The translations under genes and the position numbers were made by a program. A DNA stretch of 64,000 bases, taken from Laetmonice hystrix. Lineage: Eukaryota. Shown piece after piece: positions 1 through 64,000 of the stretch. The stretch is from positions 12,650,001 through 12,714,000 of the forward strand of contig OZ249436.1 of assembly GCA_965235115.1 (NCBI GenBank), written 5' to 3'. Positions within the stretch are counted from its first letter, which is position 1; every line of letters begins with the position of its first letter. The notes under the pieces were generated by a model, which ran no database searches, was not told the DNA's origin, and saw only the letters and a program-made list of their open reading frames with translations.

Positions 1-1864
1 TGCTCACCATGAGCACGCCTGATGGAAAAAAGCAACCCCAAAAAACACGACAACGGTGAGAACGAGCTCATGCTCACCCTTGCTCAGCTCAGCTCACCCT
101 TGCTCACGGTGGAAAAGTAAACAAAAAAACCGGGCCCTGGTCCTGCAGCAGGGCGAGGGTTCAGCACTGGCTGAAACCCAATAGCATGCGGCTGCTGACT
201 GTGCAGAGGGTACTGAATAAATGCAGCGTGGCCCTGCCCCCTACTGATTACCATCTGACAGATGCTACAGTACGTGCTGCAAGTAACAAAGGCCTGAAAG
301 GGATAGGCTACCGAGAATTTGGGCCAGAACCTATATCCACTACAACTGGTGAGTCTTGTTTCTCTTTCATGCATTGGTATCATGATCAGCTGTTGCTTCA
401 CATCTCGATTGTGGTACTCTATAGTATAGGCCTAGGCTAGAGTAGAGAGCTGGCTTTGTGACGCCTAACGTTTGGCCTAGTGAGTTAGGCTAACGATGCC
501 GAGATTAATGTATGGCGCAAATTTACGGCCTGAATGTTCATTGTCTACTGAGCAAGCACTGCAGTGCAGTCTCCATCATCACCCAAGCAAAAGCGTATAA
601 CCTATTGGCATTGCCCTAGCCTAGGCCTATAGCTGGGTATTACTGTGCTGGTAATGGTATATAGCCACGCCTTCTTTTTCTCCAGTCTCACGAACGTGGT
701 CATTCAAATACATTTGCTACATTATTGTCCTGACTGAGTCTGAGACAACCTGGATCATGGATGGGCAGACCATCGACCTGTAGTTTAGATAGCATAGCCT
801 ATCGGGCATAGCGTAGAGTACTAGGATTTTAGTACTGGTAGTATACTATGACTAGCACTTTATTCAAGACATATATTTCATAACTGAGCAAATTAAACTT
901 TAAAGGGCCTACCTAATGGAGATATATTCTAGCCTAGGACTAGGTCTAACCGTTAGGCCTACACTAGACATAAATTTTAATTGCAAGTGCTATAAATATA
1001 GTAACCCTCCTAGTTCTAACCTAGCCGAGGTCCGAGTCTGAAATGCAGCTAAGCACCTATAGCTATATAGGCCCCTATGGACATGATGGACTTAGCACGC
1101 GTGTCCATCTGATAGTGATACGTACGGTTTCTGGTCCGTGGCATCGGCCAGCTTCACGGCTGACGTCCCGAGACAACGCCGCTGAGCGCCGAGCGCGGTT
1201 CCACGCACCTGCTGACTCGTCGCACACCATATTAATTTGCCCCTGGAAGACGTACCCGCAAACATTCGCCAGAACACCATATTGGCAGTCTAGGCTAGAG
1301 TCTTAAGGGACGAGGCTCACGGTAACGACAGTCACACAAGTGACAAGAGATTGATATGCCCCGACTACGCAACTCAAACTGACATGTCAATATCATACAT
1401 AGGGCACTGCGAACTGGGTCAACGTGCCCTAGTTCCCCAGAAAGTTGACCTTTAGCTTTGACCCCTGCGCGGGCAGGCCACGCCCCACGCTGACCCCAGC
1501 TCACGTTCACAGAGGGCTTGCCCCCCACCTTTAGTAAACGCCTGGCTGTAGGCCTACACGTACACAATGCAGTATAAACATGTAACGGGATGAGGGACTT
1601 TTAGTTTTTACGACGGCAAGTATAGAACGAGATGCCTGGTGCATTAAATACGGCACCGAAACCGAAGGTGTCGTGGCGGATAACAAGGATTTTGAGAAAA
1701 AGAAAGCCTAGGCCAGCCGGGGCGCTCGGGAGGGGGGGGGGTAAGGCTGTCTATGCATACAATATATATGTTATAGGCCTAGACCATACTGTAGATATAG
1801 GCCTAGTATTTGCGGGGGGGGGCAGTGTGGGTGTGTATGGGGGGGGGGGGCAGGACTTACGTGG

Positions 1865-2050
1865 CAGGGGCGGATCTAGGGTCTATATTCAGGGGGGTCC
1901 GAGGGGGATCCAGCATAAAAAGGGCAAATCGAGGGGGGGGTCCGTTGTAAAACCAAAAGGCATTTTGGTTATAAAAAATTAAATTTGGCAAATTTGAGGG
2001 GGGGGGGGGGGTCCGGACGTCGCCGAACCCCCCCCCCCCCCCCCCCCGGG
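1865..2050. mobile_element. hAT-like poly-G/C MITE, truncated; same family as 13423-13626 in opposite orientation
   Basis: Starts CAGGGGCGGATCTA; internal ccagcataaaaagggcaaatc...ccgttgtaaaa..ggttataaaaaattaaatttggcaaatttgag is the reverse complement of ~13467-13567. Confidence 0.75.
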
Positions 2051-2549
2051 TGGATAAATAGATAGGCTACCTGACATGGGCAAGGGTCACTCAGTAGATC
2101 TATATGGGAGGCAAAACCCTGCTTTTGAAAAAAATGGGGGGGGGGCCCTGTGCCCCCCCCCCTAAATCCGCCAAGTGCTGTAGGCCTAGGCCTATATTTG
2201 AAGCTAGATTGACGAGGGCGGAGGGGGCACCCGCTTAACCCTCGGCCCCTTGGATCCGCGCTGTAGGCCTACGGTAGGCTCCATGTCGAGATTCCGTTCG
2301 CGAGGTTGACCTGAATGAGGGACGCCAGCTCAATGCATGGATTTGTGCATGTGTTCTGTAGATTTAGCCTCCTTACATTCGCCACGTGCTCGTTTATCAA
2401 AAGCCTCTACGCTAACGCGGGCGTGGACGCTACCACCTTGAACTTGAGGTTGAGGGGTGTTGGCCCAGTGGTTTACCGCGAGAACTATGGTGGCCCATCA
2501 GGACATTAGAGTTCATGAAATGTATACCACGGCCAAAACCCCCTGCCTG

Positions 2550-2733
2550 CAGTGGCGGCACCAGACCTAAAAATTCAGGGGGGGGGCAAAGTGGGGGCAA
2601 ACATAGCAGAAAATCAGGGGGCAAAGAGATATGTCATACACTTTGATCTTTATAATGACAGATTTAAACTCGGGGAAAATTGGGGGGGGGGGCATTTGTC
2701 CCCCCCCCCTTACCCTCTGTAGCGCCGCCACTG
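2550..2733. mobile_element. hAT-type MITE with 8-bp TSD
   Basis: TIR CAGTGGCGGC...GCCGCCACTG; flanking direct repeat CCTGCCTG at 2542-2549 and 2734-2741. Confidence 0.85.
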
Positions 2734-3054
2734 CCTGCCTGCCTTGACAGGCCGGGGCAGATCTGCCGATATGAAGAAATATCCGAGCAACCACACAATA
2801 TAGGTACAAGATTCTAGAATATTGGTGTAATCTGGTGGTATACAACGGGCCCAAAAGGGCCTCCTCAGTCGACCAGCAGCAAGATAACTCTGGGCCATGC
2901 AGCATTGAAATAGACCATCAAAAGGGGGTCCAAATGGCCACAATCACAAAAAAATCATGCCGAGCGTAGCGAGGCTAAAAAAAAATTCAGGTGCCCCCCC
3001 CCCCTTATCAAAATCCTGGATCCCCCACTGGTATAAGTCTAAGGCGTATATAAG

Positions 3055-3620
3055 TAGGTCCATATTATGGTTTTTAGTTGGATTCCCCTGAAGTTGTCAT
3101 CGCCTGATATGAATAGGGCTGTTTGTAGGGCCGCTTCGGTTTTCCTTAGGATTTCTTTGATGTGGTCGCCTATGTTGTTTTTAGAGTTGAGGGTTTCTCC
3201 TAGGTATTTGTAGGTTTCCGTGTGGTCAATTGTCATCTCTCCGAGTTTCAGTTCAATGTCGGGTTGGTGTTTCCCAATTGTTAGGAGTTTCGATTTTTCG
3301 TTCCCCAATTCTATCCTGTATTTGCTAGCAGTTTGGTTGGTTAGTGTTGTTTGCTGGTCAATCATGTTGTTCGTTATCATAGCCACGTCATCAGGAGGCA
3401 GTCGGAGTCTGTGTCTATGTTGTTCGTGTGGTCTGTTTTTGCGTGTTGGATATCTTTGTTTATTTCGTCCATTAGGGTTGCATATTGGGTTACTCCTAGG
3501 ACTCCTCCTTGTCTGATGCTGTTGTTGATGAGGATGGTTCTAGTGAGGCCATGTTTGGTTTGGATTCTTGTTGTTAGGTTTTGGTTGAGTTTGTCGGTTA
3601 GGTTCCAGCTAGGTTGTTCC
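3055..3620 (-). mobile_element. Degenerate non-LTR retrotransposon (LINE) reverse transcriptase fragment
   Basis: Two ORF pieces give IQTKHGLT..I.INNSIRQGGVL...YA.LMD, then CLL/DDVAMI (catalytic motif broken by a frameshift near 3390), KSK and YKYLG: RT domains and thumb. Confidence 0.85.
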
Positions 3621-3782
3621 TTCACATCCGTTCTTGGCCATCGTGTACATAATGCCCTCGAGCCATGCTTTGTCAAACCATTAAAACTCAGCTCGGAACA
3701 CGAGTCGGTTCGTGTGACATGGGTTCATTAACATATTTATGAGCATCACTAGTGTTCCTGGAGTTACGCACGCGAACTCGGC

Positions 3783-3966
3783 CCTGGGCCCGGTTTTTAG
3801 TTCGCCATTTTACCAATCTTAAGACTGGAATTTTAAGACTGACTTGCGTTATGGTCTCTCATTGGTTGACTTCACTTGAAGGACCAATCAGAAGCTCTGA
3901 AACAAAAGTTCAGTCTTAAGATTTGAATCTTAAGACTCGGTTTGCGAACTAAAAACCGGGGCCAGG
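3783..3966. mobile_element. MITE with ~23-bp TIR (PIF/Harbinger-like)
   Basis: CCTGGGCCCGGTTTTTAGTTCGC ... GCGAACTAAAAACCGGGGCCAGG; internal TCTTAAGA repeats. A related end (AAAAACCGGGCCCTGG) lies near 125-140. Confidence 0.8.
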
Positions 3967-4750
3967 AGTCTCACGCTGGCCGACATTCTCACACTCGAGT
4001 CCTTTCGGCAATCTTCGGCCATCTTCGTTCGTGCTGGGAAAGCACTCTTACAGATTACATATCACTCACGGACCGATTAGGAGCATCCGCGCCACCTCAC
4101 TCGTCACACTCGTTAGATTACTAGGATACAAAGTAGTGCGTGCCCGTAGGCAAGATGGCTGATGTTATTGAACAGGTCTTGGATTAAACTTACGCTGGTT
4201 GACTGTCTTGAGCTTAACCGCCGCCGGTTTGACTGGTGTCACGTGGGAAGCCATGTCTTCCATGTGCTACGGTGAAAGTAGTTCGCCCCGGTGCCCTCCT
4301 TGCCCAGAGTCCCGTGCAGGATCTGTGAGCGTTCATTTCAGCAAATGGACGCGAATGTGAGCGTTGCTGGCCGACAGAGCGCTAATTACGTCACAGTCGG
4401 GTTGTGCAAACAGGTCGACTTTGCCGCGACCCGCGCGCAAGTCGCGAGGCAAAAGAGTCCCAAGTTGCCAATCAAAAGTCTACGTGAGTCCTTCGCCGGC
4501 CAGTTCCTTGTAAAATACGTTCAAATAATGTCACCACATCTAGAGTCCGCCAATTCTGTATGCTACTTATAGTTCGACCGATAAGCTAAAGTATTTTAAA
4601 AATAGAGTTATGGGCCCTGAGTTACCGTTCGGTCCGACCGCCGTTTTCTGAAGCCGGCGCTAGGAGTTAGCAACTATATTATAGATCACAGATTTTGTCC
4701 AATATGGCAGCAGAATCGAAGTGGAAGCCAGGAGGACAGCGGAGACATAA

Positions 4751-6900
4751 GCAGGGTGTCCACTAAGCCGATTTTCACGTCGTATGGGCATCGATTTTCC
4801 ACGACAATCGTGTGCCATGGCTCCTATACGATGTCGGGGAGCATCGAAATCCCATGTCCACTAAGCCGATTCTTACGTCGTATGGGCATCGGCGATGCAT
4901 CGCCGACAATGCCACGATTCGTGTGAAAAATCGTCTTAGTGCATGGACACGGCCACACGATTTTCCACACGACAATTATATGGCTCTTTCGACGTCGGCA
5001 GGGCATCGCCGACCAGATTGGATAAATCCAATCATCGTGTGAGAAGTCACAGGGGATAGATCTACAGCGGTGTGACACTAGCTTAGGCGGGAGTTGTTTT
5101 TCATATATTTGACAGCATTGTTTTCGGGAAAATCACAGATTTTCTTTTTTTTTTTTTTACAGATTCTGGAACTACATTCGTTGCGCACTGTTACCCAAGT
5201 TGTGCTCTGCACCACAACAACACAACGTTCAAACGATTGGCGACATGCCAAAACGATGGCTTTCATTGTGTTTGCGTGCACTCGGACTAGTTTTTGCAAT
5301 TTTTTTTCCACCATTAGGGGTTATTTCACAGCTTTCTATACTCAATATTTGAAAAACAATCAGTGCCATAATGTACGTCAGTTATCAGGAGCCTAGCACA
5401 AATATGAAGATTCTGGTCTATCCAGCGGGTGAGACCATCCATCTAAGGGCCCTAACTCTATTTTTAGAGAATATTTATTGCCTCACTGTCTTGTTCTTAT
5501 CTCTCTGTTCTTATCTCAAGGCGCTTTGATTTATCATTGGACCTTTCTGGGAATCAAATGAAATTAAAGTATCTAATGGGCCCTTATGGACCCATATACA
5601 TTTATTATTATTAATACTTTTATTGGTGTGAAGGGGTCTATTGCACACCCGCCATCTTGAACATTATCATTGCATGTTTCAGGTAACAAGAAAGAAATAT
5701 CAGTCGGCATATTACGTTTGTTCTGGCATATTCATAAACTGCCCCCTCATTCATTCTTGTCAGTTAACGACAGTTGCACCTGCTGTAGCAAGGAAGACCA
5801 TGATCTTCGCTCTACAGTGGTGTTACTTTGACTTGTATAGACCCATATATTTCGAAAGTAAACATTTCACCTGCGGATAATGCGCGGTATAACTATTATA
5901 ATTTAGTTCCCGACTTGGTCACGACATCTATGATGAAACATCGTAATAACATCGCCTTGGTGGATAGCAGCAGCGTGTCTGTGGATACGCAAAATTAAAT
6001 TTAGCAACGTTGGGATATGAACGCTGAACAACCGACGTGGACCATCGTGTGCGTTGACGTTCAACGAGCGTCGGTTTTGCATCGTTTAAATGTGGATAGG
6101 GCCCTTATTTTAACAATAATGACTTTCACAGGTATGTAGGCCTATAGAAACAGATCTAATGGAAATATTGTATGCCGTGTGAAACAGGACCAACATCAGG
6201 GGGCCACAGTGACACCATCTAATGGTAAATATAGAATTCATTTCAACACAAGCACAAACAAATCAATGGATTTACATATTGGTCATAGAAAAGTGGTCTT
6301 TCAAGGAAATGTTACCTCTATTAATTTCTTCTCCTATTTCTTCTTATTTATTTCATCATCATATATGCTTACATATTATGCTTAAATGCACTAAATACTT
6401 ACAAGTAGAAACTGTTTATACAACTTGACCATGGTGTACCATTCGCCCTCACTCTCCCACCCTCTCCTCCACGGCCTGGCCCACCATCTCCGTTTTTTCC
6501 GGTGGCTCATCATCAGAATCGCCCGCCAAAAAAACTGCGGCAACCACAAGCTAGGGTACCCAGTTGCAGTGGGAAAGCATCAGCATCCATGCCTGTGCAC
6601 GCGTGCGTCTGTACAAATGCTGTCGCCTCTAATGGACGTATAAAAAAAATCAACTGATGGCACCCTCTATATTAAATATCAGGAACTACTTTGCCACTTT
6701 CAGAATCGGTTGAGTGGACACATTCAGACGACATCCAACCGACGTCGTAGTGCAGGAAAAATCATGTGAAACTATATCGTGGTAGTGGACATGATGAAAT
6801 CGTATGGGACCATCGGTCGGCTGGACTGCCAATGCCCATACGATTACCATCGTGCAGGTTTCGTCGCCGACAAAAAAAATCGGCTTAGTGGACACCCGGC
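4751..6900 (-). mobile_element. Non-autonomous Harbinger deletion derivative with a transposase N-terminal remnant
   Basis: 25-bp TIR GCMGGGTGTCCACTAAGCCGATTTT at both ends, flanked by TAA and TAT; subterminal repeats; minus strand ~6550-6420 reads, with a frameshift, LVVAAVFLAGDSDDEPP/KKRRWWARPWRR...GEWYTMVKL, resembling animal Harbinger transposase N-termini. Confidence 0.75.
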
Positions 6901-7302
6901 TATATTCTTCCATTCCATTTTCAATACTTTCGCTTATCGCGCGAACCTGAAATTTTAACATGGTGTCACTATAGTACGGTATAGGGTTCAAAGGTAAGTA
7001 TTTAAAGAATTTGGGGCGCCATTACCGGTCTCACTATACCGCAATGGAAAGTCGTCCAGGTCGTTCTTTGTTGACTACAAAGTCAAAAGGTAGATCTAAA
7101 CGTGGAAATTAATTGACGATCGGCAATGTCCACCGGTCCACGATCGCACCCAAGTTCATGGACTCTGGTGGAGTCAAAGTTTACACAGTCGATCACCGAT
7201 TTCGATCGTTGTATGATATTTGTAGGCTACCCCCTCCCCCTCCCCCACCTGCACCCCCATACACGGAGTAGTATAGCCTCTATAACTTTGTAGGCCCTCT
7301 CG

Positions 7303-7459
7303 TACGGAGCCCTCGAAGGGACATGGAAATTATCGCGAGGGAACGTGATATTATCGCGAGCGAACGCGATATGCTCGCGATAGTTATCGCGTTCCCTCGC
7401 GATAATACCGCGTTTCCTCGCGATAATATTTTTTTCCATGTCCCTTCGAGGGCTCCGCA
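7303..7459. mobile_element. Foldback palindromic MITE
   Basis: TACGGAGCCCTCGAAGGGACATGGAAA ... TTTCCATGTCCCTTCGAGGGCTCCGCA with internal TATCGCGA repeats; nearly the whole element is self-complementary. Confidence 0.85.
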
Positions 7460-7515
7460 CTCTCGTCCGTCACGCGAATCATCACTCACCATGCATAGGC
7501 CTATACGCCTATAGC

Positions 7516-7683
7516 CAGGCGCATGTCGGGGGGGGGGGGGGTCCAGGGGGTCCGGACCCCCCTGCTCCCACATAGCATAGATTTTTATCTAAGCATTCCC
7601 GCCATTTTGAAATTTTAAATTTCCTGAGACCCCCCCCCTCCCCCCCCCCCCCCCCCGCGCTGGAAATCCTTGACACGCGCCTG
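7516..7683. mobile_element. hAT-like MITE with 5-bp TSD
   Basis: CAGGCGCATGTC...GACACGCGCCTG; ATAGC on both flanks (7511-7515, 7684-7688). Confidence 0.8.
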
Positions 7684-8064
7684 ATAGCCTATATACCTGC
7701 ATGCAGGCGCTACTATATAGGCCTTTAAAATATATGACCTCGGCATGGCACTGTAAAACGAGTTCATTGGTAGGTTTATCTAAGAGGAGATATAGGGTTG
7801 ATAACAAATTCCCATGCTTATAAGATCCAGACCCCCTATACTGAGATCTATATCTGTTCCAAGTGAAAGCTGCATTGGGCGCTCGACCCCCTCTTCCTCC
7901 GACATTTGATATAGGCTTCTCATAAATTTCAAGTAATAAACGTTATGGGCCTTTTTACGAACTTTGGGGAACCTATAAAAAAGTCTTCTTCAACATGTAT
8001 TACACATGGTTCAGGAATGATCACTTCAAGCTACAAGTTATACCACAACCATGCACCCCAGACC

Positions 8065-8314
8065 CCGGTTTCAGAAATTAGGCTCTAAGCAGCAAGATAC
8101 CTATGACCCATGAGGACACAGCCACTTTAACTTTCTACTTTGATTTTCATGGGTATTTTCACGGCAGTGGAAATATCACCGCAGTGAAATTATTATCACT
8201 GTGAAAATATCGATGAAAATCATCCTAGAAAGTTAAAAACTTTCTAGTCTGTCTAAGCTCTGCTTAGCTTAATATACTGGCTGCTTATTATGTCTAGACC
8301 CTTTCTGAAACCTG
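8065..8314. mobile_element. MITE with imperfect long inverted repeats
   Basis: GGTTTCAGAAA...TAAGCAGC and GCTGCTTA...TTTCTGAAACC; internal TTTAACTTTCTA versus TAGAAAGTTAAA. Confidence 0.6.
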
Positions 8315-9669
8315 CGATGTGTGCACTCTGAAGTGCCCCGAAGTGGCGCAGCCTTTTTAGGGGGGCAGTCCCCCATTGGCCTGACATGTCTTGGGTAGAT
8401 CATGTATGCAGCACTATATACATGTAAGCTGGTACCCGACTCACTCGCTAGGTGGCTCTGGGGTCGACGCGAGTAGGCGCCGGTGTACTAGGCCTATAGA
8501 ATATTATATTTTGCGACTCTTCACTCCTTCCACACTATGCAGTGCTCGATTTTCAAGGAAGTCGCCGTCTCCGTTTTCAGCAGAACTTTTCTCACGGAAG
8601 CGTTGGGAATCCCGGAAATAGTCATTACCAATCTCAGACCCCCCACGACATTCGGGATTCCCTCGGCCATATCTTCGAAAGTAGCCTCGGGTGAAACAGG
8701 CGCCATTTTGAGCATTGCATCGCGGGTACATTTAGACGGGACTCTCGACAGCATGGCAGTGCTTGCAGTATTTTGTCTGCATCAGGCATGGAAGCAACTA
8801 AAATAGGCCTACAATGCTTTCCCCGAAGTCAGTGGGCAATATTACGATAGTATCGTCTTCATGATACAACTTAAATTACAAGTAGTCCTACCACGTGTCG
8901 TGCATGTGTCGTTCATGGGCGCGGCCATATTGCTTCCCATAATTTGATAAATTACCGTATTGACGCCCATTTAGGTAAATTAGGTGATTCATTTTTCTTC
9001 TTCAAATGTTCCCCTTCATACCAGAAATTTATATTTGCACATACAACGCCGAAGGAGCAGGTGTCAATAATGCACTACTTCGTGGCTCGATGGGATATGA
9101 CGGTTCACTCAGTGCCTCGCTACACACCTCCATTTGGCCATGTATCCGGTTGCCAAACATGGCCGCTATTCCACCCGAGGGTATATTCGAATAGCAGGAA
9201 GTGACGTCATATGCCCGAGGGAGTCCCGAATGCCCCCACGAATGTACGGATGGCAGGCGTATTTCCCCCTTAGAAATCTAGAAAAATGCTATCTGAACAT
9301 GCTAAAGCCAGATTTCCACCAGATTGCCCCAATGCACAGTGCACAGTGCTATTTTAGTTGGCAAAGGAGCAATATATAAATGTAATATCTTGGTGATAAA
9401 GTGTTTTTTCACCTCCTGTCAAGTTGTTGCACCCCCCCCCTTGAAAAAAATCCTGGATCCGGCCCTGGATGTCGACCAAATACGTGGGGGGGGGGGGGCA
9501 GTAGGCCTGCCACGTGATAGCGCGTCATTGCGCCGGTCGAGCTGGCCCGGGGTGTGGGTTATACAAAACACACAAAAAATGGAAATCCCAGGGAGGCAGC
9601 TGCCCCTCTGCCCCCCCCCCCCCCCCGCAGGCTACGGCCCTGTCTATATATAGGAAGGCCCTATAGGCC

Positions 9670-10310
9670 TAGGGGAAAGTAGTGTAATTTGGACCCTCAG
9701 GTATATGGACCATGCATACCTATAGAGTCTATATAGTTAGAGCATTTCGCCTATAGCAGCACCAAATCGTATACGTCATGGAACACGCGGCCATAATGAC
9801 TACAACGTGGCAAGTTACTGAATAAACACAGTTACACTAAATACCCTAAAGTCTAAAATATGGCAGTTTGATGTAATTTTCCAATGTCATAAACATTTAA
9901 AGAGCTTCCAAAGGCTACCACTGCTGGATCTGGTTTGGCGATATTTCCATGCAATGCGATAAGTTGTGCATACAATGCTGCGATCTATGGGCTTTCGGCC
10001 TCAACGACTTGTTAATTGTTAGGTCACGGTGACCTTTTTTTCGACCAAATTTCATTGGGGTTAGGCCTATATTATTACAATTTTGGACGGTCCATATTAC
10101 ATACATGCTGTGTAATATGGACCATAATAAATTATTGTAAGAAATTTTGTTGCCAAATATCTTCCGATTTTTATTTTTTTTTTAAAGAGTTTCTCTGTTT
10201 GAGAAGGTCACTTGATTCGTGTTTAAATAAAATATACCTGGGTATAACTGATACACTTTCACATTTTTTCATAATTCTCAATTTTCCTTAGGTGGTCCAT
10301 ACTTTCCCTA
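9670..10310. mobile_element. TA-flanked non-autonomous DNA transposon (Tc1/pogo-like)
   Basis: TAGGGGAAAGTA...ATGGACC left, GGTCCATACTTTCCCTA right; repeated ATATGGACC/GGTCCATAT motifs inside. Confidence 0.6.
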
Positions 10311-10764
10311 AATGCTCTCAACTCCATATAGTTATTACATTGATCAGCAGTGTGTCGACGTGTAAAAACATAATTATATAAGGCCCATAGGCCCAGAGCT
10401 CGCACGGTCTTAGTGAAACGTTAACACATTAATACCCATTATGACAATGGTCCCACCTCTCCAGCGGGGGATATTTTTTAGAGAGAGTCTGAGGAGGACA
10501 CAGAGAGACTGCATGGCCATGTATAATATAATGTACATGTATGTTGTATACGCGCCATGCATCTGCCAATCCGACCGGTCTGACGCAGTAATAAATGACT
10601 CGACAATGCACGCACGTATAGACAGAACACTCCTCATTTAAGTGGAAAAATGTTTTATGACTTTAAATTCAAAACGGTAAATGGAATAAATTGTCTAATA
10701 GTCTAACATCCATACAGAAAGTCCTTCTCCCCCCCCCCCCCCCGATAAAAATATCCCTGATACA

Positions 10765-10960
10765 TAATGAGCAGTACGTGCGAAACAGCTGCACCTTTAC
10801 TTCAGCACTGCACATGTGAAATTTACGAATTAAGAGTATTTCCTTGTACATAACTGTTTACACTGCCCTGCAATATCTGCATCATCTGTCAACTCATTTG
10901 TGAGGATGTGTCCCAAACACTTTATTTGTTCCACCTCCAAGAGAACCTCTCCATTGATTC
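10765..10960 (-). mobile_element. Degenerate LINE RT thumb / C-terminal fragment
   Basis: Minus strand reads INGEVLLEVEQIKCLGHILTNELTDDADIAGQCKQL/..QGN./LIRKFHMCSAEVKVQLFRTYCS with frameshifts, a typical post-RT non-LTR motif. Confidence 0.75.
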
Positions 10961-12379
10961 AAAAATACGGTCAGTTTTCACCTTTGAGCATACTTAACAT
11001 TCATGGCTTAAGGTCATGTGCGGCTACTATATATTATATCAAATCTCTCACTATATCTCGCCATGCATGCATGGTATAACCAATGTATCCAACCCAAACC
11101 CATTACATATCAATGTAATGCATTTCAATACAGAACAAGTATTTTTGAAAATGTTAACATATCTATATGTCACCATGCTTATTTTTTTTGTTATAAGCCT
11201 AGGTTTATGGGAAATAATGCCTTTGCAGGTTTACCCAGGTGGCCCCCAGATTAGTGTGAGGTGCATGACTTGTGCACTCAAATTAACAGAAACGTGCATT
11301 TTCTACAGTCCACACAAAAGGGGGCATGGTAACATATGGATATGTTTACCTTTTTAAAATCAGAAACACTTGTTCTTTCTATCAAAATACATAATATTGA
11401 TATGTAATGGGTTTGACTTAGTGTAGCACATGACCTTCTCACAAATCCTGAGTAGGCCTATAGTAAATCACGTATAACAACGTTATAATGCGATGGCAAT
11501 AAACGGTCTTTGAACTTTGAACTTTGCTAAGGCCTGATCTGATGGGACAATAATATTAATACTGGATCGTCAGCATACGTGAGGTGGTTGATAATCACAC
11601 CACTAAAAAAAAGCTATACCTTACATGAATTTAACTTAGGACTCAAATCATCGACATAATGATTATAGAATGAATCGCCAGAATGACTAAAATTAAGACC
11701 GTCGTCTCGCAGATGGACGATGACAAACAGACATTATGCATGAAGCAAAGTTTTTCAGTGGCATGGTTGCATAATTTGTCGCTCAAACAATGCTATGTTC
11801 GATATAGGCTTATGATGCGTGCGCAATAACCCGTCAAACTATTTATTGGCCTATAGAAATTACAGATTCCAGTTTCCACTGGTTATAATGGATACACCTT
11901 CTGCCTGTCCTCAGTCAGAACCCCACCCAGACTGTCACCGGACAGAACAAGATCCATCTGGACAAATGCTGAATATAGGCCTAGAGGTATATCTCACATC
12001 ACGTGTGTCTATACTCAAGGACACCCTACATTATGTGTGTAATACTCAACTCTGTTGTAAACCTATACTATATATAGCTTATCTGATAGGGCAGAGATTC
12101 TCAGACCTAGACTATACTATGAGGTTCAAGGGTTATTGATTAGGCCGTGTACAGTGCTGTGGCACACACGCGGACCGCCGGGGCGTATTGATGACCCCTG
12201 TGCAGGGGTGGTTTCCATAATGATGTATATGCCGAGGCCTATACGAAAGATGTGTAATGTCAAGAGGAATTAGCACACTGCAATTATAGTGCTCCTTATA
12301 TCGGCCCTAATTATTAGGCCTACTCGAATTTTCTGGTCTCGTTTCCGGGCAATACGGAATATGAAAACTGCATAGATGA

Positions 12380-12879
12380 TAGAGTAGCGTGGGGCAAGGC
12401 ACACCCCCGGGGTAAGGCATATCGCGCTTATAATTAGGCCTAGGCCTACTTAAAGAATCTGCCACCTATAGCGTTTTCTAGAAGCTTTGTGCAGTACTGC
12501 AAGACGTCATGCCCGACCAGCTACGCTATAGGCTATAGGCCTACGCCAAACCAGTTTCCCGGCGAGTAAATAGATCAAAATGATTGTTTTTGGCTCTTTT
12601 TGATAAGGTCCTAATTTTACACATCTGAAAAAGGGAGACAATGTTGATCCCTTGAAAAACTACCAGATAAGGTCGCGGTGCAACTTGCTTTTCTTGGGCG
12701 GACATGTCACGTGACTCCGTGTCAGAGTGGGGTAAGACGCCTTCATGAGTATGGGGCAAGACGCCCCTTGCTAAAACATGATTAAACACTCAAAGTTGAG
12801 GTGGGGCAAGACGCCCGCATCATGAGACAAGACGCTGTGCCTCGGCAGTGATAAAGGCGTCTTGCCCCCGCAAACCCTA
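12380..12879. mobile_element. TA-flanked pogo-like MITE with repeated GGGGCAAGACGCC motifs
   Basis: Left TAGAGTAGCGTGGGGCAAGG, right GGCGTCTTGCCCCCGCAAACCCTA; at least five internal GGGG(C/T)AAG(A/G)C copies. Confidence 0.65.
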
Positions 12880-12890
12880 TGGGACAAGGC

Positions 12891-12930
<40 letters not shown>

Positions 12931-13001
12931 AAAGTGTATTTTTAAACTTTCTTTCAAATACTGAAGTTAATTAAATTTACCCTCACTGTTATAAAAAAAA
13001 T

Positions 13002-13360
13002 GGAAATTACTGCCAATGTTAGGCCTACTGTAGTTTGACAGTTACTCTTGTTGTGTTCGATCAAGACAATAAGCGACTGTAAATTTACAAGAAAACATGG
13101 TAAATTTACAAGATATAAAACTTTAAAAGGAACAGCGCATGCTGCTGTTATATTAGAAATTACTGCCAATGTTATAGGCCTACTGTAGTTTGACAGCTAT
13201 ACGCCTACTCTTGCTCACACTCCTTCCCATGATCCTCTTCGTAGTGAAGACTCATGGGAAGGAGTATGACTCTTGCTGTGTTCGATCAGTACAATAAGCG
13301 ACTGTAAATTTACAAGAAAAAATTGTAAATTTACAAGATATAAAACTGTAAAAGGAACAG
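13002..13360 (+). repeat. Local tandem duplication of ~135 bp; second copy carries a 53-bp insertion
   Basis: GAAATTACTGCCAATGTTA...AAAAGGAACAG at ~13003-13135 and ~13156-13360. Confidence 0.9.
13216..13268. mobile_element. 53-bp hairpin mini-element with 9-bp TSD
   Basis: CACACTCCTTCCCATGA...TCATGGGAAGGAGTATG; ACTCTTGCT at 13207-13215 and 13269-13277. Confidence 0.85.
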
Positions 13361-13708
13361 TGTTCCACTAGGCCTAACGAAAGACGTCTTTAGCAAAGAC
13401 GTCGGAAAGTTAGTGGAACACCCAGTGGCGGATCCGGGGGGGGGTGTCGGCGACGTCGGCCCCCCCCCCTCAAATTTGCCAAATTTATTTTTTTATAACC
13501 CAAATGCCTTATTGTTTTTACAACGGACCCCCCCCCCCCCTTGATTTGCCGTTTTTATGCTGGACCCCCCTAGCTAGGACCACCCCCCCCCCCCCGAATT
13601 TAGACCACGCTATAGATGCGCCCCTGACACCCGTCGCCGCAAAGACCTGTGGATTTGGGCTCAACGACCATTTCAAAGACGTCTTTCGGGCTTAGTGGAA
13701 CGCACCCC
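13358..13708. mobile_element. Harbinger-like MITE interrupted by a hAT-like MITE
   Basis: GTGTTCCACTAGGCC..GAAAGACGTCTTT left, AAAGACGTCTTTCGGGCTTAGTGGAACGCAC right; the TCCACTAAGCC core resembles the TIR of 4751-6900. Confidence 0.65.
13423..13626. mobile_element. hAT-like MITE with 5-bp TSD, nested
   Basis: CAGTGGCGGATC...GATGCGCCCCTG; ACACC at 13418-13422 and 13627-13631. Confidence 0.8.
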
Positions 13709-14310
13709 TGAAACGTATCTGGAGTTAGCATTCCCGCCAAATACCATGCAGTTGGCCACCCGTAGGCCTACCCATCTAGGCCTAGGCCTAATTGGTAAAA
13801 GTTATAAATCTGTAGCCCCCCCCCCCCCCCCTATAGCGTCAATAGTCTATCACAGGTTAAGGCCTACTTTTACTTTCAGTAGGCCCTAGGCCTTATTATG
13901 AGCCAGACCTCGAGATGACCCTTTGGTACTGCTATAGCCTAGCCTACATGTAGGCCTATAATAATTGATAATCGATCAGTCAAAGAGATAGGGTAGGCCT
14001 ATAGACTAATTATAGTAGCCTACACCGCCGGGGACCATGTGGCATGGCCATGGGCTATGACCGACGCGCACAAGTTTGCAGGCGCAGCCAATTTTTCTGT
14101 ATTGAACTTTTTTCTCTATTAAACTTTCCATGCTAACCCAGCTTTTTGACAAATTTAGCACATGACATTCCTTTCTGATGATTAGGCGCACATTTTCCAG
14201 GAAGATCGATATAGGCCCTATTAGCCTAAAGGCCGTTTCCAAACCAATGTCAACACGTTAAATGTTTGCAGATACCAAGCACCCCCGCGCCTCCTGAATG
14301 GACCAGACCG

Positions 14311-14345
14311 TTTCCCGCGCTTGCACAGGAAAATATAAATAGATC
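14311..14345 (+). promoter_or_regulatory. Probable BHMT core promoter (TATA box)
   Basis: TATAAATAG at 14334-14342, ~135 nt upstream of the ATG, in a CpG-rich stretch; CCAAT near 14087 and 14244. Confidence 0.55.
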
Positions 14346-14476
14346 CCCACCAGATCTACGCACACACTATCCAACACAACTGCTCTGGAGCTGAGACTGG
14401 AGGAGAGGCAACGTCAACTCACGCTACTAGGCCTATAATATAATCTCCTATTCTCAACGAAGTTTTCGCCATCACA

Positions 14477-17400
14477 ATGTCGACGGTAGGTTTACTGTCT
14501 TTACCTAACCTAGCTAGACTATGCCTGCTATGGCCATGTGAATATGATGATGAATATAATATTGATAGATTTAGTAGTTGGCGCAGGTCGCTTGGGCCGA
14601 GCGGTCAGCATGGTCAGGAATGCTGCAGAGGATGGTAGCCGCGTACGTGGCCGCATGGGCTTGGATTAGAAGTTAGCCCTATGCTATAGTCTATAGATCC
14701 TCGGTAGTATAACAGTTGTACGACGGTAACATTTGTAGGCCTAGATTTAAGAACGTCAGCAGTGATGTTTTAAGAGCACCCCCCCCCCCCCCCAAGACGC
14801 GACAGTTTTATGAATAATTTATGGCGCTAACGTTAGGGGCGGACCATTTTGATACGGGGGGGGGCTATGGTTTTTCTTTTAATGAGCACACTTTTTTTTG
14901 CCTCCAGGCCAAAGCTGTCTTTTTTCCCTCGCTATGATCAAACTATTTTTTTCCTATTTCGACAATACTAATAGTAATAGGCCTATGGAACAATCTTTTT
15001 TTTGTGTTTGGTGAACATGTTTTTTTTTTCAAAAAGAGCCTAGCCCTAAAATTATATGTTAATTTACATTTGACCATGAGGCCAAAATGATTAACCCCCC
15101 CCCCCCCCCAACCCATGTGTACATGACTGATGTGACTGACCACTCTCTGGTATGACCTTTATGTTGTATGACTAGTACTAGTAATAGTATGACGTGTGAC
15201 ACTCTTTGACATCATTAATATTTTAATGCACATAGAAAGTCAACTATAAAAATGTTAGAAATCTACTCATGCAATGCAATATAGGCCTAGGCCGAAGCTA
15301 AGGCATGTTGCTTGATTGAGGTGTGGCAATGTTCTAAAAACTATTACAGACTACAGTATAATAATTTTACAGGGCTCGAATTAACCGGATTCGCATTGCA
15401 ATTTGCATGCCAAAATCAGTCTATTGCGAAACAAATTAGGAGATGAGTTGCAAAATATTGTCTATTACTGCTTCTACAAACCAGATAACTCAGTAATTAT
15501 TCTGAATCGAAATTTTTAAAGTATTTTGAGCCCTGCATTAATGTTTCCCAGAGATGATGTTAACCCATGGCATGGGCCATGCAGCTGTGAACAAGTTGTG
15601 AGGTAGATTTAGTTAATTGCATAGCGGTACTGGTTAAATTTTAGAGACATGCAGTTGCCAATCAGTTGCCATAATTGCAGATTATATTTAACCAGTCACC
15701 ACTGGAGGATCAAGGGTATTAAATGTTGGTGATCATGATTTATAACTGGTTAGGTCTATGCTGAAGCTTACAATAGGCCAAGTGTCATTTGAGATCCCAA
15801 TCAGTGCTCTTTAGAGGTAATATAAGTTCGATTTTTCTACCCGTGATATTGTTCTGCCCCCCTGATATTGTTTGGCCCTCACATTGGACGACTGGGATAT
15901 TATTTTCCAGCAGACCTGGTTCCCTCTGCTGTCAATGTGAACTGTAGAGTACCTGTACGGTAAAGAATTTAAGATTCAGTCTTGTTTATTGAAGGTCATA
16001 TTGACTTGGTTCTCTTTGTAGGGTACCTACCCATTGCTTGGGTAAAAGCAGACCAAGAAACATGGTGCCTCCAGCCTGTTCACATTTTATTATACTATAG
16101 TGTTGTTTCATGAGTAATGAAATGAAACGTTTGATGCATGAGGAAATCCCAATGTACAGATAGTACGACCTTTCCAAACTTTCTTTCTCTGAATAGAAAT
16201 TTGTGTATCTTTCAATGAGAGGCTAAACTTCGAAAATAAGAAAGTTCATACATTTGGCTTAATAAAACAAAATTAAAATATTAGATCTATTTTCAAATCT
16301 CTGGCTTACTACTAAGTTACTAGTATAATATTTTTCCAAAGGGGGATAAACTCTCTCAGTATAATCAGACTGCCGAAATTCCTTTTAAAAATCATCGAAA
16401 ACCGACAAGAAAAAGATAGACCATGCTGCGTTTTCAAGGAGATTGTACATATCAATATGTACCTCACCAGTCTTGGAATGGTTCGGCCATGAGCAGCTAC
16501 TTGCCCAGAGATCTGCCACAAAAGAATGTACAGACACCCTTGTTGGGTCTTGACAGGGTCGCATGGTACAAACGAGTGTTGTATCTTGGTTGGTGAGTAA
16601 ACCTTATCAAACCTCAGTGTTCATCACTCTCTTTCTGCAGCTTCTTCACAGTCAGGACCACACAACTCTGCAGCTCCTTAAGTAATCTTAGCCCTATATT
16701 GAGGATCATTCATGTACCCCTCTTTACTTTGATTATGGACACAGAATTTATGATGCATCATTAATTCCAGGAGACATATTTGGGCTGGCATACCGACGTT
16801 CAGTGCAGTAATTTAAAGTTATGAAGTGTCTATATTTGATGACCAATCTCCACTCACTGATAACCAAGCAACTTTCCATTTAAGGCTAAAAAAGGGATTC
16901 TTGAGCGTCTGGCTGAAGGTCCCGTAATTGGGGATGGAGGATTTGTCTTTGCCCTGGAGAAACGAGGCTATGTGAAAGCTGGGCCCTGGACTCCAGAAGC
17001 AACAGTGGAGCATCCTGAAGCTGGTATGAGTCTCACAATTACTTTGTGTATAATTTATGATCTATTTCAGAGTTACTATGTGCAACTAGCTTTAATCATA
17101 TGACTGGACTTTTTTCTTGTGGGGGCGGGGGGGGGGGGCTGACTCTAAACATTTTATTTGATATTCAATGGGATGATACTTATGATGCTCTGGTTCAAAC
17201 ACAAATTCATCTTTTCATGAGGATCTTTTTTCAAATGTTTCATGTCAGATCTGAGCAGATAAAAGCAACTTTAAAAACAGAAAAAGATATGAACACATCA
17301 ATCTATTTGGATGCATAGTCAGAGATCTCCCCACCATATGCATCCAGTTTTGTCACCAACCACTCCAGTGGGTACTTTTTAGGACTGTAGTGTTCGTGAA

Positions 17401-20400
17401 CACCTTATGTATCTAATCTCTGACCAAGACAAAATCTTACCTTTCCTTTGATACTGATAACAGGATTTGAGTATGCCTCTAGCTCTCTCTAGAGGAGCCC
17501 TTTAACTGTAGAAGCTGCAGTGGGCTGATAGGCATCATGGGGGAGGGGGAGGATTGGTTTAGATTATCATAATTCCTTGTGAACCATGGTGTATCTGTCA
17601 ACACTGGCAGGAGCTGGGGGTCAAGTCCAGGTCAATCTGGTGAAACCATCTACAGCAGGCAAAACTTGTCTGTTATCAGTCCTGTTAGCCTATCCCATGA
17701 TAAGTTAGCGGTGTGGTCAGTCGGTGTGCAGAGGTAACCCCACTCAAATTCCGGACAAAACCAGTTCTATCCAGTTTGGCGGTTAGGTAGGAGGGCAAGG
17801 ACAGTGGAAGCTGTACAAACAGCAGATATGGGTTACGGAGGGGAGTTGAGTGCAAACTTGCTGTCTGTTCAGGCATCCAAAAACGATACAAAAATGTACC
17901 TATTTACAAACAGAAAGCGTTGAAGCTACCCAACTCATGAAGAAGGCCCAGTGGTGTTGAGGTTGTTAAAAGTTTTTATTTAACAATAGAACTTATGTTT
18001 CGACTCTAGAAGTCTTCGTCAGGGTTTACAAACAACACCCTTAGATGCAAAACCTGATAAAAAGTAGACAAAGGTTTTAGGAAACATGCATGGTAAATCT
18101 ACAAGACAGAAATTTAAATCTGTTTATGTAAGTAAAGATGTATATGACTTGAGACATAGATGACCCCCCCCCCCCCCCCCCCCCCCCCGCAAGTGACCTG
18201 CATACCAACACCAAAGCCCACTGAACCACTGACGACATTCTGTAATGTTAGAACTGAGACTCGGTAAAATGAGTTAGAAATACTCATCATGCAACCCCCC
18301 TCCCTTACTGCTCTGCTGGTTCTGCCTGGGTTTGCATGACCTGCATTTAAAATCTTGGAATTTGGAACCTCAGTGCTGTCTGCACTAGGGATCATTACTA
18401 ATACCCCGAGGGGTGCAGTTTTGGTACACCTGACATGTTACACTCAGTATACCTTCAGTTTCATGATCCAGACTAACATTTAGTTTCACACACACAAAAA
18501 TTGAACTAGTTAGTATAAGTATAAATAATTTTATACTGAGAATGTTTGTGTGTTAAGTATTTGAAATGAAATAAACAAACAAATAAACTGGTTGCAGGCT
18601 CAGTTGCAAGTATGTCTTGTACTTGTATAGATCTCGCGTTTTGTTCATCATTGCATGTTTGAGGTGAGCAAATGAAATTTTTTCTAACTCATTGGTTATT
18701 ATTGCAGTGCGTCAGCTGCATCGTGAGTTTCTCCGGGCTGGCGCTGACATCATGCAAGCCTTCACCTTTTACGCAAGTGATGACAAGTTGGAGAATCGTG
18801 GTAATGAAGCCCAGTCTAAGCACAGCGTAAGTTCACTGCCCTTCACTACCCTGGCGATCTTCTAGCTGTTTGCCAGTTCTAAGTATAAATATCGATCAAA
18901 ATATAAAGGAAAGCAAAATAATATTTATGCATGCATGTTAAAATGCCTAATCTATGGTTAAAGGTATTTTATCATCCCTTTTTATATTGTGGTTGCCGTT
19001 AATGGAGGTACCAAAAATGGATTTTCCTATTAGTATAAGAAGGAAACAAACCGCATACAATATAGTTTGGTCTTTAATTTGAAGGGTGAAGCCATCAATC
19101 AAGCAGCCTGTGAGCTTGCCAGGGAAGTGGCCAATGAGGGGAATGCCCTAGTCCTTGGAGGCATTTGTCAGACTCCATCATACTTGAGTGGCAAAGGGAA
19201 GGATGCGGTGCAGCAAGAATTCCGAAAACAGATTCAAGTTTTTGTCAAGAATGAAGTTGATTTCCTGCTGTGTGAGGTTTGTGTAAAATAATGTCTGTGT
19301 CGATACTTTGGTTAATTTTGAATGGGCCAAGTTTGGGAAGTATTCACCAAACCCAAACGGAAAGGGAAGACTATTAAGTAATCTGAAGCTGGTTAAGTTT
19401 AATTTTTGAAACATCTTCTACAACTATGACTGATTGGAATGTTTACGTTTATATGGTATCTTTTTTTTTAAAGTACTTTGAGCACATAGAGGAGATGGAG
19501 TGGGCGATTGGGGTGTGCAGAGAAACAAAGCTCCCTGTAGCTGCAAGTATGTGTATTGGACCTGAAGGTGACCTTCACGGAGTCACAGCAGGAGACTGTG
19601 CTGTCAGGATGGCCAAAGCAGGTAGGAAAATCTATATCCCTGGTATCCCTGGTGGTTAGGTTGAAAATAAGACCAGAAGAAGGGGTTGGAGTGATGAGGA
19701 ATGAGATGGTATATCGTACCTATCAGTACCAAAAATAATTTAATCGCCAGGTAAAATATCTGCATTGAAAGGTCTTATCTCAACAAAACTACATGAAATG
19801 GGATACATCATATTCATCTCCTTTTGAGTCAAATTCAGCTTTTCGCACTTTTTTGTGGGTGTTTGTGTTATGATTTAAGTCCTTCAATTTCTAATTTTAG
19901 CAGCATTGCTCAGTGTGAACATTTGCATTATGTTTTATTTCACTCTGACTGGGATCCTGTTTGTGAACATGTTCTTGGATTATGGGTGCACATGTTTAGT
20001 TTGTGCTATGTACTATCTGGATGAAGTCAGTAATTTTGGTTTTGTGGGGTTTTTCACAGGCGCAGATATTGTGGGCATCAACTGTCACTTTGACCCCCAA
20101 ACGACCTTAGTGGGGATGAAGAAGATGAAAGATGCCTTAGACGCAGCAGGTCTTAAACCTTACCTGATGTGCCAACCGCTGGCATTTCGGACTCCGGATG
20201 CTAACAAACAGGGCTTCATTGACCTTCCTGAGTTTCCATTCGGTAAGTACCATCAAAACTGCTACTGTATCGCATAGTATTTTTCACACAGGTCACAGGC
20301 AGGAAAATGCCAACAATTTAAAACAAAAAGCATTAGGGCAGTGAGTTTTGTTGCTTTTCCTGATATTGTGTGTGTTTAATTTTCACGAAGCTCGATTTGT

Positions 20401-21090
20401 TTGATAGGCCTTGAGCCAAGGATATGTACTCGGTGGGAGATGCACCAGTATGCCCGTGATGCATACGACATGGGCATTCGGTACATTGGAGGATGCTGTG
20501 GGTTCGAGGCTTACCACATCCGGGCGTGTAGTGAAGAGCTGGCAGCGGAGAGGAAACGTCTACCCAAAGGTTCAGAGAAACATGACATGTGGGGAGGTGG
20601 ACTGAAGATGCACACCAAACCGTGGGTGCGTGCCCGGGCTCGCAAGGATTACTGGCAAAATTTGAACCCAGCCTGCGGTAATGCTTACGCTGCAGCTTAC
20701 TCCAAACCCGACTCATGGGGATGCACTGCGGTATGTTGTGTTTTAAGACTGGTTATATGTTGTATACATGTGTGTTTGTTTCCTGGGGTTAGGTTTAATG
20801 GCTGTAATATAGGAGTCGTCTGGCATGATTACAGACATAATCATGTAGAATGTGTTTAATTAATTGCAATAACGTTCCTGATGACTAAATAGAGCCTTTG
20901 ATTTAAAATTGAAAAATTCTAGTATCCACTGGTGTACACATGTCTTGTTATACTAAAATGTGATAAAGCTTTGTTTTCTTTTCAGGGGGATAAACTCTTG
21001 CAGCAGAAGGTTAATACCACGACAGATGAAGAGCTCAGTGAACTGTTCAGCCGTAACCAAACGTGTTCTGAAGGAAATGGAGAGCGTTAA
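14477..21090 (+). CDS. BHMT: Betaine-homocysteine S-methyltransferase, 8 coding exons, 405 aa
   Basis: Exons 14477-14485, 16885-17023, 18708-18826, 19085-19276, 19474-19621, 20060-20242, 20408-20730, 20986-21090; all GT-AG, phases consistent, total 1218 nt. Translation has [56 protein letters not shown] and GGCC (Zn ligands), [30 protein letters not shown], all typical of BHMT. The 9-nt first coding exon is the least certain. Confidence 0.97.
15370..15535. mobile_element. hAT-like MITE in BHMT intron 1; short member of the family at 30687-31656
   Basis: CAGGGCTCGAATTAACCGG..CGCATTGCAATTTGC ... AAAGTATTTTGAGCCCTG; both ends are shared with the longer copy. Confidence 0.75.
17975..18028 (-). 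mobile_element. Penelope-like terminal-repeat remnant with a degenerate hammerhead ribozyme core
   Basis: Minus strand CTGACGA-A-GACT(tctag)AGTC-GAAAC..., followed by AATAAA; stem I does not pair. Confidence 0.5.
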
Positions 21091-21590
21091 CGATACTGAT
21101 AATTAAAATTTTAAATCCACACCTAAAACAAACCCTTTTGGAACATTCCTATAATATAGCTTCTGCAGCACCAATTCCCATATTGTAGCTTCTCACCTGT
21201 CGCCAAATTGATTAGAACAAGTCTGATTACTAAATCCTACATACAAGATCGTACTACAATTGAGTAGCAAACCAGACCCCATCACTTTATAGCAAAGGGA
21301 AAAAATTGGCCATAAGGTTGTCTATTTTTGACCAGCCAAAATAAAGTGAGTACTGTACCGTATATGTACTGGTACGATTATATAGTACTGTATACGTTCT
21401 TCCCAAAATCACGTTGACGATTGTATACCCTCACGGTAAAGGTCGGATATATGTATTATGAGAGTTATAACTTTTTAAGGTTGAATATTCATTGCGAGTC
21501 TCACTCACTCGGGCAAGACGATGGTTAAGCGGAGTATCTTTCAAATCTTTCTTTCAGTCGATCCCTGGAAGTACTTGTATATGGACTTGA

Positions 21591-21636
21591 AATAAACTTG
21601 GCACAAACGGGTGTTTTCAGTCCGACTCAATTTATT
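21591..21636. terminator. Facing poly(A) signals of the convergent BHMT (+) and JMY/WHAMM (-) genes
   Basis: AATAAA on + at 21591-21596; TTTATT at 21631-21636 (AATAAA on -). A more proximal BHMT AATAAA lies near 21340. Confidence 0.5.
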
Positions 21637-21728
21637 TTCTTTTAAATCTTAAAATAATTACAGCAGGTGTTTCTGATCAAACAAATTCCCCCATAAGCTC
21701 CGGAATCGAGGGGGGGGGGGATACTCTT

Positions 21729-21963
21729 ACTGTATGCCGCCATGTCGAAGAGTGGCGCCCCCTGGATATCCGTCCCAAGTCGGTTGACTTCTATAAATAA
21801 CCTGCTCTGCTCAAAGCCGCCTGGCTGTGCGTGTTTAGCACCGGGAGTGTACCGGTAGTTCAGTTAGAACCTATTTCCCCACATCATAGTCGGATCAGTA
21901 AACCAACTTGGTACGGATATCCAGAGGGCGCCACCCTTTGACATGCTATGTCGAAGATACAGT
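21729..21963. mobile_element. MITE with ~60-bp imperfect TIR in the putative JMY 3' UTR
   Basis: ACTGTAT..CATGTCGAAGAGTGGCGCCCCCTGGATATCCGTCCCAAGTCGGTT versus AACCAACTTGGTACGGATATCCAGAGGGCGCCACCCTTTGACATG..ATACAGT. Confidence 0.8.
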
Positions 21964-23674
21964 GGGCCTTTAATATTTTCCAGTGCTCAATGTCGTTTGT
22001 AAAGAACGGTTTTCTTTCCTACGTTATTAGTGCTGAAGGGCTACCTGACTTCACCGGGGGTAGGAGGTGGCGGTAACTGGTTATGACATAAGTTTTGTCT
22101 ATAAAGCTACATGGAAGGAGCAGGATGCACCCAGATACATAACAGCATAAATAAATATTAGTAATCACAGGCCTACATATCAGAGTTGCAACCTTTGCTT
22201 CCTTTCAGTCTTGAATTAGCATACATGTACATAAAAACTGCATTATATAACAAGTGGAGGAATTGGTTGCCTCTGTGATAGGCCTCGCTCAGTCAAAGGC
22301 ATTGGCACACGAACGTACAAATACAGTTTACCTAAACTGAATTAAGTAGGTTAATCATCAACATAAATGGTGTTGCACGACCAGAACAAAGAAAAGGCCG
22401 CATTGAACCGGTCGTGTCATTTAGGAGCTAGGGCCTGACAAAAGACTGAATACGGGTTATCTTCTTTTTCAGTTGGCCATGTGTACTGACAATTTCAATG
22501 GTCTTCATATTCATGGAAATTTAACACTGTATGGAACACTTGGATAATGGAAGATAATTTTTCACAATATGGTGGCATTAGCGATGAATAAAATCAAAAG
22601 TGGGAGAAACGGTCTGCCAACAAGACGAGAATGTGAAGTTTGATGTAGTACACTGGTACTGAGAAATAGCCATGTTGTGCCTGTTTAAACTTTCCAGCTA
22701 AGCATTGAGCCCATCCTCACTGACGACAATCGCAATTGAGTGGGCAACGAGCAGTGATTTTAAAACATCTGTATCCATCTTCAAAAGTGAATTTTCAGTT
22801 AGATTTTCTTCAAAGATTGTTAACCTTTAATTTTGGCAATATGACATTACCAGCTACAGTACATATTATGTTCTTGTTTCCGACGACAAAATCGAGTCAG
22901 AAATACCACCTAGGCGCCAAGGTATTTGAAGGTCAATGCACAGAGACGCATCTCGGTGTGAAGAAACCTGTAGTGTCCGTGACATAGGTATTTTTTTCAG
23001 ATGCCGAATAACGTACTCTTTCACGACATCTTTAATTTCAGGCTTACAACATATCATCTATTATAACGATACCCAAAGATACTTTACTTCTCCTTTCCAA
23101 AATACCGGTAGATGAATCATCTGTTGGAATAGGTGTACGAATAAACTACTGTGCATTGTATATAGTTGCGACAAATTTGCAATTCTAGATGAATGGATCG
23201 GTGGCTTTGTTTGGATTAGTGTGAGACCAGTAAGAAGTAGCCCAAGGGTGAATAATCGTCGTTTAGGCCAACATAAACATACGGTAATAGAGACAATGGT
23301 ATCTCAGGTTTCGACGGGTAAAGAATTCCTAACAAATCAGAAGTACCTGCTAACAAGATAAGACTTCTATGCATGAAGGTGAATATACAGAAAATAAAAC
23401 TTCCGTGCTCTTTAGCAAGGATAACGACCTGCAGCCATTGGGGTGAATAACTCGGTCCTTTACCAACCTTTAGCAGAGTAATTCATTGTACTGGTGATCA
23501 AAACAGTGATATATATCTAAACCTAAACACTGAAGATCGCTTTCTGTTTTATGTAAATAATGGGGTAAAACATGGTTTCTGGTATATAGGTGTACTGTTA
23601 ATGAAAGAATTTAAAATCAATCTCTTATCTAAGTCAGCCTTGTACACTACTCTGTACAATGTCTACCTCTTCAG

Positions 23675-23773
23675 GGCCAAGTTCGTAAAAAACTTCGGAT
23701 TGGCTGGTCCTCTTAGACTGGTCAAACAAAGCGTTAAGCTTAAGTGACATCTTAAGTTTTTACGAACTGGGCC
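23675..23773. mobile_element. 99-bp MITE with CAG TSD (PIF/Harbinger-related) in the JMY 3' UTR
   Basis: GGCCAAGTTCGTAAAAA...TTTTTACGAACTGGGCC; CAG on both flanks. Confidence 0.7.
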
Positions 23774-23886
23774 CAGAGTCTGAGCTTTTCGTTCACCAAG
23801 TTCTCATTTTCCATGTGTTACATAATCATGCCTTTACATTTCAATTTCCTACCGTCCATTACAATAGCATCACCTGGTATTAACTA

Positions 23887-26800
23887 TTAGGACCTGGGCT
23901 CATCGTCCCAGCTTCCATCACTCTCCTCATCTGAATGTACTTGGATTCGTGACCTTATCCTGTCTAGTACTCGTTTAAGATCTTTTGTGTGGTTTTCGCT
24001 GGGTGTCACGGTGGGCCGAGCATGGTCAGTCAGTACTACTGGTCTCAGAACAATTCCCTCTTGAATGAGCTGCAGCATGTCGGCCATTGGATCACCTGCT
24101 TTGGGATAAAAAGCAATAATTAAAAACCTGTAAAAAATTTGGTTAAAAAAAACTGATATACCGTACATTGTGATATACCATGTGTCGGTTACTTTAAATA
24201 GGCTTCGATGTCTAGGATTTTCAACACAAAGACAGGTACTCTGTGATATTATCAATGGATGGCAAAAGTAGATATTACTGACACATACATGCAGTCTAAT
24301 AAATTATTCTTTTTCTTATCCCAACAGCCCTCTGGTGCTTAAACATGTGCCAATATGAACGTGCAACATTTTCAAGTTGGCCCATTGATTGCTACTGACC
24401 TCGTTTGGGTCTCTTTGCTGTTGTTGGGGTGTCTGACTTCTTTCTCAGTCCCTTTCTGGCCTCCTGAATTGCTCTTAGGTCAAAGACCCCTTCACTGCGC
24501 CTAGGTGGTGCATCTTCCCTCAAAACTTCAGCAGATTTTTTAATAGGTGAGAGAGCTGGGGTAGGCGGCGGTGGAGGTGGTGGCGGGGGAGGTGGCGGCA
24601 GCACTGCTGGTGGTGGCGGCAGTGGCGGCACCGTTGGTGGTAGCAGCGGCGGTGGTGGAGGCACTGTTGGTGGTAGCGGTGGCGGACACAATGTTGGTAT
24701 AGATGACGGTGGTGGGACAGGAGGTGGTGGTGGTGTCTCCTTCCTCTCACCATTAGCCCCAACATCAACTTCATCAATCGTTTCACTATTAGATTTGTGA
24801 TTCAAAAACCCTCCTCTTCTCTTTTTCTGTGGTGGCTTTATTGTTGATGGACTTGGGTACTTCTAAAATCCATAAAGAGGACAAATGATCTTTCTAACAT
24901 CCTTATGACATGACAACACATTTTCCCTAGCTTAAATATCTCAATGTGCACACTAATAAAACGTTTGAATATACAGAGCTGTCAAATATCGATTGATCCG
25001 GTTATTGACTTTTGATCTCGTAACGTAACGAAGGGTAAAGCCTTGAGCCACTTGCAGTCACAGAGCAACAGCAACAATGGCGAGTGAAGGTAGAAGTTCA
25101 GATCTACAGAATGGGTTGGAGAGAACTTCCGCGTCATCCAATGATGAGCTAAGTGATTTTGGACTTTTGTGTATTGCCTATTAACAGTATTTCCATCTTT
25201 ACGATCTACCAGACGTGATCTGTCCTAAGTCAGCTTTGGAAAGTCATAGAGCAGACTGGTACCACAACTGTGAAACTAGGATGCTCTCAAAGGGCCTCAA
25301 AAAGGAACAACAATCCATCCCTTTCGTGCACTTTTCGGTAAGCAATCATTAATGCTGGTAAGTTAAAATATTAAAAATACACAGAGAAGTGTCTTATAAC
25401 ATGATATAGGCTTTCCCCTTGCCACAAAGGCTTCTATTTCCATTATATATACACTTGAAGTATTTCAGAACTTGGTATCACAAATATTACAAATTTGTAA
25501 AAAAAATGGTAAGGTATGCTTTTATTTGAAAACAGCTGTAATTTGGAGAAAATCTTTACTTGATTAACAGGCCCTTATGCATATACTGGTACTGTGTCCT
25601 TGCTTACAACGTCCTTACCATTTTGTAGTTTTTTAATCTCTCTAAAGTTTTCTTCCGTTCCTCCTGAATGAAGGCAGCCTTCTGATCTTGCTTTTTTTGT
25701 TGTTCCTCCCGTTTCTGCAGCAAATGAAAATGTTCAATTTACATATAGGCTTACCAAAAGGGATGAAATACCTGAATGCCTGAACCAAATTCTAGGAACA
25801 TATAATAATCTGAACTAATATTAGCAGTTCATCACTGTGCTGTAACTGTAACTAGCATTGAGGCCGATTTTTTTTTTATATATTTTTTGAAGTAGCAATG
25901 ACTTTTTTTCCTGAGTTAAAAATTTCAGAATGCACGATTTGACACCCAGAATTAAAATAAAATGCTCCCAGACCCTCCGAGCAGAGTTGTCTTCGCCTCG
26001 TCACGTTTTAAGGTCTGGTTATGGCCCTGACCAATGACCATGTATTGATTCTTGACAATATGGATACATGCAGGTACCGGTACGGTACATTTTTATATGT
26101 ATACATATTGCACTGAAACAAACTTCAATATAAAAAGAAGCCAAACTGACTATGTGAACTCGGTGATGTTGGTGATGCCGAGCAACTTCTTCTTTCTTCT
26201 GCAGTTTCTTCTCCTCATGTTCGTGAAGAAGGGCTTTCTGTAAAGAAATTTTTTTACTGCTTTGTACAGATTTTCCTGTTAGTGGATACATCAATACGTT
26301 AAATGTTACTGTTAGTATCTTGAACCAGAGACGCTTTAACTTATGATTCTAGACAAACAAATGTGAAAGTGTTTTGTCTTTCCTTCTGACTCAAACAGCC
26401 AAACTCTCTCCTAGATTCTCTCTCGTAACATCTTCAAAAGATTTGGTGGTAAGAACTGAAAATATATATATTACCATTACCAGCCTCAAACCTGATCCTT
26501 ACCTTAGGCTAGTCCAGGTTCCCAGACCTCCAATGAAACTTATCCAAATCATTAGCCCTGCCCCTTACCCTAGCCCCAGTTTGGTGGGAATGTCACTTCT
26601 CCCTACCTTTCTGTTCCGTATATGAGCCCTCTTCCTGTAGACTGCTGATAGCTTCACTCTGAATGCCTCCAGTCTTGGATCTTTGATCATAAGTGTTTCG
26701 TCTTCTTCTGAACTCAACTCATCTGGCTCTTCTACTGCATCGAAAAACTGAACCTCGTTGGACTTGGCTAACACAGCCAAAAGAAAAAGGGGAAAAAGAA

Positions 26801-29800
26801 CTATTATATACACACAGCATAGCTGACAGCTATACATTGCATATGATGTATAATTTCAACAGGCCCAATGCCATAATACAGTACAGGGGTTGATAGTCAT
26901 GGTAGCCTGGGTGTTGAAGATGGTTTCATGGTAGACACATGACCACTTAGACTCTGGGTATGGCTGTCTCAAGACCTGCCAATCGATGGGAGCAATCACT
27001 CTTGCTGAAGTTGCTCATATCCTCATAAATTTAAAAATGCAACAGCATTTGATCACTCATGTAGCCCTATTCAACAGATCAAAAACAACAGGAGTCACTC
27101 CTTATCCTGGTGCTGATAAGGTCAGGAGTTGGGGAATGAGAAACTTAAAAATAAGAGTAAAGCTGGGTAAAAATTCCGATTGCAGACATATATTCATTGG
27201 TTCCTTGCCTGATGAATTTCATTGGCTGTTCAAGTCAGTGCAAGGTCAACACCCAGCCATGAGACGTTTGCTTAATGGCGACAACAGGTAAATGGAATGT
27301 TGAATTTCATTAGATTTCTCCATGAAATGAGAGATAGTCAGTGTTTGTTTTAACTTCCAAGGCATGATGTTGCTTCTCCAATTTTTGGGGCGGGGCCCTC
27401 TGCCATATGGTCAAGTTGTCTCTCAAAAGGTGTCACTCCCATAACAGAACATGAGGGAGCTACTGAATGCTCCTTTATCATTACGTGTCTCCCTAATATT
27501 TAATCGATAGATTTAGGCAAAACAGCAGAAATTTAAGCCCACTGATAATTATCCTGCTTGAGTGTTGTGTTAAATGTTATATAAAAGAAATTTTTAAAAT
27601 TATACATTTTTTTGTGAATTATTAAAGTACCATTTATTTGCATTGGATCTATGCCGATTCTTACAATGTGACCCTACCATACTAACCTTCATATTGTAGC
27701 TTGATGACCTTCATTTGCTCCTTCAACAAGAGTTCCTCCTGATCCGAAATATGCAGTGTGACAGTGTATATCTTCTCCTGCCATTCGTATACAATTTTCT
27801 CAAGTTTTAGGAGTTCCTCCTGGACACCGGATGGTTTTTCTGCCACACTGGCAATCTAAATGTTAAAATAATATACTAAGTGCCATTTCTTTCAATATTG
27901 TAGTACTCTGAAAGGGACCTTGAAGTTGAAGTTGTATTCACCTGGGGCCCGTTTTACTAACGAGTGAATAATGACGTTGTTAATTTGACATAGAAGTGAA
28001 TGGGTTGCTAGTTAGAAAACAATGACCTAGCAACCCATTAACTTCTACATTAAATTAACGACATCGTTATTATCGACTCTTTAGTAAATCAGGGCCCTAA
28101 AGTCAACAGGCTTAATCTTGCTATGCTTTACAAGATTGACTAAAGATCATTATTATGTACAGTACCTCTTGTTTGATCTTGTCCCTTTGTTGTTCATAGT
28201 CTTGTCTCCTGGATTGCAAAAGTTGCATTCTCTCCAAAATCAAATCTTCAGTCACTCTAAAAAGAGAAATTAACTGGAAATGTTACTGTGACAGAGATTT
28301 CCACAAATTTTCTTGAGTTGATCGACTTGAGATACCATACTAAAACTTATGCATTGAAATTAAACTGGTAATATTTCACAAGAAATATGATAAGTACTTG
28401 TGAAATATAACTGAAACTTTTTTGATGACTGTTGTAAATCTAGATAATAATGGCTACCAGCAATTTGCTGTACCCATCAGTGGCGGACCCAGTGGGGGGA
28501 GGGGGGGGGATTTGGGGGATAAGTTCAGCCAACATTTACCTAAATCCAGAATGCAATACTTTAAGTTAAATCAGAGGGTTTAATGGTACGTACATGTGGT
28601 TTATCTCTAATTTTATGCTTATTTTATGTTGAAGTTCAGGAATTCATCACATGGGTCATCAGAATATTTTAAGTTATGTTGTTATTTTAGGCCAAGGTTA
28701 CTTCAATCAACAGCAACCTGTTCCACCTTACCTGTGAAGCCTATCCAATGCAGCCACCTGAAATGCTGTGCGACCAAATTTTTGTTGATCCTCCTGCATC
28801 CTCTCTTTCACTTCTAAACTTCACAGAACAAATATATTTAAATTGAACTCAACTTTCAAGCATCATAAGAAAGGGCCTGGGTTACAAAGGACACCAGTTA
28901 CATCAAATTCTATGAGGTTTTCACATGATGTCACTTGCTGTAATTGGTCAATCTTCCAAACCCAGTGTAAAGGTGCAACAGTTGGGGTCACAAGCATGCA
29001 GTAATGATCTGGTACAAATTTGTACAGGATATTTCAATATACATGTATTAGTAAGTCTGACATCACTACTTAGATGTCAGTAACTATTTTATAGCTTTTT
29101 TCTCAAAACAAAGCTTCTAAGAAGCATCATTAATACAAGTATCAGTAAGCAGAAAGGTGAAGATTAACCACAACATGTGATTGTGAGATGACTGACCTTC
29201 AAGTAAACCTGTTGTTTTAGTGTAGTATTCAATATAGAGTTCCTGGATGCTATCAAGTGCATGAACATAGTTTGTTTGCCACTCTGAGAACATACAAACA
29301 TATTCTGATTTGCGTCGGTCACCAAAATTGGGATTGTTCAAGCCATTTTTTGCCTCGCATAGTTTGGTAAATGCAAGTTCTCGCATATCAAGAAAAGGCT
29401 GAATGAGATAATTATATAGTTCAGCCAATGCAATATTGTATTTAAAAAGAGCTTCATCTTCCTGTTTATATACTTCAAACATATCAAGCATGTTTATGGA
29501 TCCTTCGCGCAAAAAGAGCACATTTCCCAGCTGGTATTCTGCATTCCTGACTGCTTCATCATATGACCTGCGCCTCAACTCACTCACTTTCTCAAAATAC
29601 TCCTCATAGGAGTGCTCCTCAAATAAAGTGTCTGTTAACAGTTTTTGACCACAGATATCCAAAGCCACTGAGAGGTACTGCTGGATCTGCAGGCAGAGTG
29701 CATCTGGATCTTCTGGAACTTCTGGATATGAGATGTATGCCCACATTCCACGAGGTTCTGATGGGATATCAGGCAAGTATGAACTCAGAGCTGGGTGAAC

Positions 29801-30037
29801 CAAGGATAACTGGTTATGAATTGATGAAAGTTCATTAAAACTGAAAGCACCACTCCATCCTTTATACTGTGATGTATCCATGGCAACACGACTATGCTCG
29901 CGGCATGTGATGGCAATTTTGCCATCAAGGTCATTCCATGCGACATGGAAGTAAAGGCGTGTCTTGGTACCATCGTTGAGGAATGGGTGCTCTTTAATGG
30001 CTACCCAGTCCTCCAAAGCATCTACTTGGTCATTCAT
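23887..30037 (-). CDS. JMY: WHAMM/JMY-family actin nucleation-promoting factor, 9 coding exons, 732 aa
   Basis: Exons (minus) 30037-29197, 28813-28732, 28256-28166, 27855-27687, 26767-26607, 26237-26151, 25714-25619, 24862-24400, 24095-23887; total 2199 nt, phases consistent. N-terminal WHAMM/JMY domain (LEDWVAIK..F.VAWN...GK.AITC..FSF.EL..IH.QL..VHP.L), coiled-coil middle, polyproline, WH2-like VFDLRAIQEARKGLRK and MADMLQLIQEGIVLRPV, central DLKRVLDRIR, acidic SDEESDGSWDD. In-frame TGA 15 nt upstream supports the ATG. Probably co-orthologous to both JMY and WHAMM. Confidence 0.92.
27945..28097. mobile_element. Foldback MITE in a JMY intron
   Basis: GGGCCC..TTTACTAA..GTTAATTT..TAGAAGT.AATGGGTTGCTAG mirrored by CTAGCAACCCATT.ACTTCTA..AAATTAAC..TTAGTAAA..GGGCCC. 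Confidence 0.8.
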
Positions 30038-30686
30038 TTCAACATTTAATCAACTGCTTCACTCAATGTAGGGTGCTCCCTGGATTTAACCCTGTAAAAA
30101 GTAAAAAAAAAAAATTGTTATAGATAATGGTAAACGGTTATCAATATAGATCTATACAATGAATGAGAATAGTCAAACTCAAATACAAAGATTTTACCTA
30201 ATTAACACCCAATTTGAGACAAAAATAAAACTCACCAGAGACATGACCAAAACAAGAACCCAAGCAATTTTTTTGGATTTGGTAATTAGTTAAACTGTTG
30301 CCAACTAAATATACACTGCCTAGTCTAATGGGTAAGCTTCATTAAATTTTTCTGGCAAAAGAAGTATTTAAACGAATTTGACTAATTATTGACATGAAAC
30401 AATATAACATGTTTGGTATTATTGGGTTAAGGATATGCCTTGGGTTAGTGTTGGTTTAGTCTCAAATTGGTTGTTAATTAGGCACTAATTAGATAATCTG
30501 CTATTTTTCCGGAAGACATCATCCAATAGGAATCCAGTATTGCAGTAACAGGACCAATCGATATGCTGACAAAATAACCACTGCCAAAAGTTTAATTAGC
30601 GTTTAATTATTTTGGCCTCCTCCTGCAAAACAGATACTGGTTGATCATCAGTCACAGTACGTCATAGTACCAGCATAGATATAATA

Positions 30687-31656
30687 CAGGGCTCGAAATA
30701 ACCGGGTACGCATTGCAATTTGCGAGTGAAAATTAGCCTGTTGCGAATCAAATTAACATATGAGTCGCAATTTTTTGCGAATCAACGTCATATATTAGAG
30801 AGCGCAGTGAGCCGCACAGCGGCTCGCAAAGCGAACTCTATGACAACATGTGTGAAAGGGTAGCCAAGGCGACACATACCATCTCACAAAAAATTTTCGG
30901 CGCGTATAACCGGAAAAAACAAGGAGCAAATCCATGGAGGGTCATGTGACCCTTGCAGAGCGTGCATGATTTGTGACGTCACAATTATCAACAAACAGTC
31001 GCGTGAGTGTTTGTTGGTTTTAACCGTCCACTGTGACGCCACAATATCCCGACGTTCGGTGCTGCTAGCCTAACAAGTGAGCAGTCCTGACATTGCATAT
31101 TGTATGGAAAACAAGCCCAGTATCGCCCGAAGTAGTCAGAGTGATTGTATGCCTCCCGTCGCTGCGCTTGCCCTCTAGACCTGTAGCACCTACATCATAT
31201 TATTGTGCCAACTTATGATCAGTTGCAATGATTGCTAATGGCGGGCTCAGACAGAGCGATGCAACGTGATTCCTTGCAACGGCAACAGTCGCAAGGAATC
31301 GCAAGTTGCACACGACTGAAAGACGGGGCAGCTCACACAGAGCAACATGACCGCTGCTACTACAGTGATCCTGTTACGTCACAATGAGCTTGTGACATTG
31401 TAATTGTCAAGCGAACTATGAATGATTGTCTCTTATTGGTTATTACCGCTAGCAACGGTCCAGTCACCAAAGCAACCAGTTGCGACCAGTCGCCAAATAT
31501 TAAACATGTTTAATGTCTTGCGACGCAACTGCAACTGGCCAAAATCGCGTTGCAAGGTAGCTCAGACAGGCCGACGCAATGATAGAGTTGCGTCGCGTCG
31601 CTCTGTCTGAGCCGCCATAATGTATAATCAAATTTTTCAAAGTATTTCGAGCCCTA
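30687..31656. mobile_element. hAT-like non-autonomous element upstream of the JMY start codon (putative intron 1) with a nested Harbinger MITE
   Basis: CAGGGCTCGAAATA ... TATTTCGAGCCCTA; both ends shared with 15370-15535. Confidence 0.7.
31239..31617. mobile_element. Harbinger MITE with TAA TSD, nested
   Basis: TGGCGGGCTCAGACAGAGCGA...TCGCTCTGTCTGAGCCGCCA; TAA at 31236-31238 and 31618-31620. Confidence 0.85.
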
Positions 31657-32035
31657 GATAGAAATCTATATATACCGTCACATTATAATTAATAAATTGA
31701 AAACCAAACGTGTCCAAAGTCTAGACTTAACACCTCCTATTTTTCAAATTGCCAAATCAGGGAGGAGGGTGATGAGCCCAGTTGCTGGTCCTTGTGCTTG
31801 ACGTGTGATCTTGAAAAGAATGACTGCCTTGCCTATATCCATTGCATGACGTAGAAATTGTAGATGAGCCTGGCCCAAGGCCAAGCCAAGCCCAGGCACT
31901 GCCCTGGCACCACCAACATAACATAACAATAATGGCAACTGTTGATGTCTTCGAAATATCACACAATTGAATGTGTCATGCACTAAGCCTCCAAACACAT
32001 TGCTTCTGGTTCACAGTTCTGGCTTCGAGTCTTAC

Positions 32036-33340
32036 CATCACTGATCAATGATTCTCTTCCCTGTAGATGTCTACTTTGTTGGAACATTGTGACCTCATCT
32101 CAACATGACGAACATGACCAGACATATGAAGTTCGCCGTCTGTTATTTGATAGTTTAGTATGAAATACGCGCTTTCAGACTACATATCATGGAGCTATGA
32201 AGTATCTTATTTTCAATAGGAAATCAATAGGGAACCCCAGTAACTCACGCCAAAGTGCGTGAAAACGCGTGAAAACGGCGCAGTGGTGTCACCCTATTAT
32301 CGCTTAACATAGGCGCAGATAGGACGTCTGTATTCAACCCATGACTACACTTGCTGGGGTGACTATTTTGATCAGAAAGGAGGGTTAGACTGTGAAACAG
32401 AATGTAGGAAAGGCTTAGAAAAATGTTCGGTGCCCTAGCAAACTCTTAGATATTTTAAAATCAATTAATTAGAATTAAAATCGAGAGACCCAATCAGCGA
32501 CGTCAGGAACAATGCACAATAGCGCTACGTCACAATGGTCATTTGGAATGTGATCATAACGGGCCTAAATATTAATGGCGGACGGTGCTTCGCTTCGCCA
32601 GTTCAAACGTCTCTAACTGCTAAAATACACAAGGAAGAACGTTGAAACGTGACATAAGGGGATAAAATATTGAACCAAACAATGTCACTGACTTAGAATT
32701 GTTTAGCAAGGTCCCCCCTTTCTTAATTCAAGCGCTGTCATTGCCGGAGATCGGTGAAGTTTGTGACGTTACAATTTCGTACCCTCGTAATCTGACAGTT
32801 TTTCCGTAAATCTTGAAAAGATTAAGTAACAGATGTGAATGCCATATACTTTTATAGATCGAGGATTACTGTAAAATTCGGTCTGGATAGATTCTAAAAT
32901 TAAGAGTTGTGGTTTAGTATTTCTAATGGGCCGTTTTTATTGGGGCCTGGCTTGACCCAAGCCAAAGTCAATGAGTGGGCGATAATGGACTGACACCATG
33001 CGACTGCGCATGTCCGAGACTTTGGTTCCCTATACATTTGTATAACATTTGTATAACAGTTCCTTTGAAACTACAAATGGGGGGAGTCATCTAAAACAAA
33101 ATATTACAGCCAACTCTACATGTAGAAACTCCAAGCCGATCTAATCGTGACTTCCGCTCACTCAGTCATACAGGAAGCGGAAGTCCACTCTGCAAGGAAT
33201 TTGGGTGATAATAGGAGTAGAATCGGCAGAATCAGGGAGTAGAATGACAGTTCAGTTCAGCAACTAGGTTGCTATTGCAGTGTTGGACAGAGCCAATATA
33301 GACTAATCCATACAAAAGCTAGCGAACAGCCGTGAACAGA
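32036..33340. promoter_or_regulatory. Head-to-head promoter region of JMY/WHAMM (-) and KXD1 (+)
   Basis: Candidate non-coding first exons: minus donor G|GTAAG at 32036/32035 (matching acceptor at 30092/30091) and plus donor A|GTAAG at 33340/33341 (acceptor at 34401). ETS/GABP-type CTTCCG near 33151 and GGAAGCGGAAGT at 33173-33184; partial NRF1-like TGCGCATG near 33005; CpG-rich. Confidence 0.55.
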
Positions 33341-33578
33341 GTAAGAAAATGCCTAGGTACTACTAGTCTAGTGTAGACTGTAGTCAGTGTAACTCAACAA
33401 TTGTACTGTAGTGTAGAGTGAAGTGTTACTGTTGCTGTGTTGGTACTACTACTACTACTAGTCTGTAGGTCTGTACTGTAGTGTAGTAGTAGACTCACAC
33501 ACCACTGGCACTGTACTGTGTCTGTAGTGTAGTCACTAAGCATGCTAAGTTATAGTGTAGGCAGTGTTAGGTTAAGCT

Positions 33579-34113
33579 AGCTAGTATCTCACTGGCGAAT
33601 TAGCGACAATTTTCACTTGGAATCGCACTGAATTGGTACATGCGACACATTTGCGTATGTCGCACTGCGAATAAATCATGACATTTGTATGACATGTGCA
33701 CGACATTTGCGCAACATTCATGCAAATGTGGTGCAATTTTGTTTGTCACAATTTAGTCACAAAGTTATGTCGCAAATTGTTAGCAATTCATTCTGAACTG
33801 ATTCACAATTTTGTCTCCAATCAGTTACAATTTAATTTCATAGGTCGCTAACCCCTCGCAAAGTTTGTCTCACATTTCTCGCAGTTTCTGACTCACAAGA
33901 CACCTGCAACAACTCTCCGACTATTTTGAGAGAAAATTTGTCACACCAATTTTTTGAACATGTTCAAATTTCCAGCGACACGAGTGCGAGGCCCTGTGAC
34001 TCACGCGAGGAAATCAGGAACCGCCGTGAACGTTTCGAGACACTTTGGAAACTCCCTCGCTAATGCCGTTCTCAATTTCTCGCCAACAGTTGCAGCCCAG
34101 TGAGATACTGGCT
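33579..34113. mobile_element. Harbinger-like MITE in putative KXD1 intron 1
   Basis: AGCTAGTATCTCACTGG ... CCAGTGAGATACTGGCT; internal TCGC/GCGA-rich repeats. Confidence 0.75.
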
Positions 34114-34414
34114 TTAGTCTTAGTGTAGTTTGTAAATACGATTGCTCAGTGCTCGACAAGTCACGGCCAGAGAGACCAGCTGCCCATCTGCACTCTCACA
34201 GCTATCAGCACGTGCAAGTCCCGATCAGTGACAGCTCCAAGCCAGGAAGGTGTCTGAGCGGAATGTACAGTACGGAGGAAGCTACAGTTTGCCACACCGT
34301 CACAGTTGGGGGGCTGTGGCTCCGGTGGGATCTTGTTTATTTGTGGCGTGGAAAAGATGGATCTGTATCCATACAACATTGTATTTTTCTTCTTTTGGCA
34401 GTTTACATTAAAGA

Positions 34415-36862
34415 ATGGCTGACTTGAGTGATGTATCAGAGAGCACCAATAGCAGCAGCATCCAAGGACCACGAGCACCAGATGTCTTCCTGGAAGCTGT
34501 TACCAGCGAGGTGAATAAAGGAGATGTCTACAAGATGGTTCAAGCACAACAGCACATGTAAGGAAAGGGTGTAATTCTGGGTGAACCTTTTGAGGATTTA
34601 TCACTTCCCACAACTGGTCTTCATCATATAACAGCCCTTCCCCGTTTTATAGTGTAAAGCCCTAAAGAACAGTGTATTGACCAGTCATTTGGCCATTGGC
34701 CATTGGACAATTGGCCAACGAGTGCAGTGGTGGACATTTGGCCAACAGATAATTTATGATGGTATATTATTATCCTATTTCCCCTGTGGGAAACGGGATC
34801 TTGTAGTTGTCAAATTTCGTCTTCAGTATTCTTCTCATTCTTATTCCCGTAGTAAGACTTGTCTTATATCTCACTCATTTTTAGATTGCTATGGATACTT
34901 TGATATTTGTGGCCAAACTACCCGTGAAGAATCTCTTGGGTTGGGCCCTTCTTAGGTAGTTTGGCACTTTTACCAATTTTAGCTGAGAATGCAGACATTT
35001 GATAGAAATGCAGCTCGAAGTCAGGTCGGGACCTTAGACCACTGCCCCAATCACAGCAGTATCTGGACAATTAGACATGCAGACCACTCTATATGTAATA
35101 CTTCTCGTAAAGGACATAAAAGACTGGTGCTTCTTCTTTTTTACATTTGAATCTGAATGTATATAAATAAGTTATTCAATTGATATAAATAAGTTCAAGA
35201 TATCCACATATATCAAAGTATCCAGAGCAATCCTATTCAAAATTGAGCGAAATATAACAAGTCTTACTATAGGAATTCGTTTTGGAGTTGTTGAAGTAAG
35301 AGATAATCGTGAATGGCTTTAAGAAAAGTTATGATTTAAGGATGCCTACATTCCAGAAAAGCAATTCACTGGCAACACCTTTGAGGCTTTGTCACTGACA
35401 AATTGACTGCCAAGGTTACTTGTTATTTCACAGGTTGATGCGCTTTGAAAAAACAAATGAAATGTTGTTAAACTTCAATGGGCTGTCAAAGGCAAGGTTT
35501 GACACAACACAGCTAGAGTTCCGTAAGCATACACAACTACTGGCAGACATGAAAGTTGACCTTGATAACGTTTTCAAGAGGATCAGGTTTGTATTACACT
35601 GCTTATGTTTGACAGTGGTGATACTTTTTTTATTGATGTATTCACTTAGTCAATTGCATTTATTTATTTTGTTTCCATGGCAGCAGGGGAAAAATGGGGA
35701 TGATGATGAATTGCCAAGAAGTAAATACATAAAACTAAGGATTTGACAAAAATCAGGCATGATTGATCAATCTTGAACACTTAACTTACTTAGTACATAA
35801 CTAGAGAAGATAATTATAGAAGCATGGGAAAAAATAGGCAAGCAGTACATTCTATAATGAAAATGCAGTTGTATTATATAAACATGATCACATTGCTGTA
35901 AGATAACTGGCAGGTATTTAACATGTCGGGAATACATTTACCAAATTTAATGTTACTTGAGAAGATTTTTAACAGTAGTGTACGTGTTCGCTTCTAGGAC
36001 ACTGAAAACTACATTATCAAAGCAGTATCCTGAAGCTTTCACAGGTAAGATTATAACGTCAATACAGGTGTGCATTACATGATTTTTATCTAATTCTCAT
36101 AGATTTTATATTCAGAGAGTCATCACTCGTGTTTATGAGGTTGTAGAAAGGTTTCATGTTTAGAGCTATTTTACCTCACAAACCCTTTTGCAAACTTGTG
36201 TCAAACAGCACTCTTTGTGAATTTGCACATTTAAAATCAGCTTAAAACATGATGATTGTTTATTTTGAAACGTGGATGTTATTTAAACAGGGATCTATAG
36301 GGTAAATATGTGGTCATTGTGACCAAGAATGCTATTATTATACAATGATTAAAGCCTTGAAGTTGAACCGTCATAAAGCAGGGACTCTCCTTTTTTCCGA
36401 TTTTCCTTGGAAATCCCTGTTTTTTCCAAGGCCCCTTGTCACCCGTTAAGCACTAGCCATCTCCAATACCCTTTTTTGTGTGCACTTTCATACCTGATGA
36501 AACTTAATACAGAGCTCTATGGACATTGTAGTTTGATCATTAATTTCAGATCAACATTGAATTTTTCAGCATGCAGTGATGTTTACAATCTCATAGAAGA
36601 TGATGAAGAAGAGGAAGAGGATGATGAAGATGCACCTTCTGCATCAGGATCGCAACATCCTCAGGGGAGTGACTCACCACGTCTTGCACGGCAGATCACC
36701 GTCATTGCTGCTCCAAAGAAAGACCAAACAAAGCTTAGCACAGGCATAGAGAACAAGCCTGATAATATTGATCAGGCAGAAGATGGTTCAGTTTTAGGGG
36801 ACAGCGATCAAGCTGATCAAAAGCAAACAAGTCAAAAGTCACTAGGCCTTAAGCGACATTAG
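34415..36862 (+). CDS. KXD1: KxDL motif-containing protein 1 (BORC subunit), 4 coding exons, 211 aa
   Basis: Exons 34415-34557, 35434-35586, 35998-36044, 36570-36862 (636 nt). Translation: [39 protein letters not shown]...F.KHTQLLADMKVDLDNVFKRIRTLK..LSKQYPEAF, with KVDL as the KxDL motif and an acidic low-complexity tail. AATAAA at 38423. Confidence 0.93.
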
Positions 36863-37347
36863 TTTGTGTTTATAATTATGTTGTTTATACATTGTACCAA
36901 TTTAGATACAGCAGGAACTTTCTGTCATGTAACAATGTCCTGTATGAGTTTACCGAGTAAAATAATATTGGTGCAAAGAAAATGAATGACCGTGGACTAG
37001 GAGAATACAGTGGAAACGTGATATTTGGTAGTGTAGACAGCGCTTTATAGCGATTGTTGTAGATATTATTTCCAGATAAGGCTGCTCAGATGTACATTAA
37101 TTTATTATATTCTCGATATAATGTTCATAAAAGTGTACATAGACAGTGACATTTTTTTACATTAAAAACACAAAAACACCATGTAATACGCTGGTTTTTT
37201 TCAGTTGTCAAATCATCTATATCATGATGATCATCATAAATAAATAGTAAATAAATAATGATGATCGGTACCAACATTTTATGATGAGAGTTAGAATATT
37301 TACACTTATATTCAGCCACCCTGTATTTTTCTTTTGAAATGCACGGG

Positions 37348-37653
37348 CATCAGGGGTAACCCAATTACTTTGACAATGTCCCTAAAGAGAAAAGTTGTAT
37401 AGTCCTCTACAGGAATGGAACCCCGGCCCCAAGATTACTGCACCCATTCGCATAGCATAAGGTGTCGACACCCATGCCCACTCGGCCACCGCCACTCCCC
37501 TAAAAAAGGAGCTTTGGTGGTCGAGCAGGACAATGGACCCTCCCCCCTACACACATCTTCCGAAATGAGACGGAATCCATACTTTCCTAGATAGAGCTAC
37601 ACATGATTTCTACCGAACATTGACTGTTAAGGTAATCCTGGCACTGGCGTAGA
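37348..37653 (-). mobile_element. tRNA-derived SINE-like insert between 27-bp direct repeats, downstream of the KXD1 stop
   Basis: CTGTATTTTTCTTTTGAAATGCACGGG at 37321-37347 and 37654-37680; minus strand has A-box-like GGTGGCCGAGTGG (~37490) and B-box-like GGTTCCATTCC (~37420). Confidence 0.55.
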
Positions 37654-38546
37654 CTGTATTTTTCTTTTGAAATGCACGGGAAAGTGATCAGATAGATGAT
37701 TGCCTCATCATTGCGAAAGTTCCATGGCTGGAGAGTTTGTGTGATCATGACTTCTGTATGCCAGGAATTGTTTTCGATTTCTTCCATGATCCAGTGGCTG
37801 GGTTAGGTTTTCTTTGGGCTTTGACAGACTTTGCTTAGAAATTTTTCAAGATTTGCTTAAACTGGCACTTTGTTCCCAATACACCGTATTGGGGACTGGA
37901 AGGCTCCTTTCTGACCCCAGTGGCATCACGCTCCACACAGTAATGGTGGTGCGCGGATGTCACAAATATTGCGACAGAAAATTTGCCAAAACTCTCCCCA
38001 GAATTATTTTTTTAATTCGAAACTTTACCAGTCCGTTCTCAATAATCCCATATTACGGTATGAGATAATATTCAGCAAAGTACCGCGGTTTTAACTGGCA
38101 ACTGTAGTATGATTGTAATTAACCCCAGCATGTAAGGGGGACCAATCTGCTGTGCTGCTACCCCTATATAACCTGTTATTGACTTGGTACCGATTGTTCA
38201 AAACCACTGATCCCCTTTATTGACATGTACATGTAAAACTGCTTGTTCTGTTTGTAAATATAAGCCTGATTCCTGGTAGTGTTCAGAATGAATCAAACTC
38301 TAAGTTCAATGAAATTGAAGTCTATTGAAATATTTATTGCTTATTATATTATATAGCCGTTGTTAAGGGTGGCCACGTCTATATAATGTTATTACATTGT
38401 ATAGACCTACATGTGCAAAGCAAATAAAATCTCTCTTATCACATGTTGGACTGGGCCTTTATCTTTACAAGATCCCAAACCAACCCTCCCCCTTTTATGT
38501 TGGTCACCTGAGAAGGTCCGAGGCCTCGGGTCCTAGGCCTACTTAT

Positions 38547-38720
38547 ACAGGGTGTCCCAAATAATTGCACAACCAAATTTGTACACCTATCACATTTGCG
38601 AGCTTCACGTATTAAAGTTATAGAGAATCTTTTTTCAAAATTAATGGTCTTTATTTTATCCTGATTGGTCAATGCACTTATGAATTATGTTACTTTTTAT
38701 TCATCAAAGTTATATGTATA
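38547..38720. mobile_element. Tc1/mariner-like terminal fragment
   Basis: Begins TACAGGGTGTCCCAAATAATTG; no matching right end found. Confidence 0.45.
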
Positions 38721-38739
38721 TCCATATCGTCGCCACTGT

Positions 38740-38964
38740 CCACCAGGGCCGCGACACTAGCCTACCCCGCCCTGAGCTGGTACCCGGCGCTGGCGCGCTC
38801 GCTCTACTGGCCCACTCGCCGTGAGCGCAGTGACCCCTAGCGAGAGGTCCGGGAACTACCCTAACCCCGCCCCTTTTGGCACGTGGCTGTGTTTACATTC
38901 GGGTTTGCGCAGGAGCGTCATATTCACCTTGGAGACGCTTCGTGGAGCTGACAGCGTTCGATAG
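38740..38964 (+). promoter_or_regulatory. CpG-rich promoter and non-coding first exon of FAM221B-like gene
   Basis: GC boxes CCCCGCCC near 38765 and 38865, forkhead-type TGTTTAC at 38890-38896, donor AG|GTTTGT at 38964/38965. Confidence 0.5.
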
Positions 38965-39725
38965 GTTTGTCATTTATAAGTCTAACGTTAACGTTAGAAC
39001 TAAAATACAGTACAGATAATACTAAATGCTGTGATACAAGGTGTTTTAGTTATTCGTGTAGGGCTAATATTCCTCATGGATTACCTACTCCAACATGTAA
39101 ACAAGTCTGAGTTAACAAGTAAATTCCAATCGCTCACACACTGACTAGATCTAATATAGTGGCAGTTAGGCATATTATATTCAGTTTCCATACTGCTGCA
39201 CCTGTCGCCCTGTAATCATGATTCATGGCGAAAAGTGTTTTTTTTAAACGAGCAGGTGCCCTTTTGTCTAGTTGTGATCAGGGACCTTTGTGACATTCCG
39301 AACCTAGGTCTGTCCCCCCACTCCACAGCATTTTTAGGCTGTGTTACGGCTACGGGCCAGTACGGCACTGCCTGCCACTGGAACTGGGGTCTGGGCTGAT
39401 GATAGGCCTATACTGGCCAGGGCTAACGTTAGGCCCAAGCTGCCCTAACCACACAGTCATACTCATAGGCCTATGGCCATATGGGTTACCGGATAGCATG
39501 CACCGAATCGGGCCTACAAAGGCTTAGCCTACTCTGCCTCTGGTACATATTAAAATGTTGAATCATCATGTATTAATGACATCAATGAAGCAACCAAATT
39601 GGTGAGAAATTAGTTTTAGTGTTTTAAAAGGTTAAAATCGATTCGCCATCAATATGTTTATTTTCTGTGTTGACTTCCTGATAGTGATACATAGAAGTCT
39701 ACAGCGTATTGTGAAAAGGATTAAG

Positions 39726-42206
39726 ATGAGTGCATCTGGATCAAGAAAAACTAGGCCGACTAGATGTAGCACCACGACAGCATCTTCACGATCATCAGGA
39801 ACAGGGCAGGTATGAATTTTGTTCATGCATATCAAGTACATTTTCTTAACTAGCAAATTTAACCATCAGTTCAGTTCAGAATAAATAAAAATGCCCCCCT
39901 CCCCAGTGGGAAATTAATTTGCTGAAGCAGTGAAATATTGTACATGTATACCGGTACTATTTCAATGTACTTTTTTTTTCTTTTTCCAACAAAACTACAT
40001 GAAATGTTGGAATCAGATATTTGCAATAATAACATCCACTTTGCCACCATAAAGCTCCTTGTCAGCTGTGATGGTTATGTTTATATTTTTTCCAGAATTC
40101 AACAATCAGCAAGTCTGTTGCCCCAGCAAGGAGGAGTGCAGCTCTTACAATGCCTTCGTCCAGCAGTATTATACCACAAGGTAGATAAATTATAATAAAG
40201 GTATTAATTAAAAATTATAGTATAGATCTAGAAGGTCTATGCAAAAAACTTTTGTTTAGGCACATGTGTTTTGGTTTATAGGAAACAAAAGAATGAAAGA
40301 ATTTTGTTGTTGATATTTTGATATAAGTAGATATTGGCTACAATTGTTTAAAAATGTTAGTGTGTGGTTGTGTACAATTGTGCTAATTTCATTACATCTA
40401 GGATATAAGGCAAGAGCTGTGCAGCCAGCAAAGAATTATGATGTTGTGTCATTTGCCCGTACAATGAATGATGACTTTGGGCATCGTGTCAAGAAACTCT
40501 TTGATCCTGAGAGAGAAGCTGCTTTGGAGGCTCAACAAACTGGTGAGATATGATACAAATCTGGTGACAAAGAAATAGCTGCCCTATAGGCTATAGTTAT
40601 ATAGTAAGGTACATAAACTTAAACTTGGAGGGGCTTTTACAAAAAGCGAAGGGCTAAAATAGTCTTACTATCACAGAGCCCACAACTGTTTATGTAACAA
40701 CTTTAATTCCATAATCCAGATTAATTCCTATCACATAGGTCTACTTATTTGTCTAACCCTGCTGTAACTATACATCAGTTATTTAAGGGCCTGTGTAATG
40801 TAGTGCAGTTTCTCTCATGTGGACTTATCTTATTGTGTTATATCTTACTTCACGTTTCCATTTAATATCCAGGGATGTATATTGGATGGCGGTGCCCAGA
40901 ATTTAATCATGACTGCCAAAGAGTGGGGTCAAACGGAAAATGTTTTTGTGGGCACCTGTTGATGGAGCACAAAAACTACAATGGTATGTTACAGAAGTAG
41001 GTGTTCCAAGACCAGCAATGCTAGTCAGTGTAGACAGTTACATGTCATACATACAGGTCTGTATCCATTATCCATTAAATCATTAACATATATCCAGACA
41101 GTGCTTATAATCGTTTGACTCAAACGTTGGAAAGAAATAGTTGTTTAGTTTCTGTGTTTTTTTTCTATTTGAGCCAAGACTGTCCTGGTTCCTTGCAATC
41201 AGCCTGCATGCACGTGTAAAGGTTTTGCGTGGATTCCATCCAGACCTGAGGAAGTTGGAGAATATTGGTTCCAGAAACGGCAGAATTTTGATGTATCCAC
41301 ATGGCGCTCAAAATGTCGCTGCAAACACAGTCATGAGGAGCACGAGCCAAATGGTTTACACAGATGCCGTTTCAGAGGTTAACTTGCATTCTAAATTCAG
41401 ATATAATACTTTTGTTATAAGCACATGAAAACTAATACGAATAATAGTGAGAAATAATGTACCAACAAATGTCTGCAGTTTTTAAAATACAGTGTAGGGG
41501 CCTAGATACATGCAATTTTTTATTTTATTTTTATACTCTACAACCTCCTAAATTACCAGTAATTTTTTTTTATAATCATATTTTATTGTTACATTTTATA
41601 AACGCTCTGAATGAATCACAGTGCGTGAATCTCCATTTTAGGATGTGGATGTGGTGCCTTTAACTCCAATTTTCTGTGTGCCGCATGTGACCGTCATTGG
41701 GAAGATCACCAGACATTCTTTGAGACGGCTATGGAGAGGCAGAAGAAGGGACTGCCTGTGGGTAGGTTTGCATCAGCACCCAAAATATACATGCCATGAT
41801 TATCTCATCCTTGAAAATGCTTTAACATGAAAAGTTCCTGCCAAAAGTACAGAAATAGGCAACCCCTGGACAAAAGCGGGCTTAGTATATCTGCTTCATG
41901 GAAATTGTATACTATTTATAAACATCCCATAGAGAGCAAATAAAATATCCTGACAATGTTGCATCATTTTTAGGTGCAGAATATTTGCCGTTTGCGGAGA
42001 TCCCATCCCTGAGAAACATGGTTCTGTCAGGAAAAGATGACGAGGACATGTCTTACATGGCCATTAATCCAGGACCGTTTGCTTCAGCGCCCTCAGCTAT
42101 GCGCGCGCTACCTAGCGGCTCCATGCCGCAGGCTGCAAGTAATGTCATGCCACCTGGTGGCAGATCCCGTCACGCCAAGACCAACTTCAGCCCAGTCTAC
42201 GATTAA
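39726..42206 (+). CDS. FAM221B: FAM221 family protein (FAM221B-like), 7 coding exons, 325 aa
   Basis: Exons 39726-39809, 40096-40180, 40402-40542, 40873-40983, 41174-41377, 41642-41761, 41974-42206 (978 nt). Translation: LFDPEREAALEAQQTGMYIGWRCPEFNHDCQRVG..KCFCGHLLMEH..PC....C.CKGFAWIPSRPEEVGEYW..KR..FD...WRSKCRCKHSHEEH..CGCGAFNSNFLCAACDRHWEDHQTFFET..ER...GLPVGAEYLPFAE, matching the Cys/His-rich FAM221 domain as I remember it. Confidence 0.9.
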
Positions 42207-45200
42207 TAACGGAACTATAAAAACTGCCTGTCAAACTCATTGTTCCTTTTCAACGATGGGTGGTAGCATTAACTTTTGTTATGTGGTTTGGACATTGGTG
42301 CTTCTTTCTAAAGAACACGGCTAGCTGCAGTGAATTCATAAAAGTAGACTACCAAGCATAATATTTCGAAGTATTAAGCCAATGGTATACCTATGGCAGA
42401 ACTCGTCTGACACTTCTTCGTGAATTTTATCCCGTGAAGCAAACGAAGCAGTTTATGGCTCGGATTATCATCTGTAAGATAATTACACATCACAAATAAC
42501 GGCAACTTGAACTTGAACGACTGCAATCCTGACCTAACGTTACTCAAATATAAAACACGGAGGTACACTTTCAGCTAAATCACGAAGATTTTTACATAAA
42601 AGAAACGAGGATACTTGTTTTGACATTCATTTTAATACCAAGAAGTAGAATTACTTGACAATGATAATATACATGATAACAAAACATTGTTCGGAGACGT
42701 ACCTTACAGAAATAGAAGGTCCATTGAGTTTTGAGGGTATCCTATTTAACAACAACGCGGGGATACTTGAAATAGGTATGAATGAGCCGCGGACATAATA
42801 GAAACTTTACAAAAAGGGGTTGAACTAATATTCAGATTTCTACTTTCCAACCAAATACAGGGATTCAAAAATACATGTTAATATAAATTGGTCAGAATCC
42901 TACATTTAAACAAATATAGGGATCAGATCCGTAAGGAGAAATTACGGCCCAAATGTATTTCCCTTCTACATGGGAGTGGCCCTGCTTGGGCAATGAGCAG
43001 ATGCGAATTTTAATTTACAAAAAAAAAATAAAAAAAAAAAAAAGCCTCTTACTCGGTAGAGCTCGTCTCTAGTTTATGTTTACAATTAGAAAAAAATAAT
43101 CATCTCTCTGTGCACAATATCATATAAGTACTCTTATTAACGAAGCTACAGTAGTAAAACAGCCTACCAGGGCTTAGCATATATTGTAAATGGATTTTAT
43201 CCAATCAGAAACAGTGTTACTATCGAGCAGACTATATCACATGATCTTTTCCAGATCAGTTTGATTTTCTTAATCAAAGCATTCAATGACAGACTTCGTG
43301 AGCTGAATGAAGTCGAGCTGATTACAGAGTACTGGGGAGCAGTATAGTAGTTTATGAAAACAAATCTGCAATGGTTCATCTATAAAAAAGAGCTACAAGT
43401 TTAAATGCTGTTTATGCATGCAGCTGCTCCATTCTGTTGGTAAGGGTACCGGTGGTAGTTCTTATAGGATTTGCTCCGAAAATGCTTTGTTTGGCCACAG
43501 TTTGGGAAGCATGACACCATAGCAAAAGCTGACACCATATTATAGTGATACACTGCTAGTAAAAGCCAACTGGTACATTGACAGAGTATTTACACCTAGC
43601 ATGTATCTTTCTTACAGTCTTGACCACCTTTCAAATGTCAGGGACTTTAGGTATACTATTTTACAACGTATTAACAATTTCCGCAATATCCAGTGGATTT
43701 TTTCAAAAGAAACACGTCAACATTGCTGAACAAGTAGTAATGCCTCTCTCATAGACGACAGGAATACTGGTTTAAACTAGGATATTGTACGTTGACCCAC
43801 GCTGACCTTTGTCATATATGCTGGGTATTTCTCCTATACCCAGGTCTCCAGTTCCTCCAGCTAAACTGTGACTGTAATTTGTCTCAACTGCCAGCAGTTT
43901 GTTAATCAATGACAGAAACCAATAAACGCATACACTATAACATTCCCCTGCGATAAATAAAATGTCTTTTTTTTTTCTTTTTGGCAGATATGCATTAATA
44001 TAGATTTCATTGGCCAATTCCAACTGTATCAACAATTTGACCTCCTTTCTCTTCTTATACCGCAAATATACACAACAATTATTTAGACAAATAACAAAGA
44101 GTCCAGTGAGTGTCGCATCCTCAGTCAGTTGTGAGACGCTAAAAATATTGCAGACAACTCTCATCGGCAGGTTGTGTCGTACATTTTTCATTGCCAACAT
44201 TCTGGACCACCGTTGGACACCTAGTGAGGAATACTGAAACTAGCATCCTGATCAATTCCGTAGGTATAGTTACACAGAGAGGGGGTAATCTGTAGAACCC
44301 CTTTGGATTTACTCCCATCTTTGCTAGTACTACACTTCCTTCCTGGGATTATATCCAACACTGCAAACTTGACATATACCGATTTCGATTTAGAGACTTT
44401 TATTTTACATTATAAAAGCACCAGCACTGACAAGGAACTGAAGGGAAGACCCCAAGACGCTGTCGGGATAGCAGAAAGCAGATGACTACCTGAACATTCG
44501 AACACAAAGCGCCTCTAACTTTTGTAACAGTATATGAATTCTGTGTTGAAGAGGCGGCACCATGAAAATAGTTACCGACTTTGTAAACAGTGCCGGGGGG
44601 GGGGGGGGGGGGGGGCTTAACAAGCAGCCCTTGTTTTTTCTTTTTTAAAGTACAAAATTGCGCTTGCCCATCATGGTACCGGTACGTTTACACTAGTGCC
44701 AAGGTGGGTAGACTGTGCACCTACCAAGAAATATTAAAAGACTTGCGCAAAGAGCCGGCTTCTTCCTGAGTGCAACCCTTGGTGATGGTGATCACAAGAG
44801 ACAGTTGATATTATTTAGGGGCCTAAAAATCGGTTTATTCAAACCAATAAAAATAAATTAATTCACAAACTCTAGCGATATGAGTAATTATTTTGTATCA
44901 TTTTGCAAATTACCGAATACTAGCAAAAAGGTGAATTATTATAATTCATCATATGCGTTATTAAATTTTTAGAAGACAAGGTCTGGACACGTCTAATAAA
45001 AAGGGCGGTTCTTGGTCTTGGGGAAAGTGGGTGAATGGGAGCAATCCCTGTGAGCAAGTGAAAGGTGATCAAACAGGGTGTGGACGAGTGGTGTGACCCT
45101 CCTCGCCGAACCACTGTCCACTTAAAGGTGCCTCAGAAACGTGGCTCTCTATAACAAAGTAGTGGTAAGGTTGCCATGCAGCACCACTGCCATGCACTTT

Positions 45201-47559
45201 GCTGGTGCTAATTTACATGCTTTGCACTGTTTCTCAAGATTGCTCGGTTCACAAATGTTGCTACAATAGAGTTGAGTGCTGGCAAGGTCCCCCGTGTTAA
45301 TACACTTATAATATTACTTGAGTCCAATTATTAAAATGGGTTGAATTCATTAGAAAAATATATAGACATCTCATAGTTATCACAACAACACTATATATAA
45401 TTGGCGCTACCTCAATTTCCCTCACAGCATCGGTGACCAAACCGTGACATATCATGCAGCTCAATCATTGTCCTTGTCCGTCCACTGAACGGCCAACTAT
45501 TCATTATGGCACATCACAAGCAAGTTAGGCCTAAACCAGACCTAGGCAGCCATTGGCTAGGAGGGTGTCCACACTGAATATTCTCTTCTCGGATTGCTTG
45601 GATTTCATATCTGATACTGATTTAACAAGAGAACACAGAAACCATTCATAACAAATAATGACAGATCTCTTGGCAGGTTGCAAATGCGCGATTGTTACGG
45701 AATCCAGGGTGACAGAATGACATGCCACAAACAATATCAAATCTACAGATGTCATTCGGAACACTGGATGAATGCTCAGCTAGGTATGTACACACCAAGA
45801 ATAAATACAATCCTATGGTCATGCCCGTGGCAGTGATGTATCAATGCTACATTTTCAGGACCTTTCCACTACACAAATGCAACTGCTGTCAAGCCTAAAT
45901 GGCTGGACGATAACGACCTGTTATTGCCAACAAGTCGCAATAACACTTTTCTGTTCACTCAGGTCTGCATATTCAATAGCCTGTCTGCCATGAAGTGCAG
46001 ACCTTCTACAGGAGTTACAATCCTGGTGCACTAAGTAAGAACGTAATAATAAAACGTGTGAGAAGGTCATGAGTCGCGACTGGCCCTGCTATGAGTGAGT
46101 AGTTGTATACGAAAACTACAGGTTGGTGACTCAATGAAATGACTCTGATACCAAATAAAGACAGGCATACGCTTTGATCAATGTAATGCCTAAAATAAAA
46201 CCAGATTCTGTTTGGCGCATATTTAATGTGTGTTTCCAAACTTTTCACACCAGTGACTCAAGAGGATACGGTTTCAATACATTTATGGGTCTAGAGTCAG
46301 AGCACCCTGCCTAGAAACATCCATCCCTTGATGGATCCGTAACCGTTCCGTAACCATTACAGATGTCTATGTTTGGGGGCAAACTTTCAGATTTCCATAT
46401 TTTTCTTTGTAACTTAAAAAAGATCTGCCTCAATGGAAAGTACCCCGATAATTCTTTTTGATGGACGTTTCGCAATGGTTCTCTTTTAATTTACAATATA
46501 TCAGATCGAATATCAACAGACTTTGCACTGAAATGAGGGAACATACATTTAGCCTATTGTATTACTTACTGTCATCTTTTGTCATCTAACCCTTACTCTT
46601 TACCCATGTTCCAGTAAATCCTATTTACGTCAACCTTTGTAATGTCCCCAGTACACTGACCAAATCCAAATCTCAACACAACAAACATCAGCTCAGTCAC
46701 ATTACCCGCCAGCACAAAATATATTGTCATCAACCCAATATTTTAACACCTTTTATTAACATACAATGTGCTAATGGATTGGACTTTAGCTGAGAGATCC
46801 ACGTTAGAAACCCACACAATATGTACCCTGTACACTTAATCATAAAGTATAAGACTGCGTTCTATCAGAATACACCGTATTATCTATGACCAGACAGGGA
46901 CACTAGGCCACAAGCTTTCAAACAGTAAATAAAACTTTTCTCTTCTCTCATCTGACCAGTTTCTCGAGTCATCAATCACTTTCTATATCGTAACATATGA
47001 GGAACAGGACCAAGACGGAAGTTGAATTTCACCTGGGAATTGTGCTGTGAACAAATCGATAGCTCCTTCATTCCATTTCGTGTTGCCTTATTGAGAACAC
47101 AATCATCTTTTAACCTTGAGTTCACCGGACATAGAACTTGACTCTCTCCTCGTGAATGGCAAGCTGACAGGGGCCTCTCTAAGAATGAAATGCTGCCTAT
47201 GTTAAGCTGGGCTGAGTTACATCATATCTTGTGTCATTTTACATATCAGTCCCAAGTCCTTAATATCCAAATGTCTATAATGCCTCTATATCAAGCCACC
47301 AATACATTCGGCTCAGCTGCCCACTGAAGAAACTTACTCACAGACAATCCTTCTTTGGATAGCTTCCAGGATACTTGTCCATATTATACTCGAATCCACT
47401 CTGGAATAGCAACGGCGTTTGGGAAGATGCAGAAAATGTCTAACTTCAGGGTATTTGTCTAAGTTACGTGCACTTTGAAACAGTCCCACGGAAGAGCAGT
47501 CCCGTTCCTTTGAGAAGTTGTTGCGAGCGAAAAATAACAAGCTTGTGAAGTTTACAGCC

Positions 47560-48562
47560 CCCACAAGACCTATTCCATCTTAAACATATGATACGGTTGT
47601 CGCTAGGTTCAAGAAATAATCCCAAATTAAACTACTTATATGACTTTCTAGCCACCACAAAGAGTAGTTATGCGGTTATAGCTTTGAAGGTACAAGCCAC
47701 TGAAAAAATGCACGACCCAAATTGACCTTTATAGGTTAGAAAAGGTCGAAGAATACAATGGTGCAAAATGAAAGGGCACAGGACTTCCTCTACAGTAATA
47801 CTAACTATTGCCTTTTCTTACACTGTTTTCAATTGTACTATGTTATTTTGCACCATTTTCAAGATATGGGCCAAAATAGTGTTATCATTGGGGGCCAAAA
47901 AACAAATATGTTCGCTGTGTCGCCATATTGAATCTAGACAGAAAATAAATTGGCGTATACATTGCCACTCATATGCTTCTTCTTTGCATCAATTAATGTA
48001 AAAGAAATTGTCTGAGTTATTGTTTCATAATGTGTACATCCAAGATGGTCACCAAGCAGCCAATTTGAAGGATATCAGAAATCTATTTGATCTGCATAAT
48101 CCTTCGACTGTCCCTGGTCATTGTGTCATGCTTCACATAAAATTATGTGGTTATCTAAGACTGTTCTGTTTTGATTGACCTTTCAAGGTCACACATGGTT
48201 ATGGAAAATGGTGCCAAATGAAAGTTCATATATGATTTCCTATCAGTCAATAATAGAAATTATTGCCTTATCTTGCACCACTTTCGAGAGACGAGCCAAA
48301 AGTTTGTTTTTTTAGGGGGGAGGGAGTCAAAAAACAAATATGGCCACTATGGGGAACTGATAATACATTGCCATGCTTATTGCCCCTCATATGCCTCTTC
48401 TTTTCGCCAACTTGCATCATACTCAGACCAACCCAGATCAGTGTGTAAAGTTTCATACAATTTGACCTATACACTTCTGAGAAGTCGCCGTCTACGGACG
48501 TGCAGACGTACGGACGGAAGTAAAATTAGAAGCCCCCGCCCCCTTTGGGTTGGGGGCTAAAA
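47560..48562 (+). mobile_element. Helentron-associated non-autonomous element (HINE/DINE-1-like); 5' boundary approximate
   Basis: Terminal stem-loop AGCCCCC..GGGGGCT (48531-48558) preceded by a GGAC/AGAC microsatellite; internal repeats of ATGGTGC.AAATGAAAG..ATATGA.TTCCTA related to the array unit of 55503-59000. Confidence 0.65.
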
Positions 48563-50812
48563 ACTACATGCAATATAAGAAATCAGAGTACTGCTCCACA
48601 TTTCTTGGAATATGAATCTGAACGTTTACACCATACTACTAAACCACGTGAAGCTTTCAGATGAATTTGATGTTGACCTATTACGTTCTAGGTTTCATGT
48701 AAAGAGTTAAGAAAACGAAATCTGCACCGAGAAGACTCGAGACCCAAATACTGTCTGCTGCTAGTTTTACTCAGTACGCTGCTCAGTTAATGTTGATTCT
48801 CGAAATTTTTAGATTTTCAATGCACCCAACTGTATGCTGTGAGTCTGAGTTGTTCAAAACACCAGGTGATAGTGGCCAACGACCAAAGACAGTTCTTTAC
48901 ACGCGAGTCTATTAAAGCCTTCCTTGTATGGTTCTTTGAGGATTATTGTGTTAATGTTAAAAAAAACTGATGTTCTTTGTTTTTGGAGAAGCCCTAGTGT
49001 ATACTGGTTCTTTTTCTGAGTGTGTATGATTTGGTACGAAGCCGGTATCGTCACCATTCAAATCCTTGTTTGCTGGTCACACATTCCAATAGTTGTTACA
49101 AGCTTGGCTGATTGACTTAAGGAAGAGAAAAAGTATAAAGTTCCGACTGAAACTACTGTGGACACTAAGGGGCTTCTAAATGGTCCTGTGTTGGCCTGAT
49201 ACTGCTGTTAAACCTTCACTTGGCTAATAGGAACTGAACACCTCATAAAAATACATCTCTATGTCTCTACTCCCTGTTCTGTGCGTCTTCAGTGACAACT
49301 CTTCCTACACCCAAGGAGTAAATTACAACGATAAACACACCTGTACAAATAGCCACATACGGTTATCGGTCTCTCGGGAAAGGTCACCTTCTGCCTGGAC
49401 TTCACTCACATAGGAAGATCAACAAATTCTGGGTCATGGTCATCGTAAATATATTACACAACCACCTTTGCTATGGCTACAGTGCACAGACAAACGTGGC
49501 TATTAGCCACATTATAGTAAAATTGTACAACCAACCAAATTAACCTCTTCATACACACTAAGATCAAAGTTAGCTTTACAGATTGACGAGACCTTTAAAG
49601 TCTCTGCATGAGATGCCCTTTGAATAAAGGTTCTTGTTGTGTTTTCATGCAAAGAAATTCACCAGTTGAAGATGCACACATTGCAAAAAAGATGCATCTT
49701 TTGGGACCAGTAAGAGTACCGTAGAGGCAGCAGCAGTATCGCCTAAGTGGAGCCTATCGTCTGTTTCTGTGCTGCTAACATTCTCTGGGACAAACTTTTG
49801 AATGTCACCAAATTCAACTGTCAGAGTAACGGTAAGCACACTAGTCTTATGCACCTAAATTCCCGGCAAGCAACGTCCTGATAATCAGCTAAGACAATAC
49901 CTTTTAGTTGGCTGCAGTATGTTGTGTCAGGGCATACAGGGCCTGTCTAAAATTTTGATAAAAGAAAAAAAGAAAGAATGAACACAAGAATCTAAGCAAC
50001 AATAAATCCTAAGAAGACTCGTTAAAACTGCTCTGACCTTCCATAGAAATAAATATTGTAAAAAAGGATAAAAACTTATGCTTTGGCGCAACTTTTTACA
50101 TGGGCAACAAGTTGAGGTTCAGTTCCACACAAGGCATGTGTTCAATCTAGGATTACCATCAAATTCCCACAGTACTTTTAGTATCAAATCAAACCATGTG
50201 TAGAAGCCATCGAGTTTCTCCTGTCAGTATTTTCATCTCAACCTCTGTCTCTCTTGCCATTAGTGGTACTGGCATGATTCCGTATTTGGCATACAGGTGG
50301 CGCCCCAGTCCTGCCCACAATGGAAGTCAAGGTAATCCCATGGCACACACAACACATAGCCTGAAAACTACCAAAAAAATGGAGGAAGGATGGGGAATTG
50401 GTTTTTTGATTGGAATGTCATCAAGTCATCTGCGTCAAGAAATCCTACACACGCTAGGTGATGTCCAGGAAACTTGGTGTTTGCTAACCACTTAAAAGAG
50501 CCATAGCTGACAATATCAAAAGAACATGCTGCTGGGTAAGATGGGTTACAGAAATGGTAACTATCGGTCCTTCACCAATATCTTCAACGTGTACATACAT
50601 CAAAGCTGTCCTCTCAATGCATGCATGTCTCAAGCAGGCGGCACACAGGTGCGCCCCAGCACAATCAACTGTTGCTAGCACAGTTCGACTCTTTCCTCGC
50701 CAACCTTCATGGGTGCCGACGTACATCACGGGTATTCCTCTCCAAAGCCTCTGTGGCTGTGGACAATGGATAATCTAACTTGCCAGCATGAGCGAAACCC
50801 AAAGTTTGACCC

Positions 50813-53800
50813 CTACAACTTGTCAAGGCGGAATGAGTCCTCTGTGGCTGGGTCAGCAACCATGCTGGGGTCAGTCAGCATCTGTAGGCCATCTAGGTCG
50901 AGTGGATCTAACCCAACCTTCAATGCCTCATCAGATGGAAAAAGTTCAGAGTCAAAACTTTCTGGCATTCCAGCCATTGCATTCCCAAGCTCCTTAGCGA
51001 AATCTTGACGAATCAGTTGATCATCGACTCCTGAAAAATAGAAAAAAATACCATCGTGTTATGGAAAACCATGCTTGGTAAGTTACTCACTATCTAGCTG
51101 TATAACTGATACTCAAATGTAATGAGTGCAAATGCAAGCCTCGGAGACCATAAAAGTGCATGATGTGTCATCCATGGGTAACAGTAATCCTACCTTTCCT
51201 GGACCTGTTTGAAAATTACCTAAGTGACAAGTAATTTAAATGTGAAGAGCTTATACAGGGTTCATACAACTTTAGACTAATATAATTCCAGGACATTTCC
51301 ATGACATTTGCTACATTTTACAGGACATTACTTTAATAAGTTAATTTCGACTTTGTTATTGTCTGTAAATATGTTTTTATTAGATTCTGTTGGAACAAAA
51401 ACACGGATTATACCAGCAGGTCTAATGTTTGGGGATTTTGGGGCATTTTTCCCTTTTTCATTCCCCTCCTAACCCCAGAACTAAAAAATTGAGATTATTT
51501 GAGAAATATTAGCAAGATGGCGTCATTAGTTATAATCTGACAAGCTTTTTCCAGGACATTCTAGCATTATTCCCGGAATAAAGTAGTGTTCTTTCCAGGA
51601 CATTCCAGGCCTAAAAAATGGAAACTGAAAATTCCAGGACTTTCCAGAATTTCCAGGACCCGTGCGAACCCTGTTATAGACTGGACCCAGGTACACCAAC
51701 ATCAACTTCACAAACAAAATTCAATAACGTCTCAAAAGTCATTTCCAGACCAGAAAGAAGAATAAAAATATTACGTATATTTGGGTGCTACAATAAAAGT
51801 ATAATAGTGAACTGTTTTATGGAAATGAAGAAGCGAATTAGTGAAATAAGACTGATCAATCTGAGTTGAATGAAGTGCCATCACTATTTTTGCCATTCAC
51901 TAAAGTGAATACATGTATCTGTGTAATCCTGACAAAAGAAATCAAGATGCAAAAATAAAAATATTCAAATATTCTGTTCTTGTAAAAAAATTAATTAGGT
52001 GTAAATAAATATTAAATGTATAAAGATGCAATAGAACGAGAAATCCTTTAAGCTCACTTGACACCAAATGTTTTAGAGCACAAGTACATTTCTTGATTCA
52101 CTGCATACATCTACTGGTACATAACAACCTATTTTGAGCAGTCTGAATGGAACTGAACATGAGATAAACATTTAGGAATTATTATCAGATACACTTGGAA
52201 GAATAGAGAACCTCCATTCCAGAAAATCTAACTAAACAATGGCTTCGATCACGAGGGGGGGCCTTTTTTCAGAATATTGGCTACATAATTTCGCGTCTTA
52301 CGTGAAACTTTCAGAACTTCTTGCATTCCTCATGCAAAGCAAATAGGTTACAGTTATACATGTATATGGAAAATTACAAGCCATATTCAACTTCAAAGTA
52401 GAACATTAGCACTATTGATTCAATTACCAATATCAAAGGCAATGCAAGGCAACAGCTTTAGACGTCTATCTAATGTTTAAGGCAGTAAAACATTTAACTA
52501 GGGTCATTTCAAATGAGGGACAACTAACCGATAATAGTATTTCTAGTATCACCAACTCTGAACAAGTAAAAAAATCGACTCCCAAAAATATCTTTTACTG
52601 ATGACTATTAAAAATATACTACAAAAAACTCTCATGAAAACAGTCTAGATCGCTGAGCATTTGGCTTAAAACCGATTAAACACAACATGCATTTGAGAGA
52701 TTTATAAAATGACACAGGCATTCGCTGTGGATCTTCGTAATAAACATGCTTCTACACTGAAAGTAGTAAAAGCAGAACAGAAGCTGAGTCAACCAAAGGG
52801 CCAATATGACTCCGATGTGCAAGGTATGACAACCTGCAAACCACACACAGACATAGGTAATCAGGCTATAAAGCATCAAAGACAATGAGTAATGCTGACT
52901 ATCTTCAAAATATGCAAAAATACATGAAACATAGCCAACCATCCGAGATGACCAGATGGAAATTACCATGAGTTAAGTGCAATAACTTGCCTGCATAGCC
53001 TGGTTCCCTGTCTCGTTCAGTCAGTAGGGGGAACCAGTCTAAGCCTGCAAGGAAACGTGAACGTCGTCTGTAGTGTTGGACCCTCTGCTAAAAACTACCC
53101 AAATGCCCACATGCCCTCTGGTGCTGATCACTCATCTACAGGCAGAAAGCCCCCAACCAATGAGTTACTTTTATCTGCTATATCACTGTGTAATCAGGCT
53201 TTTGGATAGTTTACAACCAATGCCAGAATCCCCACATCCTCCCACCTTGGAGGATGACCTCCTTTAATTTATAAGTGTTTTATATGAGAATTTCTCAAAT
53301 TTACACTTAGGTGTTATACACATATAAGTGTCCTTTTCCAATAGTTTTGAGTGACCAGAGCATTAGTAGCCCCACTAAAACATCTGATGGAGTAATTCCT
53401 CCATGACTGCTAACTCACAATGTTATTAACGATGTTAATGCCACAGGGAAATTCCATATATGAAGTTTGCAGCTTTGGGACAATAACGATGAAGCTACCC
53501 TCAACAAAGCGAGAGTGGACCAGTTCCAGGTACATTACAATTTTGTACTGAAGCATTGCTTAAAGATACACAATGACATTCTATACATGAAAAAAAATAA
53601 GCCAGTTCCTACCCATCACTACTATCGTGTGTCTAGGATTGTTTGAGATCATCTGTAGTCTACCTGGTTTTCATTTGAAAATGACAATCGATGAATAACT
53701 ATCATCCTATCATACAATCAGAAAGTCATTTGTTGTGTTTCTTTGCAGATTCTGATTGGGGAATACCCGATGCCTTTACATGTGGCCAAGATTCAGAAGC

Positions 53801-54342
53801 TGCCTTGTTATCGTCAGGCTGACTAAATTCCCATCATGCAGTACACAACTGGTTTTGTGGGAGGGAGAATGTAAACAGAATAAGTTCATTCGTAGCGAGT
53901 GAAATTCTGTTATACCTGGCCAGCTCTGAATTTGTGACTATCACAGGCCAATAGGGACTTAATAAGGTAAAATAATTTCAAGGATGAAAAGGTCTATGCT
54001 TTAGGAAACACCCCTAAGCTTCTAGGAGAAATTACCGGTAGGTTGCATTTGTGTATCTTTAAGCTGGAATTACAGTCACAGCCATGACCCTCTATTCATC
54101 CAGGTACTGGTCAGAGGTATTGCCACTGTGGGTTGAGCTGTCAAACTGTCAGAATAAGGTGGCTTATGATAAAAAGCACCTTAGCAGTCAAATGGGAGGA
54201 CAATTTGAACCTGCATTGATGACTGGTAGGTGAAAAGAAGCATCTTACCTGTGAGTATGATGTCTGGTATCTTACTCCCTGACTGCTGCGCAAGCAACTG
54301 CTGCTCCAATGTTAACTGTGTTGCTGTTGGCGAAAGTGACTG

Positions 54343-54375
<33 letters not shown>

Positions 54376-54409
54376 TGGCTGTTGTTGTTGGGAGCTTGGA
54401 GATTGCTGT

Positions 54410-54441
<32 letters not shown>

Positions 54442-57400
54442 TTGCTGCTGATGCTGTGGGGAGGAGGGCTGTTGTGGTGACGTTGATGGGGGAAAATTGA
54501 AGCGGTTTTGTGCATCAATGAACTCCTGGCTGTCGGTGAGGCTTGCCATGCTAACGGGCGGGTACTGTAGGTCAGGCACAGTCACCATACTGTAGAGGCT
54601 ATTCACAGTGCCGTTTGTGGCAGGCAATGTACCGTCTGGCAGCTAGAAATAAGGATAAGAGTACAATATCATTTACAAAACAACAGACTGCCCATAGAAC
54701 AGTGATGTCCTACTCCTGTAAAAATATGTCATTGGCAAATATCACAAAATTTATGCTTTTTAATCTTTACCAAGCATCACTCACCTGCAAAATCTCAATG
54801 TCATAGTTTATTACATGCCAACATAAATATCAATTCATAGGAGAGTACAAAAAAATATAAATTCCATGGTAAAGTGCCCTTTCTGAGATCTGGTTCCACT
54901 ATACACCTTGTAAGTATTTATGAATGTTTAAGTTAATGATCTTTTAACTGACAATCTTGTCTGAAGCAAGAAAGCCTAATCAACAATTACTACATGAAGT
55001 GAAATACATGTAGTCCAATGCACACTGTTCTAAGTGTAAATGTTGGCCACACTTTTATTACAGTGAACCAACTAAATCTTCATAACATTATCACATTAAT
55101 TAATAGAGCAAGGCAGTAATACATACCATGTTAAATTGCTCAAACTGATGCTGCAATGCATTTGTTTGTTGTTGTTGAATGTAGTATGCGTCCGTGAATC
55201 CTGTGCCACTCATGTTGCTAGGCGACAGGTTGTTGGGAGACTGGGAAGGCGAGTATGAGGGTTGTGAAATTGGCGAGGTTGGCGACTGCGGACAGTTCTC
55301 TGTCTGCCCATTCCGGTACTGTGTCAAATTGGTCCCCTACAACATAACAAAATCAAGCCATTGTATCACTCATTCCCTGCTTGTAAGATCACAAAGAGAA
55401 GTTCTAGTGTTGTACTGTTAATATGGTTTTCATGGGTAACAAAGCTGCAGCTTCTGGTATCTGGAATGGGGAACATCTTCTCCATATATAACAAGTAAAA
55501 CAACTAGACCTGTCGTGGTGAAAACCACGATGGATCCCATCCCTTGGGGGGCATGTCCGTATGACGTAGTAAGGTCATTATCACGTTTTTAAATGTTGGT
55601 GTCAATTGAAAGAGCATGTATGACTTCCTATTCGTGTTCAATAGTAACCATGGCTTTATCTCCCACCAGTTAGGAGTTAAAGGCCTTAGAAAATATTGAT
55701 GATGTCATTATTACGTCATACGTCACACTATGTCATCAAACTTGGCTTCGAATAAAATGGCATATGACTTCCTGTTTGTGTTCAATAGTAATTATGGTCC
55801 TATCTTGCACCATTCTTGAATTATAGGCCAAAGAAGACACCAATGACGTCATTATGACGTCATACGTCACGCTATCTTATAAATGTTGGTGTCAATTAAA
55901 AGAGCATGTGTGACTTCTTATTCATGTTCAATAGTAACCATGGCTCTATCTTCAACCGTTCTTGAGTTATAGGCCGTAGAAGATACAATGACGTAATTAT
56001 GACGTCATATGTTACGCTACATAATAAATGTTGGTGTCAATTGAAAGAGCATGTATGACTTCATATTCATGTCCAATAGTAACCATGGTTTTATCTCCCA
56101 CCGTTTAGGAGTTATAGGCCTTAGAAAATATTGATGACGTAATTATGACGTCATACGTCACACTACGTCATCAAACTTGGCTTCAAATAAAAGAGCATAT
56201 GACTTCCTATTTGTGTTCAATAGTAACTATGGTCCTATCTTGCACCGTTCTTGAGTTATAGGCTATAGAAGATACCAATGACGTCATTATGACGTCATAC
56301 GTCACGCTACCTAATAAATGTTGGTGTCAATTGAAAGAGCATGTATGACTTCCTATTCATGTTCAATAGTAACCATGGCTTTATCTCCCACTGTTTAGGA
56401 GTTATAGGCCCTAGAAACTATTGATGACGTCATTGTACGTCATGACGTTACGTCATGTGACGTCATGACTCATTGCCAAATCAGAGTTGGTGACTATCAA
56501 CATGTCCACCAAGTTTGACTTAGATATCTTGAAAAACGAGCGAGATATGACTCCTGGCGTCATTATTACGTCATACGTCACGCTACCTAATAAATGTAGG
56601 TGTCAATAGACCGTTTTCCGTTGCCGGTTGCTATGCTGCCTCGTTTTGAAACTCGGTGCAAGCGCCTAGTTGACGACCCATGTCCGCCATAGTTAACCTA
56701 TGGACAATCACTCGAGAGAGCTAATTTTGAACTGCTCACAAAACCTTGCAAAATAGAATATTTCGAAACTTGGACCGGCCCACGACTACGATCATCCCTC
56801 CAAGAACGCGGTGTGACTATTTCTTGATATAATAAAGCGTCACTGGTAGAGTTATCAAGTTGTGTTTGGGACCTCGAACTGCCGATCGACAGCAGCCTGG
56901 CTGACATACACGGTCCGGCTGACTGGTCTGCCGGGGGTCAAGCGCCGCGGGTGGCCGGGGCGCTTGTTTAGGTGCAAGGCCAAGGGGTAGCCGTTCACCA
57001 GGAGCTTTTCGTTTGCGGCATGCCATCATGACCAAAACAAATTATTAGTTTATTATTTTAAAATGTATTTTTATTGAGGCAGGAACCAGCTGTTGATTTC
57101 TCAATTTTAGGTATAGGCCTATTCGTCAGTAGCCTAATTTTTTTTACATTTAAGGGGAGATATTTTACATACATATATTAGCCTATATACGGGTAAAAAT
57201 CAATTTTACATAGCATATAGGCAGAATGTTACATACTGGGAGAACGAAGATTTTTTACATACGGGCAGAATTTTTACACATTGCGGGAGATTTAGACGGG
57301 CAAATATTTTTAGGGCCTATTACGATAGTTTTACACATGTAGGCTATGAGGGGAATTTTACATAGGGTAGAGATCTACGGGTTGTATAGCCCTCCTCTCT

Positions 57401-60400
57401 GTCGCACGGGTCCGGGGAAGGTAAAAAAAACCTGACATCATCCATGGATGGCCTTGATTTACTGTTTCCTGCCCCATATTTACTGTGACTTGCACATGTT
57501 CCATACCAACAGTGCTTGTTAGCTGGCATTAATGGTCAGTATTGAAATGTTTTCGACTGTCAGGTGTCTCGATGTTGCTAATATCGCTCAAGTCAAAGTT
57601 CCGACCGTTCAACTTCACACCACGATTAAAACTTATTTCTGCCTGTTACCGAGATTCCAACTGACTGTATCGTATCACCCCCATTGTTTTATTAATCTGG
57701 CCACCCCGAACTGCTCATATTGACACGGAGAAACTCAAAATCCCAGATTTGCTCAACACCCCTTTCTTCGTTGTTCGCTATTGCCTAAGCGCTAGCAACG
57801 CGGTGCGCTTGCACCGACTTTGGCGTCGCTAGGGAGCTTGTAGGTGGCGCTAGTAGTAGTTCGGAAAATGGTCTATTGAAAGAGCATGTATGACTTCCTA
57901 TTCATGTCCAATAGTAACCATGGTTTTATCTCCCACCGTTTAGGAGTTATAGGCCTTAGAAAATATTTATGACGTCATACGTCACGCTACGTCATCAAAC
58001 TTGGCTTCAATTGAAAGAGCATGTATGACTTCCTATTCGTGTTCCATGGTAACTATGGTCCTATCTTGCACTGTTTTCGACTTATAGGCCATAGAAGATA
58101 GCAATGACGTCATTATGACGTCATACGTCACGCTACCTAATAAATGTTGGTGTCAATTGAAAGAGCATGTATGACTTCCTATTCATGTTCAATAGTAACC
58201 ATGCCTTTATCTCCCAACGTTTAGGAGTTATAGGCCTTCGAAAACATTGATGACGTCATTATGACGTCATACGTCACGCTACGTCATCAAACTTGGCGTC
58301 AACGGAAACGCTACGTCATCAAACTTGGCGTCAACGGAAAGGGCATGCATGACTTCCTATTCGTGTTCAATAGTAACTATGGCCCTTTCTGGCACCGTTT
58401 ATGAGTTATAGCCATGAATAGCCAAATTGACCACTGTTCAAAATTTTGAAGTCACGTGACTCAGCGAATATAGGTCAAATCAATTGTACCGAGCCGGATT
58501 CCTTTGAAACTCTCCTCAGAGATTATCCCTGTGCAATTTCATAAAATTTTAATGAAAATTGAGGAAGAAGTAGGGATTTAAGCATTTTCTGACCTTTGAC
58601 CTAGTTTTATGACATGTCTAAGGTCAAAGGTCAAAATATTTCCAAAATATGAATTAGGTCCTTGCCCAATTCTAACAGTGTCATTAGTTCTTGGAAAATC
58701 TCCATATTGACTTTGAAAACCGTCCAAATAATCACAACACGAATGACCTCATGACGTCATGACGTTACGTCATGTGACGTCATGACTCATTGTCAGATCA
58801 GAGTTGGTGACTATCAACCTACTCACTAAGTTTGACTTAGATATCTTGAAAAACAACTGAGTTATGACCGAGTTATGACCCCTGTTAACAAATTGTTTAC
58901 TACTACTACTACTACTACTACTACTACGCAAATAATAATAATACGGAAACCGAAACCAGACAATTTCTAGATCCCATCCCCTGGATAGGGGATGGGATAA
59001 TTACAGGACTGGCTGTAATGACATCACATCATTTCATATAACATGCACATAATGTCTTTAAGAAACATAGGACAGCTCTTATGGCTTAAAGATTTGATTG
59101 ATAAACCATAACACGATGATTTACTTTATGAAAACAGTGCCTAGGTATAAATATACCTGATCATTCTAAGATCTCTGTAAATGCGATGGTTATCATGTGC
59201 AAGTTCAGGCCTCGAATTAGAAGTTGAAAGGGGCACAGCTAAAACTGCCGTCGGTACATAAGAATCAACGTCAGATTTTTCCAGGGCACGGCAGCAAATT
59301 TACGATACATGGAAAAGGCACGATAGCAAATGCCATCGATGCCGTCGTGTAATTCAAGGCCTGCAAGTTTGCAACTGCAAAACATAACTCTAATAATTTT
59401 ACCACCTGCCCCGGCACAGAATAGATACTTTGGTCCTTGAATTCATCTAGGATTCTGCTTACCTGGGAATTTGTCATCTGACTATTTACATTAGGCTGAA
59501 GCCGATGTTGTGACCCTAAACTGGGTCTGCCTGGACCTCCGTGTCCATGTTGACCATGACTGTGAACATGAGGTGGATATGGTCGGAACTGTTGGTGGTG
59601 TAACCTGGTTTCTGGGTTCAGGCGGTGCTCTGGGGTCAACCGGTGTGAGTCTAAAATGCAGCCCTATTTGGGCAACAATAACATGCACCACACAACATTC
59701 AGAGGCAGCAAAAATAGCAAACAACATCTGCATCTATACACTACCAAAGTCATGGTAACTATCAAAACATAAAGGTACTGTGCCAACATAAAAAAAACAT
59801 TCTACACTAGCTCATCGTACATGTATTTAATGTACTGGAGGCAAAATGATCACAAGTTCCAACACCAAAAACAATGATGGCAATTTTTTTTTCCAAAACC
59901 AATTTATATGTTGTTTATATCCCTTTCCCTACTGTAGCAACAAAATGTTATTTATTAAATTATGTAAGCACGTGGTATGAATTGCCAGGACGCAATTAAC
60001 TATTTCATCAATTTCAAATGACTCTAAAAACAAGCTCGAGCTCTTACACACTGTCCAATTTGTTATGTATATGTACATGATGAACTTCCTTCAATTTAAA
60101 AAAAGAAATGACAGTCAGCAATCGACAGGAAAGGAACCAAATTCATGGAGATACTTTTCCAAGTGACTTGAACAACTTTAATCTATAATTAGTAAATGCA
60201 ACCATTCTCACTAACTGAAATATTGCTTTGTCTGTGTGTGTGTGATTGGGGGGGGGGGGGGGGGGGGCGTAGGGGGATGTTATCAGTTTGCCCTACTTCA
60301 TTGTGCTGATCTAGTTTCACAAAAGAAATACTCTATTCTTTCATCCCTCTGCACGACAAAGACTTCATATTCTTCCTTGTATCAAAAAGAGGGTAAAAGT

Positions 60401-62910
60401 AGATGGTTGAAAATTTAAATTCTTAACTTGTCATCCTAGATCACCAAGTTCTCCTGATAAAGAACTCTCTGACATACACAGTATAAGACCCACAATCCAT
60501 GCAGCATGCATCATCCCCCCACCCCACCAGTTCACTCTTATTTTGGGATAACTGAATTTTAAAGGAATCTTTTTAAAAGAGGCTATTCATAGGAAAATGT
60601 CAAAAGTACTTGGACATTTTCAACAAATTTTGCTTCTCTTTTTGCAATTTACTGTGAGATACATATCAGTGATGGCCGATTCCTAACACCCGACGCCCGG
60701 GGCAAGTTGAGTGCATGGTCGGGCAAGTCCAACAGACCAAAGACAATAACCTGATGGCTAGTGCTCTGACCCAACATAAACTTAGTAACAAGTATAGAGG
60801 GCATGTGGATGTCAGAGCCGGGCAAGTGGAATTTTGTAGTCCACTTGTCCTGTGGCAAGTGATTAATTTGAAAAATCGGCCACCCCTGCATGTACCTTGA
60901 ACAAAATAATATTTGTTATGTATGTAGGCCCTATCCCTTCTCAAAGACCAATAATACCAAAATAACATTATTTTGCCTGTATTACTATTAATTTCCTGGT
61001 AGACATAGCCTGAGGCCTAAAAAATTGGGTAATGAACAAATAGAGAAAAAGACACGAGTACACTAGGTAGTACAACTCAACAAGCAGGTAGGTAAACTAC
61101 TAAAACGACAGACTAGCCAAATAATAAAAGACTACAACACTACTTGATTAGCCACCAACATTTCCGATCGATTTAGATACAACTGTCCGACATTCAGACT
61201 GTATAGATTATGACCATGGCTCTTCATTGAAGACACCTAAATATTCTTTCATCTGTCCAGGTGACAATTTTGATTCTTTAGACTGCACTTGTATCTAGTG
61301 ACCTTTCAATTTTCAACCGGTCCCTAGTTAAAGTACAGTTTTGCCACTAGATGGAGCTGTAAAGCAATCAACTAGCGCCCTCTAGTGGAGCTCACCTGGA
61401 CCACGTTGTGTCCTATCTGTGTGGGACTGCCATGGAGGACGAGTGGGCTTGGTGCACCCGGTGATTGACGACGGCGTTGCCCTGGAGATGTCTGATTGGC
61501 TCTTACCATGTGGTGGGCTGAGGTTGGTGATAGGTTGCCCGGGTTACTGCCTGGCGAGTACTGTTGCTGCTGTTGTTGCTGTTGTTGTTGCTGCTGCTGT
61601 TGCTGCTGCTGTTGCTGTTGCTGGTCCTCTACATCTAGTGGGGTAACCATTGGCGACGGGAAGTGTAGGTTGGTAAGGTCAGGTAGGGACCCCGTGTTGT
61701 TGGAGATTGGCATGCTGTGTACACCGCTCTCTTGTTCAGGTGAAGGGTATATGCTTCAATGATATCAATAAGCAGTGGTCAGCAAATTTTTCAACAGGCT
61801 GTTAATTCAAGATATCAAAAGGCCATGAAACCATTTGAATCAAACATCCAAACACAATCACAGCTATAAGAATATCATTACCATGAAAAATTCAGGGGGG
61901 GGGGGTCTATGTTTCCTAGAGGGGTGCAGGGGTCGACAGACTTTGGGGTGGTAGCTTAAGCGATTAGGGGTAGGCTTTTGGAAAAAATATTACCAGAAAA
62001 CATTTTTCAGGGAGTAACTGCATGAGCCTGCAGGAAACCCTGGTGGTGTATAGGCTCACTAACTTATTAGGTAACATGAGCTATTTACAGAAAGAGATCC
62101 AATACATCTAAAAAAGCAAAGGCTGCATGGATGAGAGAGTCACAGAATATTAGCAAACGGTCCTGGACTCAGTGACAAATTTGTATACAAGTATCACCAG
62201 GTCAACACGACAGAAAATATCAACATGATTTGCACAATTACATGACTTGCACATTTTCATCCTCAAGGAATTATTGTTGGCTATTGTTGAATATATGTTG
62301 GCTGAGGGATGGAATACCTCATGTCTGTCGAATGAGGAGAGTTATGTCTATACAATCTCTCATTATCATTACTATGCATATTGTCATTGTATGGGCGAGA
62401 ACTACTGATCCCATTACGAATGGAATGAACAAACAGCACATTCTCACCCTGATTGGGTAGTCTGCTAGACTGCTATGCAAAAAACATTCCAGGTCATCGT
62501 TCTATTGCACTCTCTATAAGGGGTCCAACTAAAACCTGTCACTGCCCATGTTACTACCTTGAAATCTAATTTATGCCAAACAACCTGCAGTCATAATATC
62601 CTGATGGGGGGAGGGGGCAATGGTCTAAGGCTCTGGCTTGTGGCCAGAGGGTCTCTCACCTCTAAGTTCAAATCCCCGAGGACGTAAAAACCCCAATTCA
62701 CACCCAAAATCATATGCTGTTTCACATGGTGTAATGATGTAGAAATAGTTGGCCACTAGGTGTCTCTTCCACTCCTGGCAACCCTTATTCCATCTTCTTT
62801 ATTTTAGTTTTATAAAAGACTCTCATTATTTAACTCATACGTGCAGAAAAAACGACTTACTTGATGCCTGGGACTTCACAGGATTTGGGCCTTGACTGCA
62901 CCAACTGCTG
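50813..62910 (-). CDS. CRTC1: CREB-regulated transcription coactivator (CRTC/TORC), 3' part; 5' exons probably lie beyond the window end
   Basis: Exons (minus) 62910-62861, 61753-61396, 59663-59463, 55336-55127, 54642-54249, 51030-50813 (TAG); phases consistent. Motifs [54 protein letters not shown] and C-terminal [38 protein letters not shown] are CRTC hallmarks. Likely a single invertebrate co-orthologue of CRTC1-3. Confidence 0.95.
51256..51673. mobile_element. hAT-like MITE with 5-bp TSD in the last CRTC intron
   Basis: CAGGGTTCATAC...GTGCGAACCCTG; TTATA on both flanks; repeated TTCCAGGAC subterminal motifs. Confidence 0.8.
54340..54456 (-). repeat. Coding CAG/CAA repeats (interrupted polyQ) in CRTC
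   Basis: CTG/TTG runs on + translate to [15 protein letters not shown] in the CRTC exon. Confidence 0.9.
55503..59000 (+). mobile_element. Helentron-type non-autonomous element (HINE) with an internal ~145-bp tandem array, in a CRTC intron
   Basis: 5' hairpin TCGTGGT-gaaa-ACCACGA and GATCCCATCCC near 55533; ~10 units anchored at TGACTT 55621, 55765, 55911, 56056, 56200, 56346, 57891, 58026, 58172, 58350; (ACT)n near 58900-58927; perfect 3' stem-loop ATCCCATCCCCT-ggat-AGGGGATGGGAT ending 58998; no TSD seen. Confidence 0.8.
56608..57874. mobile_element. ISL2EU-like (PIF/Harbinger-related) deletion derivative nested in the HINE array
   Basis: TIR AGACCGTTTTCCG...CGGAAAATGGTCT; AT duplicated inside the array motif GTCAATTGAAAG; + 56756-56890 SAP-like remnant; - 57529-57410 THAP-like remnant. 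Confidence 0.8.
59206..59363. mobile_element. hAT-like MITE with 6-bp TSD
   Basis: CAGGCCTCGAATTA...TAATTCAAGGCCTG; CAAGTT at 59200-59205 and 59364-59369. Confidence 0.8.
60667..60888. mobile_element. hAT-like MITE, probable 5-bp TSD
   Basis: CAGTGATGGCCGATT...AATCGGCCACCCCTG; flanks CATAT and CATGT (one mismatch); repeated GGGCAAGT motifs. Confidence 0.75.
61561..61623 (-). repeat. Coding CAG/CAA repeat, 21 Gln in CRTC
   Basis: 63 nt of CTG/TTG triplets on + read as polyQ in the CRTC frame. Confidence 0.9.
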
Positions 62911-64000
62911 CTGCAATAAAGAAAAAAGTTTGCTCAGCCAGTGACACACATTCTCGTGCATTGTTTCAGTTGTGAGCAACATACCAGGACCATAGTTGCA
63001 CTGCTGTAACATGGCACTGCAATTTTATTTTTTAAATCTGAACCTAAACCTTTGCTTTTATCCCTTTCTTCCCTTTGTTTGTAAAAATAAACCTATTTTG
63101 GAAGGCTTGGACCTATTTTTATATTTAAACCAAGTTTGAACCTGAACCCTCCAATGCTAAGCCATAACTGTAGTGCATGCATGGATTAATTATGATTCTT
63201 TTTTGGTTATAAGGACAAGAATCTTACAACATAATGGTCTTCAACAGCATGCTTGAGTGACAAATGCTGAAAAATTTACCTAGTTTCTACTGGTGACCAT
63301 AGCATAAAGAATATAGAACAAGCGTTATCAAACTTCTAGTATCATGGACACAGGACTAAACGGCCAGTTCAAATAAGCAATACCAACATGATCTTCAGTG
63401 GCTACTGTATCTAACAGAAAACACAAACCTCGAGCAAGATACATTAGGATACTTCCAGCGGCCCTTCCCAGATAACCATTACAATACTATGACCAATACA
63501 TTTATTCCCATTTGATAACCTTATATTTTCCATAGAAAGATTTTGCAGGCTGTTGATAACGTCCTATACTGGTAACTATGGTACCCTGTATGGTAATTGG
63601 TCTTTCTCCCCAAGAGCATTCAAACATACCCACAAATTGTTCCACACTATTCTCTCTCGCATCTCTCTTGTTATCAATACACCTCCATGCATATCTTATC
63701 ACAAAACCTTTACAACTGTTGAAGGGCTGTTGAGAGCTCAGGCCAATCTAGGGCCAAGAGAGTATACTCAATTAAATTATGCTGAAAGATTCCGGTTGGG
63801 GGGGGGGGTTCTTAAAAATAAATTATTCTGTCTGCAAGAGATAGAGAGAGAGAAGCAAAATATCCAAATATTTTTTGTTGGACGATACATTAGTTCACAA
63901 AACTGAAATAAGAAAAAGAAAAAGAAAGAAAGGCTTTTCAAAATTTCTGTCAAATACAAAATGGCAATGTCAGATATAGTCTTTGCAATTGAAAACTACA

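Follow-up and report, generated by a model that had tools for sequence, protein, structure and literature searches.

A head-to-head JMY/WHAMM and KXD1 gene pair in a five-gene annelid locus whose vertebrate counterparts lie in one paralogon

In the genome of Laetmonice hystrix, the single gene corresponding to vertebrate JMY and WHAMM lies head-to-head with KXD1, and the same arrangement recurs on a metagenomic contig from a different animal of the same annelid-type clade. This pair is part of a run of five consecutive genes (BHMT, JMY/WHAMM, KXD1, a FAM221 family gene and CRTC), of which all vertebrate loci fall, as judged through neighbouring ohnologues in published gene lists, in one paralogon. 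The explanation towards which we lean, with confidence a little above even, is that of one ancestral chromosome carrying a tight old JMY-KXD1 pair, within a looser neighbourhood that was split in vertebrates by reciprocal loss. A block of all five genes as a fixed unit is not upheld, as their order varies among relatives.

Gene content and layout of the locus

The window (the whole stretch of 64,000 nucleotides of contig OZ249436.1 that was analysed) is eukaryotic genome DNA with spliced genes and a GC content of ~40%. It contains the five genes consecutively within positions 14477-62910 in the layout BHMT> <JMY KXD1> FAM221> <CRTC (Table 1), where spliced models and Pfam families agree with the initial annotation that the genes are contiguous within ~48 kb. 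The gene models consist of exons joined at GT-AG borders, and none of the five has internal stops; one exon of the JMY/WHAMM model was taken from tblastn, and for its exon 6, which had many stop-free candidates, the choice was made by eye. The JMY/WHAMM protein comprises an N-terminal domain, a coiled middle, a polyproline stretch and a WH2-like plus acidic tail, and KXD1 has 26 homologues out of 30 candidates. Three of the four exons submitted for the FAM221 gene matched the FAM221 Pfam family, which is also the top match in the Atlas; Pfam, two Atlas searches and the PDB gave no separation of FAM221A from FAM221B, and the gene is taken here to be of the B type. Exon 5 of this gene (41174, +) has a GAG acceptor in the predicted model. 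The CRTC model stays in frame only with a 40-base exon (60977-61016, -) that has a GC donor, and its 5' exons probably lie beyond the window.

Table 1. Features of the window, with positions counted from its first letter
Feature	Position	Strand	Description
BHMT	14477-21090	+	8 coding exons, 405 aa; PF02574 (S-methyl_trans)
JMY/WHAMM	30037-23887	-	9 coding exons, 732 aa; PF15920 + PF15871 (WHAMM-JMY_N, JMY)
High-copy repeats	30124-33443		fill most of the spacer between JMY and KXD1; summed contig depth 1,565-23,890 (run X1)
Candidate bidirectional promoter (putative)	33896-34100		CpG observed/expected 1.15, outward-facing donors
KXD1 (KxDL)	34415-36862	+	4 coding exons, 211 aa; PF10241
FAM221 family gene	39726-42206	+	7 coding exons, 325 aa; PF14753
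CRTC, 3' part	62910-50813	-	7 modelled exons, 485 aa; TORC_M + TORC_C (Pfam)

Neighbouring coding regions are separated by 2.8, 4.4, 2.9 and 8.6 kb, where BHMT and JMY are convergent, as proposed initially and borne out by the strands of the models, and JMY and KXD1 are head-to-head. Between the genes, 144 ORFs are 47 aa or longer and none matches Pfam, which is a weak test for extra genes between the five, as only 5 of 15 coding-exon ORFs returned their own family. The 14.4 kb that the window contains upstream of BHMT gave no sign of DMGDH, which was to be sought in the flanks (0 of 150 ORFs scanned, out of 181, and no motif match; also a weak test). This upstream region (1-14476) is apparently gene-free and repeat-rich, and frames at 3039-3724 (-) resemble by eye a decayed reverse transcriptase, with no Pfam match. 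Between 19500 and 39400, every one of 30 bins is covered by Logan contigs of run X1, with no single contig spanning the stretch; the sequencing runs behind this depth represent one sample, maybe the window's own source. Single-copy bins in run X1 have a summed contig depth of ~40-100, against 157,000-440,000 for an extremely high-copy repeat at 36764-38091, between KXD1 and FAM221.

A CRTC intron has 15 perfect TGACGTCA palindromes, most of which lie in two arrays (55590-56465 and 57967-58782) of a ~145-bp unit; the window has 17 such palindromes against 0.7 expected. The palindrome is presumably a CREB site, here inside the gene of a CREB co-activator. The arrays are probably a mobile or satellite repeat, and a feedback role is conceivable.

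The initial annotation regarded the five genes as orthologous to the vertebrate ones, which is supported by quick trees for JMY and BHMT, by homology for KXD1 and by Pfam alone for CRTC. In the JMY/WHAMM quick tree (63 rows, where rows with fewer than 200 aligned residues were left out), the window gene belongs to a clade of 12 rows (SH-aLRT 96) that also holds Capitella, Owenia and four metagenomic loci (L001-L004). Vertebrate JMY and vertebrate WHAMM form sister clades (99), and amphioxus comes next, outside them (80). By this tree, the window gene is co-orthologous to both vertebrate JMY and WHAMM. Among invertebrate deuterostomes, JMY accessions come from Branchiostoma, Antedon and Strongylocentrotus. 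Its first exon is 55% identical to that of Capitella and 46-51% identical to those of molluscs, and the whole model is 47% identical to Capitella over 537 aa. The covered parts of the literature describe a single WHAMM/JMY gene in invertebrates and the origin of vertebrate JMY and WHAMM at the 2R duplication (PMC3298513), and a published table places the two in one ohnologue group (PMC7530604). BHMT groups with a Lamellibrachia BHMT (SH-aLRT 97) in a quick tree of the window sequence and 28 of the best 120 of 625 matches. As the trees put the window among annelids, any gene order that it has in common with vertebrates would go back to the ancestor of bilaterians and not merely to the time before the duplications.

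Two side observations concern the JMY/WHAMM family itself. A "JMY-like" protein of the sponge Corticium candelabrum (XP_062516308.1) is 24.6% identical to the window model over 537 aa (E 6e-38). The covered part of PMC3298513 places the origin of the family at the onset of eumetazoans; given the sponge match, the family may be older. Two Capitella JMY records (ELT97635.1 and ELU14640.1), located on different scaffolds, are identical across the aligned N-terminal region, probably because a haplotype was left uncollapsed or the gene was duplicated very recently.

The JMY/WHAMM-KXD1 pair and its spacer

A metagenome scan with the JMY alignment returned at least 29 loci. Of the 29 listed, 28 have too little upstream flank, and contig L004 alone extends further than 3 kb upstream of JMY. 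On L004, KXD1 (-, ~5294-4005) and JMY (+, 9995-15265) are head-to-head, so that the arrangement is found in the one informative contig (1/1) besides the window, with a distance between the two start codons of ~4.7 kb against 4.4 kb in the window. The L004 JMY exon is 56% identical to that of the window, which indicates a different animal of the same annelid-type clade. JMY and KXD1 belong to different Pfam families and are thus non-paralogous. A frame in the L004 spacer (8716-9841, -) is a candidate Tc1/mariner-like transposase. A scan of prokaryote genomes with the JMY pattern gave no relatives among 287 pattern matches.

In Octopus bimaculoides, the JMY (XP_014777382.1) and KXD1 (XP_014777391.1) records are 9 records apart, where accession order alone is the proxy for position and one species of one had both accessions to compare. 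As a control of the proxy, seahorse and turtle have the known neighbours BHMT and JMY on one scaffold, at distances of 2 and 6 records. None of the named BHMT matches among the best 120 of 625 is from a species with a JMY or KXD1 accession to set beside it. A proximity of 9 records is expected by chance with a probability of 6-9e-4 genome-wide, and of roughly 1-4%, by our own estimate, if JMY and KXD1 merely share a chromosome. Linkage of the two genes is thus seen in annelids (the window and L004) and, by accession order, in Octopus; the head-to-head pair is probably ancestral to spiralians and plausibly bilaterian in age. No paper was found on JMY/WHAMM-KXD1 linkage or JMY-WHAMM synteny in a literature whose relevant supplementary tables were covered in part. 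The supplement of PMC13121700 has no match for these genes, Table S5 of PMC7530604 (1,538 pairs) has none by gene name in the part covered and may use other identifiers, and among the matches listed for WHAMM, KXD1, BORC and the lysosome, there are BORC papers with KXD1 and none with WHAMM.

The surroundings of the pair differ between the two annelid contigs. L004 carries two of the five window genes, with IQCH beyond KXD1 (226-2920, +; PF24923, E 6e-36) and a MALT1-like gene beyond JMY (~19000-20835, -); BHMT, FAM221 and CRTC have no match on this contig, which is 20.8 kb long, and could sit a few genes away. Human IQCH is on 15q, in the same paralogon again. The adjacencies that the initial annotation expected in other invertebrates thus hold for JMY and KXD1 (on L004, and in Octopus by accession order), and BHMT does not adjoin JMY on L004. 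Among molluscs and brachiopods, Lingula scaffold1 and Lottia sca_1 share 12 orthologues, which include F221B and none of the other four genes (PMC4595640, Supplementary Table 7). The idea of an intact ancient five-gene block finds no support in this list or in the L004 flanks, which differ on both sides.

In the window, both JMY and KXD1 have a splice acceptor immediately before the ATG, and the acceptor preceding the JMY start codon, at ~30091, implies a putative non-coding JMY exon upstream. The stretch 33900-34100 has the CpG ratio given in Table 1 against 0.36-0.44 in the five gene bodies, and of the 18 consensus donors in the spacer, those at 34100 (+) and 33896 (-) face outward. The CpG-rich stretch and the outward donors together suggest that transcription of the two genes may start within ~200 bases of each other. 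DNA comparison of the window and L004 spacers gave no convincing similarity (best E 0.048), and ETS-like motifs are no more numerous than expected by chance (22 of 100 shuffles). Two such motifs that form an inverted pair (33150/33177) were rejected as promoter evidence, as the window has 3 matches against 1.5 expected and the pair lies in a high-depth repeat bin. In the covered part of a survey of ancient gene pairs, head-to-head is the commonest and best-kept orientation, which is ascribed to shared promoters (PMC3514665).

Vertebrate counterparts and competing explanations

The sources cited for vertebrates are drawn on for the parts that were covered. The order BHMT-JMY-HOMER1, with THBS4, is reported in pig (PMC10741191), which agrees with the initial annotation that BHMT adjoins JMY. 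In human the two may be co-oriented, in which case their convergence in the window would point to a local inversion, as proposed initially. Human 15q25.2 contains CPEB1, AP3B2, FSD2, WHAMM and HOMER2 (PMC7487592), while KXD1, CRTC1, COMP and HOMER3 are among the candidates around 14 nearby markers in one region of chicken chr28 (PMC7379350), in accordance with the proposed closeness of KXD1 to CRTC1. Sheep FAM221B is 0.12 Mb from TPM2 (PMC6334744). Paralogon 7 (Lamb 2021, PMC8040251), which corresponds to human 5q14 + 9p13, 19p13, 1q21-22 and 15q, comprises HOMER1/3/2, CRTC1/2/3, THBS4/COMP/THBS3 and TPM2/4/3/1, so that the three HOMER genes do mark these regions as paralogous. FAM221B at 9p13 had been treated as an outlier, which it is not: TPM2 (human 9:35.7 Mb), THBS4 (5:80.0 Mb) and HOMER1 are in the same copy of paralogon 7 (PMC8040251), and 9p13 is therefore the same post-duplication chromosome as 5q14. 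WHAMM and CRTC3 share human 15q as proposed; they are no close neighbours, as WHAMM is in the 83.2-84.8 Mb region (PMC7487592) and CRTC3 at 90.5 Mb (PMC8040251), in genome builds that may differ, and at a distance of megabases their link is one of macrosynteny only.

Taking the genes, their orientation and orthology, the L004 pair and the vertebrate placements as its established ground, the favoured explanation would run as follows. All five genes would derive from one ancestral bilaterian chromosome, still whole in this annelid and quadruplicated in vertebrates as paralogon 7. JMY/WHAMM and KXD1 would have been tightly paired, head-to-head, since the annelid-mollusc ancestor or earlier. What keeps them together would most likely be a bidirectional promoter that both use, since a break between the genes would cut both starts. 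BHMT and CRTC probably lay near this pair in a looser ancestral neighbourhood, where the order drifts by local rearrangement, and FAM221B is most likely a same-chromosome passenger. After two vertebrate genome duplications, reciprocal loss would have left JMY (with BHMT) by HOMER1, WHAMM by HOMER2, and KXD1 with CRTC1 near HOMER3. The initial reading of a neighbourhood older than the duplications is thus kept as regards orthology, the shared paralogon and the recurrence of JMY-KXD1, and is given up as regards an intact five-gene unit.

How far the neighbourhood around the pair may be due to chance was estimated with a model in which the ancestral chromosome carries 500-1,500 families that are fully shuffled within it, where chromosome and window sizes are assumed. 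Four of five consecutive genes within 15-40 ancestral positions are expected in 0.2-90 windows per 10,000 genes, so that a selected five-gene window can be chance, and a named pair is adjacent with a probability of 0.13-0.4%. These figures bear on a second explanation, a serious possibility to which we give distinctly less than even credence, in which JMY and KXD1 were joined in the spiralian stem, BHMT, FAM221B and CRTC are chance neighbours from the same ancestral chromosome and the proximities in vertebrates are coincidental. By and large, non-clitellate annelids retain the bilaterian linkage groups and not the gene order (covered part of PMC11371463), and since ancestral chromosomes are kept, the origin of the five genes from one paralogon is expected on that ground alone. 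The number of windows that the model allows and the different flanks on L004 also favour this explanation, as do the block with BHMT and JMY labelled 'Vertebrata novel' in a 49-genome survey, with no KXD1 in the part of its tables covered (PMC8851819), and the supplement of PMC7530604, where the part covered has JMY once, in the ohnologue table, and no KXD1. Two separate coincidences are, however, required in the same run of five genes. One is that BHMT adjoins JMY, as it does in mammals, at the low probability given above; the other is that the third HOMER has both KXD1 and CRTC in its vicinity. Moreover, the published surveys would overlook a pair split by reciprocal loss, as they rely on blocks of three genes or on pairs that survive in human. 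The covered part of PMC8851819 reports 256 new bilaterian blocks against 45-56 in shuffled genomes, largely kept in lophotrochozoans, and the loss of 84% of bilaterian-novel blocks in vertebrates, for which its authors cite duplication and paralogue loss. Real ancestry is likelier than chance for the proximity of BHMT, JMY, KXD1 and CRTC.

A third explanation, that of a single ancient block of five genes, maintained as a unit and split up between the vertebrate paralogons, is improbable. All five genes map to regions of one paralogon, and the closeness of FAM221B to TPM2 in sheep, together with the 0.2 Mb between CRTC2 and TPM3 in human (PMC8040251), may be a trace of FAM221B-CRTC proximity. 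This unit is nevertheless already contradicted within annelids, by IQCH and the MALT1-like gene on L004. The Lingula/Lottia list also speaks against it, and the covered part of PMC8040251 places TPM2 29 Mb from THBS4 in gar, CRTC1 2.6 Mb from TPM4 and CRTC3 27 Mb from TPM1 in human. An assembly artefact or misidentified genes are very improbable: no Logan contig spans the repeat-rich spacers and the B type of the FAM221 gene is putative, but the multi-exon models lack stops and match their Pfam families, and the same JMY-KXD1 layout is found on L004, in a different animal.

The fullest version of the favoured explanation, in which JMY/WHAMM-KXD1 is an unrecorded bilaterian head-to-head pair with one promoter, its BHMT/CRTC/HOMER neighbourhood being largely kept here and separated by reciprocal loss in vertebrates, is a tentative proposal that we hold to be rather unlikely in its entirety.

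Relation to known conserved gene neighbourhoods

KXD1 is a BORC subunit, and WHAMM and JMY act in autophagy. If the pair is real and driven as proposed, an Arp2/3 activator and a BORC subunit for lysosome positioning would be made together, which hints at an old tie between WHAMM/JMY and BORC in autophagy and lysosome traffic; a promoter shared across bilaterians would suggest that branched-actin nucleation and lysosome positioning are regulated jointly, which is a testable lead for cell biology. The locus also provides a concrete and easily checked case of gene order predating the vertebrate genome duplications, where reciprocal loss can conceal ancient pairs from human-anchored surveys.

The single-copy invertebrate WHAMM/JMY gene of Kollmar et al. 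2012 (PMC3298513) is the same gene as in the window, and the string 'synten' has 0 occurrences in the covered main text of that study. Paralogon 7 (PMC8040251) covers the regions of all five genes at chromosome scale and without gene order, and the rows covered have no entries for JMY, WHAMM, BHMT or FAM221. The bilaterian microsyntenic blocks that vertebrates have lost (Robert et al. 2022, PMC8851819) are, in the part covered, likewise gene-dense lophotrochozoan runs of unrelated genes, which were dismantled in vertebrates by duplication and paralogue loss, as the window is read here. Such a block is defined by at least 3 orthologues with at most 5 intervening genes in two species, whereas the window's relatives have been seen with at most two of the five genes; block 1516, which holds BHMT and JMY, is vertebrate-novel, and KXD1 is absent from the part of the table searched.

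A further parallel is provided by the conserved ancestral microsyntenic pairs or CAMPs (Irimia et al. 2012, PMC3514665, part covered), in which, as in JMY-KXD1, unrelated genes stand side by side across phyla. Both are head-to-head, with a shared promoter, putative here, as the likely constraint. CAMPs require at least 4 major lineages, whereas JMY-KXD1 is seen in two (annelids directly and one mollusc by accession order), and JMY and KXD1 are not adjacent in vertebrates. One of the CAMPs is a head-to-head co-regulated pair involving BHMT2, DMGDH=BHMT2 (PMC7530604, Table S2, part covered). Involving no new principle, the window is one more locus of a known pattern, that of ancient microsyntenic pairs dismantled in vertebrates.

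What the first reader, a model, noticed from the sequence alone, without database searches (positions are those of the whole stretch)
55503..59000. Array of 15 perfect CREs carried by a Helentron-type element inside the CREB coactivator gene
Seen: TGACGTCA at 55844, 55855, 56000, 56146, 56279, 56290, 56425, 56458, 57970, 58105, 58116, 58251, 58262, 58752 and 58775, often as pairs 11 bp apart (about one helical turn), plus many TGACG/CGTCA half-sites and AP-1 TGACTCA sites; I saw only two other copies in the window (~9202, ~30974). Known: TGACGTCA is the CREB/ATF site through which CRTC is recruited, and CpG methylation blocks binding. Inference: the element could be a mobile cAMP-responsive enhancer or CREB sink, here placed to give CRTC autoregulation. 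Caveat: the family is probably abundant and the location may be chance.
Basis: partly seen in the sequence, partly recalled or inferred. Interest (0 to 1): 0.75.

Follow-up and report, generated by a model that had tools for sequence, protein, structure and literature searches.

The report
Jumping repeat loaded with CREB sites
A very common non-coding jumping element, whose internal repeat carries about two textbook CREB-binding words per unit where its relatives carry hormone-receptor-type words, sits in an intron of what is likely only one of the two copies of the CREB coactivator gene, most likely by chance and probably silenced there.

Summary
All 15 TGACGTCA are real (17 in the window, 0.71 expected). 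They are not 15 independent sites but a block repeated with each ~145-nt monomer of a non-autonomous Helentron (HINE, 55504-59001, minus strand), split by a CRE-free 1,267-nt ISL2EU-type insert. The host gene is CRTC. The family is very abundant (ends 2,000-8,500-fold over flank depth; rough). Contig depths in three runs of one sample point to an empty allele beside the filled one, so the insertion is likely recent and unfixed. The intron is CpG-depleted (o/e 0.34), as methylated gene bodies are. CRTC autoregulation is not supported. What is new: the monomer is an old cassette shared with HINEs in metagenome contigs, which carry AGGTCA-n4-AGGTCA in exactly the register where this family has ACGTCA-n4-ACGTCA; the cassette also turns up in foldback elements of another class, some with TGACGTCA. 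This suggests a host-factor landing pad retuned from nuclear-receptor to bZIP type; binding is untested. The scan noted AGGTCA clusters in HINEs of another genome before (unchecked note), not the CRE form.

The parts
55504..59001 (-). Non-autonomous Helentron (HINE), 3,498 nt with its nested insert; same direction as CRTC; no target duplication
   Evidence: Ends from loose ends and depth steps; empty-allele arithmetic; no ATG-started ORF over 70 aa inside
58971..58998 (-). 5' subterminal inverted repeat with its partner IR, forming a 12-bp hairpin
   Evidence: DNA fold z -6.1, 0 of 200 shuffles as stable
58898..58927 (-). Microsatellite, 10 x 3 nt, behind the 5' hairpin
55534..55545 (-). 3' subterminal inverted repeat (11 of 12 match to the 5' one)
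55504..55530 (-). 3' palindrome (7-bp stem, 55513-55530) and terminal CTAG, followed by TT in the flank
   Evidence: whole 61-mer z only -1.7; stem present in both MFE and centroid
55590..56452 (-). Tandem monomers 1-6 (~145 nt, two alternating subtypes), 7 perfect CREs
56424..56551 (-). Divergent monomer type, 88% like 58743-58868; CRE at 56458 and one TGACTCA
56608..57874 (.). Nested 1,267-nt non-coding element with 13-nt terminal inverted repeats (12 of 13), AT duplication in an A|AT|T site: ISL2EU-type (PHIS); no CRE
   Evidence: target rule from PMC4482050 (passages)
57875..58411 (-). Monomers 7-10, 5 perfect CREs; 57871-58278 is 91% like 56036-56452 (higher-order duplication)
58412..58868 (-). 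Single-copy inner segment with AGGTCA/TGACCT repeats (58472, 58590-58633), a GTCACGTGAC box (58453), then a CRE cluster (58752, 58775)
55127..55336 (-). CRTC exon downstream of the element; acceptor 168 nt from the element's 3' end
   Evidence: tblastn to 5 of 5 CRTC homologues tried
59462..59652 (-). Probable CRTC exon upstream of the element (open frame, AG and GT edges; no homologue match)
   Evidence: inferred
61375..61755 (-). CRTC exon with TORC_M
   Evidence: PF12885 E 3.4e-12
50813..51052 (-). CRTC last coding exon with TORC_C
   Evidence: PF12886 E 1.3e-22; best homologues 80-83% in molluscs, an annelid and one unnamed record
48175..48300 (.). Older relic of the same cassette 7 kb away, with TGACCT-TTCA-AGGTCA instead of CREs, in the same register

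Best explanation
This is a copy of an abundant non-autonomous Helentron whose ~145-nt internal repeat carries a block of CRE words, and it likely landed in the CRTC intron recently and by chance, likely on one allele only, where gene-body methylation would keep the sites mostly inactive. Steps: (1, shown) HINE ends, microsatellite and tandem monomers, no coding capacity. (2, from the known family) a Rep-helicase from an autonomous Helentron moves it by rolling-circle copying into T-rich DNA without target duplication. (3, shown) the monomer is an old cassette; its half-site pair at -46/-36 reads AGGTCA in relatives and ACGTCA here, and short local duplications of this word make the full palindromes and the 11-bp pairs; tandem and higher-order duplication then multiply them to 15. 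(4, inferred from outgroups) the ACGTCA state is derived. (5, inferred, about 35%) the half-site zone is kept because it recruits host transcription factors that keep donor copies open for copying, so the CREs serve the element rather than CRTC. (6, inferred) this particular copy is close to neutral.
For: Anatomy matches HINE (PMC4067079 passages, PMC7492417 parts 1-4 of 7). Abundance: summed contig depth over flank 2,135-3,074 at the 3' end, 4,778-8,515 at the 5' end, 8,500-13,900 over the CRE block (the tool warns this is no copy number). Empty allele: a 1,149-nt contig follows the left flank to 55503 and leaves for 59 letters; extra depth on 59030-59060 equals that contig plus a half-depth junction contig in 3 of 3 informative runs (residuals 34.0, 23.6, 21.1 against flank 68.5, 56.1, 41.1; the 23.6 contig is listed; arithmetic). 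CpG o/e 0.34 and 0.35 in the flanking introns; transitions in 10 of 16 CpG columns against 11 of 42 other C/G columns of 8 monomers, p 0.012, columns not independent. Relatives: 109 of 123 have AGGTCA and 60 of 123 a perfect AGGTCA-n4-AGGTCA upstream of the core; 1 of 128 has a CRE nearby; the upstream 56 nt, not part of the search pattern, score 22-28 in the 5 window units tested against a control mean of -41 (1 of 110,000 as high). The relic at 48186 has AGGTCA in the same register.
Against: The empty allele is inferred from depth sums and lengths; no joint across the element was printed. All four runs are one sample. Methylation is inferred from CpG depletion only; the element itself still has o/e 0.95, and one annelid has lost methylation (PMC11292947, passages). 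CRE CpGs changed less than other CpGs (2 changes in 6 columns against 9 in 8), which could mean the sites are bound and protected, although a fourth ACGT core changed 4 times in 2 columns. With assumed genome sizes of 0.5-2 Gb and 1,000-8,000 copies the chance of hitting this one 13-kb gene is only 0.7-19% (10-96% for any of ten pathway genes). No autonomous partner was found or sought (no genome held). No binding was tested.
Confidence: 0.72

Rival explanations
1. The family is a mobile cAMP/stress-responsive enhancer: unmethylated copies near promoters bind CREB/ATF and bring neighbouring genes under cAMP control, as Helitrons do for heat-shock factor in Caenorhabditis; the CRTC copy need not be one of them.
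For: CRE block is family-wide (loose ends); 15 perfect sites in 2.2 kb; on assumed sizes the family could supply 6-44% of the genome's perfect CREs; precedent PMC6927752 (abstract, discussion) and IAP LTR CREs bound by CREB1 when unmethylated (PMC9729108, passages); CRE CpGs change little (weak).
Against: No expression or chromatin data; CpG decay in the monomers; copy number and genome size are assumptions.
Confidence: 0.25
2. The CREs have no role at all: they are a by-product of one G-to-C change in a self-duplicating GTCA word, spread by slippage and concerted evolution, and the cassette is shared between elements only through capture.
For: One base separates AGGTCA from ACGTCA in register; short duplications are visible in the block; HINEs capture and amplify filler sequence (PMC7492417).
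Against: The half-site pair is kept at fixed spacing across families whose core is only about 63% identical, and the cassette sits at a fixed distance from the end in foldback elements of another class, which suggests constraint.
Confidence: 0.35
3. The insertion gives CRTC a positive autoregulatory loop.
For: It is in a CRTC intron and the chance for this single gene is modest.
Against: Likely heterozygous and recent; mid-gene, CpG-depleted setting; gene chosen after the fact from a family with thousands of ends.
Confidence: 0.05
4. The half-site zone is read by the element's own machinery or shapes nucleosomes (145-nt period, 10-11-bp phasing), and the likeness to CRE and receptor sites is incidental.
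For: Only GTCA and its 10-bp spacing are common to all forms; monomer length is close to a nucleosome core (recalled).
Against: The same cassette occurs in elements with unrelated ends and so presumably unrelated transposases.
Confidence: 0.15

Closest known systems
HINE / DINE-1 non-autonomous Helentrons (PMC4067079, passages; oyster Cg_HINE, PMC7492417, parts 1-4 of 7)
   Same: 5' subTIR with IR hairpin, microsatellite, short array of 140-180-nt monomers, 3' subTIR and palindrome, T-rich site, no target duplication, intronic copies
   Different: Monomer carries a CRE block; neither text as read reports factor-binding words in the monomers; subTIR match is 10 perfect, 11 of 12
Caenorhabditis Helitrons carrying heat-shock elements (PMC6927752, abstract and discussion)
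   Same: Rolling-circle elements with dense clusters of one factor's site, polymorphic insertions
   Different: There binding and induction were shown; here CRE instead of HSE, a Helentron in a lophotrochozoan-like animal, nothing shown functionally
Mouse IAPLTR1/1a CRE (PMC9729108, passages)
   Same: A transposon carries TGACGTCA that CREB1 binds only when unmethylated
   Different: One site in a retroviral promoter, needed for the element's own RNA; here many sites in a non-coding DNA element
BIV160 / Cg170 satellite monomers with two conserved motifs (PMC5139131, passages)
   Same: Conserved motifs shared among divergent HINE-borne monomers
   Different: Their motif sequences were in figures and supplements I did not see, so identity with this cassette is untested
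ISL2EU transposons, PHIS superfamily (PMC4482050, passages)
   Same: Nested insert has terminal inverted repeats and an AT duplication in A|AT|T
   Different: No transposase frame; assignment rests on the target site alone

Membership tests
HINE (non-autonomous Helentron) | Subterminal inverted repeats, 2-4 nt from the 5' end and tens of nt from the 3' end | tested here: met
   11 of 12 match, 3 nt and 30 nt from the ends
HINE (non-autonomous Helentron) | 5' IR pairing with the subTIR | tested here: met
   12-bp hairpin, z -6.1
HINE (non-autonomous Helentron) | 3' palindrome near the end | tested here: met
   7-bp stem 9 nt from the end
HINE (non-autonomous Helentron) | Microsatellite after the 5' module and central tandem repeats | tested here: met
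HINE (non-autonomous Helentron) | T-rich target, no target-site duplication | tested here: met
   3' flank TT; no duplication in the sequence; empty site inferred from depth and length, breakpoint uncertain by 1-2 nt
HINE (non-autonomous Helentron) | Interspersed, non-coding | tested here: met
   Unlike loose ends at both termini in many contigs; no ATG ORF over 70 aa; no Rfam match
HINE (non-autonomous Helentron) | Autonomous Helentron partner with matching ends | not testable with these tools
   No genome held for the window
cAMP-responsive enhancer | Canonical CRE words | tested here: met
cAMP-responsive enhancer | Unmethylated, open, CREB/CRTC-bound, inducible | not testable with these tools
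   Indirect evidence points to methylation at this locus
ISL2EU (nested insert) | TIRs and AT duplication in A|AT|T | tested here: met
   an alternative reading without duplication fits the same letters
ISL2EU (nested insert) | ISL2EU transposase or partner | tested here: inconclusive
   No long ORF; partner not searchable
CRTC/TORC gene | TORC_M and TORC_C domains in order on one strand | tested here: met
   TORC_N lies outside the window

The most novel reading that the evidence does not exclude
Animal DNA transposons of unrelated classes share an old ~120-nt host-factor docking cassette whose half-site zone has been retuned from nuclear-receptor words (AGGTCA-n4-AGGTCA) to bZIP words; in this genome the all-CRE version has been amplified into the order of ten thousand monomers, supplying a large share of all CREs and acting as a mobile cAMP-responsive enhancer or CREB sink wherever it escapes methylation.
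Probability: 0.2. Interest if true: 0.75.

Novelty: new variant of a known kind. Interest (0 to 1): 0.42.

Why it matters
The carrier and the idea of Helitrons spreading factor sites are known, and the CRTC location is probably luck. What would matter is the cassette: a one-base switch in a conserved half-site pair turns a receptor-type word into a CREB-type word across a whole high-copy family, and the same cassette appears in cut-and-paste elements. If host factors bind it, it would explain why HINE monomers keep conserved motifs over long times and would give a cAMP counterpart to the heat-shock rewiring seen in nematodes. The likely heterozygous CRTC insertion is also a ready-made allele-specific test.

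Tried and rejected
No whole genome is held for the window, so copies could not be counted or mapped against genes. No RNA holder listed; says nothing on expression. Viral contigs: 0 matches to the core pattern and 0 to the CRE block. Rfam: 0 matches in 54500-60000. Prokaryote genome scan: 56 matches, 54 of them no better than chance outside the pattern and used as controls. Of 12 cassette-like instances in G001, 9 do not beat the controls in the -34..-5 zone, among them all CRE-bearing ones; L155 beats them downstream (10.5 against a maximum of 1.7) but L124 does not (1.0), so homology of the CRE-bearing foldback form rests on L155, on shared position and on a 17-letter match to an in-genome subfamily seen. 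The half-site zone alone scores well only for the subtype-A unit (7 of 110,000 controls as high) and weakly for subtype B (350-1,279). Protection of CRE CpGs: too few events. A two-element reading (two separate arrays) was rejected: the nested insert splits one monomer cleanly. Earlier-findings look-ups by sequence and by relatives returned nothing. Literature searches that found no report of CRE or AGGTCA arrays in Helentrons; the library lacks most subscription papers, and I read no supplements (Cg_HINE and BIV160 consensus sequences there may hold the same cassette).
Full report
Observation. The 15 TGACGTCA are at the coordinates given, with two more at 9202 and 30974: 17 against 0.71 expected, 0 of 100 shuffles. 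Four pairs are 11 bp apart. Half-sites number 58 in the element against 1.07 per kb outside; AP-1 words number three. The sites are not independent: they lie in one block of a 144-146-nt monomer present as 10 core-anchored units of two alternating subtypes, plus a divergent type present twice.

Carrier. Read on the minus strand the element has a 5' subterminal repeat folded with its partner into a 12-bp hairpin (z -6.1), a 10-unit trinucleotide run, the monomers, a 3' subterminal repeat (11 of 12 match), a 7-bp stem and a terminal CTAG followed by TT. This is the HINE plan of PMC4067079 (passages) and PMC7492417 (parts 1-4 of 7). It has no ATG frame over 70 aa and no Rfam match. A 1,267-nt insert at 56608-57874, with 13-nt inverted ends and an AT duplication in A|AT|T, splits one monomer and holds no CRE; that target is the ISL2EU rule (PMC4482050, passages).

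Host gene. TORC_M at 61375-61755 and TORC_C at 50816-51058 pass Pfam's cut-offs (2 of 10 frames scanned); five homologues place an exon at 55127-55333. The element lies 168 nt upstream of that exon's acceptor, mid-gene; the 5' end of CRTC is outside the window. Best homologues are 80-83% identical and come from molluscs, an annelid and one unnamed record (47 hits among 81 candidates); earlier unchecked notes call the animal a probable annelid.

Abundance and polymorphism. Four runs of one sample hold the locus. Summed contig depth over single-copy flank is 2,135-3,074 at the 3' end, 4,778-8,515 at the 5' end, 8,528-13,863 over the CRE block and 59,000-104,000 over the monomer core; the tool warns that this is no copy number, so I take only the order: thousands. 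Loose ends of 37-51 contigs per deep run give the CRE block as consensus, so it is family-wide. One 1,149-nt contig follows the left flank to 55503 and then leaves for 59 letters. On the right flank the extra depth ending at 59060 equals that contig's depth plus a remainder of 34.0, 23.6 and 21.1 in the three deep runs, about half the shared flank (68.5, 56.1, 41.1); the 23.6 contig is listed as crossing the element's end. Fifty-nine letters back from 59060 is 59002, one base after the place where other copies stop matching. I infer an empty and a filled allele in this animal; no joint was printed, and the fourth run does not cover the flank.

Methylation. Flanking introns have CpG o/e 0.34 and 0.35, the element 0.96 and 0.94; in 8 of the 10 monomers, 10 of 16 CpG columns show transitions against 11 of 42 other C/G columns (p 0.012, not independent). 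Gene-body methylation is common in annelids that have 5mC and is linked to intronic transposons in one of them (PMC11292947, passages); in Nematostella it silences intragenic transposons (PMC13345969, passages); CREB1 binds IAP CREs only when unmethylated (PMC9729108, passages; PMC1796609, abstract). So this copy is likely methylated and quiet. Against this, the CRE CpGs changed less than other CpGs (2 changes in 6 columns against 9 in 8), but a fourth core changed 4 times in 2 columns and the counts are small.

Chance. For assumed genomes of 0.5-2 Gb and 1,000-8,000 copies, a 13-kb gene is hit with probability 0.7-19% and one of ten pathway genes with 10-96%. With a recent, unfixed insertion this gives no ground for autoregulation.

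Origin of the CREs. A pattern from the monomer core found 122 metagenome loci (about 29,000 stretches estimated from 1 of 64 parts). They are HINE-like: 32 of 89 with a readable upstream boundary start with AAC(A/T)AG against 1.9% by chance (32 of 121 dropped as too near the locus end), and many end in microsatellite and hairpin. Only 1 of 128 distinct matches has a CRE nearby. Instead GTCA starts at -46 in 86 and at -36 in 84 of 123; 109 of 123 have AGGTCA, 60 of 123 a perfect AGGTCA-n4-AGGTCA. Subtype A here reads ACGTCA-n4-ACGTCA in the same ungapped register, and a profile of those 56 nt, which were not in the search pattern, scores 5 of 5 window units tested at 22-28 against a control mean of -41. 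A relic 7 kb away has AGGTCA at -46 (the printed -47 comes from an anchor one base off), and loose ends show an in-genome subfamily with a CRE half followed by AGGTCA and an E-box. The labels DR4, nuclear-receptor half-site and E-box are recalled. The CRE block is thus a one-base variant of a conserved half-site pair, extended by short duplications; direction is inferred from the outgroups, which may be few species.

A second element class. Two of 56 matches in prokaryote assemblies (L124, L155) come from one binned genome that holds 63 matches to this repeat, probably animal DNA binned in error (inference). L155 is a 770-nt foldback (80%) with TA-flanked CAGGG ends (Tc1/mariner-like, label recalled). 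Of 12 cassette instances, 4 have TGACGTCA, 6 AGGTCA, and 7 lie 82-88 nt from the end. Three of 12 match the HINE profile upstream (7-16 against a control maximum of -2.3, n 54), nine do not; L155 matches downstream (10.5 against 1.7), L124 does not. So the cassette is shared across classes, with the CRE-bearing form less firmly tied.

Mechanism. Most likely: rolling-circle copying in trans (from the known family), chance landing, near-neutral at CRTC (0.72). Why the half-sites persist is open: I favour recruitment of host factors that keep donors accessible (about 0.35) level with a neutral by-product (0.35). A family-wide cAMP enhancer effect at unmethylated copies has a precedent in Caenorhabditis Helitrons with heat-shock elements (PMC6927752, abstract and discussion) and stays possible (0.25); on assumed sizes the family could supply 6-44% of perfect CREs.

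Novelty. HINEs with tandem monomers and Helitrons with factor-site clusters are known. Searches found no report of CRE arrays or of an AGGTCA-to-ACGTCA switch in Helentrons; PMC5139131 and PMC8268682 (passages) mention conserved motifs without factor assignment, and their supplements were not read. An earlier unchecked note of this scan reports AGGTCA clusters in HINEs of another genome. Verdict: new variant of a known kind, interest 0.42.

Noticed in passing
window 59206-59363: A second high-copy element in the same CRTC intron: 158 nt, inverted ends, CAAGTT on both sides, depth about 1,500-2,500 times flank.
   Followed up: partly
window 9195-9209: The lone CRE at 9202 overlaps an ETS-type word (GGAAGTGACGTCA; composite label recalled), a better candidate for a real promoter CRE.
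   Followed up: no
window 47600-48560: Decayed HINE with two copies of the same cassette in its nuclear-receptor form.
   Followed up: partly
window 54989-55456: The other CRTC haplotype differs by three substitutions and a 7-nt intronic insertion at 55115.
   Followed up: no
window 58955-59001: Other genomic copies show the 5' hairpin repeated head-to-tail with 15-26 letters between, in line with earlier notes of self-nesting HINEs in this genome.
   Followed up: no
G001 (L124, L155, L179-L198): A binned bacterial genome holds 63 matches to animal-like foldback repeats: probable host DNA contamination of a reference collection.
   Followed up: partly
window 40314-42206: Exons of a FAM221-like gene on the plus strand (weak Pfam match), converging on CRTC.
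   Followed up: no
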